64,000 nucleotides of DNA from a virus (taxonomy: Duplodnaviria; Caudoviricetes). Each line of letters opens with the position of its first letter. Positions within the stretch are counted from its first letter, which is position 1. The position numbers and the translations under genes are program-made. The DNA lies in IMG/VR virus record IMGVR_UViG_3300027415_000005, positions 2,504 through 66,503 of that record; one strand, given 5' to 3'. This document shows, one piece after another, positions 1-64,000 of the stretch. The notes below the pieces were generated by a model. The model had not been told where the DNA came from, ran no database searches, and saw nothing but the letters and a program-made list of their open reading frames with translations.

Positions 1-396
1 TGCGTCCAGGGAGTAGCTCATATTTATGACTAATCCCTGCTCTCTCGCTTGCCGATACGAGAAACCAGTTCCAAAATTGAACGTTTGCCCAATGAAGGAA
101 AAGGTCGGTGCGGCCTTTCCTTCGAGCGTTGTCGCCAAATTTAGTTCTGCGACGACTTGAATATCCTGTCCCGCTATGAACAGCGCCGTGAGATCATCTG
201 GTGCCTGTGCGGTGTCGATCAGTTCGCATACGATCCTGCGGATGATAGAGTCGATATTTGGCTCGACCGTATTTGGCCCTGTCCTTTCATAGGGTACGTC
301 GAATGCAGGGATAACGCTGGCGCAGCCGCCAAATCCGACAAAAAGAAAGGCGGTCGGCGCAAAGCAAGTCATCCGAGACAGAGAGAAGCGACGCAT
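1..396 (-). CDS. Lipoprotein-like hypothetical, partial (runs off the window edge; not in the ORF track)
   Basis: Manual translation from ATG 396: MRRFSLSRMTCFAPTAFLFVGFGGC-ASVIPAF...IIRRIVCEL..., open for 132 codons; lipobox-like FGGC. Confidence 0.6.
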   Translation of the reverse strand, partial: MRRFSLSRMTCFAPTAFLFVGFGGCASVIPAFDVPYERTGPNTVEPNIDSIIRRIVCELIDTAQAPDDLTALFIAGQDIQVVAELNLATTLEGKAAPTFSFIGQTFNFGTGFSYRQAREQGLVINMSYSLDA

Positions 397-401
397 TTCC
401 A

Positions 402-869
402 TCAAACCTCTGCCCAGAGAATAGTATATTTCCCGCGCCATCTAACATCGAGTGAGTACCAAACGGAAAGTCCTGCTTTTTCGCGCTTTGACATGATTGA
501 CCGTCCCGATGCCCGCTCAAAGATCATGCCCCATGCAAATGGATCTCGATTCTTGCTCGGATCAGATTTTAGATCTCTAAGGTCTTTCAATATTTCCTGA
601 TCTTGAGCGGAATCTAATAACGTATCGACCAAATCAGAATTATTTTGCGTGAATTCCATAAGTCCGGATAGCCTATTATCGGCTGACCGGCCCAGTCCAA
701 GCCCCTGGCACGATGTAGAAGCCTCCGAATTGGCTGCTTCGCTCGGTTGTGGTGCAACTGGCTTTCCTTCGGAACTCGAACTTACATTCGTTAGTGTCGT
801 TTCCCTCGATCCGAATGGCCTGAGCCATTTGAGCAATTTTTCGAGCAGATCGATGATCGCGAATATCAT
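402..869 (-). CDS. Hypothetical protein, AT-rich region
   Basis: 155-aa ORF directly upstream of and co-oriented with the lipoprotein ORF. Confidence 0.4.
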   Translation of the reverse strand: MIFAIIDLLEKLLKWLRPFGSRETTLTNVSSSSEGKPVAPQPSEAANSEASTSCQGLGLGRSADNRLSGLMEFTQNNSDLVDTLLDSAQDQEILKDLRDLKSDPSKNRDPFAWGMIFERASGRSIMSKREKAGLSVWYSLDVRWRGKYTILWAEV

Positions 870-1299
870 GCGTCTCCCCTTCTATCTTCCATAGCTATTC
901 GATAGCGAGTCGCGTCGTGCTGCAATCGCCTGCCATAAATTGATTCAGGGGGTGGTAAATGGGTCACAAGTGGTGATGTTAACCCGATTTGACAGCTCTC
1001 AAATTATTAATATAGTCCAAGCTTTTCATTCTGCCTTCAATAACGCGCATACTTAGTCGTTGTCCCTATTAATCGGAGCATATGCCAATATAATAAGAGA
1101 TAATATTGCCGATTTAGTTGCGGGGATTCGCGACAAGGTTGCCACGCAATCGCGCTCGGCTGCAATTATTTCTTGGAATACGCTCGGATTGGTAGCATGA
1201 CTCGCTGCTATACCAGCTTACAGCTCACCGTGACCCAAATACGCTTGTCGCGCGCCTGGGCCTCATGGACTCCCCAATCGGGCTGCAATAGGCCGCTGC

Positions 1300-1551
1300 A
1301 TGGCCAAGGAACCCCCGACCGTCTGCGAGCTGCGCAAGGCCGCCGAGGTCACCGACCAGGAGATCGACGCCGCGGTCGACGCCGTGCTCGCGGATCTGGC
1401 GACGGAGGCCTACCCGCTTGCGAAGGGCTGGACCCTCGACCTCGTCGAGACCATCCGCACCAACACCCGCGCGGCCGAGGCGCTCACCACTGACAAGCCG
1501 GCCTGGAAGCGGAACATGGTCCGGACCGCGATCCTGCTGGCGCAACGGTGA
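1300..1551 (+). CDS. Small hypothetical protein
   Basis: 83 aa; first of four tightly spaced co-oriented ORFs. Confidence 0.6.
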   Translation: MAKEPPTVCELRKAAEVTDQEIDAAVDAVLADLATEAYPLAKGWTLDLVETIRTNTRAAEALTTDKPAWKRNMVRTAILLAQR

Positions 1552-1555
1552 AGGG

Positions 1556-1759
1556 ATGAGCCAGTATCCCGCCCCCCTCCGCCCGGATCTCGCGATCCAG
1601 CACATGATGCGGCGCCTGGACGGGTTCGCGCGCGGGCTCGGCCTGGACGAGGCGGCTACCCGGCACATCGTCGAGCAGGTGGTGGCTGACATGGCGATGC
1701 GGTCAGATGAGGAGCGGATGGTCGAAGCGCGCCGGCGCATGATCATCGCATCGGCCTAG
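1556..1759 (+). CDS. Small hypothetical protein (MSQYPAP...)
   Basis: ATG after AAGGG; operon spacing. Confidence 0.6.
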   Translation: MSQYPAPLRPDLAIQHMMRRLDGFARGLGLDEAATRHIVEQVVADMAMRSDEERMVEARRRMIIASA

Positions 1760-1763
1760 CGGC

Positions 1764-1946
1764 ATGATCGACGACACCAACCCGGTCCTTGCAGCCGTCG
1801 CAGCGCTACGGGCGGCCGGCATCAAGGCCATCCCCACAGGCCACGACATGGAGCTCTGGCAGATCGGCGACCTGATCTACTCGGATGCCGACGTGTTACG
1901 CTTGGCCGAAAGCCGCGGGCTGGTCGACGGCGACGACGCGCGGTAG
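1764..1946 (+). CDS. Small hypothetical protein
   Basis: 60 aa; 4 nt after the previous stop. Confidence 0.55.
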   Translation: MIDDTNPVLAAVAALRAAGIKAIPTGHDMELWQIGDLIYSDADVLRLAESRGLVDGDDAR

Positions 1947-1955
1947 CTCGGCGCC

Positions 1956-2231
1956 ATGCCCAAGGCGCCATCCCCTCGAGGCGCTCGGCCGCGCCAGGAC
2001 CTCCGGCCGCGCGTTTTGGCCGCCCTCACGCCCGAGCCTTCAACCGCAAGCGAGATCGCCGAGCGTGCCGGCATCCCGGGACGGGAACGCGCTGTGCAGG
2101 CTACCCGCGCGCTGGAGCACCTGGAGGCCGAGGGACTGGCGTACAGCGTCATCCGCCGGACCCGGACGCGGTGGTGCTCCGTGGCGGTCGCTCCCGCATC
2201 CGAACGATCCGAGCGCGATCCCGCAGAGTGA
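1956..2231 (+). CDS. Winged-helix DNA-binding protein
   Basis: VLAAL..PSTASEIAERAGI...ALEHLEAEGL wHTH pattern. Confidence 0.55.
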   Translation: MPKAPSPRGARPRQDLRPRVLAALTPEPSTASEIAERAGIPGRERAVQATRALEHLEAEGLAYSVIRRTRTRWCSVAVAPASERSERDPAE

Positions 2232-2625
2232 CCTCGTGCGTCGGCCACTCCTGGCAGGCGGCCTCGAACGCTGCGAGCGCCACGGCCAGAGGGTAGATGG
2301 TGGCGAGGTGCAGCTCGATGCCGCCGCCGATCTCGCGCCAGACCTCGATCGTGTAGGGCACGCCAGGCGGCACTGGCGGGATCTTCCTGGCGGCCGGCGG
2401 CAGCGTGATCGCGGCGAGGCAGAGGTGCTCGTACTTCCGCGCGGACGGCGCCCCGGGCGCGCGCTGGTATTGGCACGAGGCCGTCAGGTGCCGCAGCAGG
2501 TCGATCGTCGAGATGTCGGCCCCGTACCGATCGACCAAGCTGGCGACCGTGTAGCGGCCCGAGCGCTTGCAGGTCGCGCAGTCGACGTACACCCGACCGG
2601 GCCCCGCATCCCCCAGGCGCCCCAT
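2149..2625 (-). CDS. Putative Zn-binding hypothetical protein with upstream LexA box
   Basis: CATCKR...C...C cysteines; perfect LexA box 21 bp upstream. Confidence 0.6.
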   Translation of the reverse strand: MGRLGDAGPGRVYVDCATCKRSGRYTVASLVDRYGADISTIDLLRHLTASCQYQRAPGAPSARKYEHLCLAAITLPPAARKIPPVPPGVPYTIEVWREIGGGIELHLATIYPLAVALAAFEAACQEWPTHEVTLRDRARIVRMRERPPRSTTASGSGG

Positions 2626-2645
2626 TCTGGTGGCCCTCCGCTCGC

Positions 2646-2660
2646 GAACGAAGACGGAAC
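2646..2660 (-). promoter_or_regulatory. Alphaproteobacterial LexA (SOS) box
   Basis: GAAC-GAAGACG-GAAC on plus = GTTC-N7-GTTC on minus; intergenic. Confidence 0.75.
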
Positions 2661-2806
2661 AAGCCTGACGCGGCGGCGCGCATCAACCGGCGGCGGTCGA
2701 GGCGCGTGTGATCGTGGTGGACCGGTGTGGATAGCGTTCAAGAATGCGAGGCGCTACCAGCACTTCCGCCGCCCGATCTTAGGCGGTCAGAGCGGAGTGA
2801 AGGTCG

Positions 2807-3106
2807 GTGTCCAATCACATCTCGCGCTCACACCGACCACCGCTGCCGGTTCATTCTCGCAACCCGCGCCGAGCCTACGACGTCGACGGCTTTGAGATCA
2901 CGCCGATGACGTTCCAGCAGGCAATGGACAAAGGGGTGCGAGCCGTCCGGGTGATCTGTGACTGCGGTCACGTTGAAGAGACGCCGATTTACGTTGGGGC
3001 TTGGCCGTCCACGAGCTTCGTGCCCGACGCCGGTATGACACTTCGGTGCAGCGCCTGCTCGAAGCCTGACCCGCAGACAGAGCCCGCGTGGCCCAGCGCC
3101 GACTAA
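2807..3106 (+). CDS. Small Zn-ribbon-like hypothetical (start may be ATG 2906)
   Basis: CDCGH and CSAC motifs. Confidence 0.55.
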   Translation: MSNHISRSHRPPLPVHSRNPRRAYDVDGFEITPMTFQQAMDKGVRAVRVICDCGHVEETPIYVGAWPSTSFVPDAGMTLRCSACSKPDPQTEPAWPSAD

Positions 3107-3300
3107 AGCAGGCCGCCCGACGTCGGTGCGGTCAGCGTCTTCCCGGCCCGGGTGACCAACTTCGAGAAGGCTAGCGCGGCAGCCGACGCCTGCGCCTCAG
3201 ACGGGAAGGTCCGGTCCGATTCCATCACCGTCAGATGCGAGGCGTCGAGCAGCACCCAGGTCCAGAGGTGGCGGCCGGTAGAGCGGATCTCGAAGTGCAT
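3103..3300 (-). CDS. YegP/DUF1508-like small protein
   Basis: FEIRSTGRHLWTWVL...ESDRTFPSEAQA pattern. Confidence 0.5.
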   Translation of the reverse strand: MHFEIRSTGRHLWTWVLLDASHLTVMESDRTFPSEAQASAAALAFSKLVTRAGKTLTAPTSGGLL

Positions 3301-3440
3301 GACTGGCTCGGTATGCGATTGGACATACCCGCATGATGCGCTGCGAAAAGTCCTGCGGCGTTAATAGCTTGCCCGGCGCAACATCCTGCGCCGGCTCACA
3401 TCGCGGTTGCCCCCGACATCCTCGCAGATCACAGTCGAGA

Positions 3441-3815
3441 TCAGCCGCGCCCCTTGGCCGCGTACTCCCAGACCGGCGGCCCCCAGGTCTGCCCGGGCTT
3501 CGTCCGGTAGCCGCTGAACCGGTCGAACACGATCCGGTCCGGCTCGACGCCGACGGCCTTGCTGTCGTTGACCATCAGCGCGCCGGCATACTCGCCCCGT
3601 AGGAAGCCGTGCTCTGGATGTACGCCGAAGAGCTGCTCCGCGGTCCAGCCGAGCCGGTGCGCCTCGGCGCCGAACTGGTCGATGAAGGCCAGCGCGTTCG
3701 CGCGCATCGCCGCCCAGCGCGTTGGGGTCAGGTAGCGGCACGGCGAGGCGTGCTCGGACAGGCGCTCGATCTGGTCGCGCCAAGAGGCGACGGCGGGTGG
3801 GAGGTCGGACATCAC
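3441..3815 (-). CDS. Hypothetical phage protein
   Basis: 124 aa with plausible composition (LGWTAEQLFG). Confidence 0.55.
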   Translation of the reverse strand: MMSDLPPAVASWRDQIERLSEHASPCRYLTPTRWAAMRANALAFIDQFGAEAHRLGWTAEQLFGVHPEHGFLRGEYAGALMVNDSKAVGVEPDRIVFDRFSGYRTKPGQTWGPPVWEYAAKGRG

Positions 3816-3988
3816 CGATGCAGTATGGATATAGGCTTAACAAAGTGAGCAGAACGGTGGGGAGACCTGGCCACGCGGTGGCTCTGAAGATAGCCCTTCG
3901 TATACGACGGTGAAATAATCATGCCTTGCAATCCCCGGCAGGCTATCTGAAAAGCTTGTTTTGCGCTGGAAGAAAGCGGGCGTTGTTA

Positions 3989-4795
3989 ATGTCGCTCAAT
4001 GATATAGTTCGTAGCCAAGCCATAGGTTTCGGCCTTGCCGTGTTTGGAGCCCTAGGCGTCTTATATGGTTTTTACGCCGGAGAGTCAGCAAAACAATACG
4101 GTCTTATAAGATACAAACTCGTCTCGCAAATCACGTATGAACCAATATTTATTAAGAACTTCAACGAGACAGTCGCGTCTCCAAAAATCGACAATACTAA
4201 AAAACTATTTGTATCGGAAATAACTTTGTGGAACGCTGGAAATCAATCATTTGAGCCAAGGGATATAAGATCTCCAGTAGAAATCACGGGAGACAGCACG
4301 TTCAATATCATCGACGCTGTCATAATAAACTCCAAGTCCGCTACCGATAACAACTTTAATATTTCATCCAAAAACAATACAAAAATCATGCTAGACTGGA
4401 AGATCTTTGACCCTGAGGAAGGGTTCAAAATTGCAATATTGCACAACGGAGATCCGGAGGCGGTATCGGTGACAGGTAAGTTCGGGCCTGGCCGGAGTAT
4501 AGGTGTGACGCCGCCTCATCCATACCTACCCATAATTACGATCTTCTTCGGTTTTGCTATGCTCCTTTTATATTTCAAATTTATCGGAAATAAAGCCATT
4601 TCGTGGTCTGAGAAAAGATTTTCTGGATTTCAAAATTTTATCGCGTTCATGACCATATTTGTCACGGGTCTATTATTCGCTGGCGCAGTTGCTTTTGGTG
4701 CACTTGCATTCATAATATATTACAATGGTGAGGTTGCGCCAATAAATGACAAAATGGAGACGAGAATTGGCAACGGCGTGACTACACATTTCTGA
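3989..4795 (+). CDS. AT-rich membrane protein (moron)
   Basis: N-terminal TM, beta-rich soluble domain, two C-terminal TMs; visibly lower GC than flanks. Confidence 0.75.
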   Translation: MSLNDIVRSQAIGFGLAVFGALGVLYGFYAGESAKQYGLIRYKLVSQITYEPIFIKNFNETVASPKIDNTKKLFVSEITLWNAGNQSFEPRDIRSPVEITGDSTFNIIDAVIINSKSATDNNFNISSKNNTKIMLDWKIFDPEEGFKIAILHNGDPEAVSVTGKFGPGRSIGVTPPHPYLPIITIFFGFAMLLLYFKFIGNKAISWSEKRFSGFQNFIAFMTIFVTGLLFAGAVAFGALAFIIYYNGEVAPINDKMETRIGNGVTTHF

Positions 4796-5056
4796 TTTTG
4801 ATCACGTTTCCGGCATGAGAAATGGGCGCCCCGGCCTAAGCCAGGGCGCCGAGAACGGCCTGAAGGTATGAAGTCGCTGGTGCTGTGGCCGCTCGGCCCC
4901 GCCCCGATCTGCTCACGGGGCGGGGGAGCGCCTGATCTCACCAGCGTGTGAGCCGAGCCGGTACGCAACTTGGCTCGGGGGCAGGTGGGCCGGTGGCGGC
5001 TACCGCGCCGTGCCCACACCGGCGGGCAAGCCGTCCCTCGCCGTGATTCCAGGAAC

Positions 5057-5087
5057 GAAAAGGCCCGCGCCGGCGGACCGAGCGGGC
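5057..5087 (-). terminator. Intrinsic terminator-like hairpin
   Basis: GAAAA-G-GCCCGC...GCGGGC on plus (hairpin then TTTTC on minus). Confidence 0.55.
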
Positions 5088-5246
5088 ATTTCCAGATCCG
5101 CGCCAGTGGGGGCGAGCGCTTGAATCGAGCCGGATGCTGGCTCAATGCCGAGCCAAGAGCACCACGTGTAGCACCGCACAGTCGACATGGTTACCGGCGA
5201 TTAACCGACGCCCTTCAGCTTCAGCGTGTCCACCACGGGAAGGTAC

Positions 5247-5570
5247 ATGCCGAAGCATATCACTCTTGCGATCCCTCACGATCTCGGCGCCATGGAAGTG
5301 CGGCGGCGGCTTGATCGGCAAACCGATTGGGCTCTTCGGCGCCTCAAGAAGGAAAACATCTCCGTCGAGATGACGGAGTGGTCTGAAGGCGGACGGACTT
5401 TTATCGCGCGCGCACTAGGACAAGACGTCAGCGGCAATTTCGTTGTCGCCGACGACAGCTTATGGCTTGAAGCCAAGATGCCTTGGGCCATCGGGGTGTT
5501 TGCACCGGCAATCGAGGCGGTGGCCAAACATTATGCGGCGCGCCTTCTCGCCCCTGAGGGTTCCGCCTGA
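5247..5570 (+). CDS. Polyhydroxyalkanoic-acid-system (PHA_gran_rgn-like) protein
   Basis: ITLAIPHDLGAMEVRRRL...WSEG..TF...GQDVSG...V.DD.LWLEAKMPW pattern. Confidence 0.6.
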   Translation: MPKHITLAIPHDLGAMEVRRRLDRQTDWALRRLKKENISVEMTEWSEGGRTFIARALGQDVSGNFVVADDSLWLEAKMPWAIGVFAPAIEAVAKHYAARLLAPEGSA

Positions 5571-5573
5571 CGT

Positions 5574-5602
5574 GAAAATGCCCGCCTCAGCGTTGGGCGG
5601 GC
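5574..5602 (-). terminator. Intrinsic terminator-like hairpin between convergent genes
   Basis: GAAAAT-GCCCGCC...GGCGGGC. Confidence 0.65.
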
Positions 5603-5618
5603 GACTACAGGCACGACC

Positions 5619-5753
5619 TCAAATGAGGTAGACCGTACCGGTGGTCTTGAAGGCCTTCGGGCAGTTGCTCTCGTCGACCAGCTTTTGAGCCTCGGCGAGG
5701 GTCAGGTGCCTATCGGCAGCCACCTCGGCCAGGGTCATCCACTTGCTCTGCAT
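5619..5753 (-). CDS. 44-aa small protein MQSKWMTLAEVAADRHLTLAEAQKLVDESNCPKAFKTTGTVYLI (not in the ORF track)
   Basis: AGGAG Shine-Dalgarno upstream; followed by a terminator-like hairpin. Confidence 0.7.
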   Translation of the reverse strand: MQSKWMTLAEVAADRHLTLAEAQKLVDESNCPKAFKTTGTVYLI

Positions 5754-5802
5754 CTTGCGCTCCTACTTTCGCGGTCAACGCAAAGGCCCGGGAATCGTTC
5801 AC

Positions 5803-5900
5803 GCGCACGAAAAAGGCCCGCGCGGCATTGCCGGCGGGTCTAAGTGAATCCCTCGGAGCAGTGCCGGGCCGTCGCAAACTGCGGGCTGGCACGTCCCCGA
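5803..5900 (-). repeat. Copy 1 of a 98-bp imperfect direct repeat ending (minus strand) in an intrinsic terminator
   Basis: Aligns by eye, without gaps, to 6212-6309; shared AGTGAATCCCT and CCCGC-G-CGGCA-N-TGCCG-GCGGG hairpin. Confidence 0.85.
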
Positions 5901-6037
5901 CGCTGGTCTGCTCAAGCTGGCGGATCAGGCGTGCGGATGTCCGAAGGAATAACGCCAGACCCTATTGCGGGCGGAACCGTGTCGGACAATCCTGTCTTCT
6001 GCCAGTCGACGAACGATCAACGGCGAGGGAGGCATCG

Positions 6038-6211
6038 ATGACGATTTTCCAGGTGAGGCAGAACAGCACTCGTGCGGTCCTATGGACAGGACAGGCTGAA
6101 ACAGCGGATCGAGCGCTCGAAGCGGCCGCTCAGGCCGCCGGTTACCACGGCTTTGAGGAACTGCCCGAAGCAGCGCGTGCCGATATGTCGGCTGAGGCGG
6201 TGACCGTCTGA
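6038..6211 (+). CDS. 57-aa hypothetical lying between the two repeat copies
   Basis: GGGAGG Shine-Dalgarno; MTIFQVRQ... Confidence 0.7.
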   Translation: MTIFQVRQNSTRAVLWTGQAETADRALEAAAQAAGYHGFEELPEAARADMSAEAVTV

Positions 6212-6309
6212 GCGCACAGAAATGCCCCGCGCGGCAGTGCCGGCGGGGTTGAGTGAATCCCTTGGAGGAATGCCGGATCGTCGCAAGCAGCGGGCCAGCG
6301 GTGCCCCGA
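6212..6309 (-). repeat. Copy 2 of the 98-bp imperfect direct repeat
   Basis: See 5803-5900. Confidence 0.85.
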
Positions 6310-6313
6310 ATAT

Positions 6314-6345
6314 GAAAAGGCCCGCCTCGGCTAAGCCGGGCGGGC
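6314..6345 (-). terminator. Intrinsic terminator-like hairpin
   Basis: GAAAAG-GCCCGCC...GGCGGGC. Confidence 0.6.
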
Positions 6346-6404
6346 TGAAGTGGCGGCGGCCGTCCAAGCTGCCGGTCGCGGTGCAATAGCAGACGGTCGG
6401 GCAC

Positions 6405-6436
6405 GAAAAAACCGCCGCGCCGGAGCCGGGCGGTTT
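6405..6436 (-). terminator. Probable terminator of the late/lysis transcript
   Basis: GAAAAAACCGCC...GGCGGTTT just downstream of the last lysis-region gene. Confidence 0.65.
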
Positions 6437-6492
6437 GAGAGGGTCTACGCTTAGGGTGCTGGGTAGACGCACGGGCCGCGCGGCGGTTCCGG

Positions 6493-6600
6493 TCAGTCCC
6501 GAGGCGGCTGCATTTGCTGCGCGATGCCGGCGGCAATCACGCCAATCAGCACGCCGATCCCGACGTACATCAGCGTCTCGCCGGTATGGGCCCAGAGCAT
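6493..6600 (-). CDS. 35-aa single-TM peptide
   Basis: MLWAHTGETLMYVGIGVLIGVIAAGIA...; start overlaps the upstream stop. Confidence 0.55.
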   Translation of the reverse strand: MLWAHTGETLMYVGIGVLIGVIAAGIAQQMQPPRD

Positions 6601-6980
6601 CAGCGCCTCCCTCGAGGCTGCCGGCCGTGATCGTCCTCCCATCGGTCCATCACTTCGGTGAACCGGGTCAGCGCGGCCGTCATCTGGCTGGTGTGCTGCG
6701 CCTCCTCGGAAGCGGTGTCCGCCACGATGGCCGCGGTCAGGCCGTTGATCGCCTTGGCTAGGTCCGCGAGCGCGATGCTGTCGAAAACCGCGGCGCCCGG
6801 CGTCGCCGCGACATCGCGAGCAACATCGGGCTTCAGCGCTTCGGCCGCTCGCACCTCTTTCCTGTACCCCCACCACTCCTTCATGAAGCCGGTCAGCGGG
6901 ACCAGCACCACGGCGACCGCGCCCAGCAAGGCGATGACGATTCCCGGCCACCCATCAAGCTGCTGTGCTGCTGCCGGCAC
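6600..6980 (-). CDS. Membrane protein, lysis region (holin/antiholin candidate)
   Basis: One N-terminal TM followed by a helical region. Confidence 0.65.
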   Translation of the reverse strand: MPAAAQQLDGWPGIVIALLGAVAVVLVPLTGFMKEWWGYRKEVRAAEALKPDVARDVAATPGAAVFDSIALADLAKAINGLTAAIVADTASEEAQHTSQMTAALTRFTEVMDRWEDDHGRQPRGRR

Positions 6981-7521
6981 TGGCCCTTCTCCGTTTCCTG
7001 AAGCCGAAGGTGTCTTCCGCGGCCATGTCGCCGGCCGCCCGGCCCGATGAGTGCAGCTCGGCGATCGCGAAGACGGAGTAGATGCCGGCGCTCAGCGACA
7101 GCGGCGGGAAGGCCAGGGCGAACCCCAGCGCCATGGCGAGCCAGAACAGGAAGCCGCCCAGGCAACCGAGCGTCCGGACGAACGAGGTCTCCCGGCCGCG
7201 CCTGCCGTTGATGTAGAGGGCGATGACCCGGGCGCTGCCCACCGCCAGGGCGATCCAGCCGGCGGTCGGCTCGCTGACATAGGCGGTGATGATCCGGTAC
7301 TGCGGGCCGACGAAGGTTGGCCACGGCATCAGGCAGATGAGGCCGACCACCCACATGATCACCGACAGCCAGATCTCGGCCCACCGGGTCTGGCCGTAGC
7401 GGACGGCCCGCCGAATCCGGGCGTCGATTGCGGGATCTGGGTCGTACTGTCTCATGGTGAGGATGCGGCACACGACTGGCGCGGACACGAGACGCGCCGC
7501 TGCGGGGATCTGGTAGGCCAT
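6955..7521 (-). CDS. Multi-TM membrane protein, lysis region (holin candidate)
   Basis: About four hydrophobic segments; basic C-terminus. Confidence 0.7.
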   Translation of the reverse strand: MAYQIPAAARLVSAPVVCRILTMRQYDPDPAIDARIRRAVRYGQTRWAEIWLSVIMWVVGLICLMPWPTFVGPQYRIITAYVSEPTAGWIALAVGSARVIALYINGRRGRETSFVRTLGCLGGFLFWLAMALGFALAFPPLSLSAGIYSVFAIAELHSSGRAAGDMAAEDTFGFRKRRRASAGSSTAA

Positions 7522-7576
7522 GGGTTCCTCCTCGATGCAGGCGCAATCGGGGTGAGCCCCGGGGATGGGGTGGCGA

Positions 7577-7768
7577 TCAGCGAGTCGCGCAGGCCGAGCG
7601 CCACGCGGCGTTCAGCGACCGCAGCCGGCGGCGGGTGCGCGGGTCGTCGGTCCGCGCGTACTGCACGGGCGAGGTCATCACCTGGCAGAGCCGAGCCGCC
7701 GGGACCGCCGGCGCGGCAAGGTCGCAGTGCAGGATTGCGAGCCCGAGGGCGAAGCCGATGCAGGTCAT
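7577..7768 (-). CDS. Putative o-spanin (Rz1-like)
   Basis: Short hydrophobic N-terminus with Cys, internal and terminal Cys (AWRSAC); position in the lysis cassette. Confidence 0.5.
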   Translation of the reverse strand: MTCIGFALGLAILHCDLAAPAVPAARLCQVMTSPVQYARTDDPRTRRRLRSLNAAWRSACATR

Positions 7769-8124
7769 GTCTCATCGTCCGCGGTGAGAGGTACGGTCTG
7801 CCCGGCAAGGGCATGGGTGCAGTCGCCGAGGAACTGGATCTGACCGTCGCGCACGAAGCTGTGGCAGACGCGCTCGACCTTGTGCTGAGGCCAGGGAGCG
7901 CGTCGCCATTCCGCGATGTTCTCGGGGGTGACTTCCGGCTCCCAATAGGTGCCGGACACGAGAACGGAAGGCGTGAAGGTCGGCCGCTCGTGATCGCCGT
8001 TGAAGCCCCAGCAAGGAAGCGCGCCGTCCGGCACGACGCGGACGACGTGCATCGTGCTGCAGCCTGGGCAGTGGAAGCCGAGCCGGCCGCCCTCAAGCGA
8101 GCGCAGGACGCCGATACGGGCCAT
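7765..8124 (-). CDS. DUF6527-like Cys/His protein
   Basis: FHCPGC...WGFNGD.ERPTFTPSVL...CHSFVRDGQIQFLGDCTH. Confidence 0.75.
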   Translation of the reverse strand: MARIGVLRSLEGGRLGFHCPGCSTMHVVRVVPDGALPCWGFNGDHERPTFTPSVLVSGTYWEPEVTPENIAEWRRAPWPQHKVERVCHSFVRDGQIQFLGDCTHALAGQTVPLTADDET

Positions 8125-8369
8125 CACCTCGCCTCCGGAAACACGTCTGCGGGATCGTCTTCGCCGTCCGCAGCGGCGTCGGCCGCCGCGCGCGCCCGGG
8201 CCTCCTGCGCCTCGGCGACGAGCGTGGAGGCGTTCGCCTGCTGCGCCGCGCCGAGGTCGCGCTGATCCTGATCGTGCCGCAGGCTGTCGACCTCCTTCAC
8301 GATGGCGTCCGAAAACGTCCGCGCGAGGAGGCCGAGCAGCGTGCTCAGCAGGGCTGAGAGGCTGAACAT
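8124..8369 (-). CDS. Putative i-spanin (Rz-like)
   Basis: N-terminal TM then an Ala-rich coiled coil. Confidence 0.5.
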   Translation of the reverse strand: MFSLSALLSTLLGLLARTFSDAIVKEVDSLRHDQDQRDLGAAQQANASTLVAEAQEARARAAADAAADGEDDPADVFPEAR

Positions 8370-9082
8370 CAGCCGAGTGACCGGACTGGGTCAGCCGTGG
8401 TCGGGCCCACCGCCGTCGGCGTGGCGTGCGCGAGGGAGGCGTCCGGATCCTGCGGCAGCAGCGCGATGATGTGATCGCGGATCGCCGAGGTGCCACCGAC
8501 CCACTTGATGAACCACTCCGGCGCGTGCTGGACGGCGTAGTTCAGCGCGTTGGCCAGGACGGTGCTGCGCACGTCGACCGAGAGCTTCATGCCCTCGGCC
8601 GCGCCCTGGACGGTGTTAAAGCCGAAGGCGATGGCTCGCTCGACGAGCTGCTGGGTCAGGATGCCCTTGATCACCGAGCCGGCGGCGGCCGGCAGGCGGC
8701 GACATGCGAACGCGATCAGGCCCATGACGAGCGAGACGACGATCTCCTGGATGCCGGCGGCATAGGAGGCCAGCCACGTGCCGAGCGGCACCGTGACGAC
8801 GGCGGTGTCCGTGGCCGGCTGGGCGACGGTCGCGGCAGTTTGGGCGAGCGCGGGATGAGCGCCGAGACCGATGGCGGCGACCGCGAGCGCCACGGCAGCG
8901 AGCGTCAGCCCGGGCGCGCGGCGGGCTGCGCAGATCAGCGCGCCGATGAGCGCCAAGCCGAGCAGGAGCACCGTCACGCCGTGGCCGGCAGCGCGGGATA
9001 GGTCGAACGGCTGACCGGTCGCGGCCAGGGCTGGAGAGCAGACGCAGGCGAGCGCCAGCGCCGCGAGAGCGATGCGGTTCAT
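8369..9082 (-). CDS. Putative holin-family membrane protein with signal-peptide-like N-terminus
   Basis: Several hydrophobic segments; immediately downstream of the endolysin. Confidence 0.55.
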   Translation of the reverse strand: MNRIALAALALACVCSPALAATGQPFDLSRAAGHGVTVLLLGLALIGALICAARRAPGLTLAAVALAVAAIGLGAHPALAQTAATVAQPATDTAVVTVPLGTWLASYAAGIQEIVVSLVMGLIAFACRRLPAAAGSVIKGILTQQLVERAIAFGFNTVQGAAEGMKLSVDVRSTVLANALNYAVQHAPEWFIKWVGGTSAIRDHIIALLPQDPDASLAHATPTAVGPTTADPVRSLG

Positions 9083-9161
9083 GTCAGGTCTCGATTGTCG
9101 GGAGTGCGCGGCGGGCCCGGCCGGCTCGGGTCGAACTACCGCGGAATCCGCGGAGCTTGGG

Positions 9162-9941
9162 TCAGGCCCGCCGGCGGGCGGCGGCCTTCGCGGTGGGCTT
9201 GGCTCTCACCGCGGGGGCCTTCTTGAGAACCAACAAGGCTTGCTTCTCATCCGTGATGGGCGAAGCGAGCACAGCCGCGACGGCGGGCGCCGGCGGCGAC
9301 CATGGCGTATCCGGGACCTTGCGCCAGAACGCGTACCGGGCCGCCAGCTTCGTGTCGTAGGCGTTCTTGCGGTAGCCCGGGCCGTTGTAGCCCATGGCGA
9401 ACGCAGCCCAGCGGTGGTCGCGCAGCTCATCGTCGAGGTGGTTGGCGCGGATGAAGGCAACCGCCGCGGCAAGTTGCGCCTCCTCGCTGTCGAGGAAGGC
9501 CGCCACCATCTCGGCCGCGCTATCGAAGCCGGCCGCGACGTGGTTCGAGCCCATGATCTGCCCGAGCCCCCACGACGTCGCCTCAAGAGCGACGCGCGGA
9601 TCGACCGCGAGCGCCTGGACGATGCGCGGGTAGCTGTCGGCCGGATACGGCTTCGTGCCCCACTTCGGGTAGGCGATCCCAAGCCGGACGAGCTCGGCGC
9701 GTGCGGCGCCCTGCGAAAGTGCGTACGCCCGGTGCGGCTCGTAGAGCGCTTTCGGGCGGCCCTTGCTGTCGAAGCCGCCGCCGGACGTCTCGACGTCGAG
9801 GAAGGCGTGAATTTCATCCTCACCGACGCCGATGCCGTGCCCGAGGCGCGGCAGATCCTCGTCGGCGAGTCGCTTCCCGATGCCCTTGAAGGCGCTCTCG
9901 CGCAGGCGTCGCAGCGCCACCGCGCTGGCGGTGTCGGTCAT
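9162..9941 (-). CDS. Endolysin, N-acetylmuramidase (DUF3380-like)
   Basis: AFLDVETSG...LYEPH...SWGLGQIMGSNH..AGF...W..FA.GYNGP.Y. Confidence 0.9.
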   Translation of the reverse strand: MTDTASAVALRRLRESAFKGIGKRLADEDLPRLGHGIGVGEDEIHAFLDVETSGGGFDSKGRPKALYEPHRAYALSQGAARAELVRLGIAYPKWGTKPYPADSYPRIVQALAVDPRVALEATSWGLGQIMGSNHVAAGFDSAAEMVAAFLDSEEAQLAAAVAFIRANHLDDELRDHRWAAFAMGYNGPGYRKNAYDTKLAARYAFWRKVPDTPWSPPAPAVAAVLASPITDEKQALLVLKKAPAVRAKPTAKAAARRRA

Positions 9942-10030
9942 GTCGTCCTCACGATGTCAGGGGAGGAAGGCGCAGGAGGCCCAGGCGCTGACGCTAACGG
10001 CGCCCGGGCGCAGACAGATTTCGGTGGCCG

Positions 10031-11638
10031 TCAGCGCGACACGCTCACCATCTTGCCGAGCGGGACGATGGTCGCGGTGCCCTGAATCCTGCCGCCCTGA
10101 TTGAGCCGATAGCCAAGATCGGCCACGCCAGGCGTGTTGGTCCCCACAGCGAAATCGATCGTGGCGCTTCCGCCCTGAGTGCTCGACTTCTGCGTGACGA
10201 CCAGCGGGCCCGCCCCAGTGTTCGTCAGGAGGAACTCTTCATCGCGCACAAACCCGCCCACGCCCTGGATGACACCCTCAAGAACCAGATGGATCGAGGC
10301 AGAGCGGAACGGCGGCACCGTGACGTGGTAGGCATAAGCGTAGTTCGTCGAGCTGGACGTATCGATCGCTACCGTGTCCGCCCGATTGAGGAAGCCATAC
10401 TCGTCAGCGAACGCCGTGCGGTTGTCCTGCAATGACACCGCCCCCGTGACGGTGTTTTGCCCGACGACGATGTTATTGGCGCCCGGATCCAGCTTGATCG
10501 GGAAGCCGGAGATCGAGCTGAAGTTGTTACCGGTGATTACTGCGCCAGAGGCGCCGGGACCCGCAAACCACAGGCCGGTGGGGCACCCGGCGAACTCGTT
10601 CCCAACGATCGAGATGTTGCCGAAAACTCCGGTGGTGCCGCCGGCGACCCGCTCAAACTTCATGCAGGCGGTGCCGCTGTTCTCGATCGAGTTGCCCGAG
10701 AACTGGAAATCCTGCGTCGCCGTGCCATCCGGCAGCTTCATGTGCCAGCCGATGTCGCCGCCCAGCCCCTTGAAGCCGAGCACCTTGAGGCCGCCGCCGC
10801 TTTCGTAAGAGACGAGATCGCCGGTCTTCGTGAAATTGTCGACCTTGACACCGAGCCACGTCCAGTCGCCGGCGTCCGAGTTGGCAATGTTGCGCGTGCG
10901 AATACCGATGTTCTTCGAGCCATCCACCGAGACGTTGTCGAGCTTGCCGGTGACGTTCGATTGGATGTCGATGCCCGTATCGAAGCCGATGATACGGGAG
11001 TCGCGCAGAACCGGCGATGAGCCCTGCTCGCCGGCGCCCATCTGAACGCCGACGCTGCCCAGCCCGTTGATGCCGACGAAGGTCAGCGGCAGGTTGTAGA
11101 GGCCCGAATAGTTTCCGATGAGCGTGGCGCACGCGCCGGCCGAGACCTTGCACTTCAGTCCCAGGGTCGCGCCGGCCCCGGACCACTGCTGCCCATTGCC
11201 GAGCGTCACCCCAGACCCGATGAGATAGCCAGGATGGCTGTCGAGGGTGAGTGATCCCCCGTCCTGCCCAGGCGTTTTTACGGCCGCGTTTGCGGCTCGC
11301 AGGGCAGCGGCATCGTCCGTGACTCCATCGCCGGTGACGGAGTAAGTAGCGGCCCTGCCAGCGTTCGGCGGGAACACGCTCTGCGCAAGAGGTCGCGCGG
11401 CGAACCCGGAAGCAGTCGGCGCAAGGCTCAGTCCGGAAAGAGGGCAGGCCCCGCCCGGCAGGCACACAATCCCGCCCTTCGTTTGTAGGGCCGTGGAGCC
11501 GTGCAGCGTGATGCTGTCCGCCTCCGGACGATACAGATCGACGGAGGGATATCGCGCAGACTTGCTCGCGTCCCAAGCCAATGCATGGCTCGACACTGCG
11601 GAGAAGAGCAGCGCCGGCACAACTAGCCTATGCATCAT
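10031..11638 (-). CDS. Right-handed beta-helix (pectate-lyase-3-like) depolymerase/tailspike with N-terminal signal peptide
   Basis: GDGVTDDAAAL motif, Asn/Gly-rich beta repeats; MHRLVVPALLFSAVSSHALA. Confidence 0.75.
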   Translation of the reverse strand: MMHRLVVPALLFSAVSSHALAWDASKSARYPSVDLYRPEADSITLHGSTALQTKGGIVCLPGGACPLSGLSLAPTASGFAARPLAQSVFPPNAGRAATYSVTGDGVTDDAAALRAANAAVKTPGQDGGSLTLDSHPGYLIGSGVTLGNGQQWSGAGATLGLKCKVSAGACATLIGNYSGLYNLPLTFVGINGLGSVGVQMGAGEQGSSPVLRDSRIIGFDTGIDIQSNVTGKLDNVSVDGSKNIGIRTRNIANSDAGDWTWLGVKVDNFTKTGDLVSYESGGGLKVLGFKGLGGDIGWHMKLPDGTATQDFQFSGNSIENSGTACMKFERVAGGTTGVFGNISIVGNEFAGCPTGLWFAGPGASGAVITGNNFSSISGFPIKLDPGANNIVVGQNTVTGAVSLQDNRTAFADEYGFLNRADTVAIDTSSSTNYAYAYHVTVPPFRSASIHLVLEGVIQGVGGFVRDEEFLLTNTGAGPLVVTQKSSTQGGSATIDFAVGTNTPGVADLGYRLNQGGRIQGTATIVPLGKMVSVSR

Positions 11639-11672
11639 CGTATCTCCAGAAAACCAGCTGCGTTCGGTAGCG

Positions 11673-12125
11673 TCACTTGAAGTAGATCGTGTATGGCTTG
11701 CCGGCGGTGCCGCCGATTATTGTCACGATGCCGGTCGGAACCCGCGTGTCGTAAGTCACGGTCGCCCCGGGCGCGAGCATGATGGTCCCGACCCCGTTCA
11801 GCACCGCAGGGCGGTTGAAAGCGAAGCCGACGGGCGTGGTCGCGTCCGGGTTGTGGATCTGGAGAAAACTGCGGGTCGCACTCGCCTCGACCACGTTCTG
11901 CGACGTGTTCGCCGCGATTATCGTCCCAGAGGCGTCGGTGGTCGGCGCCGGCGAAGCGACCGAGACAGCATTCGATGTGCCCGGTGCTGTCTGGTCGATC
12001 CCGATCGAGCCAGAAATGGACCAGGGAGACGTGCCCTGGTCGACGGTAAATTTCGGCTGTTGCTGCGCGTCAGCAGCCACAGTCAGGCAGGCAAGCGCCG
12101 TCAGCGCGAGGATGAGCTTGCGCAT
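11673..12125 (-). CDS. Signal-peptide-bearing protein, paralog of the upstream gene's C-terminal domain
   Basis: MRKLILALTALACLTVAADA-QQ; TRSFLQIHN..ILAPG.TV.YD.RVPT. Confidence 0.7.
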   Translation of the reverse strand: MRKLILALTALACLTVAADAQQQPKFTVDQGTSPWSISGSIGIDQTAPGTSNAVSVASPAPTTDASGTIIAANTSQNVVEASATRSFLQIHNPDATTPVGFAFNRPAVLNGVGTIMLAPGATVTYDTRVPTGIVTIIGGTAGKPYTIYFK

Positions 12126-12165
12126 GGATAGATTCCGATTTTGCAGGGGAGAGGTGGCCGGGGTG

Positions 12166-13449
12166 CTAGCCGCTCGTGACGAAGCAGGTGGTGCCGCTCG
12201 TCGAAAAGACGTTGAGTGGCGCGGTCGGCACCTTCCTGTCGTACCGGACGCTCTGGCCAGGCGCGAGGATGTGGCCCACGGCGGCGGTTGCTGCAGCTCC
12301 CCAACGGTAGGCCATCGGGTTCGGCCCGGTATTCGTGATCTCGATGAACTGGCGGGTCGGGTTGGCCGCCGCGGCCACGACATTCGCCCCAGCGGCGATC
12401 GGCGCCCCGCCATTGTCCGCCGTGATCATCGATCCAGCGACCAGGGCCCGAACAGCCTCGAGCTTGGACTCCGTCGCTGCCCCGTCCGGCAGAGGCAGAG
12501 CCGCCGCTGAGATCGGCTGAGTGACGGAGGATCCATCAACCTGAAGGCCGCCGTCCGCCGTCAGCGCGGATGGAAGCCGGTCGCGGATTGCGGTCAGGAG
12601 CGTGGCGAGCCCGGTGATCGACGCGAGCAGCCGGGCCAGCCGAGCGATGACCGAGCCGTCGGCGGCGTCTGACCCGGGATCATCGTCTCCGGGTGCACCG
12701 ATGCCCGTCGCGATCGTCGCGAGGGCGGTATTCGTGGTGTCCTGGCGAGCGGCAGTCGAGGCGCCGTCCGGCAGCGACGAATAGGGCGAGATGGATGCGG
12801 TACTGGGCGGCGCGGCCAGCTTCGCGCCCGTCGTGACGTTGAACCAGTAGTTTGAGATCGGATCGCCGGCGTCGCCGTCCGTCACTACGAAATGATCGAG
12901 GTAGTCTCCGGACGAGAAGCCGGTCCCGTCCGCGGTCGCGCGCCACGTCGAGCGGGAGATCACCAACCCGCTGTCGTAGTCCGGTCGGGCGCCAGCACCG
13001 GGCGGCGAACCTGCATTGCCGGCCACGTCCGTCCAGGTGATCGTGCCTCCGCTGTCCACCCGGATGAAGCGGACCCCGGTGTCGTCGGCCCAGATGGTTT
13101 CCGAGCGCTGCGCTTTGACCGCGTCGCGGATCTCGGTCAGGCGCGTGATTCCAGTGTCCTGCTTGCTCTCGCGAGCGGCGTCCGGCGGGAGATCGTTGAT
13201 CCCGTCGTCATACTGGATCACCAGCGGATCCGCCGGCACCATGCCATTCGTGTTGAACGACAGCGTGACGACGGAACCCGAGACGTTGGAGGCGACGAGG
13301 TCGGGGACGATTGGGCTGTAGATGAGCTGCCCGGTCCTGGCGTTCGCGACGCCGAACAGGCGCCGGAGCTCGAAGTTGGGCGTGCCCGAGAAGTCGAGCG
13401 TCCGGTTGGCCGGGTCGAACACCGGGCGGGTGGCGATGGGCTTCTTCAT
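12166..13449 (-). CDS. Putative tail fibre/appendage protein (427 aa)
   Basis: ATG 13449 (MKKPIATRP); position in the tail module; beta-rich with helical linkers. Confidence 0.65.
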   Translation of the reverse strand: MKKPIATRPVFDPANRTLDFSGTPNFELRRLFGVANARTGQLIYSPIVPDLVASNVSGSVVTLSFNTNGMVPADPLVIQYDDGINDLPPDAARESKQDTGITRLTEIRDAVKAQRSETIWADDTGVRFIRVDSGGTITWTDVAGNAGSPPGAGARPDYDSGLVISRSTWRATADGTGFSSGDYLDHFVVTDGDAGDPISNYWFNVTTGAKLAAPPSTASISPYSSLPDGASTAARQDTTNTALATIATGIGAPGDDDPGSDAADGSVIARLARLLASITGLATLLTAIRDRLPSALTADGGLQVDGSSVTQPISAAALPLPDGAATESKLEAVRALVAGSMITADNGGAPIAAGANVVAAAANPTRQFIEITNTGPNPMAYRWGAAATAAVGHILAPGQSVRYDRKVPTAPLNVFSTSGTTCFVTSG

Positions 13450-13460
13450 CTGACCGTCCC

Positions 13461-14006
13461 TCAACCCAGCAGGAGTGCGCTGGCGGCGTAGAATTTCTTG
13501 GCGTCGGCAATGGCCGCGGCCATGTCCTGGCGGATGATCGCCTCGCGGGCGTCGGTGTAGGAGGCCGCATCCGGCACGCTGACATCGACGATGATGCTCT
13601 GCTCGAGCACAGAGACGTCGAGCACAGTGTCTCCCGGAGCGCCTTGGCCGGGGCCGATCACCTGCACGGCACCGGTAACGTAGGTGCGCCGATCTCCGGG
13701 CACTGGGACGCGATAGAGCGACCAGATCACGCTCTGCCCGAGCAGCCTGCGCGTCTCGGCGGGCGTGAACTGCCGAACGAGCTCCGTCTTGTCCGGTCCG
13801 ACGATCAGCGCGAGCCGATCGCTGTCGAAGGCATCCGAGGTCGTAGAGACGATTCGACCCTTCGCCCAATCGAGTGAGACGACGAAAGCCTCCCCCGCGG
13901 CGAGTTGGAGCGGTAGGCGATTGCCCCCGTCCGTCGTGTGTAGGCGAATGGTCAGCGTGAGAGAGTCCCCTGCAACGATCTGCAGGGGAACGACGGCGGG
14001 CTGCAT
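13461..14006 (-). CDS. Tail adaptor-like Ig-fold protein (BppU-N/LtfC-like)
   Basis: P...L.IVAGDSL.L...TGAVQV pattern. Confidence 0.5.
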   Translation of the reverse strand: MQPAVVPLQIVAGDSLTLTIRLHTTDGGNRLPLQLAAGEAFVVSLDWAKGRIVSTTSDAFDSDRLALIVGPDKTELVRQFTPAETRRLLGQSVIWSLYRVPVPGDRRTYVTGAVQVIGPGQGAPGDTVLDVSVLEQSIIVDVSVPDAASYTDAREAIIRQDMAAAIADAKKFYAASALLLG

Positions 14007-14018
14007 AGGGGATCTCCG

Positions 14019-14429
14019 TCAGGCGTCGGGCGTGATCGCGAGCAAGCCCTTGTTCAACCATGGCGTGCCGGCATCCGGCGGCGGCTCCGTCGGGAGCATG
14101 CCCCGCAGCTTGCCCGGAGTGGTCAGCATGTCGACGATGGCCGCGGCGGTGAGCTCCTGAGCCTGCTGCACCACGAGGCGGGCCACGGATTGCACCATGG
14201 CGGCGGTGGCGACCCGGGGGCTGTCCTCGTCGGGTTCGGGGGTTGTCGCCAGTGCCTCGCCGAGGTTCGGCCGCGCGAGGAGGTCGGCGATCGTCTTCGA
14301 GAGCAGCGCCTCGGCCTCATTCTGGAATCCGAGCGGGAACGGCACCACCACCTCCACGAGGTAGGGCTCGATCCGCGGCACGAGCGCCACGGACGGCGCC
14401 GGCAAGACGTTGGCAAGGCCAGCGGCCAT
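14019..14429 (-). CDS. Tail-associated protein
   Basis: Ends in LPTEPPP..G..W.N.G motif. Confidence 0.6.
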   Translation of the reverse strand: MAAGLANVLPAPSVALVPRIEPYLVEVVVPFPLGFQNEAEALLSKTIADLLARPNLGEALATTPEPDEDSPRVATAAMVQSVARLVVQQAQELTAAAIVDMLTTPGKLRGMLPTEPPPDAGTPWLNKGLLAITPDA

Positions 14430-14430
14430 C

Positions 14431-14787
14431 TCAGTCCTCCAGGGCTACGGTGCCGGTCAGGAACGGCACCGGGGCGCCGTCCGGCATCAGCAGGCGGATG
14501 CGGGTCGCGATGGGCTGCACGGCTCCCTCGAGTTCCTCCACACGCGCGGCGGAGACCGGGAAGCTGATCACGCCCGAGCGAGGGTCGATGCTCAGCAGGC
14601 GGTCGGGCGCGTCGAACTGCGTCCGGACCTCCTGTCCGGTGGGCCATTCGACCGTCCATTCGATCGTGACGCCCGGCACCGGCAGGCGCCGGACCTCGCC
14701 CGTGCGCGGATCACGACCATGAAGGATGACGCCGAGATACGCCGTCCCGCCGCGGGGGAATCGGAAGTCGTAAGGAGCCGGCCTCAT
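14431..14787 (-). CDS. Tail adaptor-like Ig-fold protein
   Basis: MRPAPYDFRFPRGGT...LTGTVALE; ATGA coupling with the upstream gene. Confidence 0.55.
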   Translation of the reverse strand: MRPAPYDFRFPRGGTAYLGVILHGRDPRTGEVRRLPVPGVTIEWTVEWPTGQEVRTQFDAPDRLLSIDPRSGVISFPVSAARVEELEGAVQPIATRIRLLMPDGAPVPFLTGTVALED

Positions 14788-16274
14788 GGCGTCACCGCGG
14801 GGATGCCGTTGTTGTTCCAACGCTTCCCTGACCCTGGCGGCGGCTCCGTCGGCAGGCTCGCCATCCAGGTCTCGTACCCGCTCTCCAGCATCCCGGCGAC
14901 GACGTCAGATGCCACCACCTCGCGCACGAACACCGCGCCATCGCAGACGAAGCTGTCGGCATCAGCGGCAAGTTGCGCCGATGTCCGCACATACCGGCCG
15001 CCGCCACCATCGCCGGCGAACTTGCGGCCGAGGAGCTCGACGACCTGAACCCCGGCCGGGATGACGGCATAGGCAGCATCGCCTTTCGATCCGAAGGTGA
15101 GCTTGCTGGGCGTGCCGGCCTCGCTCTCCAGCACCTGAAGACGAGCCATGAGATCGGCAGATTCCAGCGCCGCGAGCCGCGCCTCGAAGTTCGCGATCGG
15201 GGGCGCCAGGACGAACGCCCCGGTCACGTCTTCGACGCTGAGCACCTCAACGTCGGTCAGGGCGTCCGGCCCATACATCGCAACGATGGGCACTATGAAC
15301 CGGGCAGATGGAGGAGCCTGGAAGGCTGCACCGAGGCCGGCCGATCGAGCGATCAGCGCCTCACATTCCTGGCGGCCGTTGGCAGTCACCAGCGACGGAT
15401 AGGTCCGGACCGGCACGACCGCGCCCAGCACCCGAAGAGACTGGTCGAGGTAGAGGATCCCGCAGACCACGGCATCCCCCGTCGGATCCGCCGGATTGCT
15501 ACGACGTTGGACCACGTAGCGGCTGCGATACAGACGCCCGGGCTCCAGAGGGTAGGCGTCGCGCGCGGCTACGATGCCCGGCCCGGACACACGAACGACC
15601 GGGCCGTTATCACCAGTCGCCAGCATCTGCGGCGGCAGGAACGGTAGGAGCGGGCGGGGTCCGCCGAGGATCGCGGGATTGGCCGTGAAGGTGTAGCGCA
15701 GCGGCGCAGTCCCTGGGCGCCCCGCCGCGGACAGCAGGTCGAACCGCTGGCCGGCGATCAGCGACTGGAGCGCCGTGACAGCGTCCGAGAGAGCCTTGTC
15801 CTGCTTGGCGCCGCCCGAATTGATCAGTGCCTCCAGATCCGACACCGCGTCGGCCAGAGCCTGCGCCTGTGCCTGGATCGCATCAGAGCGCGCCTTCTGC
15901 TCAGCCGCGTCGCCGCTCGTGCGGGCCGTCGTCTCAGCGTTCAGCGCCTCCCGCAGCGAATCCCCGAGGTCGCTGATCGCCCGGCGAATTGGCTGGATCG
16001 CCGTGGCGATCGCATCGTTGCGGGCATTCGCCTCGGCGTTGATGCCATCCTGCCGGGCGCGTCCCTCCGCCTGATCACCGTTGGCACGATCCTGTGCGAG
16101 GCCCGTGTCCGCCGCTTGGCGAGCGCGAGCCTCAGCGTTGACCGCATCCTGCGTGTTCGCGAGGGCCTGCTGCAGGTCAGCGATCCTAGACGCCGCCGTA
16201 TCGACGGCATCACACACCGCCTGAAGGCTGGTGTAGAACGATGCTGGGCTGCTCGGATCTGGCCGTGCGACCAT
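14784..16274 (-). CDS. Tail fibre-like protein (coiled coil plus carbohydrate-binding-like beta domain)
   Basis: Ala/Gln heptad repeats (EA.AR..AD) then a beta-rich domain. Confidence 0.65.
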   Translation of the reverse strand: MVARPDPSSPASFYTSLQAVCDAVDTAASRIADLQQALANTQDAVNAEARARQAADTGLAQDRANGDQAEGRARQDGINAEANARNDAIATAIQPIRRAISDLGDSLREALNAETTARTSGDAAEQKARSDAIQAQAQALADAVSDLEALINSGGAKQDKALSDAVTALQSLIAGQRFDLLSAAGRPGTAPLRYTFTANPAILGGPRPLLPFLPPQMLATGDNGPVVRVSGPGIVAARDAYPLEPGRLYRSRYVVQRRSNPADPTGDAVVCGILYLDQSLRVLGAVVPVRTYPSLVTANGRQECEALIARSAGLGAAFQAPPSARFIVPIVAMYGPDALTDVEVLSVEDVTGAFVLAPPIANFEARLAALESADLMARLQVLESEAGTPSKLTFGSKGDAAYAVIPAGVQVVELLGRKFAGDGGGGRYVRTSAQLAADADSFVCDGAVFVREVVASDVVAGMLESGYETWMASLPTEPPPGSGKRWNNNGIPAVTP

Positions 16275-16303
16275 GCTAACCTCGCGTCAGACGGTGAAGC
16301 GCA

Positions 16304-16996
16304 TCAGACGAAGGCCTCGATGAGATCGAGGGTCACGTCCGAGAGCGGCGAAGTGGTCATGTCGAAAGCCGCCGTGTCGCCGTCTGCGAGTCGCATCAGG
16401 CAGCGAGGGGCATCGAAGGACACCGGGGTGCCGGCGCCGTAATCGGCTCGGAGCCACGGGCGGACGGCGATATCGACGACACCGCTTGGCCCCGGATCCG
16501 AAACCGGGCTGACGATCACGTGCAGACGGTCACCGATCGACAGGTACTGCCCCCGCTTCACCGTTCCGCCGCGGGCCTTGCTGATCCGGATCGTCGTCGC
16601 GTTCATTGCCGCATCGGCCGCGAGAGCGAAACTGATCGCACCGTTTGTGTCCGGGTTGACCGAGAAGCCTGGGCTGACCGCTGCGTTGCGCGCGGCTACG
16701 TCCGGGGTGATCGGCTGCCCCGTGATCGGGAAGACGTTCCAGGGCTGGCCCCGATAATCGTAGGGCCCGATCAGGAACGGTGTGCTCTGACCGGCAAGTC
16801 CCGCGATGAAGCCTCGCGCCTCGAGGTAATCGTCATCGTCGAGTAGGTGGAACGTCATCTTGGCGCGCCAGCGGCTCGTCGGGCTCGCCACGAATTGCTG
16901 CGCACCCTGAAATGACTGGCCGCCGCTGCGGGCAGAGTTCTGCAGGCTCCAGTTCTCTGTCGAGCACCGGAGTCGCGTCGGGAACAGCTCGGCCAT
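16304..16996 (-). CDS. Distal tail (Dit)-like protein
   Basis: SGGQSFQG..Q.V....RWRA.M.F...PWLR....G....F..P.CLMRL. Confidence 0.65.
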   Translation of the reverse strand: MAELFPTRLRCSTENWSLQNSARSGGQSFQGAQQFVASPTSRWRAKMTFHLLDDDDYLEARGFIAGLAGQSTPFLIGPYDYRGQPWNVFPITGQPITPDVAARNAAVSPGFSVNPDTNGAISFALAADAAMNATTIRISKARGGTVKRGQYLSIGDRLHVIVSPVSDPGPSGVVDIAVRPWLRADYGAGTPVSFDAPRCLMRLADGDTAAFDMTTSPLSDVTLDLIEAFV

Positions 16997-18462
16997 CAGT
17001 TATAGGTGTCCGGCAGTGGCGGGCGTTGACCTTCCTCGGACGGATCCCAGGCGTAGGCCGAAGCGTCGAGGCTGATCAGATCGAACTTCACGCCGGTGAG
17101 CGCATTGCCGGCCATCAGGATTGAGCCGCGCATGATCGCGAAGGTCGTGTTGATACCGAAGGACGGCAGATTCAGGATCACGGTCGGCTCGCCGAATGCC
17201 GGCAGGGCGGAGGGCGACAGGCGCAGACCGGTGAGCCGGAACCGCGGGTTGCCCTTCGCCATCGCGATCTTCGCGAGTTGCCGCGACTGGCGATGCGAAG
17301 GCGCTCGGACGAAGCTATTCTCTGTCTCGATTACGCCCTGGATCGTTTGGGCTGCGACGTCATCCCAAGGGTCACCCTCGGTCGGCTGATAGTCGTGGAA
17401 GGGCGAGAGGTAGGTGTGCTTGATCCGCGTGAAGGTGTTGTAGGCCTCGTCACCCTCCTCGAGCTGATCCCAGCCGAAGATCATGCTCTCGTCGATGGTG
17501 AAGGTCGGCGCCTGCCAGCGGCCGCCCCGGACGGCCACCAAACCGCCAGCGTCTTGGTAGAGCTCACCGTCCATCGCCGCGAGGAGGCGACCCAGCACGT
17601 CGGATCGCTGCTCGGAATAGTCGTAGCTGCCCCAAGACCGGTAGCGCATCTCGGAGGTGGCGCCGTTCGGATCTGGCGTGATCAGCGGCACCATCTGATC
17701 GCAGACATCTGCGAGATCCCGGAAGCTCTGGAGGTTGATCTCCGCGAGCGCCAGGCCGTAGCCGCTCTCGTGCGTCAGGTAGTCGAGCAGCAAGATCGCG
17801 GCGTTGTCCGTGTAGGCGTAGCCACCCGTCCGCGGGTCGTAAGAGGGCGCGCCAGCCACCAGCAGCCGAACGTCTGGCGCGCCTTCGGGGAAAACTTGCG
17901 TCCCCTTCCGCAGAGGGTTCGCCACCGTCACCGTGTAGCAAAGCCCGTTAAGCTGCATACTCGCGTTCCAGTAGGGCAGCTTCAGCAGCGCGGCAGAGGC
18001 CGCCTGATTGTCGGCCCCGTTATGGGCCTCAATCGCCACCTTCCCCTGATAGGCGCTGTCCGGAACGATCCCGCCGACCTGACCGGTCAGGCTCGTTTTC
18101 ACGTCGCCGAAGTAGTACTGCAGGATGTTGACCTGACCCACACAGTGGATCGCCCCGCGATAGAGCGTTCGGATCTTGTCGTCGTCCCCGCCCTCCATCT
18201 TCACCGTTTCGAGGGCGAAGATCACGCCGCCCATCATGCCTTGGCCGAGCACACGGCGGCGCGGCGCCACGGCCTGCCGGACCGTGATCTGGGCGTTGTT
18301 CTGCTTCTCGGCCCCGAGGAGCGCCTGGGCGCCGTACTGCAAGCCCAGAGCGCCGACGGTCAGCGCGGTGTAGCCGACGATCTCGCCCGCCGTGATGCCG
18401 GCGACGATGATCTCTCCCGCGAGCGCCTGCCCGAGGATAGCCGCTCCGACCGCCGCCGGCAT
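16996..18462 (-). CDS. Tail tip / baseplate hub protein (488 aa)
   Basis: RRRVLGQ..MGG, YTDNAA..LLDYL, LL.AMDG, WQAP motifs. Confidence 0.8.
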   Translation of the reverse strand: MPAAVGAAILGQALAGEIIVAGITAGEIVGYTALTVGALGLQYGAQALLGAEKQNNAQITVRQAVAPRRRVLGQGMMGGVIFALETVKMEGGDDDKIRTLYRGAIHCVGQVNILQYYFGDVKTSLTGQVGGIVPDSAYQGKVAIEAHNGADNQAASAALLKLPYWNASMQLNGLCYTVTVANPLRKGTQVFPEGAPDVRLLVAGAPSYDPRTGGYAYTDNAAILLLDYLTHESGYGLALAEINLQSFRDLADVCDQMVPLITPDPNGATSEMRYRSWGSYDYSEQRSDVLGRLLAAMDGELYQDAGGLVAVRGGRWQAPTFTIDESMIFGWDQLEEGDEAYNTFTRIKHTYLSPFHDYQPTEGDPWDDVAAQTIQGVIETENSFVRAPSHRQSRQLAKIAMAKGNPRFRLTGLRLSPSALPAFGEPTVILNLPSFGINTTFAIMRGSILMAGNALTGVKFDLISLDASAYAWDPSEEGQRPPLPDTYN

Positions 18463-18869
18463 CAGACGCTCCAGGCCACGACGGTCGGGTACTGATCGAC
18501 CGCGATGCCCTCGGGGCTCTTCACCGCCCAGCCGATGCGGCAGCGGACGGCGAACACAGGCCCGACCACCGGGTGCTCGACGAGGCCGACGTCGCCCGGC
18601 CGCGGCGCATCCGTCGTCGCGAAGCCGCACCCGGCCATCAGCTTGCGCGCCATCGCCTCGAAGCCGCCGAGGCGCCGGACGTGCCGCATCGCGCCGAGAG
18701 CCGTCCGGTAGCGACCGCGGAGGCTCGCCGCAGGGTCGACGCCGCGGGTCTTCCGACACCAGTCCGCCATGAACAGCGAGCAATCGATCTCGCCCCAGAC
18801 GAACGTCGCCCCGGCGCCGGCGCGCAAGAAGGCGCTCAAGTCTCGCTCTCGGGGATCTCGGGATTCCAA
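18462..18869 (-). CDS. NlpC/P60-like (DUF6950) tail protein
   Basis: FVWG..DC..FMADW...GVDPA..LRGRY. Confidence 0.8.
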   Translation of the reverse strand: MESRDPRERDLSAFLRAGAGATFVWGEIDCSLFMADWCRKTRGVDPAASLRGRYRTALGAMRHVRRLGGFEAMARKLMAGCGFATTDAPRPGDVGLVEHPVVGPVFAVRCRIGWAVKSPEGIAVDQYPTVVAWSV

Positions 18870-19420
18870 GGCCGTCTCCGGTTGATCATCTGCGGAATGT
18901 CGAACAGGCCGTTGTCGCCGGGGTAGCGGCGCTGCTGGTCGGCGTGTGTGAGGTTGCCGAAGGGTGGCAGTCCGCGGCGCGAGAACTTGGTCTCGGCGGT
19001 GAGCTGCGCGGTCCAGGTGTTGGCGTCCGCAGCGCTATGGATCAGGCGGTCCATCACGCCGCGGTAGAGCGTGTAGAGCCCGCCGAGCGGCACGAGGCCG
19101 GGCCCGTAGAGCTGAAGGTAGACAAAGCAGTCCCGGCCCTTCACCTCCGCCTTGGCGTTCACAACGTCGTTGGCGATCTCTGGGCCGACGCCGCTGAGCG
19201 TGAAGGTCACGAGTGGCGCGACGCCTCCGACGGCGCTCTCGATGTCCGAGACCGAGCCGAGGCCGCCCATGCCCTGCCAGGTGAATCCGCCAGCCGCGAG
19301 CGGGCCGAACCCGCCGTGCACCCGCTGCGGCGCCGTCTTGAAGTCGAAGAACGCGAGGATCTCCGCGGTGATCGTGTCACCGCACAGAGCCGCCGCGCCG
19401 GCTGCATCAAAGATGCCCAT
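18836..19420 (-). CDS. Minor tail protein
   Basis: RVHGGFG.L..GG.TWQG.G; D Q..RYPGD; follows the tape measure gene. Confidence 0.75.
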   Translation of the reverse strand: MGIFDAAGAAALCGDTITAEILAFFDFKTAPQRVHGGFGPLAAGGFTWQGMGGLGSVSDIESAVGGVAPLVTFTLSGVGPEIANDVVNAKAEVKGRDCFVYLQLYGPGLVPLGGLYTLYRGVMDRLIHSAADANTWTAQLTAETKFSRRGLPPFGNLTHADQQRRYPGDNGLFDIPQMINRRRPWNPEIPESET

Positions 19421-22400
19421 CAGCTGACACGGCCGAAGCGGCGCTGAGCAACAGCCTGCCGCTGCACCATCGTCCGGTCACGGGCGCTGTTGTTCATCTG
19501 CAGCGCCTGGAAGATCGAGGCCTGAACCTGTCCTTGCGTGAGCGAAGAGCCACGAAGATCGAGATTCCAAGTGTCGCCGGCGCCCTGGGGCGCAGGCGTG
19601 TTCACATTCGCTGCCGGCACGGGCGGAACCGGGCCAGAGATCTGCGGCATGGCCACGAACCCGCCATCGGCGTAGCCGCGCAGCCCGCTGATCCCGTCGA
19701 AGAAGCTCCGCCCGTAGCTCTTCACCACGTGCGCCGGCATCACATACTCGCCAGCATGGACGATGCCGGCCGGCTGGTACTTCCCGCCGTCGCCCGTGTA
19801 ACCGCCCTCGGCAAACCCGAAGAGCTTGCTGAGCGGCCCGCCACCGCTCTTGAACAACGAGCCCACCAGCGAGTCGAGGACACCGCCCAGGAGCCTGTCG
19901 CTGATCCTGCTAAGCGCGCTGCTGAAGGCCTTGGCCGCGTCACCACCATGCGACAGCGCCGTGGCGAAGTCGGTGGCCGCGCTGGTGAGGGTGGACCGAG
20001 CGTCCGTCAGGTACTGGTTCTGCCGAGACTGGTCGATCACCGCGACGGCGGCCGGCGAAGTGGTATCGCCCACCGTGGACCGGGCGCGGGCGAAGGCGCT
20101 CTGATCGTAACGGTCGCGCCCGAGCTGCTCCCGGTCGAAGCCGATGTCACTGGCGAACTGCGTCAGCCGCACCTGCTGCGCCGCGGTCGCCGTCTGCTGA
20201 GCCAGTCCCTTCACCGAGGCGGCCAGCGCGTCATTCGCCGGCACGCCCGCGTCGAGGAGGGCGTTGTAGCGCCGGGACGCCTCGGCCGCAGCCTCAAGCG
20301 CCAGCCCGTTCTTCCCATAATTCTGGGTCATGTTCTGGAGCTGCTGCTGCTGATCGCGCAGCGCCCGCTGGTACTGGTCCTGCTCGCGGATCTGCGCCCC
20401 GGTGGACGGGTCACCCATCTGGCCGGCCCGCCGGAGCACGTCGGCGGCATAGGCTTGGTTCGCCGCCGGGCTCTGGCTGCCATAGTAGTTCTGGATCGCC
20501 TTGTTCAGGTCGCCGCCGGCCTGATCCAGCTTCATTGACAGCACGCCCGCGATGCCGGCGGCCCCCTGGCTGGGGTCGGTGCGATCGAACGTCGGCGGCA
20601 GGTAGCCCAGACGAACAGCTTCCCGGGCCGTACCAACCGTGACCTGACCGAGGCCATAGGCGGTCGATGCCGGCAATCCGGTGCGGGGATCGATGACCTT
20701 GGTCTGCCCGATGTTCGGGTTGCCGCTCGACTCCTTGTCCGCGATGCCGGCGATGATGTTGGCCGGGATCCGCCCGAACTGCTGGGCCGCGCCGATGATC
20801 TGCTGCTGCACCGCCGCCGACATGCGCGAGAAGGCGCCACCGATCTGATTCTGCTGGAGGGTGGTGTTCTTCTCCAGGTTCTGGAACAGAAGCTGCCGCT
20901 CGGTCTCGATCGACTGCATCTGCTTCTCGAACGCGGACTGATCCGTGTTCGTGGAGGCGTTGCGGAGGGCGTCGAGGCGCTTGTTGGCCGCGTTCTCGTT
21001 GATCTGGGCGGCAGTCTGCCCCTCCTGCGTGAAGCCGATGGTGCGCTGCTGGAACTGCGCGGCCCGGATCGCATCGGCATAGGACGAGCCGCCAGCCTCC
21101 ATGTCCGCGCGAAGCTGCTTGGCCTGGGCGAGCAGCCCCTCCATCGCGCGCCGGGCGTTGCCTTGCTCGTCAAAAGGGATCTTCGAGAGGTTCGTGGCGA
21201 TGTCCTTGGCCTGATCCTCGATCCGCTTGAGCTGCTCGCTGAAGGGGTTGAGCGACTTGACGATCTCACCGATGCGCAGGCTGGTCTGGTTCGCCTGGGC
21301 CTGCGCGCTCGCCGCCTGAAGCTTCCGCTGCTGCTCGAGCAGCTTTTCGAGCTCCGACTGAAGGGCCGGTCGGGTGCTGCTGAACCGCTCCAGGAAGCCC
21401 GGCGGAGTGGCCAGCACCTTCTGCAGATCCGCGATCTTGGTCTCCAGATCGCCGCCGGTGACGAAGTGGTCGACGGCCTGGCCGACCCGGTCGAAGGCGT
21501 TGGAGATGGTAGCGCCGGCCGCAGCGGTCACTCGCGCCCAGCCGCTCGTCAGCTCCGTCGCGCTGGTGAGCCCCGTCCGGTAGGCGTCGAGGAGCGCCTT
21601 CTGCGCGCCCAGCCGATCACCCTGCGCGGCGAGGCGCTGGATGTTCTCCCGGGTGGTGTCGTTCAGGACCGCGAGCTGCTTGTCGAGGATGTCGGCGCCG
21701 CGGGCCGGATCCGCGAATGCCTCAGCGAGTGCCTTGGTCGCGGAGGGCACGTCCTGACCCGTGGTCGCCGCATAGTCCTTCACTGACCCGATCAGGCCAC
21801 CGTACACCTCGGTGCCGATCTTGCCCGTGGCGGCGAACTCGCCCGCCATCTCCCGTGCCGACCGGACCGAGACATTCCCAGCGGCGGCGCTGGCCGACGC
21901 GATGGCGTTGATCTGGCCGACAGTGGCCCCCGAGGCGCGACCAACGCCGGTGAGGTTCTGCGCCAGCGCCATCTGCGTCGAGGCGTAGGACTGGAATGCA
22001 GCCACGCCAGCCAGCACCGCCGTCGTCACGACACCGAACGCGCCCCCGACGAGCCCGATCCGCGTCGCAAGGCTGGACGCGGCCTCACCCGCCTGGGTGA
22101 AGGCGCCCCTGATGCTCGCTCCGCCCGGGCCACCGAACACCTGCGCGATCTGCGGTCCCTGCTGGAACGCAACCGTCGACAGGTTGCTGCCGCTGCCGAT
22201 CGAGGAGACGATGTCGCCCGCCTGATAGGCCAGGTTCTGGACCTGATCGGCACGGAGTCGGCGGTTCTCGTTCGCAGCGGCAGGGGCGCCGCCTCCACCG
22301 AGCGCGCCAAGGCGCCGGCTGGCCTCGATGTTCTCCAGCACCTTGGCGCCCTGGTCGCCGAGCCCGCGCCACGCCGCCTGAATGTCCCGGGCCGATCGCT

Positions 22401-22752
22401 GTGCTGCCGTCGCGACCGTCCCGTAGCGCTCCTGCAGCATTGTGATGGTGCGGGCGTGCTCCGTCGCCGAGATGGCAGCCTGCTCGAAGGCGCGATCAAC
22501 CGTCCGCGTGGCTCGCTCAAGCATCTGCTGCTGCCGAACCATCGGGTCGATCTTGGCCAACAGCCGGTCATAGGCGCCCGCGGCGCTCAGCGTGCGGCGG
22601 CTGGCGACCTCCGTCGTGACGCTGGCGGCCTCCGCGGCATCGCCCATGCGGGTCTGCGCGGCGGCAACAGCATCCGCATCGGAGCGCACCTTCTCGGCGC
22701 CCTCGGAGCGGTACTGCACCGTGATCCGGCGGATGGATTCGATTGTCGGCAT
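19420..22752 (-). CDS. Tape measure protein with lytic transglycosylase (SLT) domain
   Basis: 1110 aa, helical; QNLAYQ.GD..S...G...QQGPQI motif; KESSG.P...AYGLGQ...A..NY. Confidence 0.92.
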
Positions 22753-22796
22753 CAGGGATCCGTGCGAATCCGCGTCAGGCCGCGAGGGAGAAACGC

Positions 22797-23018
22797 ATGA
22801 AGTGGGTCCTGCTGTGGGTCACGTTGGCCGGGAACGGCACGGTCACGAGCGGGTCGGCTGAGTTCGACACCGTGGATGCCTGTTTCGCGGCCCAGCGGGC
22901 ATACGGCGGGCTGACCTTCGACGTGGGGCAAAGCCGGCTGGCCTCGCCGTCCACGGAGTCGACCTGCGTCAACACCGGGACAGGCGAGAAGCGCAGCGCG
23001 ATCAAGCCTCGGTCGTAG
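22797..23018 (+). CDS. Small exported-type moron protein, antisense to the tail operon
   Basis: GAGGGAG Shine-Dalgarno; [12 protein letters not shown]; two Cys. Confidence 0.7.
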
Positions 23019-23433
23019 AGGCGGGCTTCTTGGCGTGCTTCCGGAAGAGGCCGCGGAGGCCCTTCACGTCCGTCATGGGGGTCTGGTTCACGATCTCATT
23101 CGGGCCACGCGGGACCCGCTGGCCGAGGTACTCCGCATCCATCTCGCGCATCACGGCGAGGAACCAGGCGTAATCGTCTGGGTCCACGATGCCGTGGTCG
23201 CGAGCGAAGGTTCTGATGGATGTCGCTGGGATCCGGCCCTCGGCGCCAAAGCCCAACTGCCGGTCTGTGGTAAGCTCCCAGAAGGCGTGCCAGAGGAACT
23301 CGGCGCCGGAGATCAGGAGCGGGCGTTCCAAGTATTCCTCTGGCAGCGGGTGCCCTTCAGCCTCTAACCGGCGGATGTGCTTTGCTTGCGGCGCCCACTC
23401 GGTTTGCCACCGGAGGCAGGCGAGGAGTTTCCC
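23002..23433 (-). CDS. Tail assembly chaperone, frameshifted C-terminal segment (lambda T-like)
   Basis: The -1 frame is open from the slippery site to 23002 (KLLACLRWQTEW...AFWELTTDRQLGFG). Confidence 0.8.
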   Translation of the reverse strand, partial: GKLLACLRWQTEWAPQAKHIRRLEAEGHPLPEEYLERPLLISGAEFLWHAFWELTTDRQLGFGAEGRIPATSIRTFARDHGIVDPDDYAWFLAVMREMDAEYLGQRVPRGPNEIVNQTPMTDVKGLRGLFRKHAKKPASTTEA

Positions 23434-23849
23434 ACCACGGCCTCGACCCGGTCCGACTCGGCCTCCTCGACCTCGCCGGCGGCGAAGGCGACAGCCTCAC
23501 GAAACGGCCGGAGGTCCGGATCCAGCAGGAGATCCATCGCCTGCTCCTTCGAGAACGGGAGCGGCTTGTCGTTGTCGTCGGTCAGCCCATCCCAGTCCAC
23601 CAGGATGTGCTCGACCATGCCGCGGAGCAGGAGGGTGTCGCGAGCCTTCTGCTTGAGCGCGCCGTCGCGCCGGCCGCCCTCACGCTGATCGCGCGGCACG
23701 GCAGCCACCTCGCGCGCCATGAACGCGGCATAGTCGGAGTTGCTGAAGCCGCGGACCCGAAGGCGGAGATCGCCCATGCCCGGTATGTCCTTGACCCAAG
23801 CCCCCTGCTCGGCGCGAGTCGAATTGATCTTGAGGCTTGAAAGTTTCAT
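23364..23849 (-). CDS. Tail assembly chaperone (lambda G-like)
   Basis: Between the major tail and tape measure genes; LVDWDGL..D....LPFS. Confidence 0.85.
   Translation of the reverse strand: MKLSSLKINSTRAEQGAWVKDIPGMGDLRLRVRGFSNSDYAAFMAREVAAVPRDQREGGRRDGALKQKARDTLLLRGMVEHILVDWDGLTDDNDKPLPFSKEQAMDLLLDPDLRPFREAVAFAAGEVEEAESDRVEAVVGNSSPASGGKPSGRRKQSTSAG
23427..23433 (-). other. -1 programmed ribosomal frameshift site G GGA AAC
   Basis: X XXY YYZ heptamer in the correct phase; joins the two chaperone frames. Confidence 0.85.
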
Positions 23850-23922
23850 GCGTCACCTATGCTCGTCGGGGAAGCTCCCGCGGCCGGGTGGTCAGCCCGA
23901 CGCGCGAGGATGGTGAGGGCGA

Positions 23923-24408
23923 TCAGGTCGGGTCGACCTCCACGATCGCGGAGTCGATTCCGAGCGTGAAGGCGCGGCGAATTACATTGTCCGAGCTGCC
24001 GACGTTACCGCGCTTCGACATCACCAGGGCGCGGAAGTAGTCGATGCCGTCGGTGCCGGTTGGGGTCAGGCGATCCGGGTAGACCACCTTGAACGCGAAC
24101 TTGTTATTGGTCGCCTCTGCCGCGATCAGAGCCTTCTGGCCAGCATCGGTAGCGACACGAGCCACGGTGAGGGCGAGATCGCCCGCGTCGCGGATGCCCT
24201 TCGCCTTGCGCTGACGGCCGTCGTTGAGCGAGGCGAAGTTGACGGTGCTCGACTGATCACCGAACTCGCCGAGGCTCTCGACCATTCCGACCTCGACCCA
24301 GCTACCGTCGGGAATTGCTTCATATTCGGTCTGTGTGTCCACGGTCGGCAGAACAGCAGGCCCGATGAAGATTTTCGAACCAGTTGCGGTGGTGATATCG
24401 CCTGCCAT
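23923..24408 (-). CDS. Major tail tube protein
   Basis: W.EVG.VE.LGEFGD....V.F..L..GR..K.KG..DAG. Confidence 0.85.
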   Translation of the reverse strand: MAGDITTATGSKIFIGPAVLPTVDTQTEYEAIPDGSWVEVGMVESLGEFGDQSSTVNFASLNDGRQRKAKGIRDAGDLALTVARVATDAGQKALIAAEATNNKFAFKVVYPDRLTPTGTDGIDYFRALVMSKRGNVGSSDNVIRRAFTLGIDSAIVEVDPT

Positions 24409-24479
24409 AACTCTCTCCAGAGATCAGGCCACTGCGGGCCTCGAAGAACCTCGCCCGCAGCGAGGATCACAGCACCGGC

Positions 24480-24941
24480 TCAGGCGTAGAAGCCCGCGTC
24501 GTCGGTGAAATAGAAGTGGTAAGGCACGCTGAACGACACCGGGAAATAGTTACCCTGATCGTTGCGATCGTCGATGATCGGCGTTGACGGCACCCAGGTC
24601 TGCACGCCGTCGAACTTCTTGCTGCGGAAGATTGCAGCCAGCATGTCCGTGAGCCGAAGCCCATCCTGCACGCCGAGTCCGCGCTGCGCGTTCACGATCA
24701 GGCGGATCGTGCCCTCCTCCCGGTAGTGCCGGGCGGCCAGATCCATCTGCGTGACGTTTGCGATCGGGTATTGCACTTCGGCGAACACGCTGCCGTCCTC
24801 GGGCACGTCACCCTGGAGGTTGATCCCGAAGACCGGGCAGCCCGGCAGGTTCACCGCGGCGCGCGCCAGGATCATCTCCGGCGAGCCCCACAGGGTATCG
24901 AGCCGATGCTCAACGGCATCGACGACGGCCTTTTGCGGCAT
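24480..24941 (-). CDS. Tail terminator-like protein
   Basis: Position; G.I.L.V...RG.G motif. Confidence 0.7.
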   Translation of the reverse strand: MPQKAVVDAVEHRLDTLWGSPEMILARAAVNLPGCPVFGINLQGDVPEDGSVFAEVQYPIANVTQMDLAARHYREEGTIRLIVNAQRGLGVQDGLRLTDMLAAIFRSKKFDGVQTWVPSTPIIDDRNDQGNYFPVSFSVPYHFYFTDDAGFYA

Positions 24942-24944
24942 GGA

Positions 24945-25220
24945 TCAGGCGGCCTTGAACTCGGTGCCGTCGGCGAAGGTGATACTCGCGACGTCCATAA
25001 TGACGCCCGACCCGGGGTCGATCATCTGAAAGTGCGGCCGGCCCTCCACCTCAAATTCCATCAGGGCGAGCCGCAACTCGACGCGGATCAAATCATCCGC
25101 CCCGAATTCAGGAATGGCGATCCTCTCGACACCATGGACCTCGGCGCCGCTCTCGGCATCCACCACACGGGTGCCAAATCCCATGCCGCCTTGCGAGGCG
25201 ACCTTCACAGACTTGATCAT
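24945..25220 (-). CDS. Small hypothetical inserted in the neck cluster
   Basis: 91 aa from ATG 25220; coupled spacing on both sides. Confidence 0.55.
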   Translation of the reverse strand: MIKSVKVASQGGMGFGTRVVDAESGAEVHGVERIAIPEFGADDLIRVELRLALMEFEVEGRPHFQMIDPGSGVIMDVASITFADGTEFKAA

Positions 25221-25222
25221 GG

Positions 25223-25927
25223 CTACCTGCCCGGGTCGATGATGATGGCCGGCTGACGGGTCAGCCAGTCGGAATGCCGGTCTGGCCGTCCGCCGCGGAC
25301 GCGCCGTGCGAGCGCTGCGGCCGAAGCCGTCTGCGCCCACGCCCCAACAGCGCCGGCCGGCAGGGAGCGGTAGCCGAAGCCGACATAGGCGACGTTGCCG
25401 TAGCGCCGCTTCGCCAGGACCGCGACGCCCTCATAGACACCATCCGGCGCCTGCGGGCTGAGGCCGCGCTCGATCTTCCTCGCATATGGAGTAGCGTTGA
25501 CGACGGCGTACTGCTCGGCCGGCGGCGGGTTGTACGGATCGGTGAACTCGACACCGTCCGCGAACCACACGTGGCTCTCGTTGTAGCGAGTGCCCGCCGC
25601 CTTCGCCCGGCTACCCACCGGCGAATGGATGATGAGTTGCTCGTCCACGTACTGGATCACGTCGAGCAGCAGGTGGAATTCGAAGGCGACGATGCTGTTC
25701 GCCTTCACCCCGGACAGGTCGGTGCGCTGGGCGCCGTCCACGAAGGTGTCATGCGTCGGGACGTAGCCGAGGGCGGCCTTGTTGGTCGCCTCGGCCTCCG
25801 CCAGTGCCTGCTGCGCTGTAGCCCGAAGCTGCTGCGCCTGCGCCTCGTCGGACAGATCCTCTCTCAGGATTAGCGCGATGTCCCTCTCAATCGGGTCGAT
25901 CTTGGTCGAGGTGCGAGCCGTCGCCAT
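25223..25927 (-). CDS. Neck/tail completion protein (HK97 gp10-like)
   Basis: SPV.S......Y..SH; N.TPYARKIERG.S.QAP.GV. Confidence 0.75.
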   Translation of the reverse strand: MATARTSTKIDPIERDIALILREDLSDEAQAQQLRATAQQALAEAEATNKAALGYVPTHDTFVDGAQRTDLSGVKANSIVAFEFHLLLDVIQYVDEQLIIHSPVGSRAKAAGTRYNESHVWFADGVEFTDPYNPPPAEQYAVVNATPYARKIERGLSPQAPDGVYEGVAVLAKRRYGNVAYVGFGYRSLPAGAVGAWAQTASAAALARRVRGGRPDRHSDWLTRQPAIIIDPGR

Positions 25928-26568
25928 CAGGCGCCGCTCGCCTGGATGTCGTAGGCCAGTAACTCGCCCCCAACCCGGTGAGTGCTGTCGTCCACCGCTT
26001 CGACGGTGAGGGTGCGCCCACGAATGACGAGTCGGTCCGTCGAACCGTTCTTGATCGGCACCGGGAAAGCTGCAGCCGCGACGTCCGGCGCGAACAGGAA
26101 CACCCGGCGGTTGCCCTGGATCACGCCGCTGGCGAGTTCGTCGGGCTGGAAGCCAGTGACGATGGCCCGGACCTGCGCGTCAATCGGTGCGCCCTGGCCG
26201 AGGCGCCGCAGCGTGATCATCTCGCCGCGGCCGTCCATCAGATCCTCGTAGAGGTCCGCCGTCAGCGCGCTCTGCACCTCGATATCGAGATCGTCCTCGG
26301 TCCGGGCAGGCGTCTTCACGGTGATGATCTGGAGCACCGCGTCGCCCATCCGCACGCGGTCGCTGGTCTTCAGCGTGATCGCGAGCTCGCTGTTGCGGAC
26401 CGTCAGCCGGCCGCTCTTGCCCCAGAGCTGAAGGCCGCCGTAGCTGATCGTCGTCGGGCGCTCGAAGCTGTACGCGGCCCACTGCCAGTCGCCGTAGGCC
26501 TGATACTCTCCAGCGACGCGGCGCAAGAACTGCACCTGCTGGTTCATGGGGCCGGCAGCAGCGGGCAT
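25927..26568 (-). CDS. Head-closure/head-tail joining protein
   Basis: C-terminal half GE.ITLRR...VRA.V.GF.P.EL..G..QG.RRV. Confidence 0.65.
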   Translation of the reverse strand: MPAAAGPMNQQVQFLRRVAGEYQAYGDWQWAAYSFERPTTISYGGLQLWGKSGRLTVRNSELAITLKTSDRVRMGDAVLQIITVKTPARTEDDLDIEVQSALTADLYEDLMDGRGEMITLRRLGQGAPIDAQVRAIVTGFQPDELASGVIQGNRRVFLFAPDVAAAAFPVPIKNGSTDRLVIRGRTLTVEAVDDSTHRVGGELLAYDIQASGA

Positions 26569-27770
26569 CAGCGGTTCACCGCGTAGACTGCGACCGGGAT
26601 GGAATAGGAGGCGCCGATCCCGAGCGCCGGGACGCTCAACACCGCCCGGAAGGTGTTCGCCGCCGTCGGCAGCGCGTGATGGACGGCGTAGCCCTCAGGC
26701 AGGCCGGCCGAGGTGGTCGGGTAGACCTCGAGGACGTCGGTAGTGAGCACGCCCGAGCAGGCGATGCCGGTCTTCGAGCGGATCCCGGATGAGACCGAGA
26801 TCAGCATCGTCTCGCCGATTGTGGCGTTGCAGACGAAGACCGAGGCCTTCGGGCCGGCCGGACCGGTCAGCCCTTGGGGGCCTTGCGGTCCGGCGTCGCC
26901 TTTCGGGCCCGTGGCGCCGGTTTGACCCGTGGCGCCCGTGTCGCCTTTCGGGCCGGCCGCTCCGGTTGCGCCGGCGGATCCAGCAGGGCCTGCAGGTCCA
27001 GTGCTGCCCTGTGCGCCTGCGGGGCCGGCGGGTCCAGCCGGGCCAGTTGCACCAGCAGGGCCGACATCGCCTTGCGGACCCTTGGCGCCGGTCGCGCCGG
27101 TTGCTCCTGTGGCACCCGTGTCTCCCTTCGGGCCTACTGCTCCCGCAGCACCCGCCGCTCCTGTCGCTCCCACCTGTCCAGGAACGCCCTGGCTCCCTTG
27201 AGCGCCAGCCGGACCCATAGGGCCGGTCGCTCCATCCGCGCCTGCATCTCCAGCAGGGCCAGCCGGGCCTTGAAGCCCGCGATCGCCCTGAGGGCCTCGC
27301 GCGCCATCTGCGCCCGCTGCGCCGGCGTCACCCTTCGGACCAGCATCGCCCTTGGCTCCTACAGCACCCGCAGGCCCTGCCGGGCCAGTGGCTCCGGGAT
27401 CCCCCTTCGGACCAGCCGCGCCGTTCGCGCCGGGGCTTCCCGCCGGGCCCGCTGGACCGGCGTCTCCGCGCGGGCCGGGGGCACCAGCAGGTCCAGCCAC
27501 ACCATCGACGCCGTCACGGCCAGGAGGCCCAGCCGGGCCGACAGGTCCAGGGCCACCGTCTGCGCCTCGAGCGCCTGCTGCGCCCACATCGCCAGCGGGG
27601 CCGGGCGCGCCGGGCTGTCCTGCGTCACCGGGGTCTCCCTTCGGACCGGGCGGACCGGCGGGACCTACGGGGCCCTGGACGCCCTTGAAGCTGTAGCCGA
27701 TCGGCCGAGCATCGGCGGTACTGGCGATGCCGAGCGCGAGACACAGCGCGATTGAGAGCAGCGCACGCAT
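26568..27770 (-). CDS. Collagen-like protein with signal peptide (400 aa; 93 Gly-X-Y triplets)
   Basis: ATG 27770, MRALLSIALCLALGIASTADA; uninterrupted G-X-Y from residue 30; 92-aa C-terminal beta domain. Confidence 0.9.
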   Translation of the reverse strand: MRALLSIALCLALGIASTADARPIGYSFKGVQGPVGPAGPPGPKGDPGDAGQPGAPGPAGDVGAAGARGADGGPGPVGPAGPPGRDGVDGVAGPAGAPGPRGDAGPAGPAGSPGANGAAGPKGDPGATGPAGPAGAVGAKGDAGPKGDAGAAGADGARGPQGDRGLQGPAGPAGDAGADGATGPMGPAGAQGSQGVPGQVGATGAAGAAGAVGPKGDTGATGATGATGAKGPQGDVGPAGATGPAGPAGPAGAQGSTGPAGPAGSAGATGAAGPKGDTGATGQTGATGPKGDAGPQGPQGLTGPAGPKASVFVCNATIGETMLISVSSGIRSKTGIACSGVLTTDVLEVYPTTSAGLPEGYAVHHALPTAANTFRAVLSVPALGIGASYSIPVAVYAVNR

Positions 27771-28201
27771 CAGCCGCCGCTCACGCCGTAGTGCATCTCG
27801 GGCGTGCAGGTCGCGCCGGGCGCGCCCACGGTCATCGCCGAAATGAAGTTGGGCCGGCTCGTGCCCATCGTGGCCTCGGTCCGCGCGAGGTAGAGCACCC
27901 CAGTGTCCTCGGTGACGGCGTCGCCCGCGCTCATCGTGCCGAGCAGCCGGATGTCCACGTCGCAGGGGTTCACGATGCGGTAGGTGGTGGCTCCGACCGG
28001 GCGGTTGATCGGAAAGCTCTTGGGGGTCGGGCCGATGTCCTTCAGCCGTATCGGCGCCGAGTGCAGCCGGCGGAACGGCATGGTCATCGCCGGCAGCGGG
28101 TTGTCGACCGTGTAGCCGCCCGGCGGTCCCTTGTAGGGGATCTCCTGGGCCATCAGCAGCGGCACCAGCAGCGCAATGGTGACGGCTTTCCACGTCCTCA
28201 T
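27770..28201 (-). CDS. Signal-peptide-bearing hypothetical (143 aa)
   Basis: MRTWKAVTIALLVPLLMA-QE; stop overlaps the collagen gene start. Confidence 0.7.
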   Translation of the reverse strand: MRTWKAVTIALLVPLLMAQEIPYKGPPGGYTVDNPLPAMTMPFRRLHSAPIRLKDIGPTPKSFPINRPVGATTYRIVNPCDVDIRLLGTMSAGDAVTEDTGVLYLARTEATMGTSRPNFISAMTVGAPGATCTPEMHYGVSGG

Positions 28202-28237
28202 CTCGCACCTCTGCATCAGCCGGCGATCGCCGAATGG

Positions 28238-28843
28238 TCAGGAGTGGTTGGGGCTGACCCGGAAGCGGCCGGCCAGGGCCTTGAGCCCGTACTCGATCTC
28301 GCGCGAGACGGTCCCGGTGGCCTCGCGGTTCGCGTACCACTGCCCGACCAGCAGAAGGATCGACTGCTTCAGCGGCATCGGCACATCGGCCGCGCTCGCA
28401 TGGCCCGCTGTGAAGGTGACGCGATAGGCCAGCGGATTGACGGGGGCTGCCGCGAGATCCGGCGCCGCGGCCGCCAGCCGGGCGATGACAGCGAAGTTGT
28501 TCTCGGTCGCGACCACAAAGGCGCCGGTCGGCTCGACCTCGTAGGAGCCGCCGGCGAGCCGCGCCACGCTGACAGAGTCAACGTCCTCAACCGGCCGCAA
28601 CGGCACCTCGGCCGTCACTTGGATGCCGGGGAGGAACGCCTCAAAGGTCTCGGCGAGGAGGCAGTAGCCGTTCAGCCAGCCGTCCGGGCCGTGCAAGAAG
28701 TCGAAGCCGGTGACGATGAGGTCCGAGATCAGCTCGTCCTCACTCGCGTGCCGCACGCGCAGGTGCGCCTTCGCCTTCTCCAGCGTGACGACCTCGAGCT
28801 TCGCCTCAGGCGTCAGCGGATCGGAGATGCGACGCACGTCCAC
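28238..28843 (-). CDS. Head-tail connector (HK97 gp6-like)
   Basis: VTLEKAKAHLRV....ED.LI..LI; LKQ.ILLLVG.WYANRE. Confidence 0.9.
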   Translation of the reverse strand: MDVRRISDPLTPEAKLEVVTLEKAKAHLRVRHASEDELISDLIVTGFDFLHGPDGWLNGYCLLAETFEAFLPGIQVTAEVPLRPVEDVDSVSVARLAGGSYEVEPTGAFVVATENNFAVIARLAAAAPDLAAAPVNPLAYRVTFTAGHASAADVPMPLKQSILLLVGQWYANREATGTVSREIEYGLKALAGRFRVSPNHS

Positions 28844-28852
28844 GTCGTCGCC

Positions 28853-29020
28853 TCACTTCGTCTCGTAGCCGCGGCGAGCGCCGGGCACGGCCATCTTGTC
28901 CGAGAGCGGACGCGCGAGCTTCTTCGGACGCTGGCGATCGGCGCGGTAGCGCTCGACCTCCGCGTCCGAGGAGCGCGGCTGGCGCGGGGCGTCCGCGCCG
29001 TCCTTCTGATCGCCGGCCAT
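28853..29020 (-). CDS. 55-aa hypothetical
   Basis: MAGDQKDG...GYETK; coupled to the upstream stop. Confidence 0.55.
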   Translation of the reverse strand: MAGDQKDGADAPRQPRSSDAEVERYRADRQRPKKLARPLSDKMAVPGARRGYETK

Positions 29021-29457
29021 CAGCGGGTGACGGTCTGCTGCGTGGTCAGGGCGTTCGGACCGGTGCCGGCCGCCGCGCGCCGGGCGAGTTCGTCCGAGAT
29101 GATCTTGTCGGCCTGCTCCGCGTTCAGGCTGGCGTCGCTGCCGGCGATCTTCTTGGCGAGCGCGATGCGCTGGAGGTGGTGGTCGTCGTCCCAGGAAGCC
29201 GGAATCTCGATGGCGGCCTTGCGCTCGGCGTCCGGGTCCACCTGGACCGTCTGCTGCTGCGCCGGCTGCGCGCTCAGCTTCTTGAGCGGCTCGGCCAGCC
29301 CGTCGTTGTACCAGCGGAGCGCCGTGCCGGGTTCGGCGCCGCGGATGTCGCCCTTCCGCTCGGTGATGGTCGGCACCAGGAACGACATCGGCACCAGCCC
29401 GGTGTCGGCGTTCTTGAGCTTCTCGAAATCCTCGACCGTGGCCACGTTCTTCGCCAT
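29020..29457 (-). CDS. Hypothetical protein following the capsid gene
   Basis: 145 aa ORF in the head module. Confidence 0.7.
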   Translation of the reverse strand: MAKNVATVEDFEKLKNADTGLVPMSFLVPTITERKGDIRGAEPGTALRWYNDGLAEPLKKLSAQPAQQQTVQVDPDAERKAAIEIPASWDDDHHLQRIALAKKIAGSDASLNAEQADKIISDELARRAAAGTGPNALTTQQTVTR

Positions 29458-29550
29458 GTCCGTCGTCCCTGTGATGCTGAGCTCGGCGATGACGTCGCCG
29501 CTGCGTGCCGCGCGCCAGCCGGAGCCAGCGCGCGGCTATGCGGACGCCGA

Positions 29551-30960
29551 TCAGGCGACGGTGGAGGGCGAACCCGCGCGGACGTGGGTCAGCCGGACCG
29601 CGGCCTTGGGCTGGTCGAGGGTCACGTCGTGCTGCATCTCGCAGAGGATCGCGCTCATGTTCTGCTGCCAGAGCAGGACGAGCGTGCCGCCGTCGTCGAT
29701 GGTCGCCTCGGTGGAGGTCTTCATGGTCATGCCCTCCTCCTCGGCGAAGAGCACGTGCCCGAAGTCGACGAGGCCCAGATCGCCCTCGTCGGTGTTGGCG
29801 CCGCCGTTCTCCGCGAACTGGTTCGAGACCAGGATGCGGATGCCCTTCCAGCGCGGGTTCACCGGATCGTCGACGCCCGGGTAGATCTGGTTGCCGTTCC
29901 CGTCGCGCATGTCGGCGAGGTACTGCTGGAAGCGGTAGCCCATCGTCCACCGCCAGGTGTCCGACCGGACGATGTTGGCGCCGGTGAGGGCCAGCATCAT
30001 GCGCGAGGCGATCCGGTCGAGCTCGGCGTAGGTCGGGGCCCGGCTGTTGGCGAACAGACCCGCGGCCGAGCCGTCGATGACGGTGATCCCGTCCTGGTTG
30101 TAGATGCCGGTCGGCGTGGCCCCGGCGCCGGTGCCGAAGTACATCGCCGAGTCCATCTTCAGACCCATGACGCGCTGCAGGTCGGTCCGGACGTAGTCCT
30201 CAAGCCGGCCGATGGTCCACTTGGCCGCCTCGTTCGTCATGTAGACGATGCCGGCGAGCTTGTGGCTCCGCATGTCGATGTCGTCGAAGGTCGGCGCGCC
30301 GACGGGCTTCTTCGCGCCCTCGCCGACGTAGGCCGCGGTCGCCGAGCCGACGCCGCGGGCCTGCCGGTACGTGCCGCCGATGAGCTGCACGCGGCGCGGG
30401 TTGCCCTGGAGGAAGGTGGCGGCCGGATAGAGGATCGGGATGATCTCGTCGGCCACCGGCTGCGGCAGCAGCACGCCTCCGCTGACGCCCGAGGCGAGGC
30501 CGGCCTTGAAGCGCTGCTCGCGCGCCTTGGCGTCGAGCTCCTTGAGCACCTCGCCGTAGCCTTCCTGCTTCAGCAGGTCGACCGGGCTGATGCGCTCGCC
30601 GGAGCCGCTCTCCTGCGACTGCTTGTTCAGGATGGCGGCCTTGGCCTGGGCGGCGACCGGCAGGAGCGCCTTCTGGTAATCCTTCACCGTCTTGGCGGGG
30701 GACGCATAGGGACGGCGCTCGCCACCCTCAGCGCCCTCGCCGCCGGCCGGATCGTTGGCGCCCTTGGATGCCGCCGCCTCGATCGCCTGCTCGCGCTCGG
30801 CCAGCTTGATCTGCTCCAGGGTGTCCTCGCAGGACTTCAGGCCGTCGGTGTAGGCGGTCCGGTCCTCGGTGGAGGCGTTCTCGGCGAAGGCCTTGGCCTT
30901 CAGGTCCACGAGGCGCGCGCGGCCGTCCTTCAGGCGCTGGCGCAGGGTCTTCAGGTCCAT
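29551..30960 (-). CDS. HK97-fold major capsid protein with N-terminal delta (scaffold) domain
   Basis: GGVLLPQ.VADEII..L; A.YVGEG...P; KLAGIV..TNE; G.G...PTGI. Confidence 0.93.
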   Translation of the reverse strand: MDLKTLRQRLKDGRARLVDLKAKAFAENASTEDRTAYTDGLKSCEDTLEQIKLAEREQAIEAAASKGANDPAGGEGAEGGERRPYASPAKTVKDYQKALLPVAAQAKAAILNKQSQESGSGERISPVDLLKQEGYGEVLKELDAKAREQRFKAGLASGVSGGVLLPQPVADEIIPILYPAATFLQGNPRRVQLIGGTYRQARGVGSATAAYVGEGAKKPVGAPTFDDIDMRSHKLAGIVYMTNEAAKWTIGRLEDYVRTDLQRVMGLKMDSAMYFGTGAGATPTGIYNQDGITVIDGSAAGLFANSRAPTYAELDRIASRMMLALTGANIVRSDTWRWTMGYRFQQYLADMRDGNGNQIYPGVDDPVNPRWKGIRILVSNQFAENGGANTDEGDLGLVDFGHVLFAEEEGMTMKTSTEATIDDGGTLVLLWQQNMSAILCEMQHDVTLDQPKAAVRLTHVRAGSPSTVA

Positions 30961-31053
30961 GTCATTCTCCCACGACTCGAAAGACCGCGCACCGCACCAG
31001 CGCCGGCCTATTGGTGATGCGCCCCGAAGGGCTCCGGTTGGAGGTGCGGCCGG

Positions 31054-32118
31054 TCAGGCGGCGCTGTGGAGCGCCATCTCCTCGTCGAGGGCGGCCTCGC
31101 GGGCCGACGCCTCGAGCAGTGCGTGCCGCGCTTCGAGCGCGGGGATGTCCTTGGCAAACTGATCGCGGAGCTTCTGCTCCGGGGTCGGCTCGGGAGCGGG
31201 CTTCTTGCCGTCCTCGGCCGGCTTCGGGTCAGCCTCGCCCGTCTTGCTCTTCAGGCCGAGGGCCAGCAGGACCCGATCCACGACGCCGGGCTCCTTCTCG
31301 ATCGCCTCGGCGAAGCGCTCGGCCTCGCTGGGCTCGATCGGCGCCAGGACCGGTGCGCCGCCCTCGCCCGCCTTCACCTCGAACGTCTTGCCGCCGAACA
31401 CCACGGTGCTTTTGGCCGGCCGAGAGTCACGGTGCGCGTCCTCGAACGCCTTGCGGGGCACGATCAGGCCGTCTTTCAGGTCCCAGCAGTCGAGCACCTG
31501 CTCGATCATCTCGCGGGACAGCGTGTCGCCCTCGGCTGCGGCCTTGGCCAGCGCGGCAGGGTTGGCCGGGATCGAGCACGGGGAGCACTCGTACAGCTCG
31601 GCCTCGTGGATCATGTAGCCCGGGTAGAAGTAGGAATCCCGCTGATCCTCGGGCACCTCGCGGCGCTCAATGGTCTTCGGCATAAAGCCGATCGAGCAGG
31701 CCCGGATCGACCCGGCCTCGAGGTGGAGCGCCAGCCGGTCGGCCTGCGGCTCGCCCTTCGTCAGGTTCAGCGTGCCCTCGGTGCGCTTCGGGCGCCCGGT
31801 GAGCGTCTTCTGGATGTCCGACCACTGGCCGACCGGCATGTCGCGCGCCTGATGCCCCCACGGGGCAACCGGGTTCTTCTCGAACTGCGCGGTGTCGAGG
31901 CCGGCCTGAACCACGATGTCCCGGTCCCGGTCCTCGATCTCGGCCGACATGACGAAGCGGATGGTGCCCGCGTCCTTGTCGAACTTGGCCTTCTCGACCA
32001 TGGCGGCCGGGAGCGCCTTGAGCACCAGCCCGTCGTCGCGGGCGAAGTGCTTGCGCTCCACGCCGCCGTAGCCACGCGAGCCGAGATATTCGTCGATCGA
32101 GACGCGCTTCGAGGCCAT
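31054..32118 (-). CDS. HK97-type prohead protease
   Basis: DRDRDIV...G; H.....PVG; SIGF.P; L.E.S..SIPANP.A. Confidence 0.9.
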   Translation of the reverse strand: MASKRVSIDEYLGSRGYGGVERKHFARDDGLVLKALPAAMVEKAKFDKDAGTIRFVMSAEIEDRDRDIVVQAGLDTAQFEKNPVAPWGHQARDMPVGQWSDIQKTLTGRPKRTEGTLNLTKGEPQADRLALHLEAGSIRACSIGFMPKTIERREVPEDQRDSYFYPGYMIHEAELYECSPCSIPANPAALAKAAAEGDTLSREMIEQVLDCWDLKDGLIVPRKAFEDAHRDSRPAKSTVVFGGKTFEVKAGEGGAPVLAPIEPSEAERFAEAIEKEPGVVDRVLLALGLKSKTGEADPKPAEDGKKPAPEPTPEQKLRDQFAKDIPALEARHALLEASAREAALDEEMALHSAA

Positions 32119-33542
32119 CAGGCTGCTCCTGCGGTGTGGACGAGCCGCGGGCCCGCCTTGCCAGCGTTGTTGTCCGGGCTCTCGCCTTCACCGGCGCCTG
32201 GCTGTGTCGGGTTCTGACCGGTCGCCGCATGGACGACCTCGCCGTTGGCGTCGATCAGGCTCATGTTGACCGGCACCGTGCGCTGGTCGCCGCCCTTCTT
32301 CAGCGGGTTCAGCCGGAACGGCATGACCTCGCGGCCTTCGTCGAAGGTCATGAGGCCGGAGCTCATGCCGGCCTTGACCAGCTTCTCCAGAGTGTCCGGA
32401 TCGTTCGACATCAGGGCCGAGCGGTCGAACTGGAGGCTGTAGATCGGCCACTGCTCTTCCGGCAGCGAGTGATTCCGGAACTTCGTCTCGATGTTGACCG
32501 CCAGCGGCATGAGGCAGTCATTCACGTACTGCCGGTTCATCGCCGACATGTTGTTGTAGGCCACGGCCTCCAGCGCGTAGATCCGGTGCGGCGGCACATC
32601 CATGAGGCCACAGATCCGCATGACAGCCTGCGTGAAGCTGTCCTTGCTCTGGGCGTCGACCGAGTTGATCGCGACCGGCTTCGCTGTGAGCCCGGCCTCC
32701 AGAAGGATCGCCTCGCCGCTGCTGGTCGCCCGGCGGGCCGCCTCGCGGAGTTGATCCTTCAGCCGGCGGAAGGCGGCCTCACCCTGCTCGGTGGTGGCGA
32801 AGCCCTCCTTCGTCTCGAACACCAGCGGCTGCTTGCCGTCGTTGCCGAACAGCTTGGTCTGATAGCGGCCGATCGCGGACAGCAGGTCGAGGTTCGGGCC
32901 GCCCAGCGCGAGGTTAGACAGGCCGTTGACACCGTCGAGGAGCCGCCCGCGCAGGTGGATCATCTCGTGCTCGGGCACGATCAGGTAGGTGTCGCCGAGG
33001 GCGGCCCGCTCGTATTCGGTCGCGGCCACGATCTCGTAGAAGATGTTGCCCCTGTCGCTGACGCGCATGCGGGCCCGGCCAGGCATGATCGGGATGTACT
33101 CCTCGATCGTGTCCTCGCGGTCGCGCGGCGTGTACACGTAGGCGTTCTGCGCCACCTCCAAGTGGAGCACGACCATCCGCCAGAACTCCGGCCACGTCAT
33201 CGCCGTGCCGTTCGGCTTCGTCATCAGGTGGTAGGCGAGCTCGCCCTTGCGCGGCTCGATCATCTGCCAGCCGCGGCCGTTGCGGCGCCACTGGAGCATC
33301 TCGGCCTTGGAGATGTCCCGGGCCTTCACGTCCGCGCACTGGATCAGCAGCGCGAGACCGATGGCGCTGCCCTGGTAGTAGCCCCGGCCGACGCCGAGAA
33401 AGCCGAGATCGTCCCAGCCGCGATCGTACATCTCGCGGGTGATGGCCTCGCGCGGGTCCTGCGCCGGGCCGGAGTAGACGAGCTGCCCCGCCTCATCCGA
33501 CTTGGCGAGGCCCGCCCACATCTCGGCTTCGGTCATCGCCAT
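32118..33542 (-). CDS. HK97-type portal protein
   Basis: ATG 33542 overlapping the TerL stop; L..KPN..MT..EFW; MIHLR....DG..GLS; ILLEAGL; IC....VPP..I. Confidence 0.93.
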   Translation of the reverse strand: MAMTEAEMWAGLAKSDEAGQLVYSGPAQDPREAITREMYDRGWDDLGFLGVGRGYYQGSAIGLALLIQCADVKARDISKAEMLQWRRNGRGWQMIEPRKGELAYHLMTKPNGTAMTWPEFWRMVVLHLEVAQNAYVYTPRDREDTIEEYIPIMPGRARMRVSDRGNIFYEIVAATEYERAALGDTYLIVPEHEMIHLRGRLLDGVNGLSNLALGGPNLDLLSAIGRYQTKLFGNDGKQPLVFETKEGFATTEQGEAAFRRLKDQLREAARRATSSGEAILLEAGLTAKPVAINSVDAQSKDSFTQAVMRICGLMDVPPHRIYALEAVAYNNMSAMNRQYVNDCLMPLAVNIETKFRNHSLPEEQWPIYSLQFDRSALMSNDPDTLEKLVKAGMSSGLMTFDEGREVMPFRLNPLKKGGDQRTVPVNMSLIDANGEVVHAATGQNPTQPGAGEGESPDNNAGKAGPRLVHTAGAA

Positions 33543-35380
33543 CAGGAGAATCCGATCAGGCCGCGGTTCATGTAGATTGAGGGCTTCTCGACCTTGATCC
33601 CGGCCGCGATGTTGCCGGCATCCGCCTGGAGGCGGGCGGCGTCCGCGGAGATCAGGGCGTCCATGCCGTCGATCGACTGCTTCGAGCCGCGCTGCTCCTT
33701 CTTGGGCAGCACGTTGTCGTTGGCGTCCCGGTGACCGACCACGTTGCCGGCCATCCACGATGAGATCGGATTCCCGTCGTGCTGGAAGCGGCTCGGCTCC
33801 GCGTGGCGGGTCATGATGTCGTCGGTCGCGTAGGTGATGTGCCGGGCGACCTTCGGGACGATGTAGGCGGTGTAGCCCTCGGCCTCGACCTCACCCATGA
33901 GGTAATCGGCCTGGTGCTGGTCGAAGGCGAAGCCGGCCACGTTGTGCCCGCGGATCATGCCGAGCACGTCGTTCCGGATCGTCGGGTGGTGGACGTGGCT
34001 GCCCTTCGTCAGGGTCAGGTAGCCGGCATCGGCCCACGCCTGGAATTGGTCCGCGTACCGATCATCCTGGAACCGCGGCGATCGCTCCGGAAGCCAGTAC
34101 CGGAACACCGCATAGAGGACGTCCTCCACGCAGATCAGGAAGCAGGCCGCGTTCAGATCCGAGTGGCTCGCGAGGTCCACACCCACGAACATCGGGAAGC
34201 CCTTCAGGGCGTCCAGCGTAAGCTTGCGGTCCCCGCAGGCGTCCCATTGCTCGACCGAGAAGAGGTTGCCGGCGGCTCGGCTCCAGATATTGAGCCGAGT
34301 GCGCTTGTACTCCTGGAGCTTCGCCTCGCTCTTCCGGGCCTCGCGCTCCTCGGTCTCCAGGGAGGTCGGGTTCAGCGAGATCCCGTAGAGCGGGTTCAGC
34401 TTCTCGACCACGCCCGGGTCGAAGCGATTGTCCTCGTCGCCCGGGTCGGCCGCGTACATCGCGACGAAGACACGATCCGCGCGCAGCTTGCCCTCCAGCA
34501 CCTGCTGGTCCGACTTCCAGCCATCGTATGCCGGGCCCGAGGCGTTGCGCCCCGCCGTCGAGATGCCCAGCCACAGCGGCTGCTGCCGGGCGCCCTGCGC
34601 GCTCTTCAGCACGCCGATGACGTCCTGGTTCTGCGCGTGGACCTCCTCGGCAAGCACGACGTGCGGGTTGAGGCCGTCGAGGTTCGGCGCGCGGCCCGCG
34701 AGGAGCTTCAGCTCGGCGCCGGTGCGCCGGAACTTGATCGTCTCCGTCGTGTCCTTGGCCATCAGCCAGGACCGAAGCTCCTGCTCCTTCTCCAGCGTCT
34801 GCCGGATGGCGAGGTACGGGATATCGGCCTGCTTCTCAGAGCCCGCCGCGACGCAGCCCTCGGCGCCCGGCTCACCCTCGTAGTTCAGGCAGTACAGGAC
34901 GATCCCGACCGAGAGCGCCGTCTTGGCGTTCTTCCGCGGAACCCAGAAAGCCACCTCTCGAACCCAGCGCCGACCGGTGTCACGCTCGCGGAATCCGAAG
35001 ATCGCCGCCAGCCACCAGCACTGCACCGGCTCCAGGATGATCGTCCCGGCGAACCCCTTGATGTGCGGCAGCGTCTCAATGAAGGCGCAGGCGTCGTTCG
35101 CCCGGTCCGCGTCGAAGATGAACTCGCTGCGGGGCTTCTTGGCCTCCTGCAGCATGTGGAGGAAGCGGTGGCAGCCGAGCCGTTCCCAGCGGCAGGCCAC
35201 CACCGCGCCCTGTACGACGGCCTGGGCGTACCATTCGGCCATGCCGACGTAGTCAGGGATCAGATCGCCCTTCAGGTCGACCTGGGCAAAGCGATGGTCA
35301 GCGACCTCCCGAGAAACCGAAGCGCGCGTACCGGTTGACGGGCGCTTCCTTCGGCGCGGAGATCGGCTTGTCGAGGTCAT
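33542..35380 (-). CDS. terL: Terminase large subunit (start uncertain)
   Basis: LEPVQ.W....FG; VPRKNAKT (Walker A variant); EEVHA; ISTAG; GVDLAS..DL; K.....IDG.DA. Confidence 0.95.
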   Translation of the reverse strand: MTSTSRSPRRRKRPSTGTRASVSREVADHRFAQVDLKGDLIPDYVGMAEWYAQAVVQGAVVACRWERLGCHRFLHMLQEAKKPRSEFIFDADRANDACAFIETLPHIKGFAGTIILEPVQCWWLAAIFGFRERDTGRRWVREVAFWVPRKNAKTALSVGIVLYCLNYEGEPGAEGCVAAGSEKQADIPYLAIRQTLEKEQELRSWLMAKDTTETIKFRRTGAELKLLAGRAPNLDGLNPHVVLAEEVHAQNQDVIGVLKSAQGARQQPLWLGISTAGRNASGPAYDGWKSDQQVLEGKLRADRVFVAMYAADPGDEDNRFDPGVVEKLNPLYGISLNPTSLETEEREARKSEAKLQEYKRTRLNIWSRAAGNLFSVEQWDACGDRKLTLDALKGFPMFVGVDLASHSDLNAACFLICVEDVLYAVFRYWLPERSPRFQDDRYADQFQAWADAGYLTLTKGSHVHHPTIRNDVLGMIRGHNVAGFAFDQHQADYLMGEVEAEGYTAYIVPKVARHITYATDDIMTRHAEPSRFQHDGNPISSWMAGNVVGHRDANDNVLPKKEQRGSKQSIDGMDALISADAARLQADAGNIAAGIKVEKPSIYMNRGLIGFS

Positions 35381-35678
35381 CGAGAGCCAGCCGTTTCTGT
35401 GCCGCGAGCAGCCCCGTGAACCACGATGCCCGGGGCGTCAGGCCCTCGGTCTCGATCCGCTCGATCTGGTCGAGCAGCCCCGCGTAGGTCGACAGCGTCA
35501 TGTGCATGTCGATCGAGAGCCGGCCGGCATTCCAGATTAGCCGAGCGAGCTCGTCGTAGGTGCGCTTCGCCTTCTCGGTCTTCAGCGCGGCGCGACAGGG
35601 CGGCAGCTCCCGAAAGCCCGGGTGCGCGACCACCTTCGCATCGCCCTGCCCTACCTGTGCGAGACTGGCCTTGGACAT
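35298..35678 (-). CDS. terS: Terminase small subunit (P27-like)
   Basis: PP...L......K..Y; L..Y; L.L; directly upstream of terL. Confidence 0.75.
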   Translation of the reverse strand: MSKASLAQVGQGDAKVVAHPGFRELPPCRAALKTEKAKRTYDELARLIWNAGRLSIDMHMTLSTYAGLLDQIERIETEGLTPRASWFTGLLAAQKRLALDDLDKPISAPKEAPVNRYARFGFSGGR

Positions 35679-35682
35679 GACA

Positions 35683-35997
35683 TCAGGAGCCGTCGTCGTT
35701 CTCTCGGCTGGCCACGTCGGGATGGCCGGGCGAGCCCTTGCCGATCCGCGGGACGCCGGTGGGGCCGCGATCCGCGCCCATGGCCTCGGTCAGGATCCGC
35801 TGGCTGTGCTCCTGGAGCGTCACGCACTCACGCAACCGGGCGATGATGTCCCTGTTGTTGCGGTGGACGTCCTTGGCCACGTTCCGCGGATCGTCGGCGA
35901 TCTTGGCGCATTTCGCCTCGATCTCCCCGATCATGTCGCGCAGGTGCTCCTCGAGCTTCGCGCCACCCGGGTTCTCGGCCGACATCAGGATCGCCAT
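35683..35997 (-). CDS. Hypothetical protein upstream of terS
   Basis: 104 aa from ATG 35997; helical. Confidence 0.65.
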   Translation of the reverse strand: MAILMSAENPGGAKLEEHLRDMIGEIEAKCAKIADDPRNVAKDVHRNNRDIIARLRECVTLQEHSQRILTEAMGADRGPTGVPRIGKGSPGHPDVASRENDDGS

Positions 35998-36008
35998 GGC
36001 TGAAATCC

Positions 36009-36017
36009 TTATCCACA
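36009..36017 (+). promoter_or_regulatory. Consensus DnaA box TTATCCACA
   Basis: Exact 9-mer in the intergenic region between divergent genes; function unproven. Confidence 0.45.
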
Positions 36018-36052
36018 GAGCCGCAGCCCTGAATTGACTCGTCTCAGCACTA

Positions 36053-36067
36053 GAACGAAAAAAGAAC
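36053..36067 (+). promoter_or_regulatory. Alphaproteobacterial LexA box
   Basis: GAAC-GAAAAAA-GAAC, 21 bp upstream of the ATG at 36089. Confidence 0.8.
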
Positions 36068-36088
36068 ATCTGCCGCTGGAGATCCAGC

Positions 36089-36436
36089 ATGCCCGACGCC
36101 CGCCGCGACCCATTTGCCGGCTGCCCCGAGACGACGCAGTTCATGCTCCTGCTGCCGTCGACCATCCTCGACGACGATAATCGGCGGTCAGATCTCGTCG
36201 AACGCCTCGAAGCGGCCTTTCCCGGATCGACTTTCTCCGCCGCGCCCTGCGAGCGCCTCGCGAAGCCCGGCGGTGGGACGCTCCTGATCGACGAGCCGAT
36301 CGCGATCCCCCTCATGGGCAGCGTCGGCGCCGAGGATCGTCACTCGCCGATGTACCGCCGCCCCTCTCCCGACCGCATGGCGGAAATCAACGCGGCGTTG
36401 CTCGCCTTCATCAACGGATCGGCGAGCCTGAATTAA
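36089..36436 (+). CDS. Putative SOS-regulated hypothetical protein
   Basis: 115 aa, antisense to the packaging operon; LexA box upstream. Confidence 0.7.
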   Translation: MPDARRDPFAGCPETTQFMLLLPSTILDDDNRRSDLVERLEAAFPGSTFSAAPCERLAKPGGGTLLIDEPIAIPLMGSVGAEDRHSPMYRRPSPDRMAEINAALLAFINGSASLN

Positions 36437-36794
36437 ACCTTGCTGGTCGGGCGCTCGGGTCGTCGCACCACAGCGGCAACTGATCGAGCTGCCCGATCTG
36501 GCGCGCGTGGATCTCCATCGAGCCCTTCAGGCCGTGATGCCGGATGCAGAGGCCCCACCAGTTCGCCGGATCGAACATCGCCCCACCGTCGGCGATCGGA
36601 ATCTTGTGATCGACCACCTTCGCGAATTCGAGGCGCCCTTCCTGGTCGCACCAGATGCAGAAAGGGTGCTTCCGACGATGCTGCTCCGAAGCTCGGTCCC
36701 ACCGACTGCTGTAGCCGCGTTCGCGAGGCGAAGTGCGGGGCTTCTGGACTACCAGCGCCCGCGGCGGCCGTCGGCCCGGGAGAACCTTCGGCAT
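36411..36794 (-). CDS. Terminase-associated HNH endonuclease
   Basis: RGY.SRW...; C.WC; VVDHKIP...GG...D..N...LC..HH..K. Confidence 0.9.
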   Translation of the reverse strand: MPKVLPGRRPPRALVVQKPRTSPRERGYSSRWDRASEQHRRKHPFCIWCDQEGRLEFAKVVDHKIPIADGGAMFDPANWWGLCIRHHGLKGSMEIHARQIGQLDQLPLWCDDPSARPARFNSGSPIR

Positions 36795-36993
36795 CGCTGC
36801 CCGCGGACGCAATTCGGGATGTGGCGAAACACATGCCCCCAACCGTGCGGTATGGCAACCGGAAATTTGCGAGTCATATCAATGTGTTGGTTTAGCATTT
36901 CGGGCCAAGGGATTCCTCGGACTCGCTAAACCATCATTGATTGCGTCAATCGGTCATGCCGCATTGATAGATGGCATCAATCGGAGGAGACGA

Positions 36994-37464
36994 ATGCGAG
37001 GGCTGACCAACGGGCAATGCCGCGCTCTGACTTTCATCAGGCGGCGGGTCGAGGCGCAGGAGGAATCACCCACGTTGCAGGAGATCGCCGACCACATGGG
37101 CGTGAAGGCCAGATCAGCCGCGCACCGAGCGGTGGAGGGGCTGATCGAGGCCGGCTACGTGATCAGGTCGGGGCGCGGCCGCCTTTGTTTGACGATTCCC
37201 GGAGATGCTCCTGCGCTCGCCATCGTCGATCGGAAAGTCGAGCGGGTCGTGAAGCACACCGTGGCGCTCGACGCGATGTCGGCGCACCCGCCGGCGGACA
37301 AGGCGAAGCTCCTCAGCACCAGGAAGAAGCGCACCTACGTGGTGGAATTGGAGAAGGACCTGCACACGCGGCTGCGGAAGATTGCCCGGGACGCCGAAGC
37401 GCCACCGGAGCGGATCATCGCAATGGCGCTCCGCGACTTCATCATGGAGCGGAATGCTGGCTGA
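36994..37464 (+). CDS. LexA-type wHTH regulator with C-terminal RHH-like segment, no peptidase domain
   Basis: LT..Q...L.FI......SPTLQEIADHMG..ARS.AH..V..L...GY; GGAGGAG Shine-Dalgarno. Confidence 0.75.
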   Translation: MRGLTNGQCRALTFIRRRVEAQEESPTLQEIADHMGVKARSAAHRAVEGLIEAGYVIRSGRGRLCLTIPGDAPALAIVDRKVERVVKHTVALDAMSAHPPADKAKLLSTRKKRTYVVELEKDLHTRLRKIARDAEAPPERIIAMALRDFIMERNAG

Positions 37465-38571
37465 TTAAGGGGTAGGCAGGGGGCCCTGACCAATCAATGC
37501 GACGATGCGCGCTTGCAGCTGTGCCCTTAGATCAACAGCGTCAGTCCAAAGAATATGAGGGTACTGTCTTGTGTCGAAGTGCAGGCCATTGATCTGGTTG
37601 GCACGTATAGTCCAGATTACTGGGATGCCAAGGCCTAAAGCGAAACCTGCTTCGAAATAGACGCCACCGCGAGGTACGAGTTCTGTGCCACCATTGGCGG
37701 TGTTAACATGACCGGTGGTGAAATCCGACACCACAAATTTAGATCGACGTATCTGTGCAATAATCTCATCATCAATGCGGTTCTGATGAGTGTGCTGATC
37801 GATGCGCATGGGTGCATAACCAGCCGCACGAATGCCTGGCTCAAATCCATCCTGCCAGATTTCGCCCATCTCCGCCCCAAACCACATCGCAACAAAGGCT
37901 TGCTGCGATTGCGCGATTTTTGTCTGCAATCTCTCCAGATGAATGACGCCAGCTGGCGTGATCTTGACAGCCGAGTTGCCGCCCTCTCCAAGCGTCTTCT
38001 TGATAAGTCCCTGCTCATGCATGTAATCAATATAAAACTGTACTTGTTGTTTTGCGCTGCCCTGGTTCATGTTTTCGTTGTTCTGCCGGGTCTCGATGCA
38101 CCCAATTGTGCATAATTCCTGTTCTACTCTGTCCGGTTTGCTGGTGTCATATATTACAACAGGCTCGCCCAATCTTGTGCTGCGTCGGCGAATGGCAGAG
38201 AGCATATCATTCGCTGCTTGCTCAAACGTAGGCCCCGAGGATTCCACTGCGCGGTCTATATAGCCGCTATCGACTCGGGGAACGCCTCCTCGCTGATTGC
38301 TCTTCCAAATCGCGTGTCGGATAAGTGCAAGATCCTTACTAGATAGATGTTGAAGGCGTGCTTCTGCGCTCCCTGTAATGCGGCATGCGCCTCCGAGCTG
38401 AGCGCCGCGCACCTCGACCTCGTCAGCGCCGACAGGCCCGTTTCTATTTGGATTTGAGAGGAGCAAGAGAGGCGAAACAGGCACGAGTGATCCCTTTTGT
38501 GGGCAGCCATAAAGCCAGAGCTCAGAGCGGCGGGGGATCACCGTGAACGCCTTTGCAGGCTTGGTCCACAA
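37465..38571 (-). CDS. Nucleoside-deoxyribosyltransferase/TIR-like domain protein, AT-rich moron (start uncertain)
   Basis: AFVAMWF...RID......IDDEIIAQIRRSKFVVSDFT...RGGVYFEAGFALGLGIPVIW...LHFDTRQY. Confidence 0.75.
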   Translation of the reverse strand: MWTKPAKAFTVIPRRSELWLYGCPQKGSLVPVSPLLLLSNPNRNGPVGADEVEVRGAQLGGACRITGSAEARLQHLSSKDLALIRHAIWKSNQRGGVPRVDSGYIDRAVESSGPTFEQAANDMLSAIRRRSTRLGEPVVIYDTSKPDRVEQELCTIGCIETRQNNENMNQGSAKQQVQFYIDYMHEQGLIKKTLGEGGNSAVKITPAGVIHLERLQTKIAQSQQAFVAMWFGAEMGEIWQDGFEPGIRAAGYAPMRIDQHTHQNRIDDEIIAQIRRSKFVVSDFTTGHVNTANGGTELVPRGGVYFEAGFALGLGIPVIWTIRANQINGLHFDTRQYPHILWTDAVDLRAQLQARIVALIGQGPLPTP

Positions 38572-38623
38572 CCTTGTTTGATAGCGGCCGCAGCAGCGTT
38601 AGCCACCGCGGCCGGGACGTCGA

Positions 38624-38827
38624 TCAGCGATTGGCTGGCTTCAGGATGGTCGGAGAAACCCAGACGCATTGCAGCGCGCCGTTGTTCATCCATGAGACCT
38701 CGACCTGCGGGACTTCGGCTTTCCAGAGAATGCCGGTCACCGTGGCGACGGTCTGATCATCCTCGCCGATGCACACCTTCTGCCCCAGCGCGAATTGCGA
38801 GGCATAGGTGGTGTGAGCGCCGGCCAT
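38624..38827 (-). CDS. Small beta-barrel-like hypothetical
   Basis: 67 aa; coupled to the HU stop. Confidence 0.55.
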   Translation of the reverse strand: MAGAHTTYASQFALGQKVCIGEDDQTVATVTGILWKAEVPQVEVSWMNNGALQCVWVSPTILKPANR

Positions 38828-39099
38828 CAGGCCACGACGTCGGCGAGCGCCTTCGCGGGCTTGAATTTTGCCGCCTTGTGCGCGGGCTTCACGTAGGGCT
38901 GACCAGTCGCGGGGCTCTTGCCGCGACGCTCGGCCACCGCCTTCACGCTCAGCCGGCCAACATCGGGGATGATTACATCCCGCCCGCTCCGCAGCTCGAC
39001 GTGGATCAGATCGCTCAGCGCCTCGACCACCGCGCCGACCTGGCTCTTCTTCAGGGTCGACTTCTCGGCGAGATGCGCCACGAGCTCATTCTTCGTCAT
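38827..39099 (-). CDS. hup: HU family DNA-binding protein
   Basis: MTKNELV..LAE...L.K...; G..V.I...G......RRG..P.TG....KPA.KA.KFKPAKAL.D.V. Confidence 0.92.
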   Translation of the reverse strand: MTKNELVAHLAEKSTLKKSQVGAVVEALSDLIHVELRSGRDVIIPDVGRLSVKAVAERRGKSPATGQPYVKPAHKAAKFKPAKALADVVA

Positions 39100-39467
39100 C
39101 GTCGTTCTCCAATGCACCGCACTATCGCGGTCCGCACAACCTGCTCCGGCCTCTCGCGCAAGTAAAGCCGCCAAATCGGGCTCGGAGTGGATTTTCTTGC
39201 CCCATATCCGGTCTCCGGCCAGCCCCAGCTTTATCAGGCCCTTTCGCTGGGTCGCCGATCGCCACCCGAGCGCCAAGTATTGCGATTGTCCGTGCCGGAT
39301 TTTTGAGGTTTTGGTTCTCGCTTTTTGACCCCCTGTGCGGTCCGCGTCCCCGCTGGCACTTTCCTTAATCGCGCCCGGCCACCCCTTCTGACCTTGGTCA
39401 CCTCACGGGCGCGTCGGCATCACTGCATCTGTTCTCGCCATTGCTTGCGATTTCGTTCGGAAATGCG

Positions 39468-39495
39468 TTGACACGGCTTCGGGGCTGATTATGTT
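39468..39495 (+). promoter_or_regulatory. Sigma70-type promoter
   Basis: TTGACA-16 bp-TATGTT upstream of a plus-strand small-ORF cluster. Confidence 0.6.
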
Positions 39496-39538
39496 CGCTC
39501 CCAGATCCGATTGTGGATCGCTCCTGAGTGCCCTGACG

Positions 39539-39715
39539 ATGACGAGCAACGAGATCCGCTCTGCCCTGCAGCTCTCTGACCTCCTGGCTGAGAACGCTGC
39601 CCGCTCGCTGGATAGCGGCCTTACTCCTGATCAGGCGATTGCCGACCTCGAGGCGGCGCTGGACGCCAGCCTGAACGGTGCTGGCCCTGAGGCCGCCCCG
39701 GCTCTCTCCGCCTGA
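39539..39715 (+). CDS. 58-aa hypothetical
   Basis: MTSNEIRS...; downstream of the promoter. Confidence 0.55.
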   Translation: MTSNEIRSALQLSDLLAENAARSLDSGLTPDQAIADLEAALDASLNGAGPEAAPALSA

Positions 39716-39798
39716 TGTGCTGCTCAGCCCCGCTCCTCGGCGCTCTGGCCTTCCTGTTCCTGGCCAGCGTCTACGCCCTCACGGCACCCCGACCCTGA
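39715..39798 (+). CDS. 27-aa hydrophobic peptide MCCSAPLLGALAFLFLASVYALTAPRP
   Basis: TGATG coupling; one TM segment; not in the ORF track. Confidence 0.4.
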   Translation: MCCSAPLLGALAFLFLASVYALTAPRP

Positions 39799-40240
39799 TG
39801 CGACCCGTGCGCCGGGCCTGACCTGGCGCACCAGCCGCAACAGTGCGGACCCAGCGGCGATTGTGCCGCGCAGCTCGAGATGTCCCATGTCGATCACCCA
39901 GACCCGTCAGCGCGTTTTCCGTCGTGCTCGCCGTGAGCGCATCGCCCGGAAGGAAGCTTTCCTCCGCTCCGCCCATTGATTTGCAGGTATCCAGCCGCGA
40001 TGCCGGGCCTCTGTTATTGGTCTGTTTAGGCGTCGGGCCGCATAACTACAGCGTCACCGCAGAGCCGATTGTGGCTCGCTTCGGAAGGCACCTGATCATG
40101 ATCCACAACGCAGTGTCTGCGTGCGCCCGAGCTCTGCGCCGCGCCCTCGTTCCGGCCGCTGAACTGCTGGCCTTCGTCCTGATGACTGCAGGCGTCTGCG
40201 GATCCGTGGCGATTTTTTTCTGAGCCGAGATCTTTCTCCC

Positions 40241-40513
40241 ATGCCGCGATCGTGCGGCGCTCTGCGAGGCACCATGGGCATTTCGACTTTCGGCGGGTCA
40301 GTCGCCCCCTACACGCACGCTGAGACCTGCGAGGCCGCATCGTGGGTCCCCTATGTCGAGGCCGCGATTGATGCGAGCGACCGCGATCCGGCCGCGGCCA
40401 TCATCGAGGCGATCGACAAGGCACAACGCCGGGCAGAACTCAGCGTTGGCGCCGCAGCCCTCCTCGCCGAAATCTTCGATGTGCATTATGATGCAGTTCT
40501 TCAGCTCATATAG
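40241..40513 (+). CDS. Small hypothetical
   Basis: Helical ORF in the plus-strand cluster; start may be MGISTF. Confidence 0.5.
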   Translation: MPRSCGALRGTMGISTFGGSVAPYTHAETCEAASWVPYVEAAIDASDRDPAAAIIEAIDKAQRRAELSVGAAALLAEIFDVHYDAVLQLI

Positions 40514-40521
40514 GCCGACAA

Positions 40522-40713
40522 ATGTGGCTGCGAAACTGGGTCCGGGATCTGCGCTACCGATTTGTTGCAGATAGTGAGCGGCTGGAGGCGGCCGCGTACC
40601 GCGATAGCCTCCGTGTGCGTGAGATAGAGCGCCAACGCCAATCCGCGGAATTGAATGGCGAAATGGCGGATCTGGAGAAGAGGCTAAGCCCGCGCGATCT
40701 GGCTCAGCGCTGA
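40522..40713 (+). CDS. Small coiled-coil hypothetical
   Basis: 63 aa. Confidence 0.5.
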   Translation: MWLRNWVRDLRYRFVADSERLEAAAYRDSLRVREIERQRQSAELNGEMADLEKRLSPRDLAQR

Positions 40714-40818
40714 TGTGCCCCGACCCTCTCTCGTTCGGGAGAGGGTCGCATCTGCATCCGGTGGGCAGCCCGGCCGGTTCGATCTCTGTTCACGTGGCGT
40801 CGCCCGGAAAGCTCCCGT

Positions 40819-41181
40819 ATGCCTTTGCAGATGTCGCGCCGCTGGAATTATCGCCGCCTCAACGCGCTCCAGGTCCGCGACCGGATTGCGGGCCTCGGGT
40901 GGTCCGTTCAGCGCTTCGCCTTCGTCTACGGCGTGCCGTTGCAGCGCGCCCGGGACTGGACCTCCGGGAAAGAGGATATCCCGCACTTGGTCGGGCTAGT
41001 GCTGCGGCTGCTGAAGCTGCCCGGCGCCCGGACCGTCGCGTACGAGTATGCACTGAGCGTCGCGGAGCCCACCGACAAGCAGGCCGCCTTCATCGCCGAC
41101 GTCGAGCGGCGCAGGCTGGCCGGCGAATTCGATGATCAGTGGGAAGCGGAGGACGCCGCAGCGACCGGCGACGATTCCTAA
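40819..41181 (+). CDS. HTH (XRE-like) protein
   Basis: LGWSVQRFA..YGV.......W.SGK..IP. Confidence 0.6.
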   Translation: MPLQMSRRWNYRRLNALQVRDRIAGLGWSVQRFAFVYGVPLQRARDWTSGKEDIPHLVGLVLRLLKLPGARTVAYEYALSVAEPTDKQAAFIADVERRRLAGEFDDQWEAEDAAATGDDS

Positions 41182-41234
41182 GTTCTCATTAGATTTGACC
41201 GATCATAACCGCCCAACCAAAAGGCTGGCAAGAA

Positions 41235-42131
41235 ATGAAAAGTGCTGTGAAGGCCATTGCTACGACCGACCCAGTCTTTGAGTTCGCGGTTTTGGCTAAC
41301 AATTTATTGGTCCATTCTTCTGATAAAGGCGTCACAGTTTTCGAAGGTCTCGCTGACTTCGTTGATATTCCGACCGGCGACATCCGCTTTTTTGAAGTTC
41401 TTGGAGTGTTTGCTGAAAGGAGCAGCAGTCTTATAAGGTTCCTAAAAGAAATTGAAGATGATTATCTTGATGAAGATTTGCGCGAGAGGCTTATAGAGAT
41501 AGTCAGGCAGATGACTGGGATTATTCACCCGGCCAATATGTCCGCTCCTTGGAATCAGATTGTAGATAGCAGCATACCGAAAGACAATCTTCGTCTCCTT
41601 CGCTCGTTTTCGCGAACAGCTCGACATCATCGCGAGCTCCTTGTCTTCGATGAGAAGCAGCGCAAGGAGCTTCTCGCGGCAATTGAAGACTCGATTAAAG
41701 AATTGGATGAAGACAAACATTATCCGAAATGGGCGATGACGCCTCTGCGGGAAGGCGTTCGTCGTTTGCGATTTATCATTAATCATTTCCAGATATTTGG
41801 TCACGATCACACTCTTGATCATTTGATCAAATTGCAAGTCGAAACAAAATACAATTTCGATATTCTCGCGATTGGAAAGGAAGTATCTGATCATAAACTC
41901 GTCAAAACAGTTGGTCTTTTCGTATTGGCCGCAAATCTGTTTGTATTGCCGCCAAAAGCTGGGGAAGCAATTCCCTATTATCGAAGCCATATCCATGAAT
42001 TGATGCAGAGGATGCCTGCGCTAATCGGAGGACCGCAGAAGCTGTTGACGCACCGGCAATCGCAGGAAGATGCGGCTAAGCCTGCTGAACAACTTGCGCC
42101 ATCATCAGAACCGCTTTCGACTGACACGTAA
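41235..42131 (+). CDS. AT-rich helical hypothetical (moron)
   Basis: 298 aa, low GC, antisense to the surrounding phage genes. Confidence 0.75.
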   Translation: MKSAVKAIATTDPVFEFAVLANNLLVHSSDKGVTVFEGLADFVDIPTGDIRFFEVLGVFAERSSSLIRFLKEIEDDYLDEDLRERLIEIVRQMTGIIHPANMSAPWNQIVDSSIPKDNLRLLRSFSRTARHHRELLVFDEKQRKELLAAIEDSIKELDEDKHYPKWAMTPLREGVRRLRFIINHFQIFGHDHTLDHLIKLQVETKYNFDILAIGKEVSDHKLVKTVGLFVLAANLFVLPPKAGEAIPYYRSHIHELMQRMPALIGGPQKLLTHRQSQEDAAKPAEQLAPSSEPLSTDT

Positions 42132-42993
42132 GTTTATAATATTCAGCCACCGCGTCGACTGCCCGCAGGAACAGCACCGCGAGCTCGCGCTCTCCGCCGA
42201 ACCCCATGTCGCGCATCGCCGTGAAGGTGCGCGCCTCGAAGATCCGGAAGAACAGGATGGCCTTCGCCTCCTCACCAATCCGGGCCGAAAGCTGATCCAT
42301 CTCTGCCAGCCCGTCGCAACGATCATCCGGCACGCCCGGCAGGCGCTTCGACACATCCACGCCGCGCTCGAACTTCGGGTTCGGGTAAAGGCCGGCGAAA
42401 GCCCGGTGGCACAACTCGTCGAATCGGCGCATGGCCTCGATCCGCGGGCCCGTGCGATCCGACGCGGTGCGGATCAGCGAGCCGTAGCCGGCGATCATCG
42501 CGCGCTTCTCGGTGGCGCCGCGCCCGCCGGTGATGATGACCTCGCGCTGTGCGGCGGCCGTGCGCGGATCGTGATCGAGACCCGCCCGGCGCAAATCGGA
42601 TCGGGCTCTCTCTTCGGTCTGGCGCTGCTGCTGAGCGAGCTTCTCTGAGGCGCGAGCGCGGCGCCGCTCTTCCTTCGGGTCCAGGCGGACTGGATGCGGC
42701 GTGGACGCGGCCGCAGCGATGGCGCGCTCCAGGATCACGCCGGCCGATTCCGCGTTCACCCGCCGGGCGACACGGGCGCGGGCCGCCGGCACCTCCAGGA
42801 AGTCGACCCTCCGGGCGTTGTCTCGAGCGTGGCGCTCCGCGGTCTCGGCGGCCTTGCGCGCCATCTCGGCTGCGGCCGTCTTGCCTCGCGCCTTGGCCTT
42901 CGCCTCTCGCTCCCGATGCTTCCTCGCTGCGGCCGCCCATCGATCGCGGGAGGACTCGGCCTTGGCCAGGCGGGTGTCGGCATGCTGGGTCAT
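42076..42993 (-). CDS. Putative late transcription regulator
   Basis: Position after replication and before packaging; C-terminal sigma-region-4-like helices. Confidence 0.45.
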   Translation of the reverse strand: MTQHADTRLAKAESSRDRWAAAARKHREREAKAKARGKTAAAEMARKAAETAERHARDNARRVDFLEVPAARARVARRVNAESAGVILERAIAAAASTPHPVRLDPKEERRRARASEKLAQQQRQTEERARSDLRRAGLDHDPRTAAAQREVIITGGRGATEKRAMIAGYGSLIRTASDRTGPRIEAMRRFDELCHRAFAGLYPNPKFERGVDVSKRLPGVPDDRCDGLAEMDQLSARIGEEAKAILFFRIFEARTFTAMRDMGFGGERELAVLFLRAVDAVAEYYKLTCQSKAVLMMAQVVQQA

Positions 42994-43001
42994 GACGCTA
43001 C

Positions 43002-44813
43002 TCAACCCTCTGCCACAAGCTCGGGGAGCCACAGGTGGATGCCGGTGTCGGCGTTGCCGTGGTACTGGCCGATTCCGGCCTTGCGGATGCTGGTGAAGGC
43101 CGCGCTAAAGCGCCTCTTCACGACATCCGATTCCGGCTCCTCCTCGGGCAGGATCTCTGACCGGAAGGCAGCCCGGGCGACTTCAAGCGGGATGAGCCGG
43201 GCCCCCTTGCAGAGGCGATGATCCGAGGCACGCTGCTCGTTCGACGCGACCGTCGACCGGGTCAGCGTCAGGCTCTTGAGCAAGCCGTACAGGATGGTCC
43301 CTTCGGCCGTGAACGTCGGCTTCTTGGCCGCCCGCTGGCGCACCTCCTCCGGCACGATCTCGCGGGGCTCTGGCTCGTTCAGGAACTGGGTGACGTCAGC
43401 ACGATAGCCCAGGGTCACGATGCCGGTGCGTCCGTGGCGATTCTTGGCGACGATCACCTCGGCGACGCCCTCGATCTCCTTCATGCGGCGCTCCCAGGCC
43501 GCGAAGGCGTCGGTGCCCTCCTTGGGCTTCTTGCTCTGCTCGTAATACTCGTCCCGGTAGGTGAAGAGCACGTAGTCGGCATCCTGCTCGATCGATCCCG
43601 ACTCGCGCAGGTCGGACAGCAGCGGCCTCCTGTCCTCTCGCAGATCCACCTGCCGACCAACCTGCGCCAGCGCGATGATCGGGACGTGCAGCTCCTTCGC
43701 GAGCGCCTTCAGGCCATTCGAGATCTCGGTGACCTCCTGGGCGCGGTTCGGGTCCCGACGGTTCTCCCGGCCCTTGATGAGCTGCAGGTAGTCGATCACC
43801 AGCAGTTCGAGGCCGCGGCGCTTCTTCAGCGACCTGGCCTTGTTGGCGACCTGCGCGATCGTCAGGCTGCCGGTCTCATCGATATGCAGCGGGAGGCCGC
43901 GCAGATCCCGAGCAGTGTTCACGACCTTTTCAAGCTGGGTCTGCGTCATCTTCCGGCGCCGGATGCGCCAGGATTCAATGCCGGTCTCGGCCGCGATCAT
44001 CCGGTCGAAGAGCTGCGTGTCGCCCATCTCCAGCGAGAAGAAGCCGACCACCCCGGTCTGCATCTGATGCTTGGTCCGACGGAGGTGCAGCTCCTTCGCC
44101 GTCGCGGCGGCGACGTTCAGGGCCAGCGCGGTTTTGCCCATCGCGGTCCGACCGCCAACGATGATGAGGTCGGGAGCCTCTAGGCCGCCCATGACCTCGT
44201 CCAGTGCCGGCAAGCCGGTGGAGAGCCCGCGGGGCTGGCCCTCGTTCTGCCAATCTGAGCACATGCGCTCGATAGCGCTATGCGCGACATCATCGAAGGA
44301 TCGGAAGTCGGCCAGATCCATCGTGATGCGCGGCTTCAGATCCTCGATCTCACCCTCGATCGCCGCGAGGAGCGATGCCGTCGTGGCCTCGACGGGCGCG
44401 TCCTGCGCCATGCTGACGATGGTCTCGCCAAGGGTGATGAGCCGCCGGCGCATCGCCGTATCGGCCACAGTGCGCGCGTAGTCCGGCGCGTTGATCACCG
44501 TGGTGGCGCCGGAGGCGAGCTTGGCGAGATAAGCGGTGACCGTCTGGCCACCGAAGTTGGCGTTGCCCAGGTAGGTCTGCAGCGTGATCGGGTTGGCCAC
44601 CTGGCCCTTTCCGATCTGCGCCGCCACGACCTCCCAGATCTTGCGGTGAGCCGGCTCGTGGAAGTGCTCGGCTTCGACCAAGGACGACACCCCCCGGAAG
44701 GCATCGTTGTTGATGAGCACAGCGCCGATCAGTGCCTGCTCGGCATCGATGTTCTGCGGGACGCGGCGAGCGGCATCGTCGATGTCCGACAGACGGGCTT
44801 GAAGGGCGCTCAT
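43002..44813 (-). CDS. dnaB: Replicative DNA helicase with C-terminal extension
   Basis: PQNIDAEQALIG; GLSTG...LD; GGRTAMGKT; FSLEM; IDYLQL; AQVGR.VD.R.D.RP.LSDLRESGSIEQDAD; KNRHG. Confidence 0.95.
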   Translation of the reverse strand: MSALQARLSDIDDAARRVPQNIDAEQALIGAVLINNDAFRGVSSLVEAEHFHEPAHRKIWEVVAAQIGKGQVANPITLQTYLGNANFGGQTVTAYLAKLASGATTVINAPDYARTVADTAMRRRLITLGETIVSMAQDAPVEATTASLLAAIEGEIEDLKPRITMDLADFRSFDDVAHSAIERMCSDWQNEGQPRGLSTGLPALDEVMGGLEAPDLIIVGGRTAMGKTALALNVAAATAKELHLRRTKHQMQTGVVGFFSLEMGDTQLFDRMIAAETGIESWRIRRRKMTQTQLEKVVNTARDLRGLPLHIDETGSLTIAQVANKARSLKKRRGLELLVIDYLQLIKGRENRRDPNRAQEVTEISNGLKALAKELHVPIIALAQVGRQVDLREDRRPLLSDLRESGSIEQDADYVLFTYRDEYYEQSKKPKEGTDAFAAWERRMKEIEGVAEVIVAKNRHGRTGIVTLGYRADVTQFLNEPEPREIVPEEVRQRAAKKPTFTAEGTILYGLLKSLTLTRSTVASNEQRASDHRLCKGARLIPLEVARAAFRSEILPEEEPESDVVKRRFSAAFTSIRKAGIGQYHGNADTGIHLWLPELVAEG

Positions 44814-45220
44814 GCCTTGACCTCGACCACCTGCACGCCGGCAGCGCGCGCCCTGCTTTTCATGTCCTCAGTGCCGCGTCCGCCCGGTAACGCGATCACG
44901 ATGTCGGGCCGGCCCTCGGCCAGCATCCGGGCATTCCGCAGCGGCCCCGCGGCCTTGCCGTGCTTCTTCCACTTGGCCGGGAAGGCGAGTGCGGGGACAT
45001 CGTGGCGCTCGGCCCACCGCGCAGCCACGGAATCGGCACCGGGCGCCGCCCCGTGGATGACCACGTGGGTGCCGCTGTCGCCGACGTACGGCGAGAGGGC
45101 GACGGCAAGCACCTGGCGCTCATGCTCGGCGCGGGCGCGCTCGGCCTCCATTTCCTCCGGGGGCGTGTCGGGCGGGACGATGCCGAACGTGCGGCCGCCG
45201 CAGACGAGGACGCGAGTCAT
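44810..45220 (-). CDS. SLOG family DUF2493 protein
   Basis: RVLVCGGR; IHGAA.GAD..A..WA; AGP.RN..ML; FPGG.GT-like ALPGGRGT. Confidence 0.85.
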   Translation of the reverse strand: MTRVLVCGGRTFGIVPPDTPPEEMEAERARAEHERQVLAVALSPYVGDSGTHVVIHGAAPGADSVAARWAERHDVPALAFPAKWKKHGKAAGPLRNARMLAEGRPDIVIALPGGRGTEDMKSRARAAGVQVVEVKA

Positions 45221-45909
45221 GCCGGAACCCCCTCGAACAGCGGGGCATCGGCCAACGCGCCGTAGCGCGTGGCATCGTCTGGACGGGTGAACCGCTGCTT
45301 CGCGCCCGGCGGGATCCAGCGGAAGTCGACGCCGCCACGGGTGCGCTCGCCCTTGACCCAGATCACCCAGCAGTAGTCCGTCGCCGTGCTGGCAGTCGGG
45401 TCGAAGCGGCCCTTCACCATCGCGCAGCGCTCGGAGAACTGCCAGATGAAGGTCGGCGGGTGCGGATCGAAGAGATCGCGGAATCGGCCTGTGCCCGAGA
45501 TCCACGACGTCCGGACCAGGAGCGCCACGCCCTCCCGTGCGAATTCCAACCCGCGCAGAGCGAACTGCAGCGCGGTGTTGAAGGGCGGGTTGGTAATCAC
45601 CCAGTCGACGACGCCGGCACCCCCGACGGTCAGCGCTGGGTCGAGAAAGTCGGTCACATCGTAGCCGCGGCCGTAGTCGAACACGTCCGAGGCGACGCAG
45701 TAGCTGAAGGCCTCGTTGAGCGGCCCGACCATGTGGCCTTCGCCGGCGGCCGGGTCCCATGCGACGCGCAGGTTGAGCTTCGGCTCGACCATCTTCGCCA
45801 GCGCGTCGGTGAGCGCCCGAGTGGCCCAAGGCGGCGTTGGGAAGAAGTCGAGGCTGTCCGGCGGCTCGCGGCGGCCGGCCATGACGTTGCGGGCGTCGCG
45901 GGGCTTCAT
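45217..45909 (-). CDS. Orphan N6-adenine DNA methyltransferase
   Basis: DFFPTP.WAT; DPAAGEG; SD; ITNPPF. Confidence 0.85.
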   Translation of the reverse strand: MKPRDARNVMAGRREPPDSLDFFPTPPWATRALTDALAKMVEPKLNLRVAWDPAAGEGHMVGPLNEAFSYCVASDVFDYGRGYDVTDFLDPALTVGGAGVVDWVITNPPFNTALQFALRGLEFAREGVALLVRTSWISGTGRFRDLFDPHPPTFIWQFSERCAMVKGRFDPTASTATDYCWVIWVKGERTRGGVDFRWIPPGAKQRFTRPDDATRYGALADAPLFEGVPA

Positions 45910-46709
45910 GCTGCCTCCTGCGAGTCGTCGGAGGCGCTGCGCTTCTGCCGGCCGGTGGCGGTCGCCGGGGCGCCGCAGCGGACGAGCAGGTCGACCAGCC
46001 AGAACTTGTTCGGCTCCAGCTTGGCGAGGCTGATGTAGGCGGTGTGCTGGACGATGAAGGCGGCCACGTCGCGCTCGTGGATGATGTAGCCGTCGCCATT
46101 CTGCGCTGAGGTCCGATTCCAGCCCCGCCGGGAGGCGCGGAGAAGCCCCTTGTTGACCCAACCGGTCACGGTCGCGGTCATGACGCCCATCGCCTCGGCC
46201 AGCCCGGCGGCGGTGAACTGCGCGTCGTCGGTGGTCGCGATCTTCCCCTCGGTTCGCATGTAGGCGATCGCGCCGGGCGTGCGGTGATAGCCAAGACGGC
46301 GCATGCGGCGGCTCAGCTCCACCGGGGAGATCAGCGGCCACTTCGAGGCGTACTCAAGTTCGGCATCGGACCAGGGGCGCTGATCCCGGGACTTGATCAG
46401 CCCGAGCTCTAGGGCGCGCTTCGCCACCCAGTAGCGGGACCGTCCGACAGCCTTGGCGCAGGCCGTGACGAAGCCTGTGGGCCGCTCGCCGGTGTAAGCG
46501 CGCCGGATCTGCGCATCGATCCAGTCACTGGTCGGCGCCTTCTCGAAGACGTCCTTCCGGGCCACACCGATGACCCGCACGCGCTTGGTGAGAGAGTGGA
46601 CGGAGCGCCCGGGCATGCGTTCGGCGCACCAGCGCGCGCCGCGCTTCACGTAGTGGGCCCGGAGGAAGTCGTCCTCCTCCTGGCGATAGTCGGGGCCGCG
46701 GGCGGGCAT
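45906..46709 (-). CDS. Multi-HTH DNA-binding protein
   Basis: Myb-like repeats (Y..EED.FL; W...EL) and a C-terminal MerR/Xis-like HTH. Confidence 0.6.
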   Translation of the reverse strand: MPARGPDYRQEEDDFLRAHYVKRGARWCAERMPGRSVHSLTKRVRVIGVARKDVFEKAPTSDWIDAQIRRAYTGERPTGFVTACAKAVGRSRYWVAKRALELGLIKSRDQRPWSDAELEYASKWPLISPVELSRRMRRLGYHRTPGAIAYMRTEGKIATTDDAQFTAAGLAEAMGVMTATVTGWVNKGLLRASRRGWNRTSAQNGDGYIIHERDVAAFIVQHTAYISLAKLEPNKFWLVDLLVRCGAPATATGRQKRSASDDSQEAA

Positions 46710-47842
46710 CAGGACTGCCCTCCGATCGCGCGGAGCCGTAGCCCGTAGCCTTTGTGGTGGTGCAGCTCGATGCCGATCTTGGCGAGGGCGGCTGTCCACA
46801 TCGCGATGAGGTTGACGCACACGGACGGGGTCAGGCCGCCGTGCCGAGCCATGGTCTCCAGGCCGTAGAGCTGACCGTCAGCCAGCATGCTGAAGGCCTT
46901 GGCGGTCTCTTTCGACGTGCGCCAGATGCCGGCGGGCCCGTGCACCTCGGCGCCGCGGACGGCGATCAGCTTGCCGGCCGGGATCTCGATGCCACCCGTC
47001 GGGATCGGACGAGGCTCCGGAACCTCGGCGATCGGCTTGGCCGCGTCAGCGACATCCCGGGCGGTCGGCTGAACGACGGGCGCCAGCGTCGGCTCCGTCT
47101 TGGGCGCCCGAAGATCGTCGCCGGCCTTGATGCGGGGCTCGTCCTTATGCCTCGCCTTGTTCAGCGTCACCTTCACGCTGTCCCGCGTGGATCCGGAATG
47201 CTCCGCGATCTCAGCGATCGTCTTCGTGGTGGTCGCGTAGGCGTCGAGGATCACGTCCCGGACGAGCGGCGCCTTCTCGACGGTGGCGGCCGCCGGCTTC
47301 AGCGACCCGCCGTCCTGAACGATGCCGCCGCCGGCGTTGCGCACCTCAGGCTCTCTCCGAGGCACACGCGGCGGGTCCGCCGCCGGGGCGGTATCGGCTG
47401 AGGCTGCGCTCGCGCCCCCCGCCCCGGCTGACGTGACGCATTCCCTCGATTGGCCGGATCGATGGTCTATGCCCGACTTCCCCTCCGGCGCTTCATCGAG
47501 GGCTTCCCGGGCTTGCACCGGCTGCCCTGCGTTCTGGGCTACAGGTAAGGTCCCTGGGGAAGGGGCAGCTTGTGCGGCCGGGCTGATGCGCTCGGCCGAA
47601 GTCTTGATCTCGCCGGCGGTGGCTTCAAGCCGCCCGCGCACCGCGCCGAGGCGCTGGCGAAGCTGCTGGAGGTCCGCGCCTGGCGGGACGGGGGCGGTGG
47701 TGCAGGACAGGTCCCGGATGACGCGGCTGACCCGCGTCGCGATCTCCGCGTTCCGGACCTGCATGTCGGCCAGTTCGGCGGAGATGCAGGCCAATTCGGT
47801 GATGATGGCGCTGCGGGTGTGCGCCGGCTCGGTCTGAGACAC
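46709..47842 (-). CDS. Hypothetical with HTH and C-terminal winged helix
   Basis: TIAEIA..SG....SV...L; L..IG..L....G.G.RL. Confidence 0.55.
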   Translation of the reverse strand: MSQTEPAHTRSAIITELACISAELADMQVRNAEIATRVSRVIRDLSCTTAPVPPGADLQQLRQRLGAVRGRLEATAGEIKTSAERISPAAQAAPSPGTLPVAQNAGQPVQAREALDEAPEGKSGIDHRSGQSRECVTSAGAGGASAASADTAPAADPPRVPRREPEVRNAGGGIVQDGGSLKPAAATVEKAPLVRDVILDAYATTTKTIAEIAEHSGSTRDSVKVTLNKARHKDEPRIKAGDDLRAPKTEPTLAPVVQPTARDVADAAKPIAEVPEPRPIPTGGIEIPAGKLIAVRGAEVHGPAGIWRTSKETAKAFSMLADGQLYGLETMARHGGLTPSVCVNLIAMWTAALAKIGIELHHHKGYGLRLRAIGGQS

Positions 47843-47885
47843 AGGGGGCCCTCACAATCGAGGTCGTTCTGCTGCGGGGGCACGC

Positions 47886-48110
47886 TCAGAGGAGCGTGCG
47901 GATCTCGTCCATGTTGTCCCGGAGGAACTCGAGGCTCGCCTTCGCCGCGCGGAGGCCCGGCAGGCTGGCCGCCGTGCATCCGGTGTCAGGCGGGACGGTT
48001 CTCCCATCGCGCTGCAACTGCGCCCGGCGCTCGACCCAGGCGACGCGATTGACGATGACGCCTTCGATCTCGTCGATCTGCTGCTGCAGCGTGGGGTACT
48101 CGTCGGCCAC
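47886..48110 (-). CDS. Small hypothetical
   Basis: 74 aa within the operon. Confidence 0.55.
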   Translation of the reverse strand: MADEYPTLQQQIDEIEGVIVNRVAWVERRAQLQRDGRTVPPDTGCTAASLPGLRAAKASLEFLRDNMDEIRTLL

Positions 48111-48114
48111 GGCG

Positions 48115-48582
48115 CTACGCCGCGAGTGGGGCTTTCGCTCTGCCGGCCGGCTTCGTCTTCCGCCGCTGCTGGCCTAGGCCGAGGGAGATTGCGAGCTGCG
48201 AGCGCTGCTCGGAGTAGCCCGGGGCGGTCATCGGGTAGTCGACCGGCAGGCCCCACTTCGCCCGGTACATCTCCGGCGACAGACCGCGCTGGGCGAGATG
48301 CCGGCGCAGCATCTTGTAAGGCTTGCCGTCCTCGAACGAGATGAGCGCCTCGTGCGTGATGGACTTCCGCACTTGCGCCGGCGAGAGCTTCTCGACTTCA
48401 GCCGGCCCGGGGTTCGCGACCGCCTTCACCAGGCCGACCAGCGTCCCGTGCACGGAGTGGATCAGGCCCGGCAGATCGCTCGCCGCCACGTGGTTCATCC
48501 GGACATAGGCGGCGACGATGTTCACGGTGTAGTCGATGGCCGTGTCGATGCCGGCGGTGAGATCGAACGTCTTCTCGGTCAC
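48115..48582 (-). CDS. mucR: MucR/Ros family regulator
   Basis: T..IVAAYV..N.V...DLP.LI..VH; KSIT...L.SFEDGKPYK.L.RHL...GL.P..YR.KWGLP.DYPM.AP.YS..RS.LA..LGLG; AGGAG Shine-Dalgarno and GTG start. Confidence 0.92.
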   Translation of the reverse strand: MTEKTFDLTAGIDTAIDYTVNIVAAYVRMNHVAASDLPGLIHSVHGTLVGLVKAVANPGPAEVEKLSPAQVRKSITHEALISFEDGKPYKMLRRHLAQRGLSPEMYRAKWGLPVDYPMTAPGYSEQRSQLAISLGLGQQRRKTKPAGRAKAPLAA

Positions 48583-48617
48583 GAGTGCTCTCCTGGGAAT
48601 AGAGCAGTGGGGAAGGG

Positions 48618-49187
48618 TCAGGCGGGCACGCGCTCGCCGTGCATGTGCAGCTCGCGTGGGACGTGGCGGCCGCGCACGGCGCAGGCCCAATCCCAGAGTG
48701 CGAGGGCATCGCAGATGTTGTCGTCGTTGAAGGTGGGAGGCACGTATCGGAGCGCCTTGCAGCGATCGATCACCGCCTTCTTGGTGGCCTCCGGCGATCC
48801 CCAGCGGGCCTTGCCGGTGAAGTGCTTGCGCACCGTCTGCATGTTCGCCGGGAGCACCTCGATGCCGTAGCACTCGGCGACGCCCTGGAGGCCGCCGACG
48901 GCGCGCTGCGGGATGCAGATGCTCTCGATGCTCCGCCGAATCGGATCCTTCCGGTCACCATCGCCCTGGCTCTGGTAGGGCGGGATCGGCGCCTCGAACA
49001 CGATCAGGTCCGGCCGGGTGTCCGCGAGGAAGCAGAGATCCCGGATCTTCTTGCCCATGGCACCGCCCACGACGTCGTAGTGCTCGGAGGGCTTCTTCAG
49101 CCTCCAGAGGTCCGTGCGAGGCTGCGTCCCCGGCGCACCGAAGGCGAAGCCCGTACACGTCGCGATGTCGAGGGCGGCGATCAGCAT
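48618..49187 (-). CDS. RuvC-like Holliday junction resolvase
   Basis: LIAALD.AT.TG.A; IVFEAP; VRKHFTG; DDN.CDAL. Confidence 0.75.
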   Translation of the reverse strand: MLIAALDIATCTGFAFGAPGTQPRTDLWRLKKPSEHYDVVGGAMGKKIRDLCFLADTRPDLIVFEAPIPPYQSQGDGDRKDPIRRSIESICIPQRAVGGLQGVAECYGIEVLPANMQTVRKHFTGKARWGSPEATKKAVIDRCKALRYVPPTFNDDNICDALALWDWACAVRGRHVPRELHMHGERVPA

Positions 49188-49194
49188 GGCGACC

Positions 49195-50124
49195 TCAGTG
49201 GATCGCGTCGGGGCCGAGGCCGCGGTGAGCGACGTTGCGGCGCGGAGCCGGCGGCGGGAGCTCGTCCTCCAGCGGCTCGGCGGCCTTCGCCTTGCCGCGC
49301 GCCGGGGCGGCCGGCGGCAGCTCGTCGTTGGCGGGCTTAGCGGCCTGCTCGCGAATGTCCGCCTCGGACTCGGCGGCACCCTCGCGAAGCGCGCCGGTGA
49401 TCTCGCCGGGCTTGGCTTCGGGCAGATCGGCGAGCGGCTCGCCATCGGTCTCCGGCGCGGCGGCGCGCTCGGCCTCGCCTTCCGCCGCCAGCCGAGCATC
49501 GACCTCGGCCTGGGCGGCATCGAGAGCGGCCTGGGCCTCGACCATGGCCTTCGGCTTCCGGCCCTTGCCCGACCATTTCGCCTTGGCCTCCTCGAACCGG
49601 GCGAGCGCCTCGTCGAGCGGGATGCCGGGCGTCGGCGCCGGGCCGGCGGGTGCCGCGGTCTGCTCGACATGCTTCGGCTGGGCGTCCTTGCCGCCGCGGC
49701 GCTGGCCCTCGCTGGTGTTGTCGAAGACCGAGCCCTGATCGGCCGCCTGCTGGCCGGCCGACTTCTCGGCATCCTCCGCCAGCGAGACCAGGTCCTTGTC
49801 CAAGTAGCCGACCGACTTCGACAGCACGCCGACCTGCGTCAGGATCGCGGCGCGATCGCCGGAGGTCTTCACCTTGTCGAGGATCTTCATGATCTGAAGG
49901 GTCGGCTTCGCGAACCCGAAGATCTTCTGCAGCCGCTTCACGTGCTCGCCGACGCCGGCTTCCTCCTTCGCGTCCGCGATCATCTCCTTCTCGCGATCGA
50001 GGAGCTCGTAGAGCCGGTTCATCTCCTCGGCGCGCTTCTCGGGCGTGCCCGGCATCATCAGGCAGGCGTTGGCGATGCCGAGCCGGATCTGCTCTTTCAC
50101 GTCGGGCGGTGTGGTCGTGGCCAT
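49195..50124 (-). CDS. Hypothetical; N-terminal region weakly GapR/DUF2312-like, low-complexity tail
   Basis: Coiled coil then GF..PTL.I...K....DR......G spacing. Confidence 0.4.
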   Translation of the reverse strand: MATTTPPDVKEQIRLGIANACLMMPGTPEKRAEEMNRLYELLDREKEMIADAKEEAGVGEHVKRLQKIFGFAKPTLQIMKILDKVKTSGDRAAILTQVGVLSKSVGYLDKDLVSLAEDAEKSAGQQAADQGSVFDNTSEGQRRGGKDAQPKHVEQTAAPAGPAPTPGIPLDEALARFEEAKAKWSGKGRKPKAMVEAQAALDAAQAEVDARLAAEGEAERAAAPETDGEPLADLPEAKPGEITGALREGAAESEADIREQAAKPANDELPPAAPARGKAKAAEPLEDELPPPAPRRNVAHRGLGPDAIH

Positions 50125-50163
50125 GTGCGCTCTCCTCGGTCGTGCGCTTTGGTGGGACGGCTG

Positions 50164-50328
50164 TCAGAAGGGGCGGTCGTCGTCGGGATCGTCCGGCGGC
50201 TCACCCCACTGGCGAGCCCGACGCGCACGGTCTTCCCAGGCCCAATGCCGATCGGCCGCTGTGCCCGCGCGCCATGCGCAGAACCTGAACCAAACGGCGG
50301 CGACTACCTGGCGAAGGCCGGGGGACAT
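50164..50328 (-). CDS. 54-aa hypothetical
   Basis: Manual translation MSPGLRQ...DDDRPF; fills the operon gap. Confidence 0.4.
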   Translation of the reverse strand: MSPGLRQVVAAVWFRFCAWRAGTAADRHWAWEDRARRARQWGEPPDDPDDDRPF

Positions 50329-50343
50329 GCATGGCTCCTGAGA

Positions 50344-50709
50344 TCAGCGATTGCGGGCGGCGAGGCGCGCTGCGATCGAGGCCTCGATTGCCTCTCGCTG
50401 CGCCTCAAGCCGCGCCAATTCGGCGTCCTGACCGGCGGCTGTAAGCCAGTCCGGCGTATCCTTTCCGAGTGCTGCGCAGAACGGCTCCGCACCGTATGCG
50501 AGCAACAGGGCCAGAGCCGCCGGCCACGACGGCGCACATCCGCTGTCGAGCCATTTCTGAACGGTGTCGACGTGCACGCCGGTATCGGCCGCGACGTTAG
50601 CCGCGGTCTTGATCGGATGACGGGCCCGCAGGAAGGCGCCCAGGCGCCCCACGGAATCGGCTCGTTCAGCAGCCGAAAGTTTTCGGACCGAGGATGAAGA
50701 TTCGCGCAT
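50344..50709 (-). CDS. CII-like HTH protein
   Basis: FLRARHP.KTA..VAADTG....TV.KWL; position after cro. Confidence 0.6.
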   Translation of the reverse strand: MRESSSSVRKLSAAERADSVGRLGAFLRARHPIKTAANVAADTGVHVDTVQKWLDSGCAPSWPAALALLLAYGAEPFCAALGKDTPDWLTAAGQDAELARLEAQREAIEASIAARLAARNR

Positions 50710-50866
50710 CGGCTTCCCTGATGTTGAGGAAGCCGTGACGGAGCGCTGGGAACGCTTCGGTGCGGTCGAGACGAAGGCAGCGCTGGGAACGCAGCCGACG
50801 GATTGTGCAGGTGACGGAAGAGCAGAGGACGCCATAGGATCAGGCCTCCGACTCAGAGGACAAACG

Positions 50867-51175
50867 ATGCCGCGGATGTCGCAAACCAAGCCCGACCTGA
50901 TCGTCGTGGCTTGGTACACACGGGAGGACTACGAAGCAGTCAGAGCGCTCGGAAAGGACGGCGGAGGCCTGCAAGACACGTTCGACGAGTGGCAGGAACA
51001 CGCCACCCGCGTAATCGCGGGCCTCGCCGCCAACGGCATCAAAATCGAGCGGGTCGAAGTGAAGTCGACCGAGCTCGGCGCCTGGCTGCGCGCTGAGAAC
51101 GTCGAGTGCAACGAGCAGACTAGGGCCGGGTTCGCCCACCATCTTGCATCGGCCAAGTACGCCCAGAAGCATTAG
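50867..51175 (+). CDS. Hypothetical inserted antisense between cro and cII
   Basis: AGAGGA Shine-Dalgarno; AWY.REDY...D.FDEW. Confidence 0.65.
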   Translation: MPRMSQTKPDLIVVAWYTREDYEAVRALGKDGGGLQDTFDEWQEHATRVIAGLAANGIKIERVEVKSTELGAWLRAENVECNEQTRAGFAHHLASAKYAQKH

Positions 51176-51183
51176 ATTAGCCA

Positions 51184-51498
51184 TCAGAGTGCTGCCGAGG
51201 CGAACTCGGATCGAGCCGCAATTTCCTCCGGGGCAGGCCCGAATACGTCTGGGCGAAGGTCATGACGCGAAACGCCGGTGATCTCCTCTACCTTAAGCAC
51301 CCGCTCAGCCGGGACGACGTCCCACTTGTCGACTGCTTGAGTCGAGATACCAATCGCCCGCGCAAGTGCAGCTTTGAATCGAACCGCCCGCACGGCCCGA
51401 TTCAAAGCTTCGCGCATCAGCTGGCGCTGATCGACTGCGTTCGCGTCGCAACGGGGTGGCGGCGGAGAGAAAGCGTTGATGGCTTCAACTTTGCTCAT
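51184..51498 (-). CDS. cro: Cro-like (YdaS-type) repressor
   Basis: ALARAIGIS.QAV.KW..VPAERV..VE..TGVSRH.LRPD.FG. Confidence 0.88.
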   Translation of the reverse strand: MSKVEAINAFSPPPPRCDANAVDQRQLMREALNRAVRAVRFKAALARAIGISTQAVDKWDVVPAERVLKVEEITGVSRHDLRPDVFGPAPEEIAARSEFASAAL

Positions 51499-51530
51499 TC
51501 AATTATGAAAGCACAGGTTGATAACGCTGG

Positions 51531-51545
51531 TCAATCCCCGGTTGA
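51531..51545. promoter_or_regulatory. Putative CI/Cro operator (OR)
   Basis: TCAA-TCCCCGG-TTGA between cro and cI; related sites at 51507-51521 (half) and 51570-51584. Confidence 0.65.
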
Positions 51546-51596
51546 TGAGCGTCGCGGTTGCTAGACGTGTCAAGGGAGCCTTGCGAAATCCCAGAC

Positions 51597-52415
51597 ATGA
51601 CGAAGTCGCTGGGCGAATTGTTAGCAGAAGGCCGCAGGGCCAAAGGGCTCACTTTAGAGCAAGCCGCGAACGCTCTCGAAGTATCGAGCCAAGCTGTGCT
51701 CAATTGGGAGAAGGGCAAGACCGCTCCAGAGGAGGCGCGAGCACGCAGAATCTGCGACTTATACAAAATTGACAGAAATATTGTCCTTTCGTTGGTGTAT
51801 AAACATAGAGATGAGAAATTTAGACAACGGACCGCACGGCTGAAAGACAGGAAGGCTCAACAGGAGCAATTGATCGAAGATCTGCAAGTTCAGGTGCGGC
51901 AATCTGTGCCGCCTGTTTCTGTGCAGAATGCGCCTAATCCCACGCCAAACGCGATTCAATCCACGGAAATCCCGACTGAAGCGCTGGCCGCGCAAATCTA
52001 TATGCCGTTAGATGTTCCCGTGCTGGGAGTGAGTATGGGCGGCAAAGATCACGATTTTCAATTCAATGGGATCACCGTTGATTACGTGCGCAGGCCGCCA
52101 GGGATCGCGAATGCGAAACGCGCCTATGCTGTTTGGGTGATCGGTGAAAGCATGTTGCCGGTCTACCGCGAAAATTCCGTGGTCTACGTCAATCCCGACA
52201 AGCCGCCGGCAATTGGCGATGACGTGGTTATTGAATTACACCCGGACGACGGCCACAACGAAGCCGGAGCGGCATACATCAAAAGGCTCAAGAAACGGAC
52301 TGCCGAAAGGATCGTCGTCGAGCAATTCAATCCGTCTCGTGATATTGAATTCGACCGCGGTGCGATCAAGGCGATGCACCGTGTCGTTCCGTGGAACGAG
52401 CTTCTCGCAATCTGA
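51597..52415 (+). CDS. cI: CI-like repressor, HTH plus S24 peptidase
   Basis: GLTLEQAA..L.VS.QAV..WEKG; VPVLG; V.GESM.P; YIKRL. Confidence 0.93.
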   Translation: MTKSLGELLAEGRRAKGLTLEQAANALEVSSQAVLNWEKGKTAPEEARARRICDLYKIDRNIVLSLVYKHRDEKFRQRTARLKDRKAQQEQLIEDLQVQVRQSVPPVSVQNAPNPTPNAIQSTEIPTEALAAQIYMPLDVPVLGVSMGGKDHDFQFNGITVDYVRRPPGIANAKRAYAVWVIGESMLPVYRENSVVYVNPDKPPAIGDDVVIELHPDDGHNEAGAAYIKRLKKRTAERIVVEQFNPSRDIEFDRGAIKAMHRVVPWNELLAI

Positions 52416-52897
52416 ATAGCCTTAGAGCCTTATCCTGATCTGAGATGCTCTTCAGAACGGTTCAGGAAGGTAGGTGGGGATGTTGTGACCTGTCACAGGT
52501 AGCCACCCGCGTGAGGGCTGAGCCTCCGCAGGAGCTACCTCTGACAGGGGGCGAGGAAGGCCGGAGCCGGACGCCGCTTACTGCCGAGTGCCGAACCGAG
52601 AGTCGGACACCTTCAGAGCTTCTTCTCAGCCTCTCGGGCCTATCCCCCGGCGTGCCCTCTTCAGGTGCCGTGCGAGCTGGGGAGCCTCCTGGTTCTCGCC
52701 TCCAGGACCGCGACCTTTCGATCGTCCCGCCGCCCCCAGCGTCGCTGCCGCCAGGCGGATTTCAGCTCACGGCAGTTGCCGTCCGTGAACTCTGATTGAT
52801 GGAAGATCCGAGAACGGCGCGACTGGAACGAAACAATACGATGTGGTATTATTTCAGTGCCAGACGGAGCGCACCGACATGCATCCATCCGTTTGAG

Positions 52898-52932
52898 GCC
52901 CCGGTCGGACCGCCAGTCCACCGGGGCTTTTT
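52898..52932 (+). terminator. Intrinsic terminator
   Basis: GCCCCGGT(C)GGAC-loop-GTCC-ACCGGGGC-TTTTT. Confidence 0.8.
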
Positions 52933-52959
52933 CGTTCATACGCCAGGCTAAGATTTTTA

Positions 52960-53008
52960 TCAACTGCGTGTTGTGTGACGTTGACCAACCTCATCAACTC
53001 GTGATTGA
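52960..53008. promoter_or_regulatory. Putative OL operators
   Basis: TCAA-N7-TTGT (52960-52974) and TCAA-N7-TTGA (52994-53008) upstream of the early operon. Confidence 0.65.
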
Positions 53009-53045
53009 TTAAGCCATCGCCGCTTTCCCACGGCGCGAGGGCACT

Positions 53046-53336
53046 ATGCAGACAATTCAGCTTTCAGCAGCTCGCGCGCCGATACAGGCGACGCGGCTGA
53101 CGAGCCTCCTCGAGGCTGCACGCGATCCGCTCAGCCGGGCGCGGACCAATCTCTCCATCGCCGAAGCTGATCTGAACGGGCTGATTGCCCGCTACTCGGC
53201 CAGCCGCAGCGCGCTCGACGCGACCGCGATCTGCTGGGCGCAGATCCGGGTGAATGAGGCCCGGCATACGCTCGACCGCCTCCGCAGCCTCGCAATCGTC
53301 GTGATCGGCGACGCGGCCAATGCGGAGGCCTGCTGA
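53046..53336 (+). CDS. Early hypothetical
   Basis: GAGG Shine-Dalgarno; first gene after OL. Confidence 0.65.
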   Translation: MQTIQLSAARAPIQATRLTSLLEAARDPLSRARTNLSIAEADLNGLIARYSASRSALDATAICWAQIRVNEARHTLDRLRSLAIVVIGDAANAEAC

Positions 53337-53516
53337 ATGGCCGCTGATCCGCATCAGCCACTCAGCGTCGACGACGCCTGGCTGCGCAGGCAGCGCCGCC
53401 GGCAGGAGCAGCGCGAGGCTGCCCTTCAGCAGGACATCCACCGGGCCGGGCATCTGACGGCCTCCGCGCGGGCGGCTCTCGCCCAGCGGCACAACCGGCT
53501 GGAGCACAGCCGATGA
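53337..53516 (+). CDS. 59-aa early hypothetical
   Basis: Manual translation MAADPHQP...; coupled. Confidence 0.5.
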   Translation: MAADPHQPLSVDDAWLRRQRRRQEQREAALQQDIHRAGHLTASARAALAQRHNRLEHSR

Positions 53517-53599
53517 TCACCGCCTGCATCCTCTCCGCGATGGGCGGCTCAGCCTTCGGCGCTCTCGTCATGGCGTTCTGCGTGGGCAGGCGCTCGTGA
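53513..53599 (+). CDS. 28-aa hydrophobic peptide
   Basis: MITACILSAMGGSAFGALVMAFCVGRRS; overlaps both neighbours by 4 nt. Confidence 0.5.
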   Translation: MITACILSAMGGSAFGALVMAFCVGRRS

Positions 53600-54294
53600 C
53601 CACGGATAGCCGCGATCGTGCGGCGCCCCCGTTCCACCACGACTTCGAAGATTGGTGGGGAATGCTCGACGGCAAGCCGTCCTGCATCCCCGCCGGTCGC
53701 GTCTCGCTCGGCTTCTACGCCCGGCGCGAGTCCAATGGCCCGCACATCGGCGTCGCGATCTGGCTGGGCCAGGACAACCGGCCGTGGGTGAAGCTCGGAT
53801 CGCGCACCGCCTTCTCGCTCTCGACCGACGAGGCCGAGGCGCAGTTCTCCGTCGATCACCTGGCCTGGATGATGGCCGTGACGGAGGAGGCCTACCGCGC
53901 GTGGGCCGCCACCGGCGAGTGGCCCGAGGGCACGGTGCTCGACCGGCCCCGGCCGAAAGTGGAGCGGGCGAGGCGGGCCACCGCGGCAGACGCTGAGCCC
54001 GCCGAGAAGCAGCCCGCCGTCTACGTGCGGCTCTACCGCACGATCGACCCGCCGAAGTCCTCGATGACCTTCATGGCGCGGGCCATCGCTCGGACGAAGA
54101 GCGGCGCCGAGGGCTTCAGCGTCGGCTTCTACGCGGACACCGAGGCCGGCGCTCGGAAGATGGCCGAGATCTGGATCGCCGAGGAGCGCGCCAAGGCGGA
54201 TCGCGCCGAGGCCGCCCGAGAAAGCCGCGCGGCTCGTATGCGCCGGTCGGCCGCCAGCCCCGAACATACTGCCCCCGAGGGAGCGTCAGCGTGA
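53596..54294 (+). CDS. Early hypothetical protein
   Basis: GFY.RR...GP.I.VAIW; VTEEAY......G.WP. Confidence 0.65.
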   Translation: MTTDSRDRAAPPFHHDFEDWWGMLDGKPSCIPAGRVSLGFYARRESNGPHIGVAIWLGQDNRPWVKLGSRTAFSLSTDEAEAQFSVDHLAWMMAVTEEAYRAWAATGEWPEGTVLDRPRPKVERARRATAADAEPAEKQPAVYVRLYRTIDPPKSSMTFMARAIARTKSGAEGFSVGFYADTEAGARKMAEIWIAEERAKADRAEAARESRAARMRRSAASPEHTAPEGASA

Positions 54295-54695
54295 GACAGC
54301 GCCACGTGCCGGCCTTCCGCATCCTGACGGATGTCGAGGTCTCTGCCTCCGCGATCGAGCGGTGGCGCGAGCAGTATTCGCATTGGACGCCGGAGCGGCG
54401 CTTCAGCGACGGCAAGTCGAAGGGTGAGGTCGACGCAGCGCTCGACGCCTGCAGTCGCACGCCGTCAGAGATCAGCCGGATCCTGAATGCCGGCTGGGCC
54501 AACCCGCGATGCGACCTCTGCGAGGAGCGCGCGACCGTCGTTGCCCAGGTCGGCGGCGAATACGGCGGCAACACCGTCTCTTGCTGCGTCACCTGCGCCG
54601 AGCGGGTCTGCTTGCTCCTCGGCCAATTCCTCCCGCGCGCTGCTGATCCGGTCGGTAAGCCGCCGCGCCCCCTTCCCGCTGGAGAACTGCCGTGA
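54291..54695 (+). CDS. Zn-finger hypothetical
   Basis: CDLC...C.TC. Confidence 0.6.
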   Translation: MRQRHVPAFRILTDVEVSASAIERWREQYSHWTPERRFSDGKSKGEVDAALDACSRTPSEISRILNAGWANPRCDLCEERATVVAQVGGEYGGNTVSCCVTCAERVCLLLGQFLPRAADPVGKPPRPLPAGELP

Positions 54696-56248
54696 ACGCG
54701 CTCGTGCCGCAGACCGATACCCGTCCGCCGATGGTCACGGGTGGGCGCATTCAGCCCGTGATCCCGCAGAGCATGGAGGACGCCTACCGGCTCGGGAAGG
54801 CGATCGTTGCCGCCGGCATGGCCCCGCGGGGAATGGAGACCCCGGAGAAGTGCATGGTCGCGATCCTGCGCGGCCTCGAGGTCGGCCTGTCGCCCATGCA
54901 GGCGGTCGACAAGATCGCGGTGGTCAACGGCCGGCCGACGATCTGGGGCGACGGTGCGATGGCGCTGGTCCGCGCTTCCGGGCTCTGCGAGTTCGTGAAG
55001 GAGCGGATCGATGGCGACGGCGATGGCCGCATCGCGGTCTGTGAGACGAAGCGCCGGGGCGAGGCCGACACGGTCCGCCGCACGTTCTCGGTCTCCGAGG
55101 CGAAGGAGGCCGGCCTCTGGAACAAGCAGGGGCCGTGGAAGCAATTCCCCGCGCGGATGCTCCAGATGCGCGCCCGGGCCTTTGCGCTGCGCGATCTCTA
55201 CGCGGACGTGCTCGGCGGCCTGTACCTGCGCGAGGAGATCGAGGACGAGGGGCGGCCTGGGCGCGCCGACACGCCGCCGCCGGCCGAGCCGCGCCGGCAG
55301 GTCCAGCAGCAGCCGGTCGCCCAGGTGATCGAGCACCAGCCCGCGGACCCGGCAGCAGATCAGCGCAAGCTGGAGGAGGCAGAGGCCGCCGGCGCGCCCC
55401 AGGAGGTCGTGTCGACCCTCGCGGCGGTTGTGGACGGCGAGGCCGAGGATGTCGTCACGAAGGACTCGCTGCTCGCCGAGCTCGACGACAAGCTCTCGTA
55501 TCAGGGCACGGCCGACGCGATCGAGGAGGCCTACACCGACTTCGATGCGGAGGCCCTGCTGTCGGATTACGAGGGCGGCGTCGAGGCGGCGCGCAAGCTG
55601 AAGGCTCAGCACCTCGACCGCGTCGGCCCGGCCAGCGGCGCCGCCGCGCCCGCGCCCGATACCAGCGGCTTCCCGGGCGAGGCCGCGATTGCACAGGCGT
55701 CCGGCGGGAAGCCGCTCAACCTGCTGCCGCCCGCATCCGACCCGTTCGAGATCCCGGCCGAGTTCAAGGGCGGCGGGCACTATCAGATCTTCATCCGCGC
55801 GGCCGCGGCGGCGGCGAAGGCGCCCGAGGACGAGGACCGGCTCCGGAAGATCTGGGCCGACACCAAGCCGCAGCGTGTCGACCTCGCCCAGCAGGGCCAG
55901 ATCGACAACACGGTGGTGAAGCTGCTGCTGGACGACCTGCAGGCGGCCTTCGCTCGATGCCAGGCCACGGCGCCGCTCGCCGACGACCTGCCGCCGCCCG
56001 CACCACCGCGCGCCGTCAGCCTTGCCCCGGCCGCCGAGGCGCCGCCCGCCAGCAACGACGCGATCGCCGCGTACACCGCCCACCAGGAGCGCGAGCTCGC
56101 CGCCTGCGCCACGAAGCAGGACGTCGCGAAGTGGTGGGCGTCGACCGGTGATGACCGCGACCAGACCGGCGCCAACGACGCGCACCGGATGGCCTGGAAG
56201 TCGAGCATGCAGCGCCGCAAGGCCGATCTGCCCGACGCGGAGGGCTGA
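54692..56248 (+). CDS. recT: RecT-family single-strand annealing protein with long C-terminal tail
   Basis: I.RG.E.GL.PMQA...IAV.NGRP.IWGD...A.V..SG; T...A.EAGLW.K.GPW..FP.RML..RA..FALRD.YAD.L.G. Confidence 0.85.
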   Translation: MNALVPQTDTRPPMVTGGRIQPVIPQSMEDAYRLGKAIVAAGMAPRGMETPEKCMVAILRGLEVGLSPMQAVDKIAVVNGRPTIWGDGAMALVRASGLCEFVKERIDGDGDGRIAVCETKRRGEADTVRRTFSVSEAKEAGLWNKQGPWKQFPARMLQMRARAFALRDLYADVLGGLYLREEIEDEGRPGRADTPPPAEPRRQVQQQPVAQVIEHQPADPAADQRKLEEAEAAGAPQEVVSTLAAVVDGEAEDVVTKDSLLAELDDKLSYQGTADAIEEAYTDFDAEALLSDYEGGVEAARKLKAQHLDRVGPASGAAAPAPDTSGFPGEAAIAQASGGKPLNLLPPASDPFEIPAEFKGGGHYQIFIRAAAAAAKAPEDEDRLRKIWADTKPQRVDLAQQGQIDNTVVKLLLDDLQAAFARCQATAPLADDLPPPAPPRAVSLAPAAEAPPASNDAIAAYTAHQERELAACATKQDVAKWWASTGDDRDQTGANDAHRMAWKSSMQRRKADLPDAEG

Positions 56249-56250
56249 GC

Positions 56251-57354
56251 ATGTCCTCCTGGTCCCCTCAGCAGGACGCGGCCATCCGCGACGTTCAGGC
56301 GTGGCTCAAGGATCCGAGCGCGCCGCAGGTGTTCCGGCTCTTCGGCTTTGCCGGAACCGGGAAGACGACGCTGGCCCGGGAACTGGCCGGCGACGTGCGG
56401 GGCAAGGTGCTCTTCGGCGCCTTCACCGGGAAGGCCGCGCTGGTGCTGCGCAAGAAGGGCTGCACCAACGCCTCGACCATCCACTCCATGATCTACAAGC
56501 TGGACGAGGAGGACGAGCAGCGCTGGCAGCCGAAGTTCATCCTCAACCCGCTCTCGGTTGTGAAGGGCGCCAAGCTCGTCGTGATCGACGAGTGCTCCAT
56601 GGTCGGCGAGGAGCTCGCCCGGGACCTGCTGTCGTTCGGTGTGAAGGTGCTGGTGCTGGGCGATCCAGCGCAGCTCCCGCCGGTGAAGGACGCTGGCTTC
56701 TTCACGAACCATGCGCCCGATGTGATGCTCACGGAGGTGCACCGGCAGGCTGCCGAGAACCCAATCATCCGCATGTCGATGGACATCCGGCAGGGCAAGC
56801 GGCTGCAGCACGGCCAGTATGGCGACAGCCGGGTGATTAGCGCCGACGGGCTCGGGCGGAAAGCCGTGCTCAACGCCGGCATCGTGCTGGCCGGCCGCAA
56901 CGCCACGCGCCGAGAGCTGAACGCCAAAATACGCGCGCTCCACGGCTACGACAGCGCGCACCCGCTACCCGGCGAGCGCCTCGTCTGCCTCCGGAACAAC
57001 AAGGACAAGAAGCTCCTCAACGGCGGCCTCTGGGGCGTTCATTCCGTCCAGAAGATCAAGGAAGTCGGCGTCGAGCTGCTGGTCACGTCCGACGACACGC
57101 CGGAGACCACACCGACCGAGATCTACGTCCGCCACGAGTATTTCGCTGGCGTCGAGGAGCTGCTCTCATGGGAGCAGCGCAAGTTCACGGACGAGTTCAC
57201 CTTCGGCTACTGCCTGACCGTTCATAAGAGCCAGGGCTCGCAGTGGGACGATGTGATCGTCTTCGACGAGAGCTCGACGTTCCGTGAGGATGCCAAGCGC
57301 TGGCTCTACACAGGCGTCACCCGGGCCGCCGAGCGTGTGACGGTGGTCGCATGA
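56251..57354 (+). CDS. SF1B helicase (RecD/Dda-like)
   Basis: GFAGTGKTT; DECSM; LGDPAQLPPV; LTEVHRQ; Y.LTVHKSQGS.W; LYTGVTRA. Confidence 0.92.
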   Translation: MSSWSPQQDAAIRDVQAWLKDPSAPQVFRLFGFAGTGKTTLARELAGDVRGKVLFGAFTGKAALVLRKKGCTNASTIHSMIYKLDEEDEQRWQPKFILNPLSVVKGAKLVVIDECSMVGEELARDLLSFGVKVLVLGDPAQLPPVKDAGFFTNHAPDVMLTEVHRQAAENPIIRMSMDIRQGKRLQHGQYGDSRVISADGLGRKAVLNAGIVLAGRNATRRELNAKIRALHGYDSAHPLPGERLVCLRNNKDKKLLNGGLWGVHSVQKIKEVGVELLVTSDDTPETTPTEIYVRHEYFAGVEELLSWEQRKFTDEFTFGYCLTVHKSQGSQWDDVIVFDESSTFREDAKRWLYTGVTRAAERVTVVA

Positions 57355-57773
57355 CCCGCCGCGCCGCTCCCGCGATCATCATGCGCGTCGAGGCGCGCGG
57401 GCCGGTCCCCGCGTCCGGCAACGACGCCGAGGACTACGGCCGGCTGAAGATCGGGTCGTTCGTCGAGGTGCGCCCGTACCGCGGCGAGCCCAGCAAGGCG
57501 CTGGCTGCTTGGTGGCTCCTCTGCGGCCGCACCGCCGAGGCGCTCGACGACACCCACACGAAGCACTCGATCTCGAACCGGATCCTGCTCGACCTGAACA
57601 TGGTGGAGACCGTGGTGCTGATCGGCGGCGAGCACCGCATTCCGATGAGCCTCACCGACTTCGACGAGGAGCAGCTCTGGCGGCTGGTCGAGGCCGGCAA
57701 GAACTACGTCGAGAACGTGCTGATCCCGAACGTCGACATCGACGCGCTGATGAAGAGCCGGAGGTCCGCATGA
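57351..57773 (+). CDS. NinB/DUF1367-like recombination accessory protein
   Basis: IP.S...FDE.......; position after the helicase. Confidence 0.45.
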   Translation: MTRRAAPAIIMRVEARGPVPASGNDAEDYGRLKIGSFVEVRPYRGEPSKALAAWWLLCGRTAEALDDTHTKHSISNRILLDLNMVETVVLIGGEHRIPMSLTDFDEEQLWRLVEAGKNYVENVLIPNVDIDALMKSRRSA

Positions 57774-57967
57774 GCGCGACCTGCCTCATCACAGCGGCCG
57801 CGATCACGCTGGCGAACATCCTGATCATCGACGGCCTGCTCGGCATCGCCGACATCGGCCACCGCGAGGCAGCCTGCGGGCGCTGCATCCTCACCCGGTC
57901 CGTCGAGGTGAGCGGCGGCGTCTTCATGGCGACCGGCATCCTGGCTGTGCTGGGGGGCTTCTTGTGA
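57770..57967 (+). CDS. Small membrane protein
   Basis: Two hydrophobic segments; ATGA coupling. Confidence 0.5.
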   Translation: MSATCLITAAAITLANILIIDGLLGIADIGHREAACGRCILTRSVEVSGGVFMATGILAVLGGFL

Positions 57968-58458
57968 AGGCAGAGCCTCGCCGTACGCCGCCGCTGTCCG
58001 TGAAGCTGGAGGCCGCCCTCAATCAGCTCGAGGCGGCCATGCGCAAGCTCGGGATGATCCCGGTCGAGTGCACCGTCCCGGAATGGCAGTTCGACCACGA
58101 CCCGGCCCTCGGCCTGCGCGCTGTCGACGACAATGGCACGCACCGGCCGCACCAGCACGACGTCCGTTTTCTCGTGTGGCGGCCGCGCGTCGAGCACGCG
58201 GTGAAGACCACCGGGCGCCGGGGCGAATCCGATCTGAGCCTTCGCGATGGCGACCAGGCGAAGATCGCCAAGGTGAAGCGCCGCGACCGGAAGCGCGCCG
58301 CCGAGCAGGCTGAGGCGTCCGCGCCCGCCAGCCCTCCGAAGCCGGCCAAGCCCAAGCGCTCTATGCGCGGACGGCCGGACAAAAAGCTCTCGCCCTGCCG
58401 ACAGCCGTCGAAGCTGGCCGGGCTCCCCCGCAACACCTTCACGGAGCGCGCCCGATGA
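57964..58458 (+). CDS. HNH-like endonuclease (degenerate)
   Basis: FDHDPAL...H.VKT...D...IAK.KR. Confidence 0.55.
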   Translation: MKAEPRRTPPLSVKLEAALNQLEAAMRKLGMIPVECTVPEWQFDHDPALGLRAVDDNGTHRPHQHDVRFLVWRPRVEHAVKTTGRRGESDLSLRDGDQAKIAKVKRRDRKRAAEQAEASAPASPPKPAKPKRSMRGRPDKKLSPCRQPSKLAGLPRNTFTERAR

Positions 58459-58826
58459 GCGTCGAACCCTTGGCCGTGCCCGGCCCGAAGACCTGCACCG
58501 ACCTCGACGTCCGCATCGGGGATCGCGTTCGGATCGCCCGGCAGCGTGCCCGCCTGACCCAATCGGCCCTGGCCGCCGCGCTGAACATCTCGTTCCAGCA
58601 GATCCAGAAGTACGAGAAGGGCCGGAACCGGTTCTCCGCCAGCAGCCTCCAGCGCGTGGCCGATCTCCTCGGCGTCCCGGTGGCGTCCTTCTACGACGAG
58701 CCGGGCCCGGTCCGGGTGCCGCCTCCGCTCTCTGTCGCCGAAGCCCGCGCCGCCCAGCGTGCCGCCACCGAGGCGCTTGAGGAAGCCGTGCGCCGCGAGG
58801 CCGCTGCGATGCAGGTGGCGGCATGA
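58455..58826 (+). CDS. XRE-family HTH regulator
   Basis: D..IG.R.R..R....LTQ..LA..L.ISFQQ.QKYE.G.NR.SA..L...A..L.VP...F. Confidence 0.88.
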   Translation: MSVEPLAVPGPKTCTDLDVRIGDRVRIARQRARLTQSALAAALNISFQQIQKYEKGRNRFSASSLQRVADLLGVPVASFYDEPGPVRVPPPLSVAEARAAQRAATEALEEAVRREAAAMQVAA

Positions 58827-58864
58827 CTGTCCGCACTCTTCCGCACAGCAGCGGCCAGGCGGGG

Positions 58865-59131
58865 TCAGGCTGCGCGAGCGTCCTGCGCCACCTGCAGGTC
58901 GAGCCAGAGGTCGAGACCGAGCGGGCCCTGCTTGCGCAGCGCGACACGGGCGCGCCGGACCTCGCCGGCACGGACGAAGGTCAGGTGTTCCGGGATGCCG
59001 CCAGCAGTGATCACGCGCACGTGGGCGGTCGCGTCCGTAGACGAGATCACTGTGCACGGCACGTCGAAGCTGCCGAGACGGATCATGGCCGTCGGGTGCG
59101 TGGACGCCTGGGTGAAGTGCTTGTTGGCCAT
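58865..59131 (-). CDS. PilZ-like beta-barrel protein, antisense within the early operon
   Basis: C.V......A.V.V....GIPE...; AAGGA Shine-Dalgarno. Confidence 0.45.
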   Translation of the reverse strand: MANKHFTQASTHPTAMIRLGSFDVPCTVISSTDATAHVRVITAGGIPEHLTFVRAGEVRRARVALRKQGPLGLDLWLDLQVAQDARAA

Positions 59132-59321
59132 GCTGCGCGTGTCCTTTGTGCGGAGGCCGTCAGCGTAGGCGTTTCAGGCGTTCCGGTCCGTTGCAGTGCA
59201 GCAACGGCCTCAGCGGTTGCGGTGGCGAGATCATGACCGCCCCCAACGATCCTCCCGCTCTCCCCGCCACCGATGCCCTGGCCGCCGTGAAGGCGGGTGA
59301 GGACGAGAATGGGAGGGCGGC

Positions 59322-60230
59322 GTGAGCGAGAAGCCCTCCTACGACCGTGGCGATTGGGTCGGCGGTCTCGCCGAGTGGATCGATGGCGACACGGCATACC
59401 TGTCGGTCGCCTTCACCTGGAAGCTCGACGACGCCTATCAGCGGGCGATCTTCCTTCGCGCGCAGGGCTACCGCGTCCGCGCGGGCGGACCCGGCATCTT
59501 CACCCGCAAGCACTACCTCGCGGACGTGGCTGAGATTGGCGGCGCGCTGCCCGGCGGCGAGGCGCTGATCCGGCACAACCCGATGGCGACGATCGCGAGC
59601 CGCGGCTGCCCGGTCGGCTGCTGGTTCTGCATCGTGCCGAAGATGGAGGGGAAGGAGTTCACCGAGCTGCCGGACTTCCCGGTCCGGCCGGTGCTCTGCG
59701 ACAACAACCTGTCGGCCCTGTCGCCGGCCTTCCAGCAGCACATCGTCGACCGTTATCGCGCGACCGGCGTGCCGCTCCTCAACGCCAACAGCGGGTTCGA
59801 GCCGGCCACCTTCGACGACGAGGTGTTCTCCCGGTGGCGGCCGATCAACCGCGGGCCGTGGCGGTTCGGCTTCGACGAGACCACCGAGGGCGCCGCTGTC
59901 GAGCGCGCCTTCCGGGTGCTGAAGGGCGTCTCAGCGCGCCGGAAGCAGGTCTACACGATGATCGGCCACGAGCCGTTCGAGGTCTGCATGGAGCGGCTCC
60001 GGCGCGTGATCGCATGGGGCGGCGAGCCCTACGCGCAGCCCTTCATCAAGCTAAACGCGCTCTCGAAGACGCCAGCCATCCGGCACGACTGGTCGCCGGT
60101 GCTCCTCGCCCGCGTCCAGCGATGGGTGAACCGGCGCGTGTGGCGGGACGTGCCCTTCGAGCAGTACCGGCCGTCCGCCAAGACGAGCCAGGACACCGCC
60201 CATCCGGATCAGATGGAGCTGGTCCCGTGA
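59322..60230 (+). CDS. Radical SAM protein
   Basis: SRGCPVGCWFC (CxxxCxxC); L.DNN; N-terminal Rossmann-like YLSV.FTW...GGP. Confidence 0.88.
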   Translation: MSEKPSYDRGDWVGGLAEWIDGDTAYLSVAFTWKLDDAYQRAIFLRAQGYRVRAGGPGIFTRKHYLADVAEIGGALPGGEALIRHNPMATIASRGCPVGCWFCIVPKMEGKEFTELPDFPVRPVLCDNNLSALSPAFQQHIVDRYRATGVPLLNANSGFEPATFDDEVFSRWRPINRGPWRFGFDETTEGAAVERAFRVLKGVSARRKQVYTMIGHEPFEVCMERLRRVIAWGGEPYAQPFIKLNALSKTPAIRHDWSPVLLARVQRWVNRRVWRDVPFEQYRPSAKTSQDTAHPDQMELVP

Positions 60231-60285
60231 TGATCCCCCTCCTCCCCCTACCCAGCGCCATCGCGATCACCGCGGGAGATGACGC

Positions 60286-60510
60286 ATGAAGGTCCTTGGT
60301 TTGGTTGCCGGCTGCCATGAGTGCCCGAACAAGAGCTACTATTCGGGCGGCCAGTACGTCTGCGCGAAAGCAAACGCGCCGCTCCCGTTCAATCAGGGCC
60401 CCAATCAAATACCGGAGTGGTGCCCACTCGCCGACTATCCAGCCCGTGCCATGGGCCGATTGTCTGAGGAGAACGCCGCTCTCCGTCGCCAGCTTGAGCA
60501 GCGGGACTGA
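60286..60510 (+). CDS. Small Cys-rich hypothetical
   Basis: C.EC...C...P.WCPL. Confidence 0.6.
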   Translation: MKVLGLVAGCHECPNKSYYSGGQYVCAKANAPLPFNQGPNQIPEWCPLADYPARAMGRLSEENAALRRQLEQRD

Positions 60511-60576
60511 GATGGCGATCGGATCCTCCCTCGCCCTGGCCGCCGGTCTGCTCGCCTACACCGCAGGAGAAGCCGC

Positions 60577-61017
60577 GTGATGACTCTCCGCACGCTCAAG
60601 AAGCGCTCGAAGCAGGCGCTTCCGATCCTGCAGAAGCACTACCCAGATGTGCTGCGCGACCTCGGCGAAGTGTTTCTCGCCAAGCGCGGCGAGAACTACC
60701 ACGGCTACGTGATCCGCTGCACGCACGGGGCCAGCGACCCAGGTGACGGCATGCGCCGCCACTGCTCCTGCAGCTACCACCCGCTGCCGGGCACGCCGAT
60801 GACGGGCGAGGTCTCCGGCTACTACGAGCCCGAGTGGAACGAGCGGCCGGTCTACCAGACGCTGGTCGAGGCCGTCCGGTGGCACGATCGCCCGGCGACG
60901 ATGACGGACCGGGAGTGGCGCCGCACGCTCGCCATCACCCGCACGGCGCCAATCACCGAGGCCGAGATGGCCGCTTGGGCTGCCGAGGACGAAGTGGATC
61001 TGGAGAACGCGGCATGA
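60577..61017 (+). CDS. Hypothetical
   Basis: 146 aa; coupled in the operon. Confidence 0.6.
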   Translation: MMTLRTLKKRSKQALPILQKHYPDVLRDLGEVFLAKRGENYHGYVIRCTHGASDPGDGMRRHCSCSYHPLPGTPMTGEVSGYYEPEWNERPVYQTLVEAVRWHDRPATMTDREWRRTLAITRTAPITEAEMAAWAAEDEVDLENAA

Positions 61018-61379
61018 GCCCGTTCATCAGTCCGTGGCCCGCGCACGTCCCGCACATTGGCGGCATCCGCATCGTCGCCAGCGAGGCCATGCCGACCAAC
61101 ACCGTCGAGGACTGGACGGAGGTTCGCTCGCCTTCCCGGGCCGCGCGTCGGCGCCGTCAGGGCCATCGCCAGCGGATCATCTACCGGCAGGAGCCCCGGC
61201 GCGAGATCCTGTACGCCGAGGCGCAGAACCTGATGTTCATGCACCCGGTCGTGCTGCGCGAGTTCCAGGCGGCGCTAAAGCGACGCGAGGCGACCAACGA
61301 CTATTGGGCCGCTGTGAAGAAGGCGCTGCTCGACGTCGGGTGCCGGCAGGCCGCGGCCAGCATGGGAGCCCGGGTATGA
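61014..61379 (+). CDS. Hypothetical
   Basis: ATGA coupling; 121 aa. Confidence 0.55.
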   Translation: MSPFISPWPAHVPHIGGIRIVASEAMPTNTVEDWTEVRSPSRAARRRRQGHRQRIIYRQEPRREILYAEAQNLMFMHPVVLREFQAALKRREATNDYWAAVKKALLDVGCRQAAASMGARV

Positions 61380-61840
61380 CCTCCGCCCCCGATACCGGCC
61401 GGACGGCCGAGGAGATGCGGGACGACCTCGCTGGCGAGTTGGCAGACGTCATCCTTGAGGGTGGCGCCATGTCTCCGAAGATGCTCGCGGATCGGCTCAT
61501 GGCCCGTCCGCTGGCCCCGCTCCTTTCTGAAGCCGCCCACCTCCGCGCCGAGAACGCCAACCTCCGGGATAGGGTGAGGGAAGTGGAGAAGGGCGTCGAG
61601 ATGATGCGGGAGGCCTGCCTGAAGGCAGCGATCAGCGCGTCCTACGGGCCGCCGTCATCTTGGCCCGGCCCCTACCCGAAAGGCTGGAAGCATCCGCCCT
61701 GCTGGGAGCCGGGCCAGAAGCCGACGCCCGATCAGGCCGCATGGCACGACAACGGCGCCCGAGATGCCTGGTTCGCGATCCGCGCGCTGGCGGGGCCCCC
61801 TGTTGGTCTGAACGAGAAGGGAGGGACCGGTGCCGCGTAG
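61376..61840 (+). CDS. Hypothetical
   Basis: ATGA coupling; 154 aa. Confidence 0.55.
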   Translation: MTSAPDTGRTAEEMRDDLAGELADVILEGGAMSPKMLADRLMARPLAPLLSEAAHLRAENANLRDRVREVEKGVEMMREACLKAAISASYGPPSSWPGPYPKGWKHPPCWEPGQKPTPDQAAWHDNGARDAWFAIRALAGPPVGLNEKGGTGAA

Positions 61841-62087
61841 CGTTCGGGCGGTCGAGCGAGCAGAGCCGACCTGCCTCTATCCGGACGAGAAAGAGCTCGC
61901 CGAGATCATCATGGGGCCGGCCCGCTCGAAGGGCTGGACCGGGCTCGCCGTAGTGCTCGAGCGTGGGGGCTTTCCGCGCATCGATCCGCAGTTCGGCGGC
62001 CGCTACTGGCCGGCCGTGAAAGCCTTTCTGGACCGGCGGTATCATGTCGGCGACGATGCCGGCGCTCGGCGGCCGCGCCGGGAATAG
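61830..62087 (+). CDS. Probable excisionase / recombination directionality factor
   Basis: Small winged-helix-like ORF (FP..DP..GGRYWPAV..F.D.R) immediately upstream of the integrase. Confidence 0.65.
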   Translation: MPRSVRAVERAEPTCLYPDEKELAEIIMGPARSKGWTGLAVVLERGGFPRIDPQFGGRYWPAVKAFLDRRYHVGDDAGARRPRRE

Positions 62088-62099
62088 GAGATCCACATC

Positions 62100-63305
62100 A
62101 TGACAGCCGAGGATGCGCTCTACAGCCCAGGGCTGAAGCGCATGAAGCGCCACAATGGGCGCATCGATCTCTATTGGGTGGCCGACGAGAAGCTCGTCGC
62201 GAAGGGCTACCCGACCAAGACGGTTCGGATCCCGAGCGATATGCCGCCTGAAGGCATCGCCGCCCGGTGTCAGATCCTGCAACAGGAGATGCTGGAGTGG
62301 GCAGGCGGGTTCGTGCCGTCCAAGAACTCAGCCGTCCCCGGCACCTTGGAATGGGTGTGCCGCGCGTTCGAGACCGACACGGACTCGCCCTATCACGACA
62401 GGCGCCAGGCGACCCGCGTCTTCTACTCGAAATACATCCGCACGCTGGTCGACACGGCGGGTCACATGCACCTCGCCGACATCCTCGGGCGGGACGTGCG
62501 CCGCTGGCACAAAGACTGGAGCGCCTCGACGGGCGAGCGGAGCGCCTATGCCTGCATCCAGACCCTGCGGCGGGTCGTGAGCTACGGGTGCGAGCTGCGG
62601 AACGCCGACGCGATCGAATTGGCGGCGGTGCTGGAGCGGACCGAGTTTCCGATGCCGCGGAAGCGCAAGCACCGGCCGACCTTCGAGCAGATCGTGGCGC
62701 TCCGCAGGGCCGCCCATGCGGCGGACCGGCCGAGCATCGCGCTTGCCGTCGCGCTCCAATTCGAGCTCGGCCTGCGACAGAAGGACGTGATCGGGGAATG
62801 GGTGCGGCCGACGCCGGCCCAACGCGCGGCGATCACCGGCGCGATCACCGATGGCGTCTGGGTTTGGCAATGGGGGCTGACCTGGAACCACATCACTGCC
62901 GAGCACCTCCTCGAGAAGCCGACCTCGAAGTCCAACGGGCGCGAGGTCGCGGCGCACGATCTGCGGCTGCACCCCGAGATCCTCGCCGAGCTGCCGCCGC
63001 GCGGGGTCGGTCCGGTGGTGGTCGACGAGCGGTCCAAGCTGCCCTGGAAGGCGACCCACTTCTCGCACACGTTCCGCAAGATCGCTCGGGCCGCCGGCTG
63101 GCCGGATGACCTCTGGAACATGGACAGCCGAGCCGGCGCCGTGTCGGAGGCCTTCGAGGCGGGGGCGGACGCGACCGACGTGATGCGCACGGCCACCCAC
63201 ACGCAGATGTCCACGACGATGATCTACAACCGCGGAGGGGTGGTCCAATCGAGCCGCGTGGCAGAGCTTCGAGCCGCCCGGCGGAAGGGACGCGAACAGG
63301 GCTGA
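62100..63305 (+). CDS. int: Tyrosine integrase
   Basis: LGLRQKD (catalytic R); NMDSR in place of HxLR; H...STT.IY (catalytic Y); adjacent to the tRNA. Confidence 0.88.
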   Translation: MTAEDALYSPGLKRMKRHNGRIDLYWVADEKLVAKGYPTKTVRIPSDMPPEGIAARCQILQQEMLEWAGGFVPSKNSAVPGTLEWVCRAFETDTDSPYHDRRQATRVFYSKYIRTLVDTAGHMHLADILGRDVRRWHKDWSASTGERSAYACIQTLRRVVSYGCELRNADAIELAAVLERTEFPMPRKRKHRPTFEQIVALRRAAHAADRPSIALAVALQFELGLRQKDVIGEWVRPTPAQRAAITGAITDGVWVWQWGLTWNHITAEHLLEKPTSKSNGREVAAHDLRLHPEILAELPPRGVGPVVVDERSKLPWKATHFSHTFRKIARAAGWPDDLWNMDSRAGAVSEAFEAGADATDVMRTATHTQMSTTMIYNRGGVVQSSRVAELRAARRKGREQG

Positions 63306-63395
63306 AACAAGCCTCGGTAACAGGGGCCCGATCCGCGGTAACGCGAAGCTATTGCCCCGGCTGCTCTAAGCGCCTGATTGTATTGGGAGAAGTGA

Positions 63396-63471
63396 TGGCT
63401 CCCCGAGCAGGACTCGAACCTGCGACAAGGCGATTAACAGTCGCCTGCTCTACCAACTGAGCTATCGGGGA
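63396..63471 (-). tRNA. tRNA-Asn (GTT); integration target
   Basis: TCCCCGATAGCTCAGTTGGTAGAGCAGGCGACT-GTT-AATCGCCTTGTCGCAGGTTCGAGTCCTGCTCGGGGAGCCA, 76 nt cloverleaf with encoded CCA. Confidence 0.97.
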
Positions 63472-63763
63472 TCACGAGGGGGTCTCTACACACCGGGATC
63501 GCGGGGCGCAAGGGCCTCGTTGCAGGATCCGCGTTCAAACCGACGCGCGGCGCCCTGCGCCACGGGGCAGGCGCCCTCCCCGGGGCGTTCGCGAGGCCCG
63601 GACTGTGACTGATCGGCAACATTCGGGTCGACCCCATGCGCCGCTCCCGCCCGAGTCCGGCTGCGATCGCCTCGTTCGCGGGCGACGGAAGTCATCCGTC
63701 TGTCGTGACACGCCCCTACGCGAGCCACCTCGCCGGCGCGCCGGTGTGAAGACCCTGACACCC

Positions 63764-64000
63764 ATGCTGACCCATCGCTGCCTCGACCCGCAGGACCCCT
63801 ACGCCGAGCGCGAGGTGCGCGTCGCCTTCGAGTGGGCCGCCGATCATCCCTGCCTGATCGCGGCCCTGGACGAGCACGAGGCCGATATCCTGCCCTACCT
63901 CGTCGAGGCGCAGCGCGACGATCTCCGTCGCGAGATCGTCGCCGCCTTTCTGCTGCCGGAGCCGCGCATCCCCGGCCGGGCCGAGATCCGGTTGCCCTGA
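63764..64000 (+). CDS. Host-side hypothetical (78 aa)
   Basis: MLTHRCLDP...; lies outside the prophage. Confidence 0.55.
   Translation: MLTHRCLDPQDPYAEREVRVAFEWAADHPCLIAALDEHEADILPYLVEAQRDDLRREIVAAFLLPEPRIPGRAEIRLP

Follow-up and report, generated by a model that had tools for sequence, protein, structure and literature searches.

Leaderless tail fibres and tailspikes of phages are built from a conserved N-terminus, a stalk and an exchangeable tip, and two of the four proteins considered here (A to D), namely A and C, share this build. The closest of them are p062 of Sinorhizobium phage phiLM21, ORF38 of Xanthomonas phage OP2 and a collagen-like fibre of Xanthomonas phage CP2. Their distal parts are homologous to A (p062) and to the tip of C (OP2, CP2) but, unlike A and C, these proteins have N-terminal virion-attachment domains, carry no leader and lack the cysteine pairs of the signal-bearing forms. 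Another collagen-like phage protein, gp12 of SPP1, is a trimer that decorates the head, is encoded beside the major capsid gene and binds finished capsids reversibly. A capsid can therefore, in physical terms, acquire a collagen-like protein late, once assembly is over; gp12, however, is short and cytoplasmic and, unlike C, has neither a leader nor a tip domain.

Exported proteins that invite comparison have also been described. XepA (XkdY), the 'PBSX exported protein' of Bacillus subtilis PBSX, is exported in the course of development and is absent from the particles (PMC6834076). XepA and YomS of SPbeta resemble D in their jellyroll-like domains, though with Z scores at the level of any jellyroll, and XepA differs from A-D in its Gram-positive host and in having no sequence relation to them, no fibre ancestry, no collagen stalk and no tip exchange. 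Nor is it known to have a classical signal peptide. In the cultured tailed Cellulophaga phage phi46:3, gp079 to gp082 (KC821622) form a run of consecutive large 'structural proteins', all with classical signal peptides; the host is here one of the Bacteroidota, the 'structural' annotation derives from similarity to phage phi8:3, and the likeness considered is that of leader and annotation. On the bacterial side, WceF of Pantoea stewartii is an exported enzyme, a trimeric right-handed beta-helix of the phage-tailspike type, which acts on the bacterium's own exopolysaccharide (PMC7949094). WceF and Erwinia AmsF are exported bacterial enzymes of tailspike fold, and WceF would be the working model for A if A is a free enzyme. 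It is, however, chromosomal, lies in an EPS biosynthesis cluster and has a Tat signal, whereas A is encoded by a phage, within its late operon, and the Sec-type leader of A lacks a twin arginine.

The window, that is the whole 64-kb stretch of DNA that we analysed, comes from a siphovirus-type Methylobacterium prophage, and genes A (10031-11638), B (11673-12125), C (26568-27770) and D (27770-28201) all lie on its minus strand. Judged by their sequences, the products are fibre- or spike-like proteins with ordinary bacterial secretion signals, encoded among the particle-building genes. Given these signals, the four most likely fold outside the cytoplasm, the compartment in which tailed-phage particles assemble. 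The reading that we favour, with a probability of roughly 0.4, is that they derive from phage receptor-binding proteins by adaptation to export and are true precursors for secretion by Sec (signal peptidase I), which would mature in the periplasm as appendages and join the particles at lysis. Their predicted export in the late phase is well supported; their destination and role we infer. An earlier note on this DNA had proposed an undescribed module of exported late proteins. Indeed, our full-text literature search found no published description of signal-bearing fibre proteins of this kind in tailed phages, but the four are not a new class, as they consist of recognisable fibre, spike and tip modules with a leader at the N-terminus.

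The predicted signal peptides, all on the minus strand, are residues 1-21 of A (11576-11638, MMHRLVVPALLFSAVSSHALA, cut before W22, then WD), residues 1-20 of B (12066-12125, MRKLILALTALACLTVAADA, cut before Q21, then QQQ), residues 1-21 of C (27708-27770, MRALLSIALCLALGIASTADA, cut before R22, then RP) and residues 1-18 of D (28148-28201, MRTWKAVTIALLVPLLMA, cut before Q19, then QE). By inspection, each has a basic n-region, a hydrophobic core of 10-14 residues and small residues at -3 and -1, and so fits the Sec pattern (basic n-region, h-region of 7-15 residues, c-region small at -3 and -1); the cleavage sites of all four are of the AxA type. No lipobox (L-[AS]-[GA]-C) was found in the leaders, the residues at -3 to -1 of the leader cysteines in B (ALAC) and C (IALC) not fitting one, and neither a Tat motif (S/T-R-R-x-F-L-K) nor a twin arginine was found in A-D. 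A Shine-Dalgarno sequence, GGAGA, lies 5 nt ahead of the ATG of A, GAGG precedes that of D, and the first 30 codons have a coding-type GC3 (0.67-0.90). The signal that the earlier note had seen in A is confirmed, although one Met was missing from the sequence it gave.

We estimated chance occurrence by running a crude signal-peptide scorer on every GC3-supported ORF of the whole 64-kb window. Its only positives among plausible genes were A, B, D and a membrane protein of the lysis cassette (8369-9082); C was lost solely at the GC3 filter, a consequence of its many Gly-X-Y triplets and hence Gly codons. In relatives the signals persist while the leader sequences drift: they are kept in D, in C, in most relatives of A and in the closest relatives of B. 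This conservation excludes both chance and wrong starts, and the export signals that had been noticed on four late genes are thus real and, from the comparisons of D, C and A, under selection, which we count in favour of the appendage reading.

Gene D (143 aa) encodes a leader, a variable linker, a conserved 100-aa jellyroll core with two near-invariant cysteines (Cys80 and Cys132) and a GGG end. Its 40 homologues, whose named sources are all Methylobacterium or Methylorubrum, have a signal peptide in 38 cases, including 27 of the 27 aligned ones; the two exceptions are a truncated gene call and P0014, in which the hydrophobic core is kept and only a Glu in the n-region fails the scorer. Compared in pairs, the sequences average 30% identity over the signal region and 72% over the core. 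Eight homologues have Ala or Leu where the conserved core of the others begins with Met, so that this Met is not a conserved internal start. The AlphaFold2 model (pLDDT 88) matched generic jellyrolls only (Z at most 7.5), XepA scoring 5.6 and YomS 6.6, values that many unrelated jellyrolls reach. At or near the top stood an Ena endospore-appendage subunit (DUF3992; Z 7.5, rmsd 8.6), likewise within the range of chance; Ena subunits are defined as jellyrolls whose N-terminal connector bears Cys. When PDB sequences were searched with the D-family profile, no match emerged, be it to XepA, YomS or Ena, and in BFVD many uncharacterised 100-aa Caudovirales proteins match D.

D always lies immediately upstream of C (400 aa), which consists of the leader, eight residues, a collagen-like triple-helix region (residues 30-308, 26847-27683) and a 92-aa exchangeable C-terminal tip of type 1 (26571-26846) with Cys314 and Cys338. 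The collagen-like region comprises 93 Gly-X-Y triplets without interruption, about 80 nm in length, and matches Pfam Collagen (PF01391) at E 1.2e-43 (147 bits, cut-off 27.2). All nine complete loci keep the leader together with RP(V/I)GYS, the N-terminus of the mature protein, but the stalk varies from 39 to 93 triplets, and three unrelated tip types, each with exactly two cysteines, are found on the same N-terminus and stalk. The tip of C is 33-41% identical to those of the Xanthomonas phage proteins, namely OP2 ORF38, a 'putative tail fiber' with a tail-fibre N-domain whose gene follows that of a baseplate wedge protein, and the CP2 ORF, which is collagen-like but unannotated. Neither in the window nor in G001 was a paralogue of this tip found on the fibres of the phage itself.

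Gene A (535 aa), the final gene before the lysis cassette, encodes a leader, an N-terminal module of about 100 aa that holds Cys59 and Cys65, a right-handed beta-helix and, at the C-terminus, a beta domain. Directly downstream, the cassette starts with the endolysin, an N-acetylmuramidase (9162-9941, minus strand; Pfam Muramidase PF11860, E 2.3e-44). Residues 276-535 match phrog_38233 'tail fiber protein' (E 1e-86), covering only positions 634-895 of the 896 in that profile, and over residues 128-535 A shares 43% identity with the C-terminal part of p062, a tail fibre of 888 aa. The score against Pfam Beta_helix (PF13229) is 24.1 bits, slightly below the 25.9 cut-off. No N-terminal virion-attachment domain could be recognised in A, as only the C-terminal part of p062 and phrog_38233 is matched, and its leader and the following 100 or so aa matched nothing in PHROG or Pfam. 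Searching PDB sequences with A gave no match, WceF not being listed. A is probably a glycan-cutting spike. Diverged signal peptides are present in A and in five of the seven relatives compared (P0192 to P0196), that is in six of eight proteins; P0197 and p062 are leaderless. In P0193 the leader is followed by fibre-shaft segments, and in P0195 and P0196 it leads directly into the beta-helix, without a docking domain. The mature N-terminal module of A also occurs on a different, 596-aa signal-bearing protein in locus L029. In myovirus-type prophages, A-like proteins are placed after the baseplate and fibre genes.

Gene B (150 aa) encodes little beyond a leader, one IDQT.PGT.N fibre-repeat motif and a 90-aa jellyroll tip domain. 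It adjoins a leaderless fibre-like protein of 428 aa (12166-13452, minus strand; start MKKPIATRP, frame supported by the GC3 plot), to whose C-terminal 90 aa the tip of B is paralogous (BLASTP 34% over 76 aa, E 4e-6). By sequence, B is therefore a tip-only paralogue of its neighbour. The same pair, a leaderless fibre then a signal-bearing B-like protein, occurs in L029 and L030, and B-like proteins always follow a leaderless fibre; the B tips and fibre tips are 30-42% identical in any pairing, with no cognate matching. The leader is kept in the closest relatives of B (P0043, P0112, P0123, P0134 and P0185). B itself has no PHROG match at E 1e-3, but 33 of 42 sampled members of its 261 HMMER relatives match phrog_22789 (function unknown), as do the closest B-like relatives in L029 and L030. 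Residues 60-150 are predicted at pLDDT 98 by AlphaFold2, and the best structural match of this predicted fold is the receptor-binding domain of the phage PM2 spike P1 (Z 9.2); the Ena subunit, near the top, reaches Z 8.6, within the range of chance jellyroll matches and with no sequence match.

These genes form two independent cassettes of a small jellyroll protein with a large fibre or spike, D with C in the head-neck block and B with A closing the tail block, next to the lysis genes. The single module proposed earlier does not hold, since an A-like protein is missing from five other D-C-bearing records, two of them 100% complete, and the tail of the closest head relative is different throughout and includes no signal-bearing gene. 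That the genes are embedded in the late structural operon stands, and they are coupled to it in translation, with gaps of 34-40 nt or TGATG overlaps, the latter between the D stop and C start and from C to the next neck gene. No sigma-70-like promoter was found in 9500-29400 with an E. coli-type consensus, which alphaproteobacterial promoters may escape, and the spaces between genes showed no terminator-like site on the minus strand; for neither cassette was a promoter or terminator of its own found. Together with the overlaps, this argues for co-expression with the structural genes. The place of D-C is always between the genes for the major capsid protein and the tail terminator, and at least four arrangements and two capsid families are represented; all D-C loci with enough flank are in phage head-neck blocks and none in plain chromosome. 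The phage also has leaderless fibres, namely a J-like protein, a 496-aa protein and the 428-aa protein.

A further feature accompanies the signal. All six signal-bearing A-family proteins compared have Cys163/170 and Cys325/352, which the leaderless P0197 and p062 lack, and the cysteine pair of the C tip is complete in five of five signal-bearing forms and incomplete in the leaderless CP2 and OP2 proteins. We count this co-occurrence, along with the near-invariant cysteines of D and the two found in each tip type of C, as a probable adaptation to oxidising conditions outside the cytoplasm. With 55-78% identity, the A relatives that bear a signal are closely related, so that few independent events stand behind the link, and in P0198, another, short relative, a signal peptide is present but the cysteine pairs are not.

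In the appendage reading, A-D would be transcribed late, together with the structural operon, exported by Sec and freed of their leaders, and would then trimerise and form disulfides in the periplasm. In what is the weakest step, holin and endolysin would breach the envelope, the matured proteins would meet the particles built in the cytoplasm, and they would bind to them as accessory head or neck and tail-end appendages recognising host surface glycans. Fibre ancestry is indicated by the relations of A to p062 and phrog_38233, of the C tip to OP2 and CP2, and of B to the fibre tip, phrog_22789 and a PM2-like fold. The fixed N-terminus of C with its changing stalk and tip, the reuse of the A module and the shaft of P0193 point to evolution of the virion type. 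The positions of D-C, A-like and B-like genes among structural genes also count for this reading, and gp079-gp082 of phi46:3 offer a precedent. Against it, the core of D and the N-terminus of C are conserved across phages with unrelated capsid, adaptor and tail, which is difficult to square with specific docking on the particle; P0195 and P0196 have no docking domain; the leaderless fibres could suffice for adsorption; and an 80-nm rod fits awkwardly into a periplasm of about 25 nm. Moreover, we know of no mechanism that joins exported proteins to cytoplasmic particles.

The appendage reading is preferred to one that we hold to be only somewhat less probable, in which A-D are free exported late proteins that never join particles and act on the producer's envelope or matrix around lysis. 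By analogy with phage T5 Llp or with viral neuraminidase, which protect progeny, A might cut EPS, capsule or O-antigen as a receptor-destroying or release-helping enzyme, while B and C would bind and mask surface glycans, with D as the partner of C. The place of A directly upstream of the muramidase and lysis genes, the plain leader-plus-helix form of P0195 and P0196, and B as hardly more than a tip domain all suit this idea, as do the portability of D-C among unrelated virion types and the lack of A in other D-C phages. Precedents exist in the bacterium, where exported WceF trims stewartan (PMC7949094), and in phage, with XepA exported in development but absent from particles (PMC6834076). 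However, a variable-length stalk, swappable tips and a conserved N-terminus have no obvious use in a periplasmic free protein, P0193 carries fibre-shaft segments behind its leader, and the fibres of the phage itself include no paralogue of the C tip; masking of 'the same receptor' is unsupported, since B and fibre tips show no cognate matching. Among the roles suggested earlier, which also included receptor decoys, our data favour decoration after lysis and EPS remodelling, and vesicle coating finds no support.

We consider it improbable that the cassettes are morons, lysogenic-conversion genes expressed in the lysogen that would give the host surface fibres, such as a collagen-like adhesin of the Legionella Lcl kind, or exclude other phages. 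Signal-bearing accessory genes are known within late operons (lambda lom and bor, HK97 gene 15), D-C is a portable cassette at a head/tail mosaic boundary, and an alphaproteobacterial promoter may evade the consensus scan. But neither cassette is flanked by a promoter-like or terminator-like site, the reading frames share stop and start codon letters with the structural genes on either side, and base composition, the other mark of a moron, does not deviate, GC3 being 0.95 in D, as in the adjacent head genes, and 0.81-0.82 in A and B, as in the tail genes. The confinement of sufficiently flanked D-C loci to head-neck blocks and the derivation of A-D from virion fibres also speak against it. Finally, that the hydrophobic N-termini are oligomerisation or docking helices of ordinary cytoplasmic virion parts is very improbable: the leader of C is indeed conserved beyond the needs of a signal peptide, but the canonical n/h/c architecture, with sites of the AxA type, is seen in every one of the four leaders, the D leader keeps it in 38 of 40 homologues despite drifting to 30% identity, leader and cysteine pairs co-occur, and in the leaderless relatives normal fibre N-domains take the place of the leader.

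Each of the four proteins A-D opens with what is, on inspection, a textbook Sec leader. The genes, all on the minus strand, are A (10031-11638, a 535-aa beta-helix protein), B (11673-12125, a 150-aa tip protein), C (26568-27770, a 400-aa collagen-like fibre) and D (27770-28201, a 143-aa jellyroll). The N-termini proposed for them in the earlier note stand, with the single correction that A begins MMHRL. The starts of A and D are backed by Shine-Dalgarno motifs and that of C by a stop/start overlap. When all GC3-supported ORFs of the window were passed through a crude leader scorer, the only plausible genes flagged were A, B, D and a lysis-cassette membrane protein. The leader of D is found in 27 of 27 aligned homologues and in 38 of 40 overall; one of the two exceptions is a truncated gene call, and the other still has the hydrophobic core, the scorer failing it solely for a Glu in the n-region. 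Mean identity among D homologues is 30% in the leader region and 72% in the core, so that the leader keeps its chemistry but not its sequence, as functional signal peptides usually do. Furthermore, the Met that opens the conserved core is Ala or Leu in 8 homologues, which rules it out as a hidden start. A leader is present on C in all nine complete loci, it is common to the nearest relatives of B, and in the A family diverged leaders are carried by the window protein and by 5 of the 7 relatives compared for cysteines.

The cysteines follow the leaders. Cys163/170 and Cys325/352 occur in 6/6 signal-bearing proteins of the A family and are substituted in both leaderless relatives. The Cys pair of the C tip is likewise found in 5/5 signal-bearing proteins and is incomplete in two leaderless Xanthomonas homologues. 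D has two near-invariant Cys, the three unrelated tip types of C have exactly two Cys apiece, and a further signal-bearing tail protein, in the related locus L029, has three Cys pairs. This association, drawn from sequence comparison, suggests that export is real, although the signal-bearing relatives are so closely related that they represent few independent Cys-leader events. We regard late export through Sec, with oxidative folding in the periplasm after it, as well supported, at a probability of roughly 0.8.

None of A-D is novel as a protein type: they are parts of phage receptor-binding proteins in which a leader stands where an attachment domain would normally be. The match of A to phrog_38233 ('tail fiber protein', E 1e-86) covers only the last 260 profile positions; A also matches the C-terminal 400 residues of an 888-aa tail fibre of Sinorhizobium phage phiLM21. 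C contains 93 uninterrupted Gly-X-Y triplets; as a triple helix these would span about 80 nm. The tip of C (92 aa) has homologues in the tips of ORF38 of Xanthomonas phage OP2, a protein with a tail-fibre N-domain encoded after a baseplate wedge gene, and of an unannotated collagen-like ORF of phage CP2; both homologues lack a leader. The CP2 ORF (locus L011, AB720064, 4080-5294, plus strand in the locus) lies antisense to the annotated ORF4, probably a wrong-strand call. For tip types 2 and 3, matches to cultured phages were only marginal (E ~1e-3).

B consists of a leader, one fibre-repeat motif and a 90-aa jellyroll paralogous to the C-terminus of the neighbouring leaderless fibre. HMMER finds 261 relatives of this domain, most of them in phrog_22789 (33 of 42 sampled), and its nearest ESM Atlas clusters are viral. 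Its predicted fold (pLDDT 98) resembles the receptor-binding domain of the PM2 spike (Z 9.2). Among the best 150 relatives, 26 from very different taxa have leader-like N-termini, two of them within phage structural regions, which indicates that export of this domain is recurrent. D, a 100-aa jellyroll, was seen only in Methylobacterium-group phages, and in BFVD it resembles many uncharacterised 100-aa Caudovirales proteins. In comparisons of D with Ena and XepA the structural similarity was only that of a generic jellyroll (Z <=7.5). A by-eye resemblance of D to B, together with the D homologue P0029, had suggested a common origin of D, B and the C tip, which profile comparisons do not bear out (D-B, D-C tip and B-C tip all negative, probability <1%). 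In P0029 itself (158 aa) the initial two thirds of D run into the final 50 residues of the C tip, through either a deletion spanning the entire collagen gene or an artefact of assembly. No useful match came from PDB sequence searches with A or with the B and D families, and an IMG/VR pattern search found no relatives of A and only weak partial matches for B.

The window (bases 2504-66503 of the 66.5-kb virus record) has a G+C content of about 68%, and its named homologues come from Methylobacterium and Methylorubrum. The late operon, on the minus strand throughout, comprises in order the large terminase (33542-35380), portal (about 32118-33758), protease (31054-32118) and phrog_10 major capsid protein (29551-30960), followed by a 171-aa protein with no assigned function (29020-29535) and the head-tail adaptor Ad1 (28238-28843). 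D and C come next, then an FII-like neck protein (25927-26568), a gene without assigned function (25223-25927), the tail terminator (24480-24941), major tail protein (23923-24408), tail assembly chaperones (23364-23849 and 23002-23331), tape measure (19420-22752), a tail protein (18836-19420), the J-like central fibre (16996-18783) and the distal tail protein (16304-16996). A 496-aa protein (14784-16274), three small genes (14431-14820, 14019-14429 and 13461-14006) and the leaderless 428-aa fibre (12166-13452) have no PHROG or Pfam match, nor do B and D in the same scans. B and A lie between this fibre and the muramidase (9162-9941), below which are the lysis-cassette membrane proteins.

A-D had been read as one exported module within this operon. 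Instead they form two independent cassettes, D-C and B-A: no A-like protein occurs in five other D-C records, two of which are complete. D is always followed by the collagen gene, whose start overlaps the D stop. Without exception the pair maps between the genes for the major capsid protein and the tail terminator, at a place that varies. It directly follows a phrog_10 capsid gene, ahead of the adaptor, in four loci (L003, L005, L006 and L019), follows the adaptor in the window and in L002, and adjoins the tail terminator in L018, which has a lambda-E-type capsid (phrog_29). C has a constant N-terminus, made up of the leader and RPVGYSLK, a stalk of anywhere between 39 and 93 triplets, and a tip of one of three unrelated types. 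D ends, in the window (27770-27790) and in relatives, with a near-invariant MHYG-x-GGG directly before the overlapping C start. In L006 (7191-10580) two further genes lie between D-C and the head-tail adaptor; they encode a 105-aa protein and one of 1020 aa that has a FAD_oxidored domain (PF12831, E 3e-43), an odd enzyme among head-neck genes.

The closest relative by head genes has an unrelated tail module and no signal-bearing gene. The tail modules of L029 and L030 are related to that of the window (J-like protein 75% identical) and retain, just ahead of the lysis genes, a leaderless fibre followed by a signal-bearing B-like protein. After the latter, L030 has an extra 148-aa signal-bearing protein (7924-8370) with weak similarity to the C-terminal end of a PHROG annotated 'pectin lyase activity' (phrog_32881, E 2e-5). 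A-like proteins occur elsewhere in myovirus-type prophages, after the baseplate and fibre genes, in one case preceded by another signal-bearing fibre-like protein; L029 also carries the mature N-terminal module of A, elsewhere in the locus, as part of a different signal-bearing protein. In a myovirus-type Methylobacterium prophage an ISL3-family transposase lies directly downstream of the A-like gene (L013 9989-11344, L014 9884-11239). Another locus, L015 (8001-16199), has about ten fibre-like genes after its baseplate genes, two with signal peptides and one (566 aa) matching a 'head decoration' PHROG (phrog_20658).

For the steps after export and periplasmic folding, we infer that the exported proteins would attach to particles at lysis, a reading that we hold as tentative, somewhat short of even odds. 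Their evolution is fibre-like, with an N-terminus that stays constant as stalk and tip vary; P0193, a relative of A, has shaft segments behind its leader; the positions are constant, at the head-neck or tail end; the genes are translationally coupled with neck genes; and Cellulophaga phage proteins annotated as 'structural' in GenBank start with leaders. However, D and the C N-terminus are conserved between phages whose capsids, adaptors and tails are unrelated, some A relatives lack any region that could dock, and the phage owns leaderless fibres.

The main rival, possible if a little less probable, is a role as free proteins that act on surface glycans at about the time of lysis. It has models in Pantoea WceF, which is Tat-exported (PMC7949094), and in PBSX XepA, which is exported and absent from particles (PMC6834076). 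Receptor masking by matched tips was rejected: the C tip has no paralogue in the window or in the tail module of G001, and the tips of B and of the fibres, which diverged long ago as paralogues, do not match up in cognate pairs. That A-D are lysogenic-conversion genes seems improbable. Between 9500 and 29400 an E. coli-centred promoter scan detected no sigma-70-like promoter, and no intergenic terminator was found; intergenic gaps are 34-40 nt or are replaced by TGATG overlaps (1 nt), and the codon composition of A-D is like that of neighbouring genes, all of which argues against classical morons. Least of all do we favour an absence of export, very improbable beside the conserved leaders and their cysteines.

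In the textbook view, tailed-phage assembly is wholly cytoplasmic, and in full-text literature searches no paper turned up that describes fibre or spike proteins with signal peptides as a tailed-phage feature. Conserved, functional-looking leaders on fibre- and spike-derived proteins in structural operons point either to a final, so far unrecognised step of assembly that takes place outside the cytoplasm, or to exported late proteins of an unrecognised class that handle host surface glycans at lysis. Either, if true, would change the prediction of receptor-binding proteins and depolymerases in prophages, the reading of virion proteomes and the strategy for expressing such proteins, which may need periplasmic, disulfide-forming conditions. 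In its boldest form, which we consider doubtful, some tailed phages would have a second, extracytoplasmic assembly compartment, where Sec-exported appendages are oxidised and trimerised in the periplasm and join cytoplasm-built particles only once lysis proteins open the inner membrane. The appendages would here be a collagen-like head/neck fibre and tail-end spike proteins, putatively receptor-binding. The window offers a clean test system, with a culturable host genus, a 66.5 kb prophage record and two small cassettes that have clear processing-site predictions, the mature proteins being expected to start at W22 (A), Q21 (B), R22 (C) and Q19 (D). It also contributes tip exchange in a head-neck cassette, a cysteine-leader link in two families and the demonstrated independence of the cassettes.

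On the lysis side, ORFs 8124-8369 and 8369-9082 gave no match in the PHROG and Pfam scans. The latter (minus strand, 237 aa), directly after the muramidase gene, encodes a signal peptide, MNRIALAALALACVCSPALA, then a number of hydrophobic stretches. Over its C-terminal 165 residues it shares 96% identity with a 186-aa protein of the L030 lysis region, and the N-termini differ; a membrane protein of the lysis cassette whose N-terminus was exchanged is one possibility. A and the muramidase gene are separated by 89 nt (9942-10030), within which is a perfect 12-nt palindrome, GCGCCCGGGCGC, with no T-run following.
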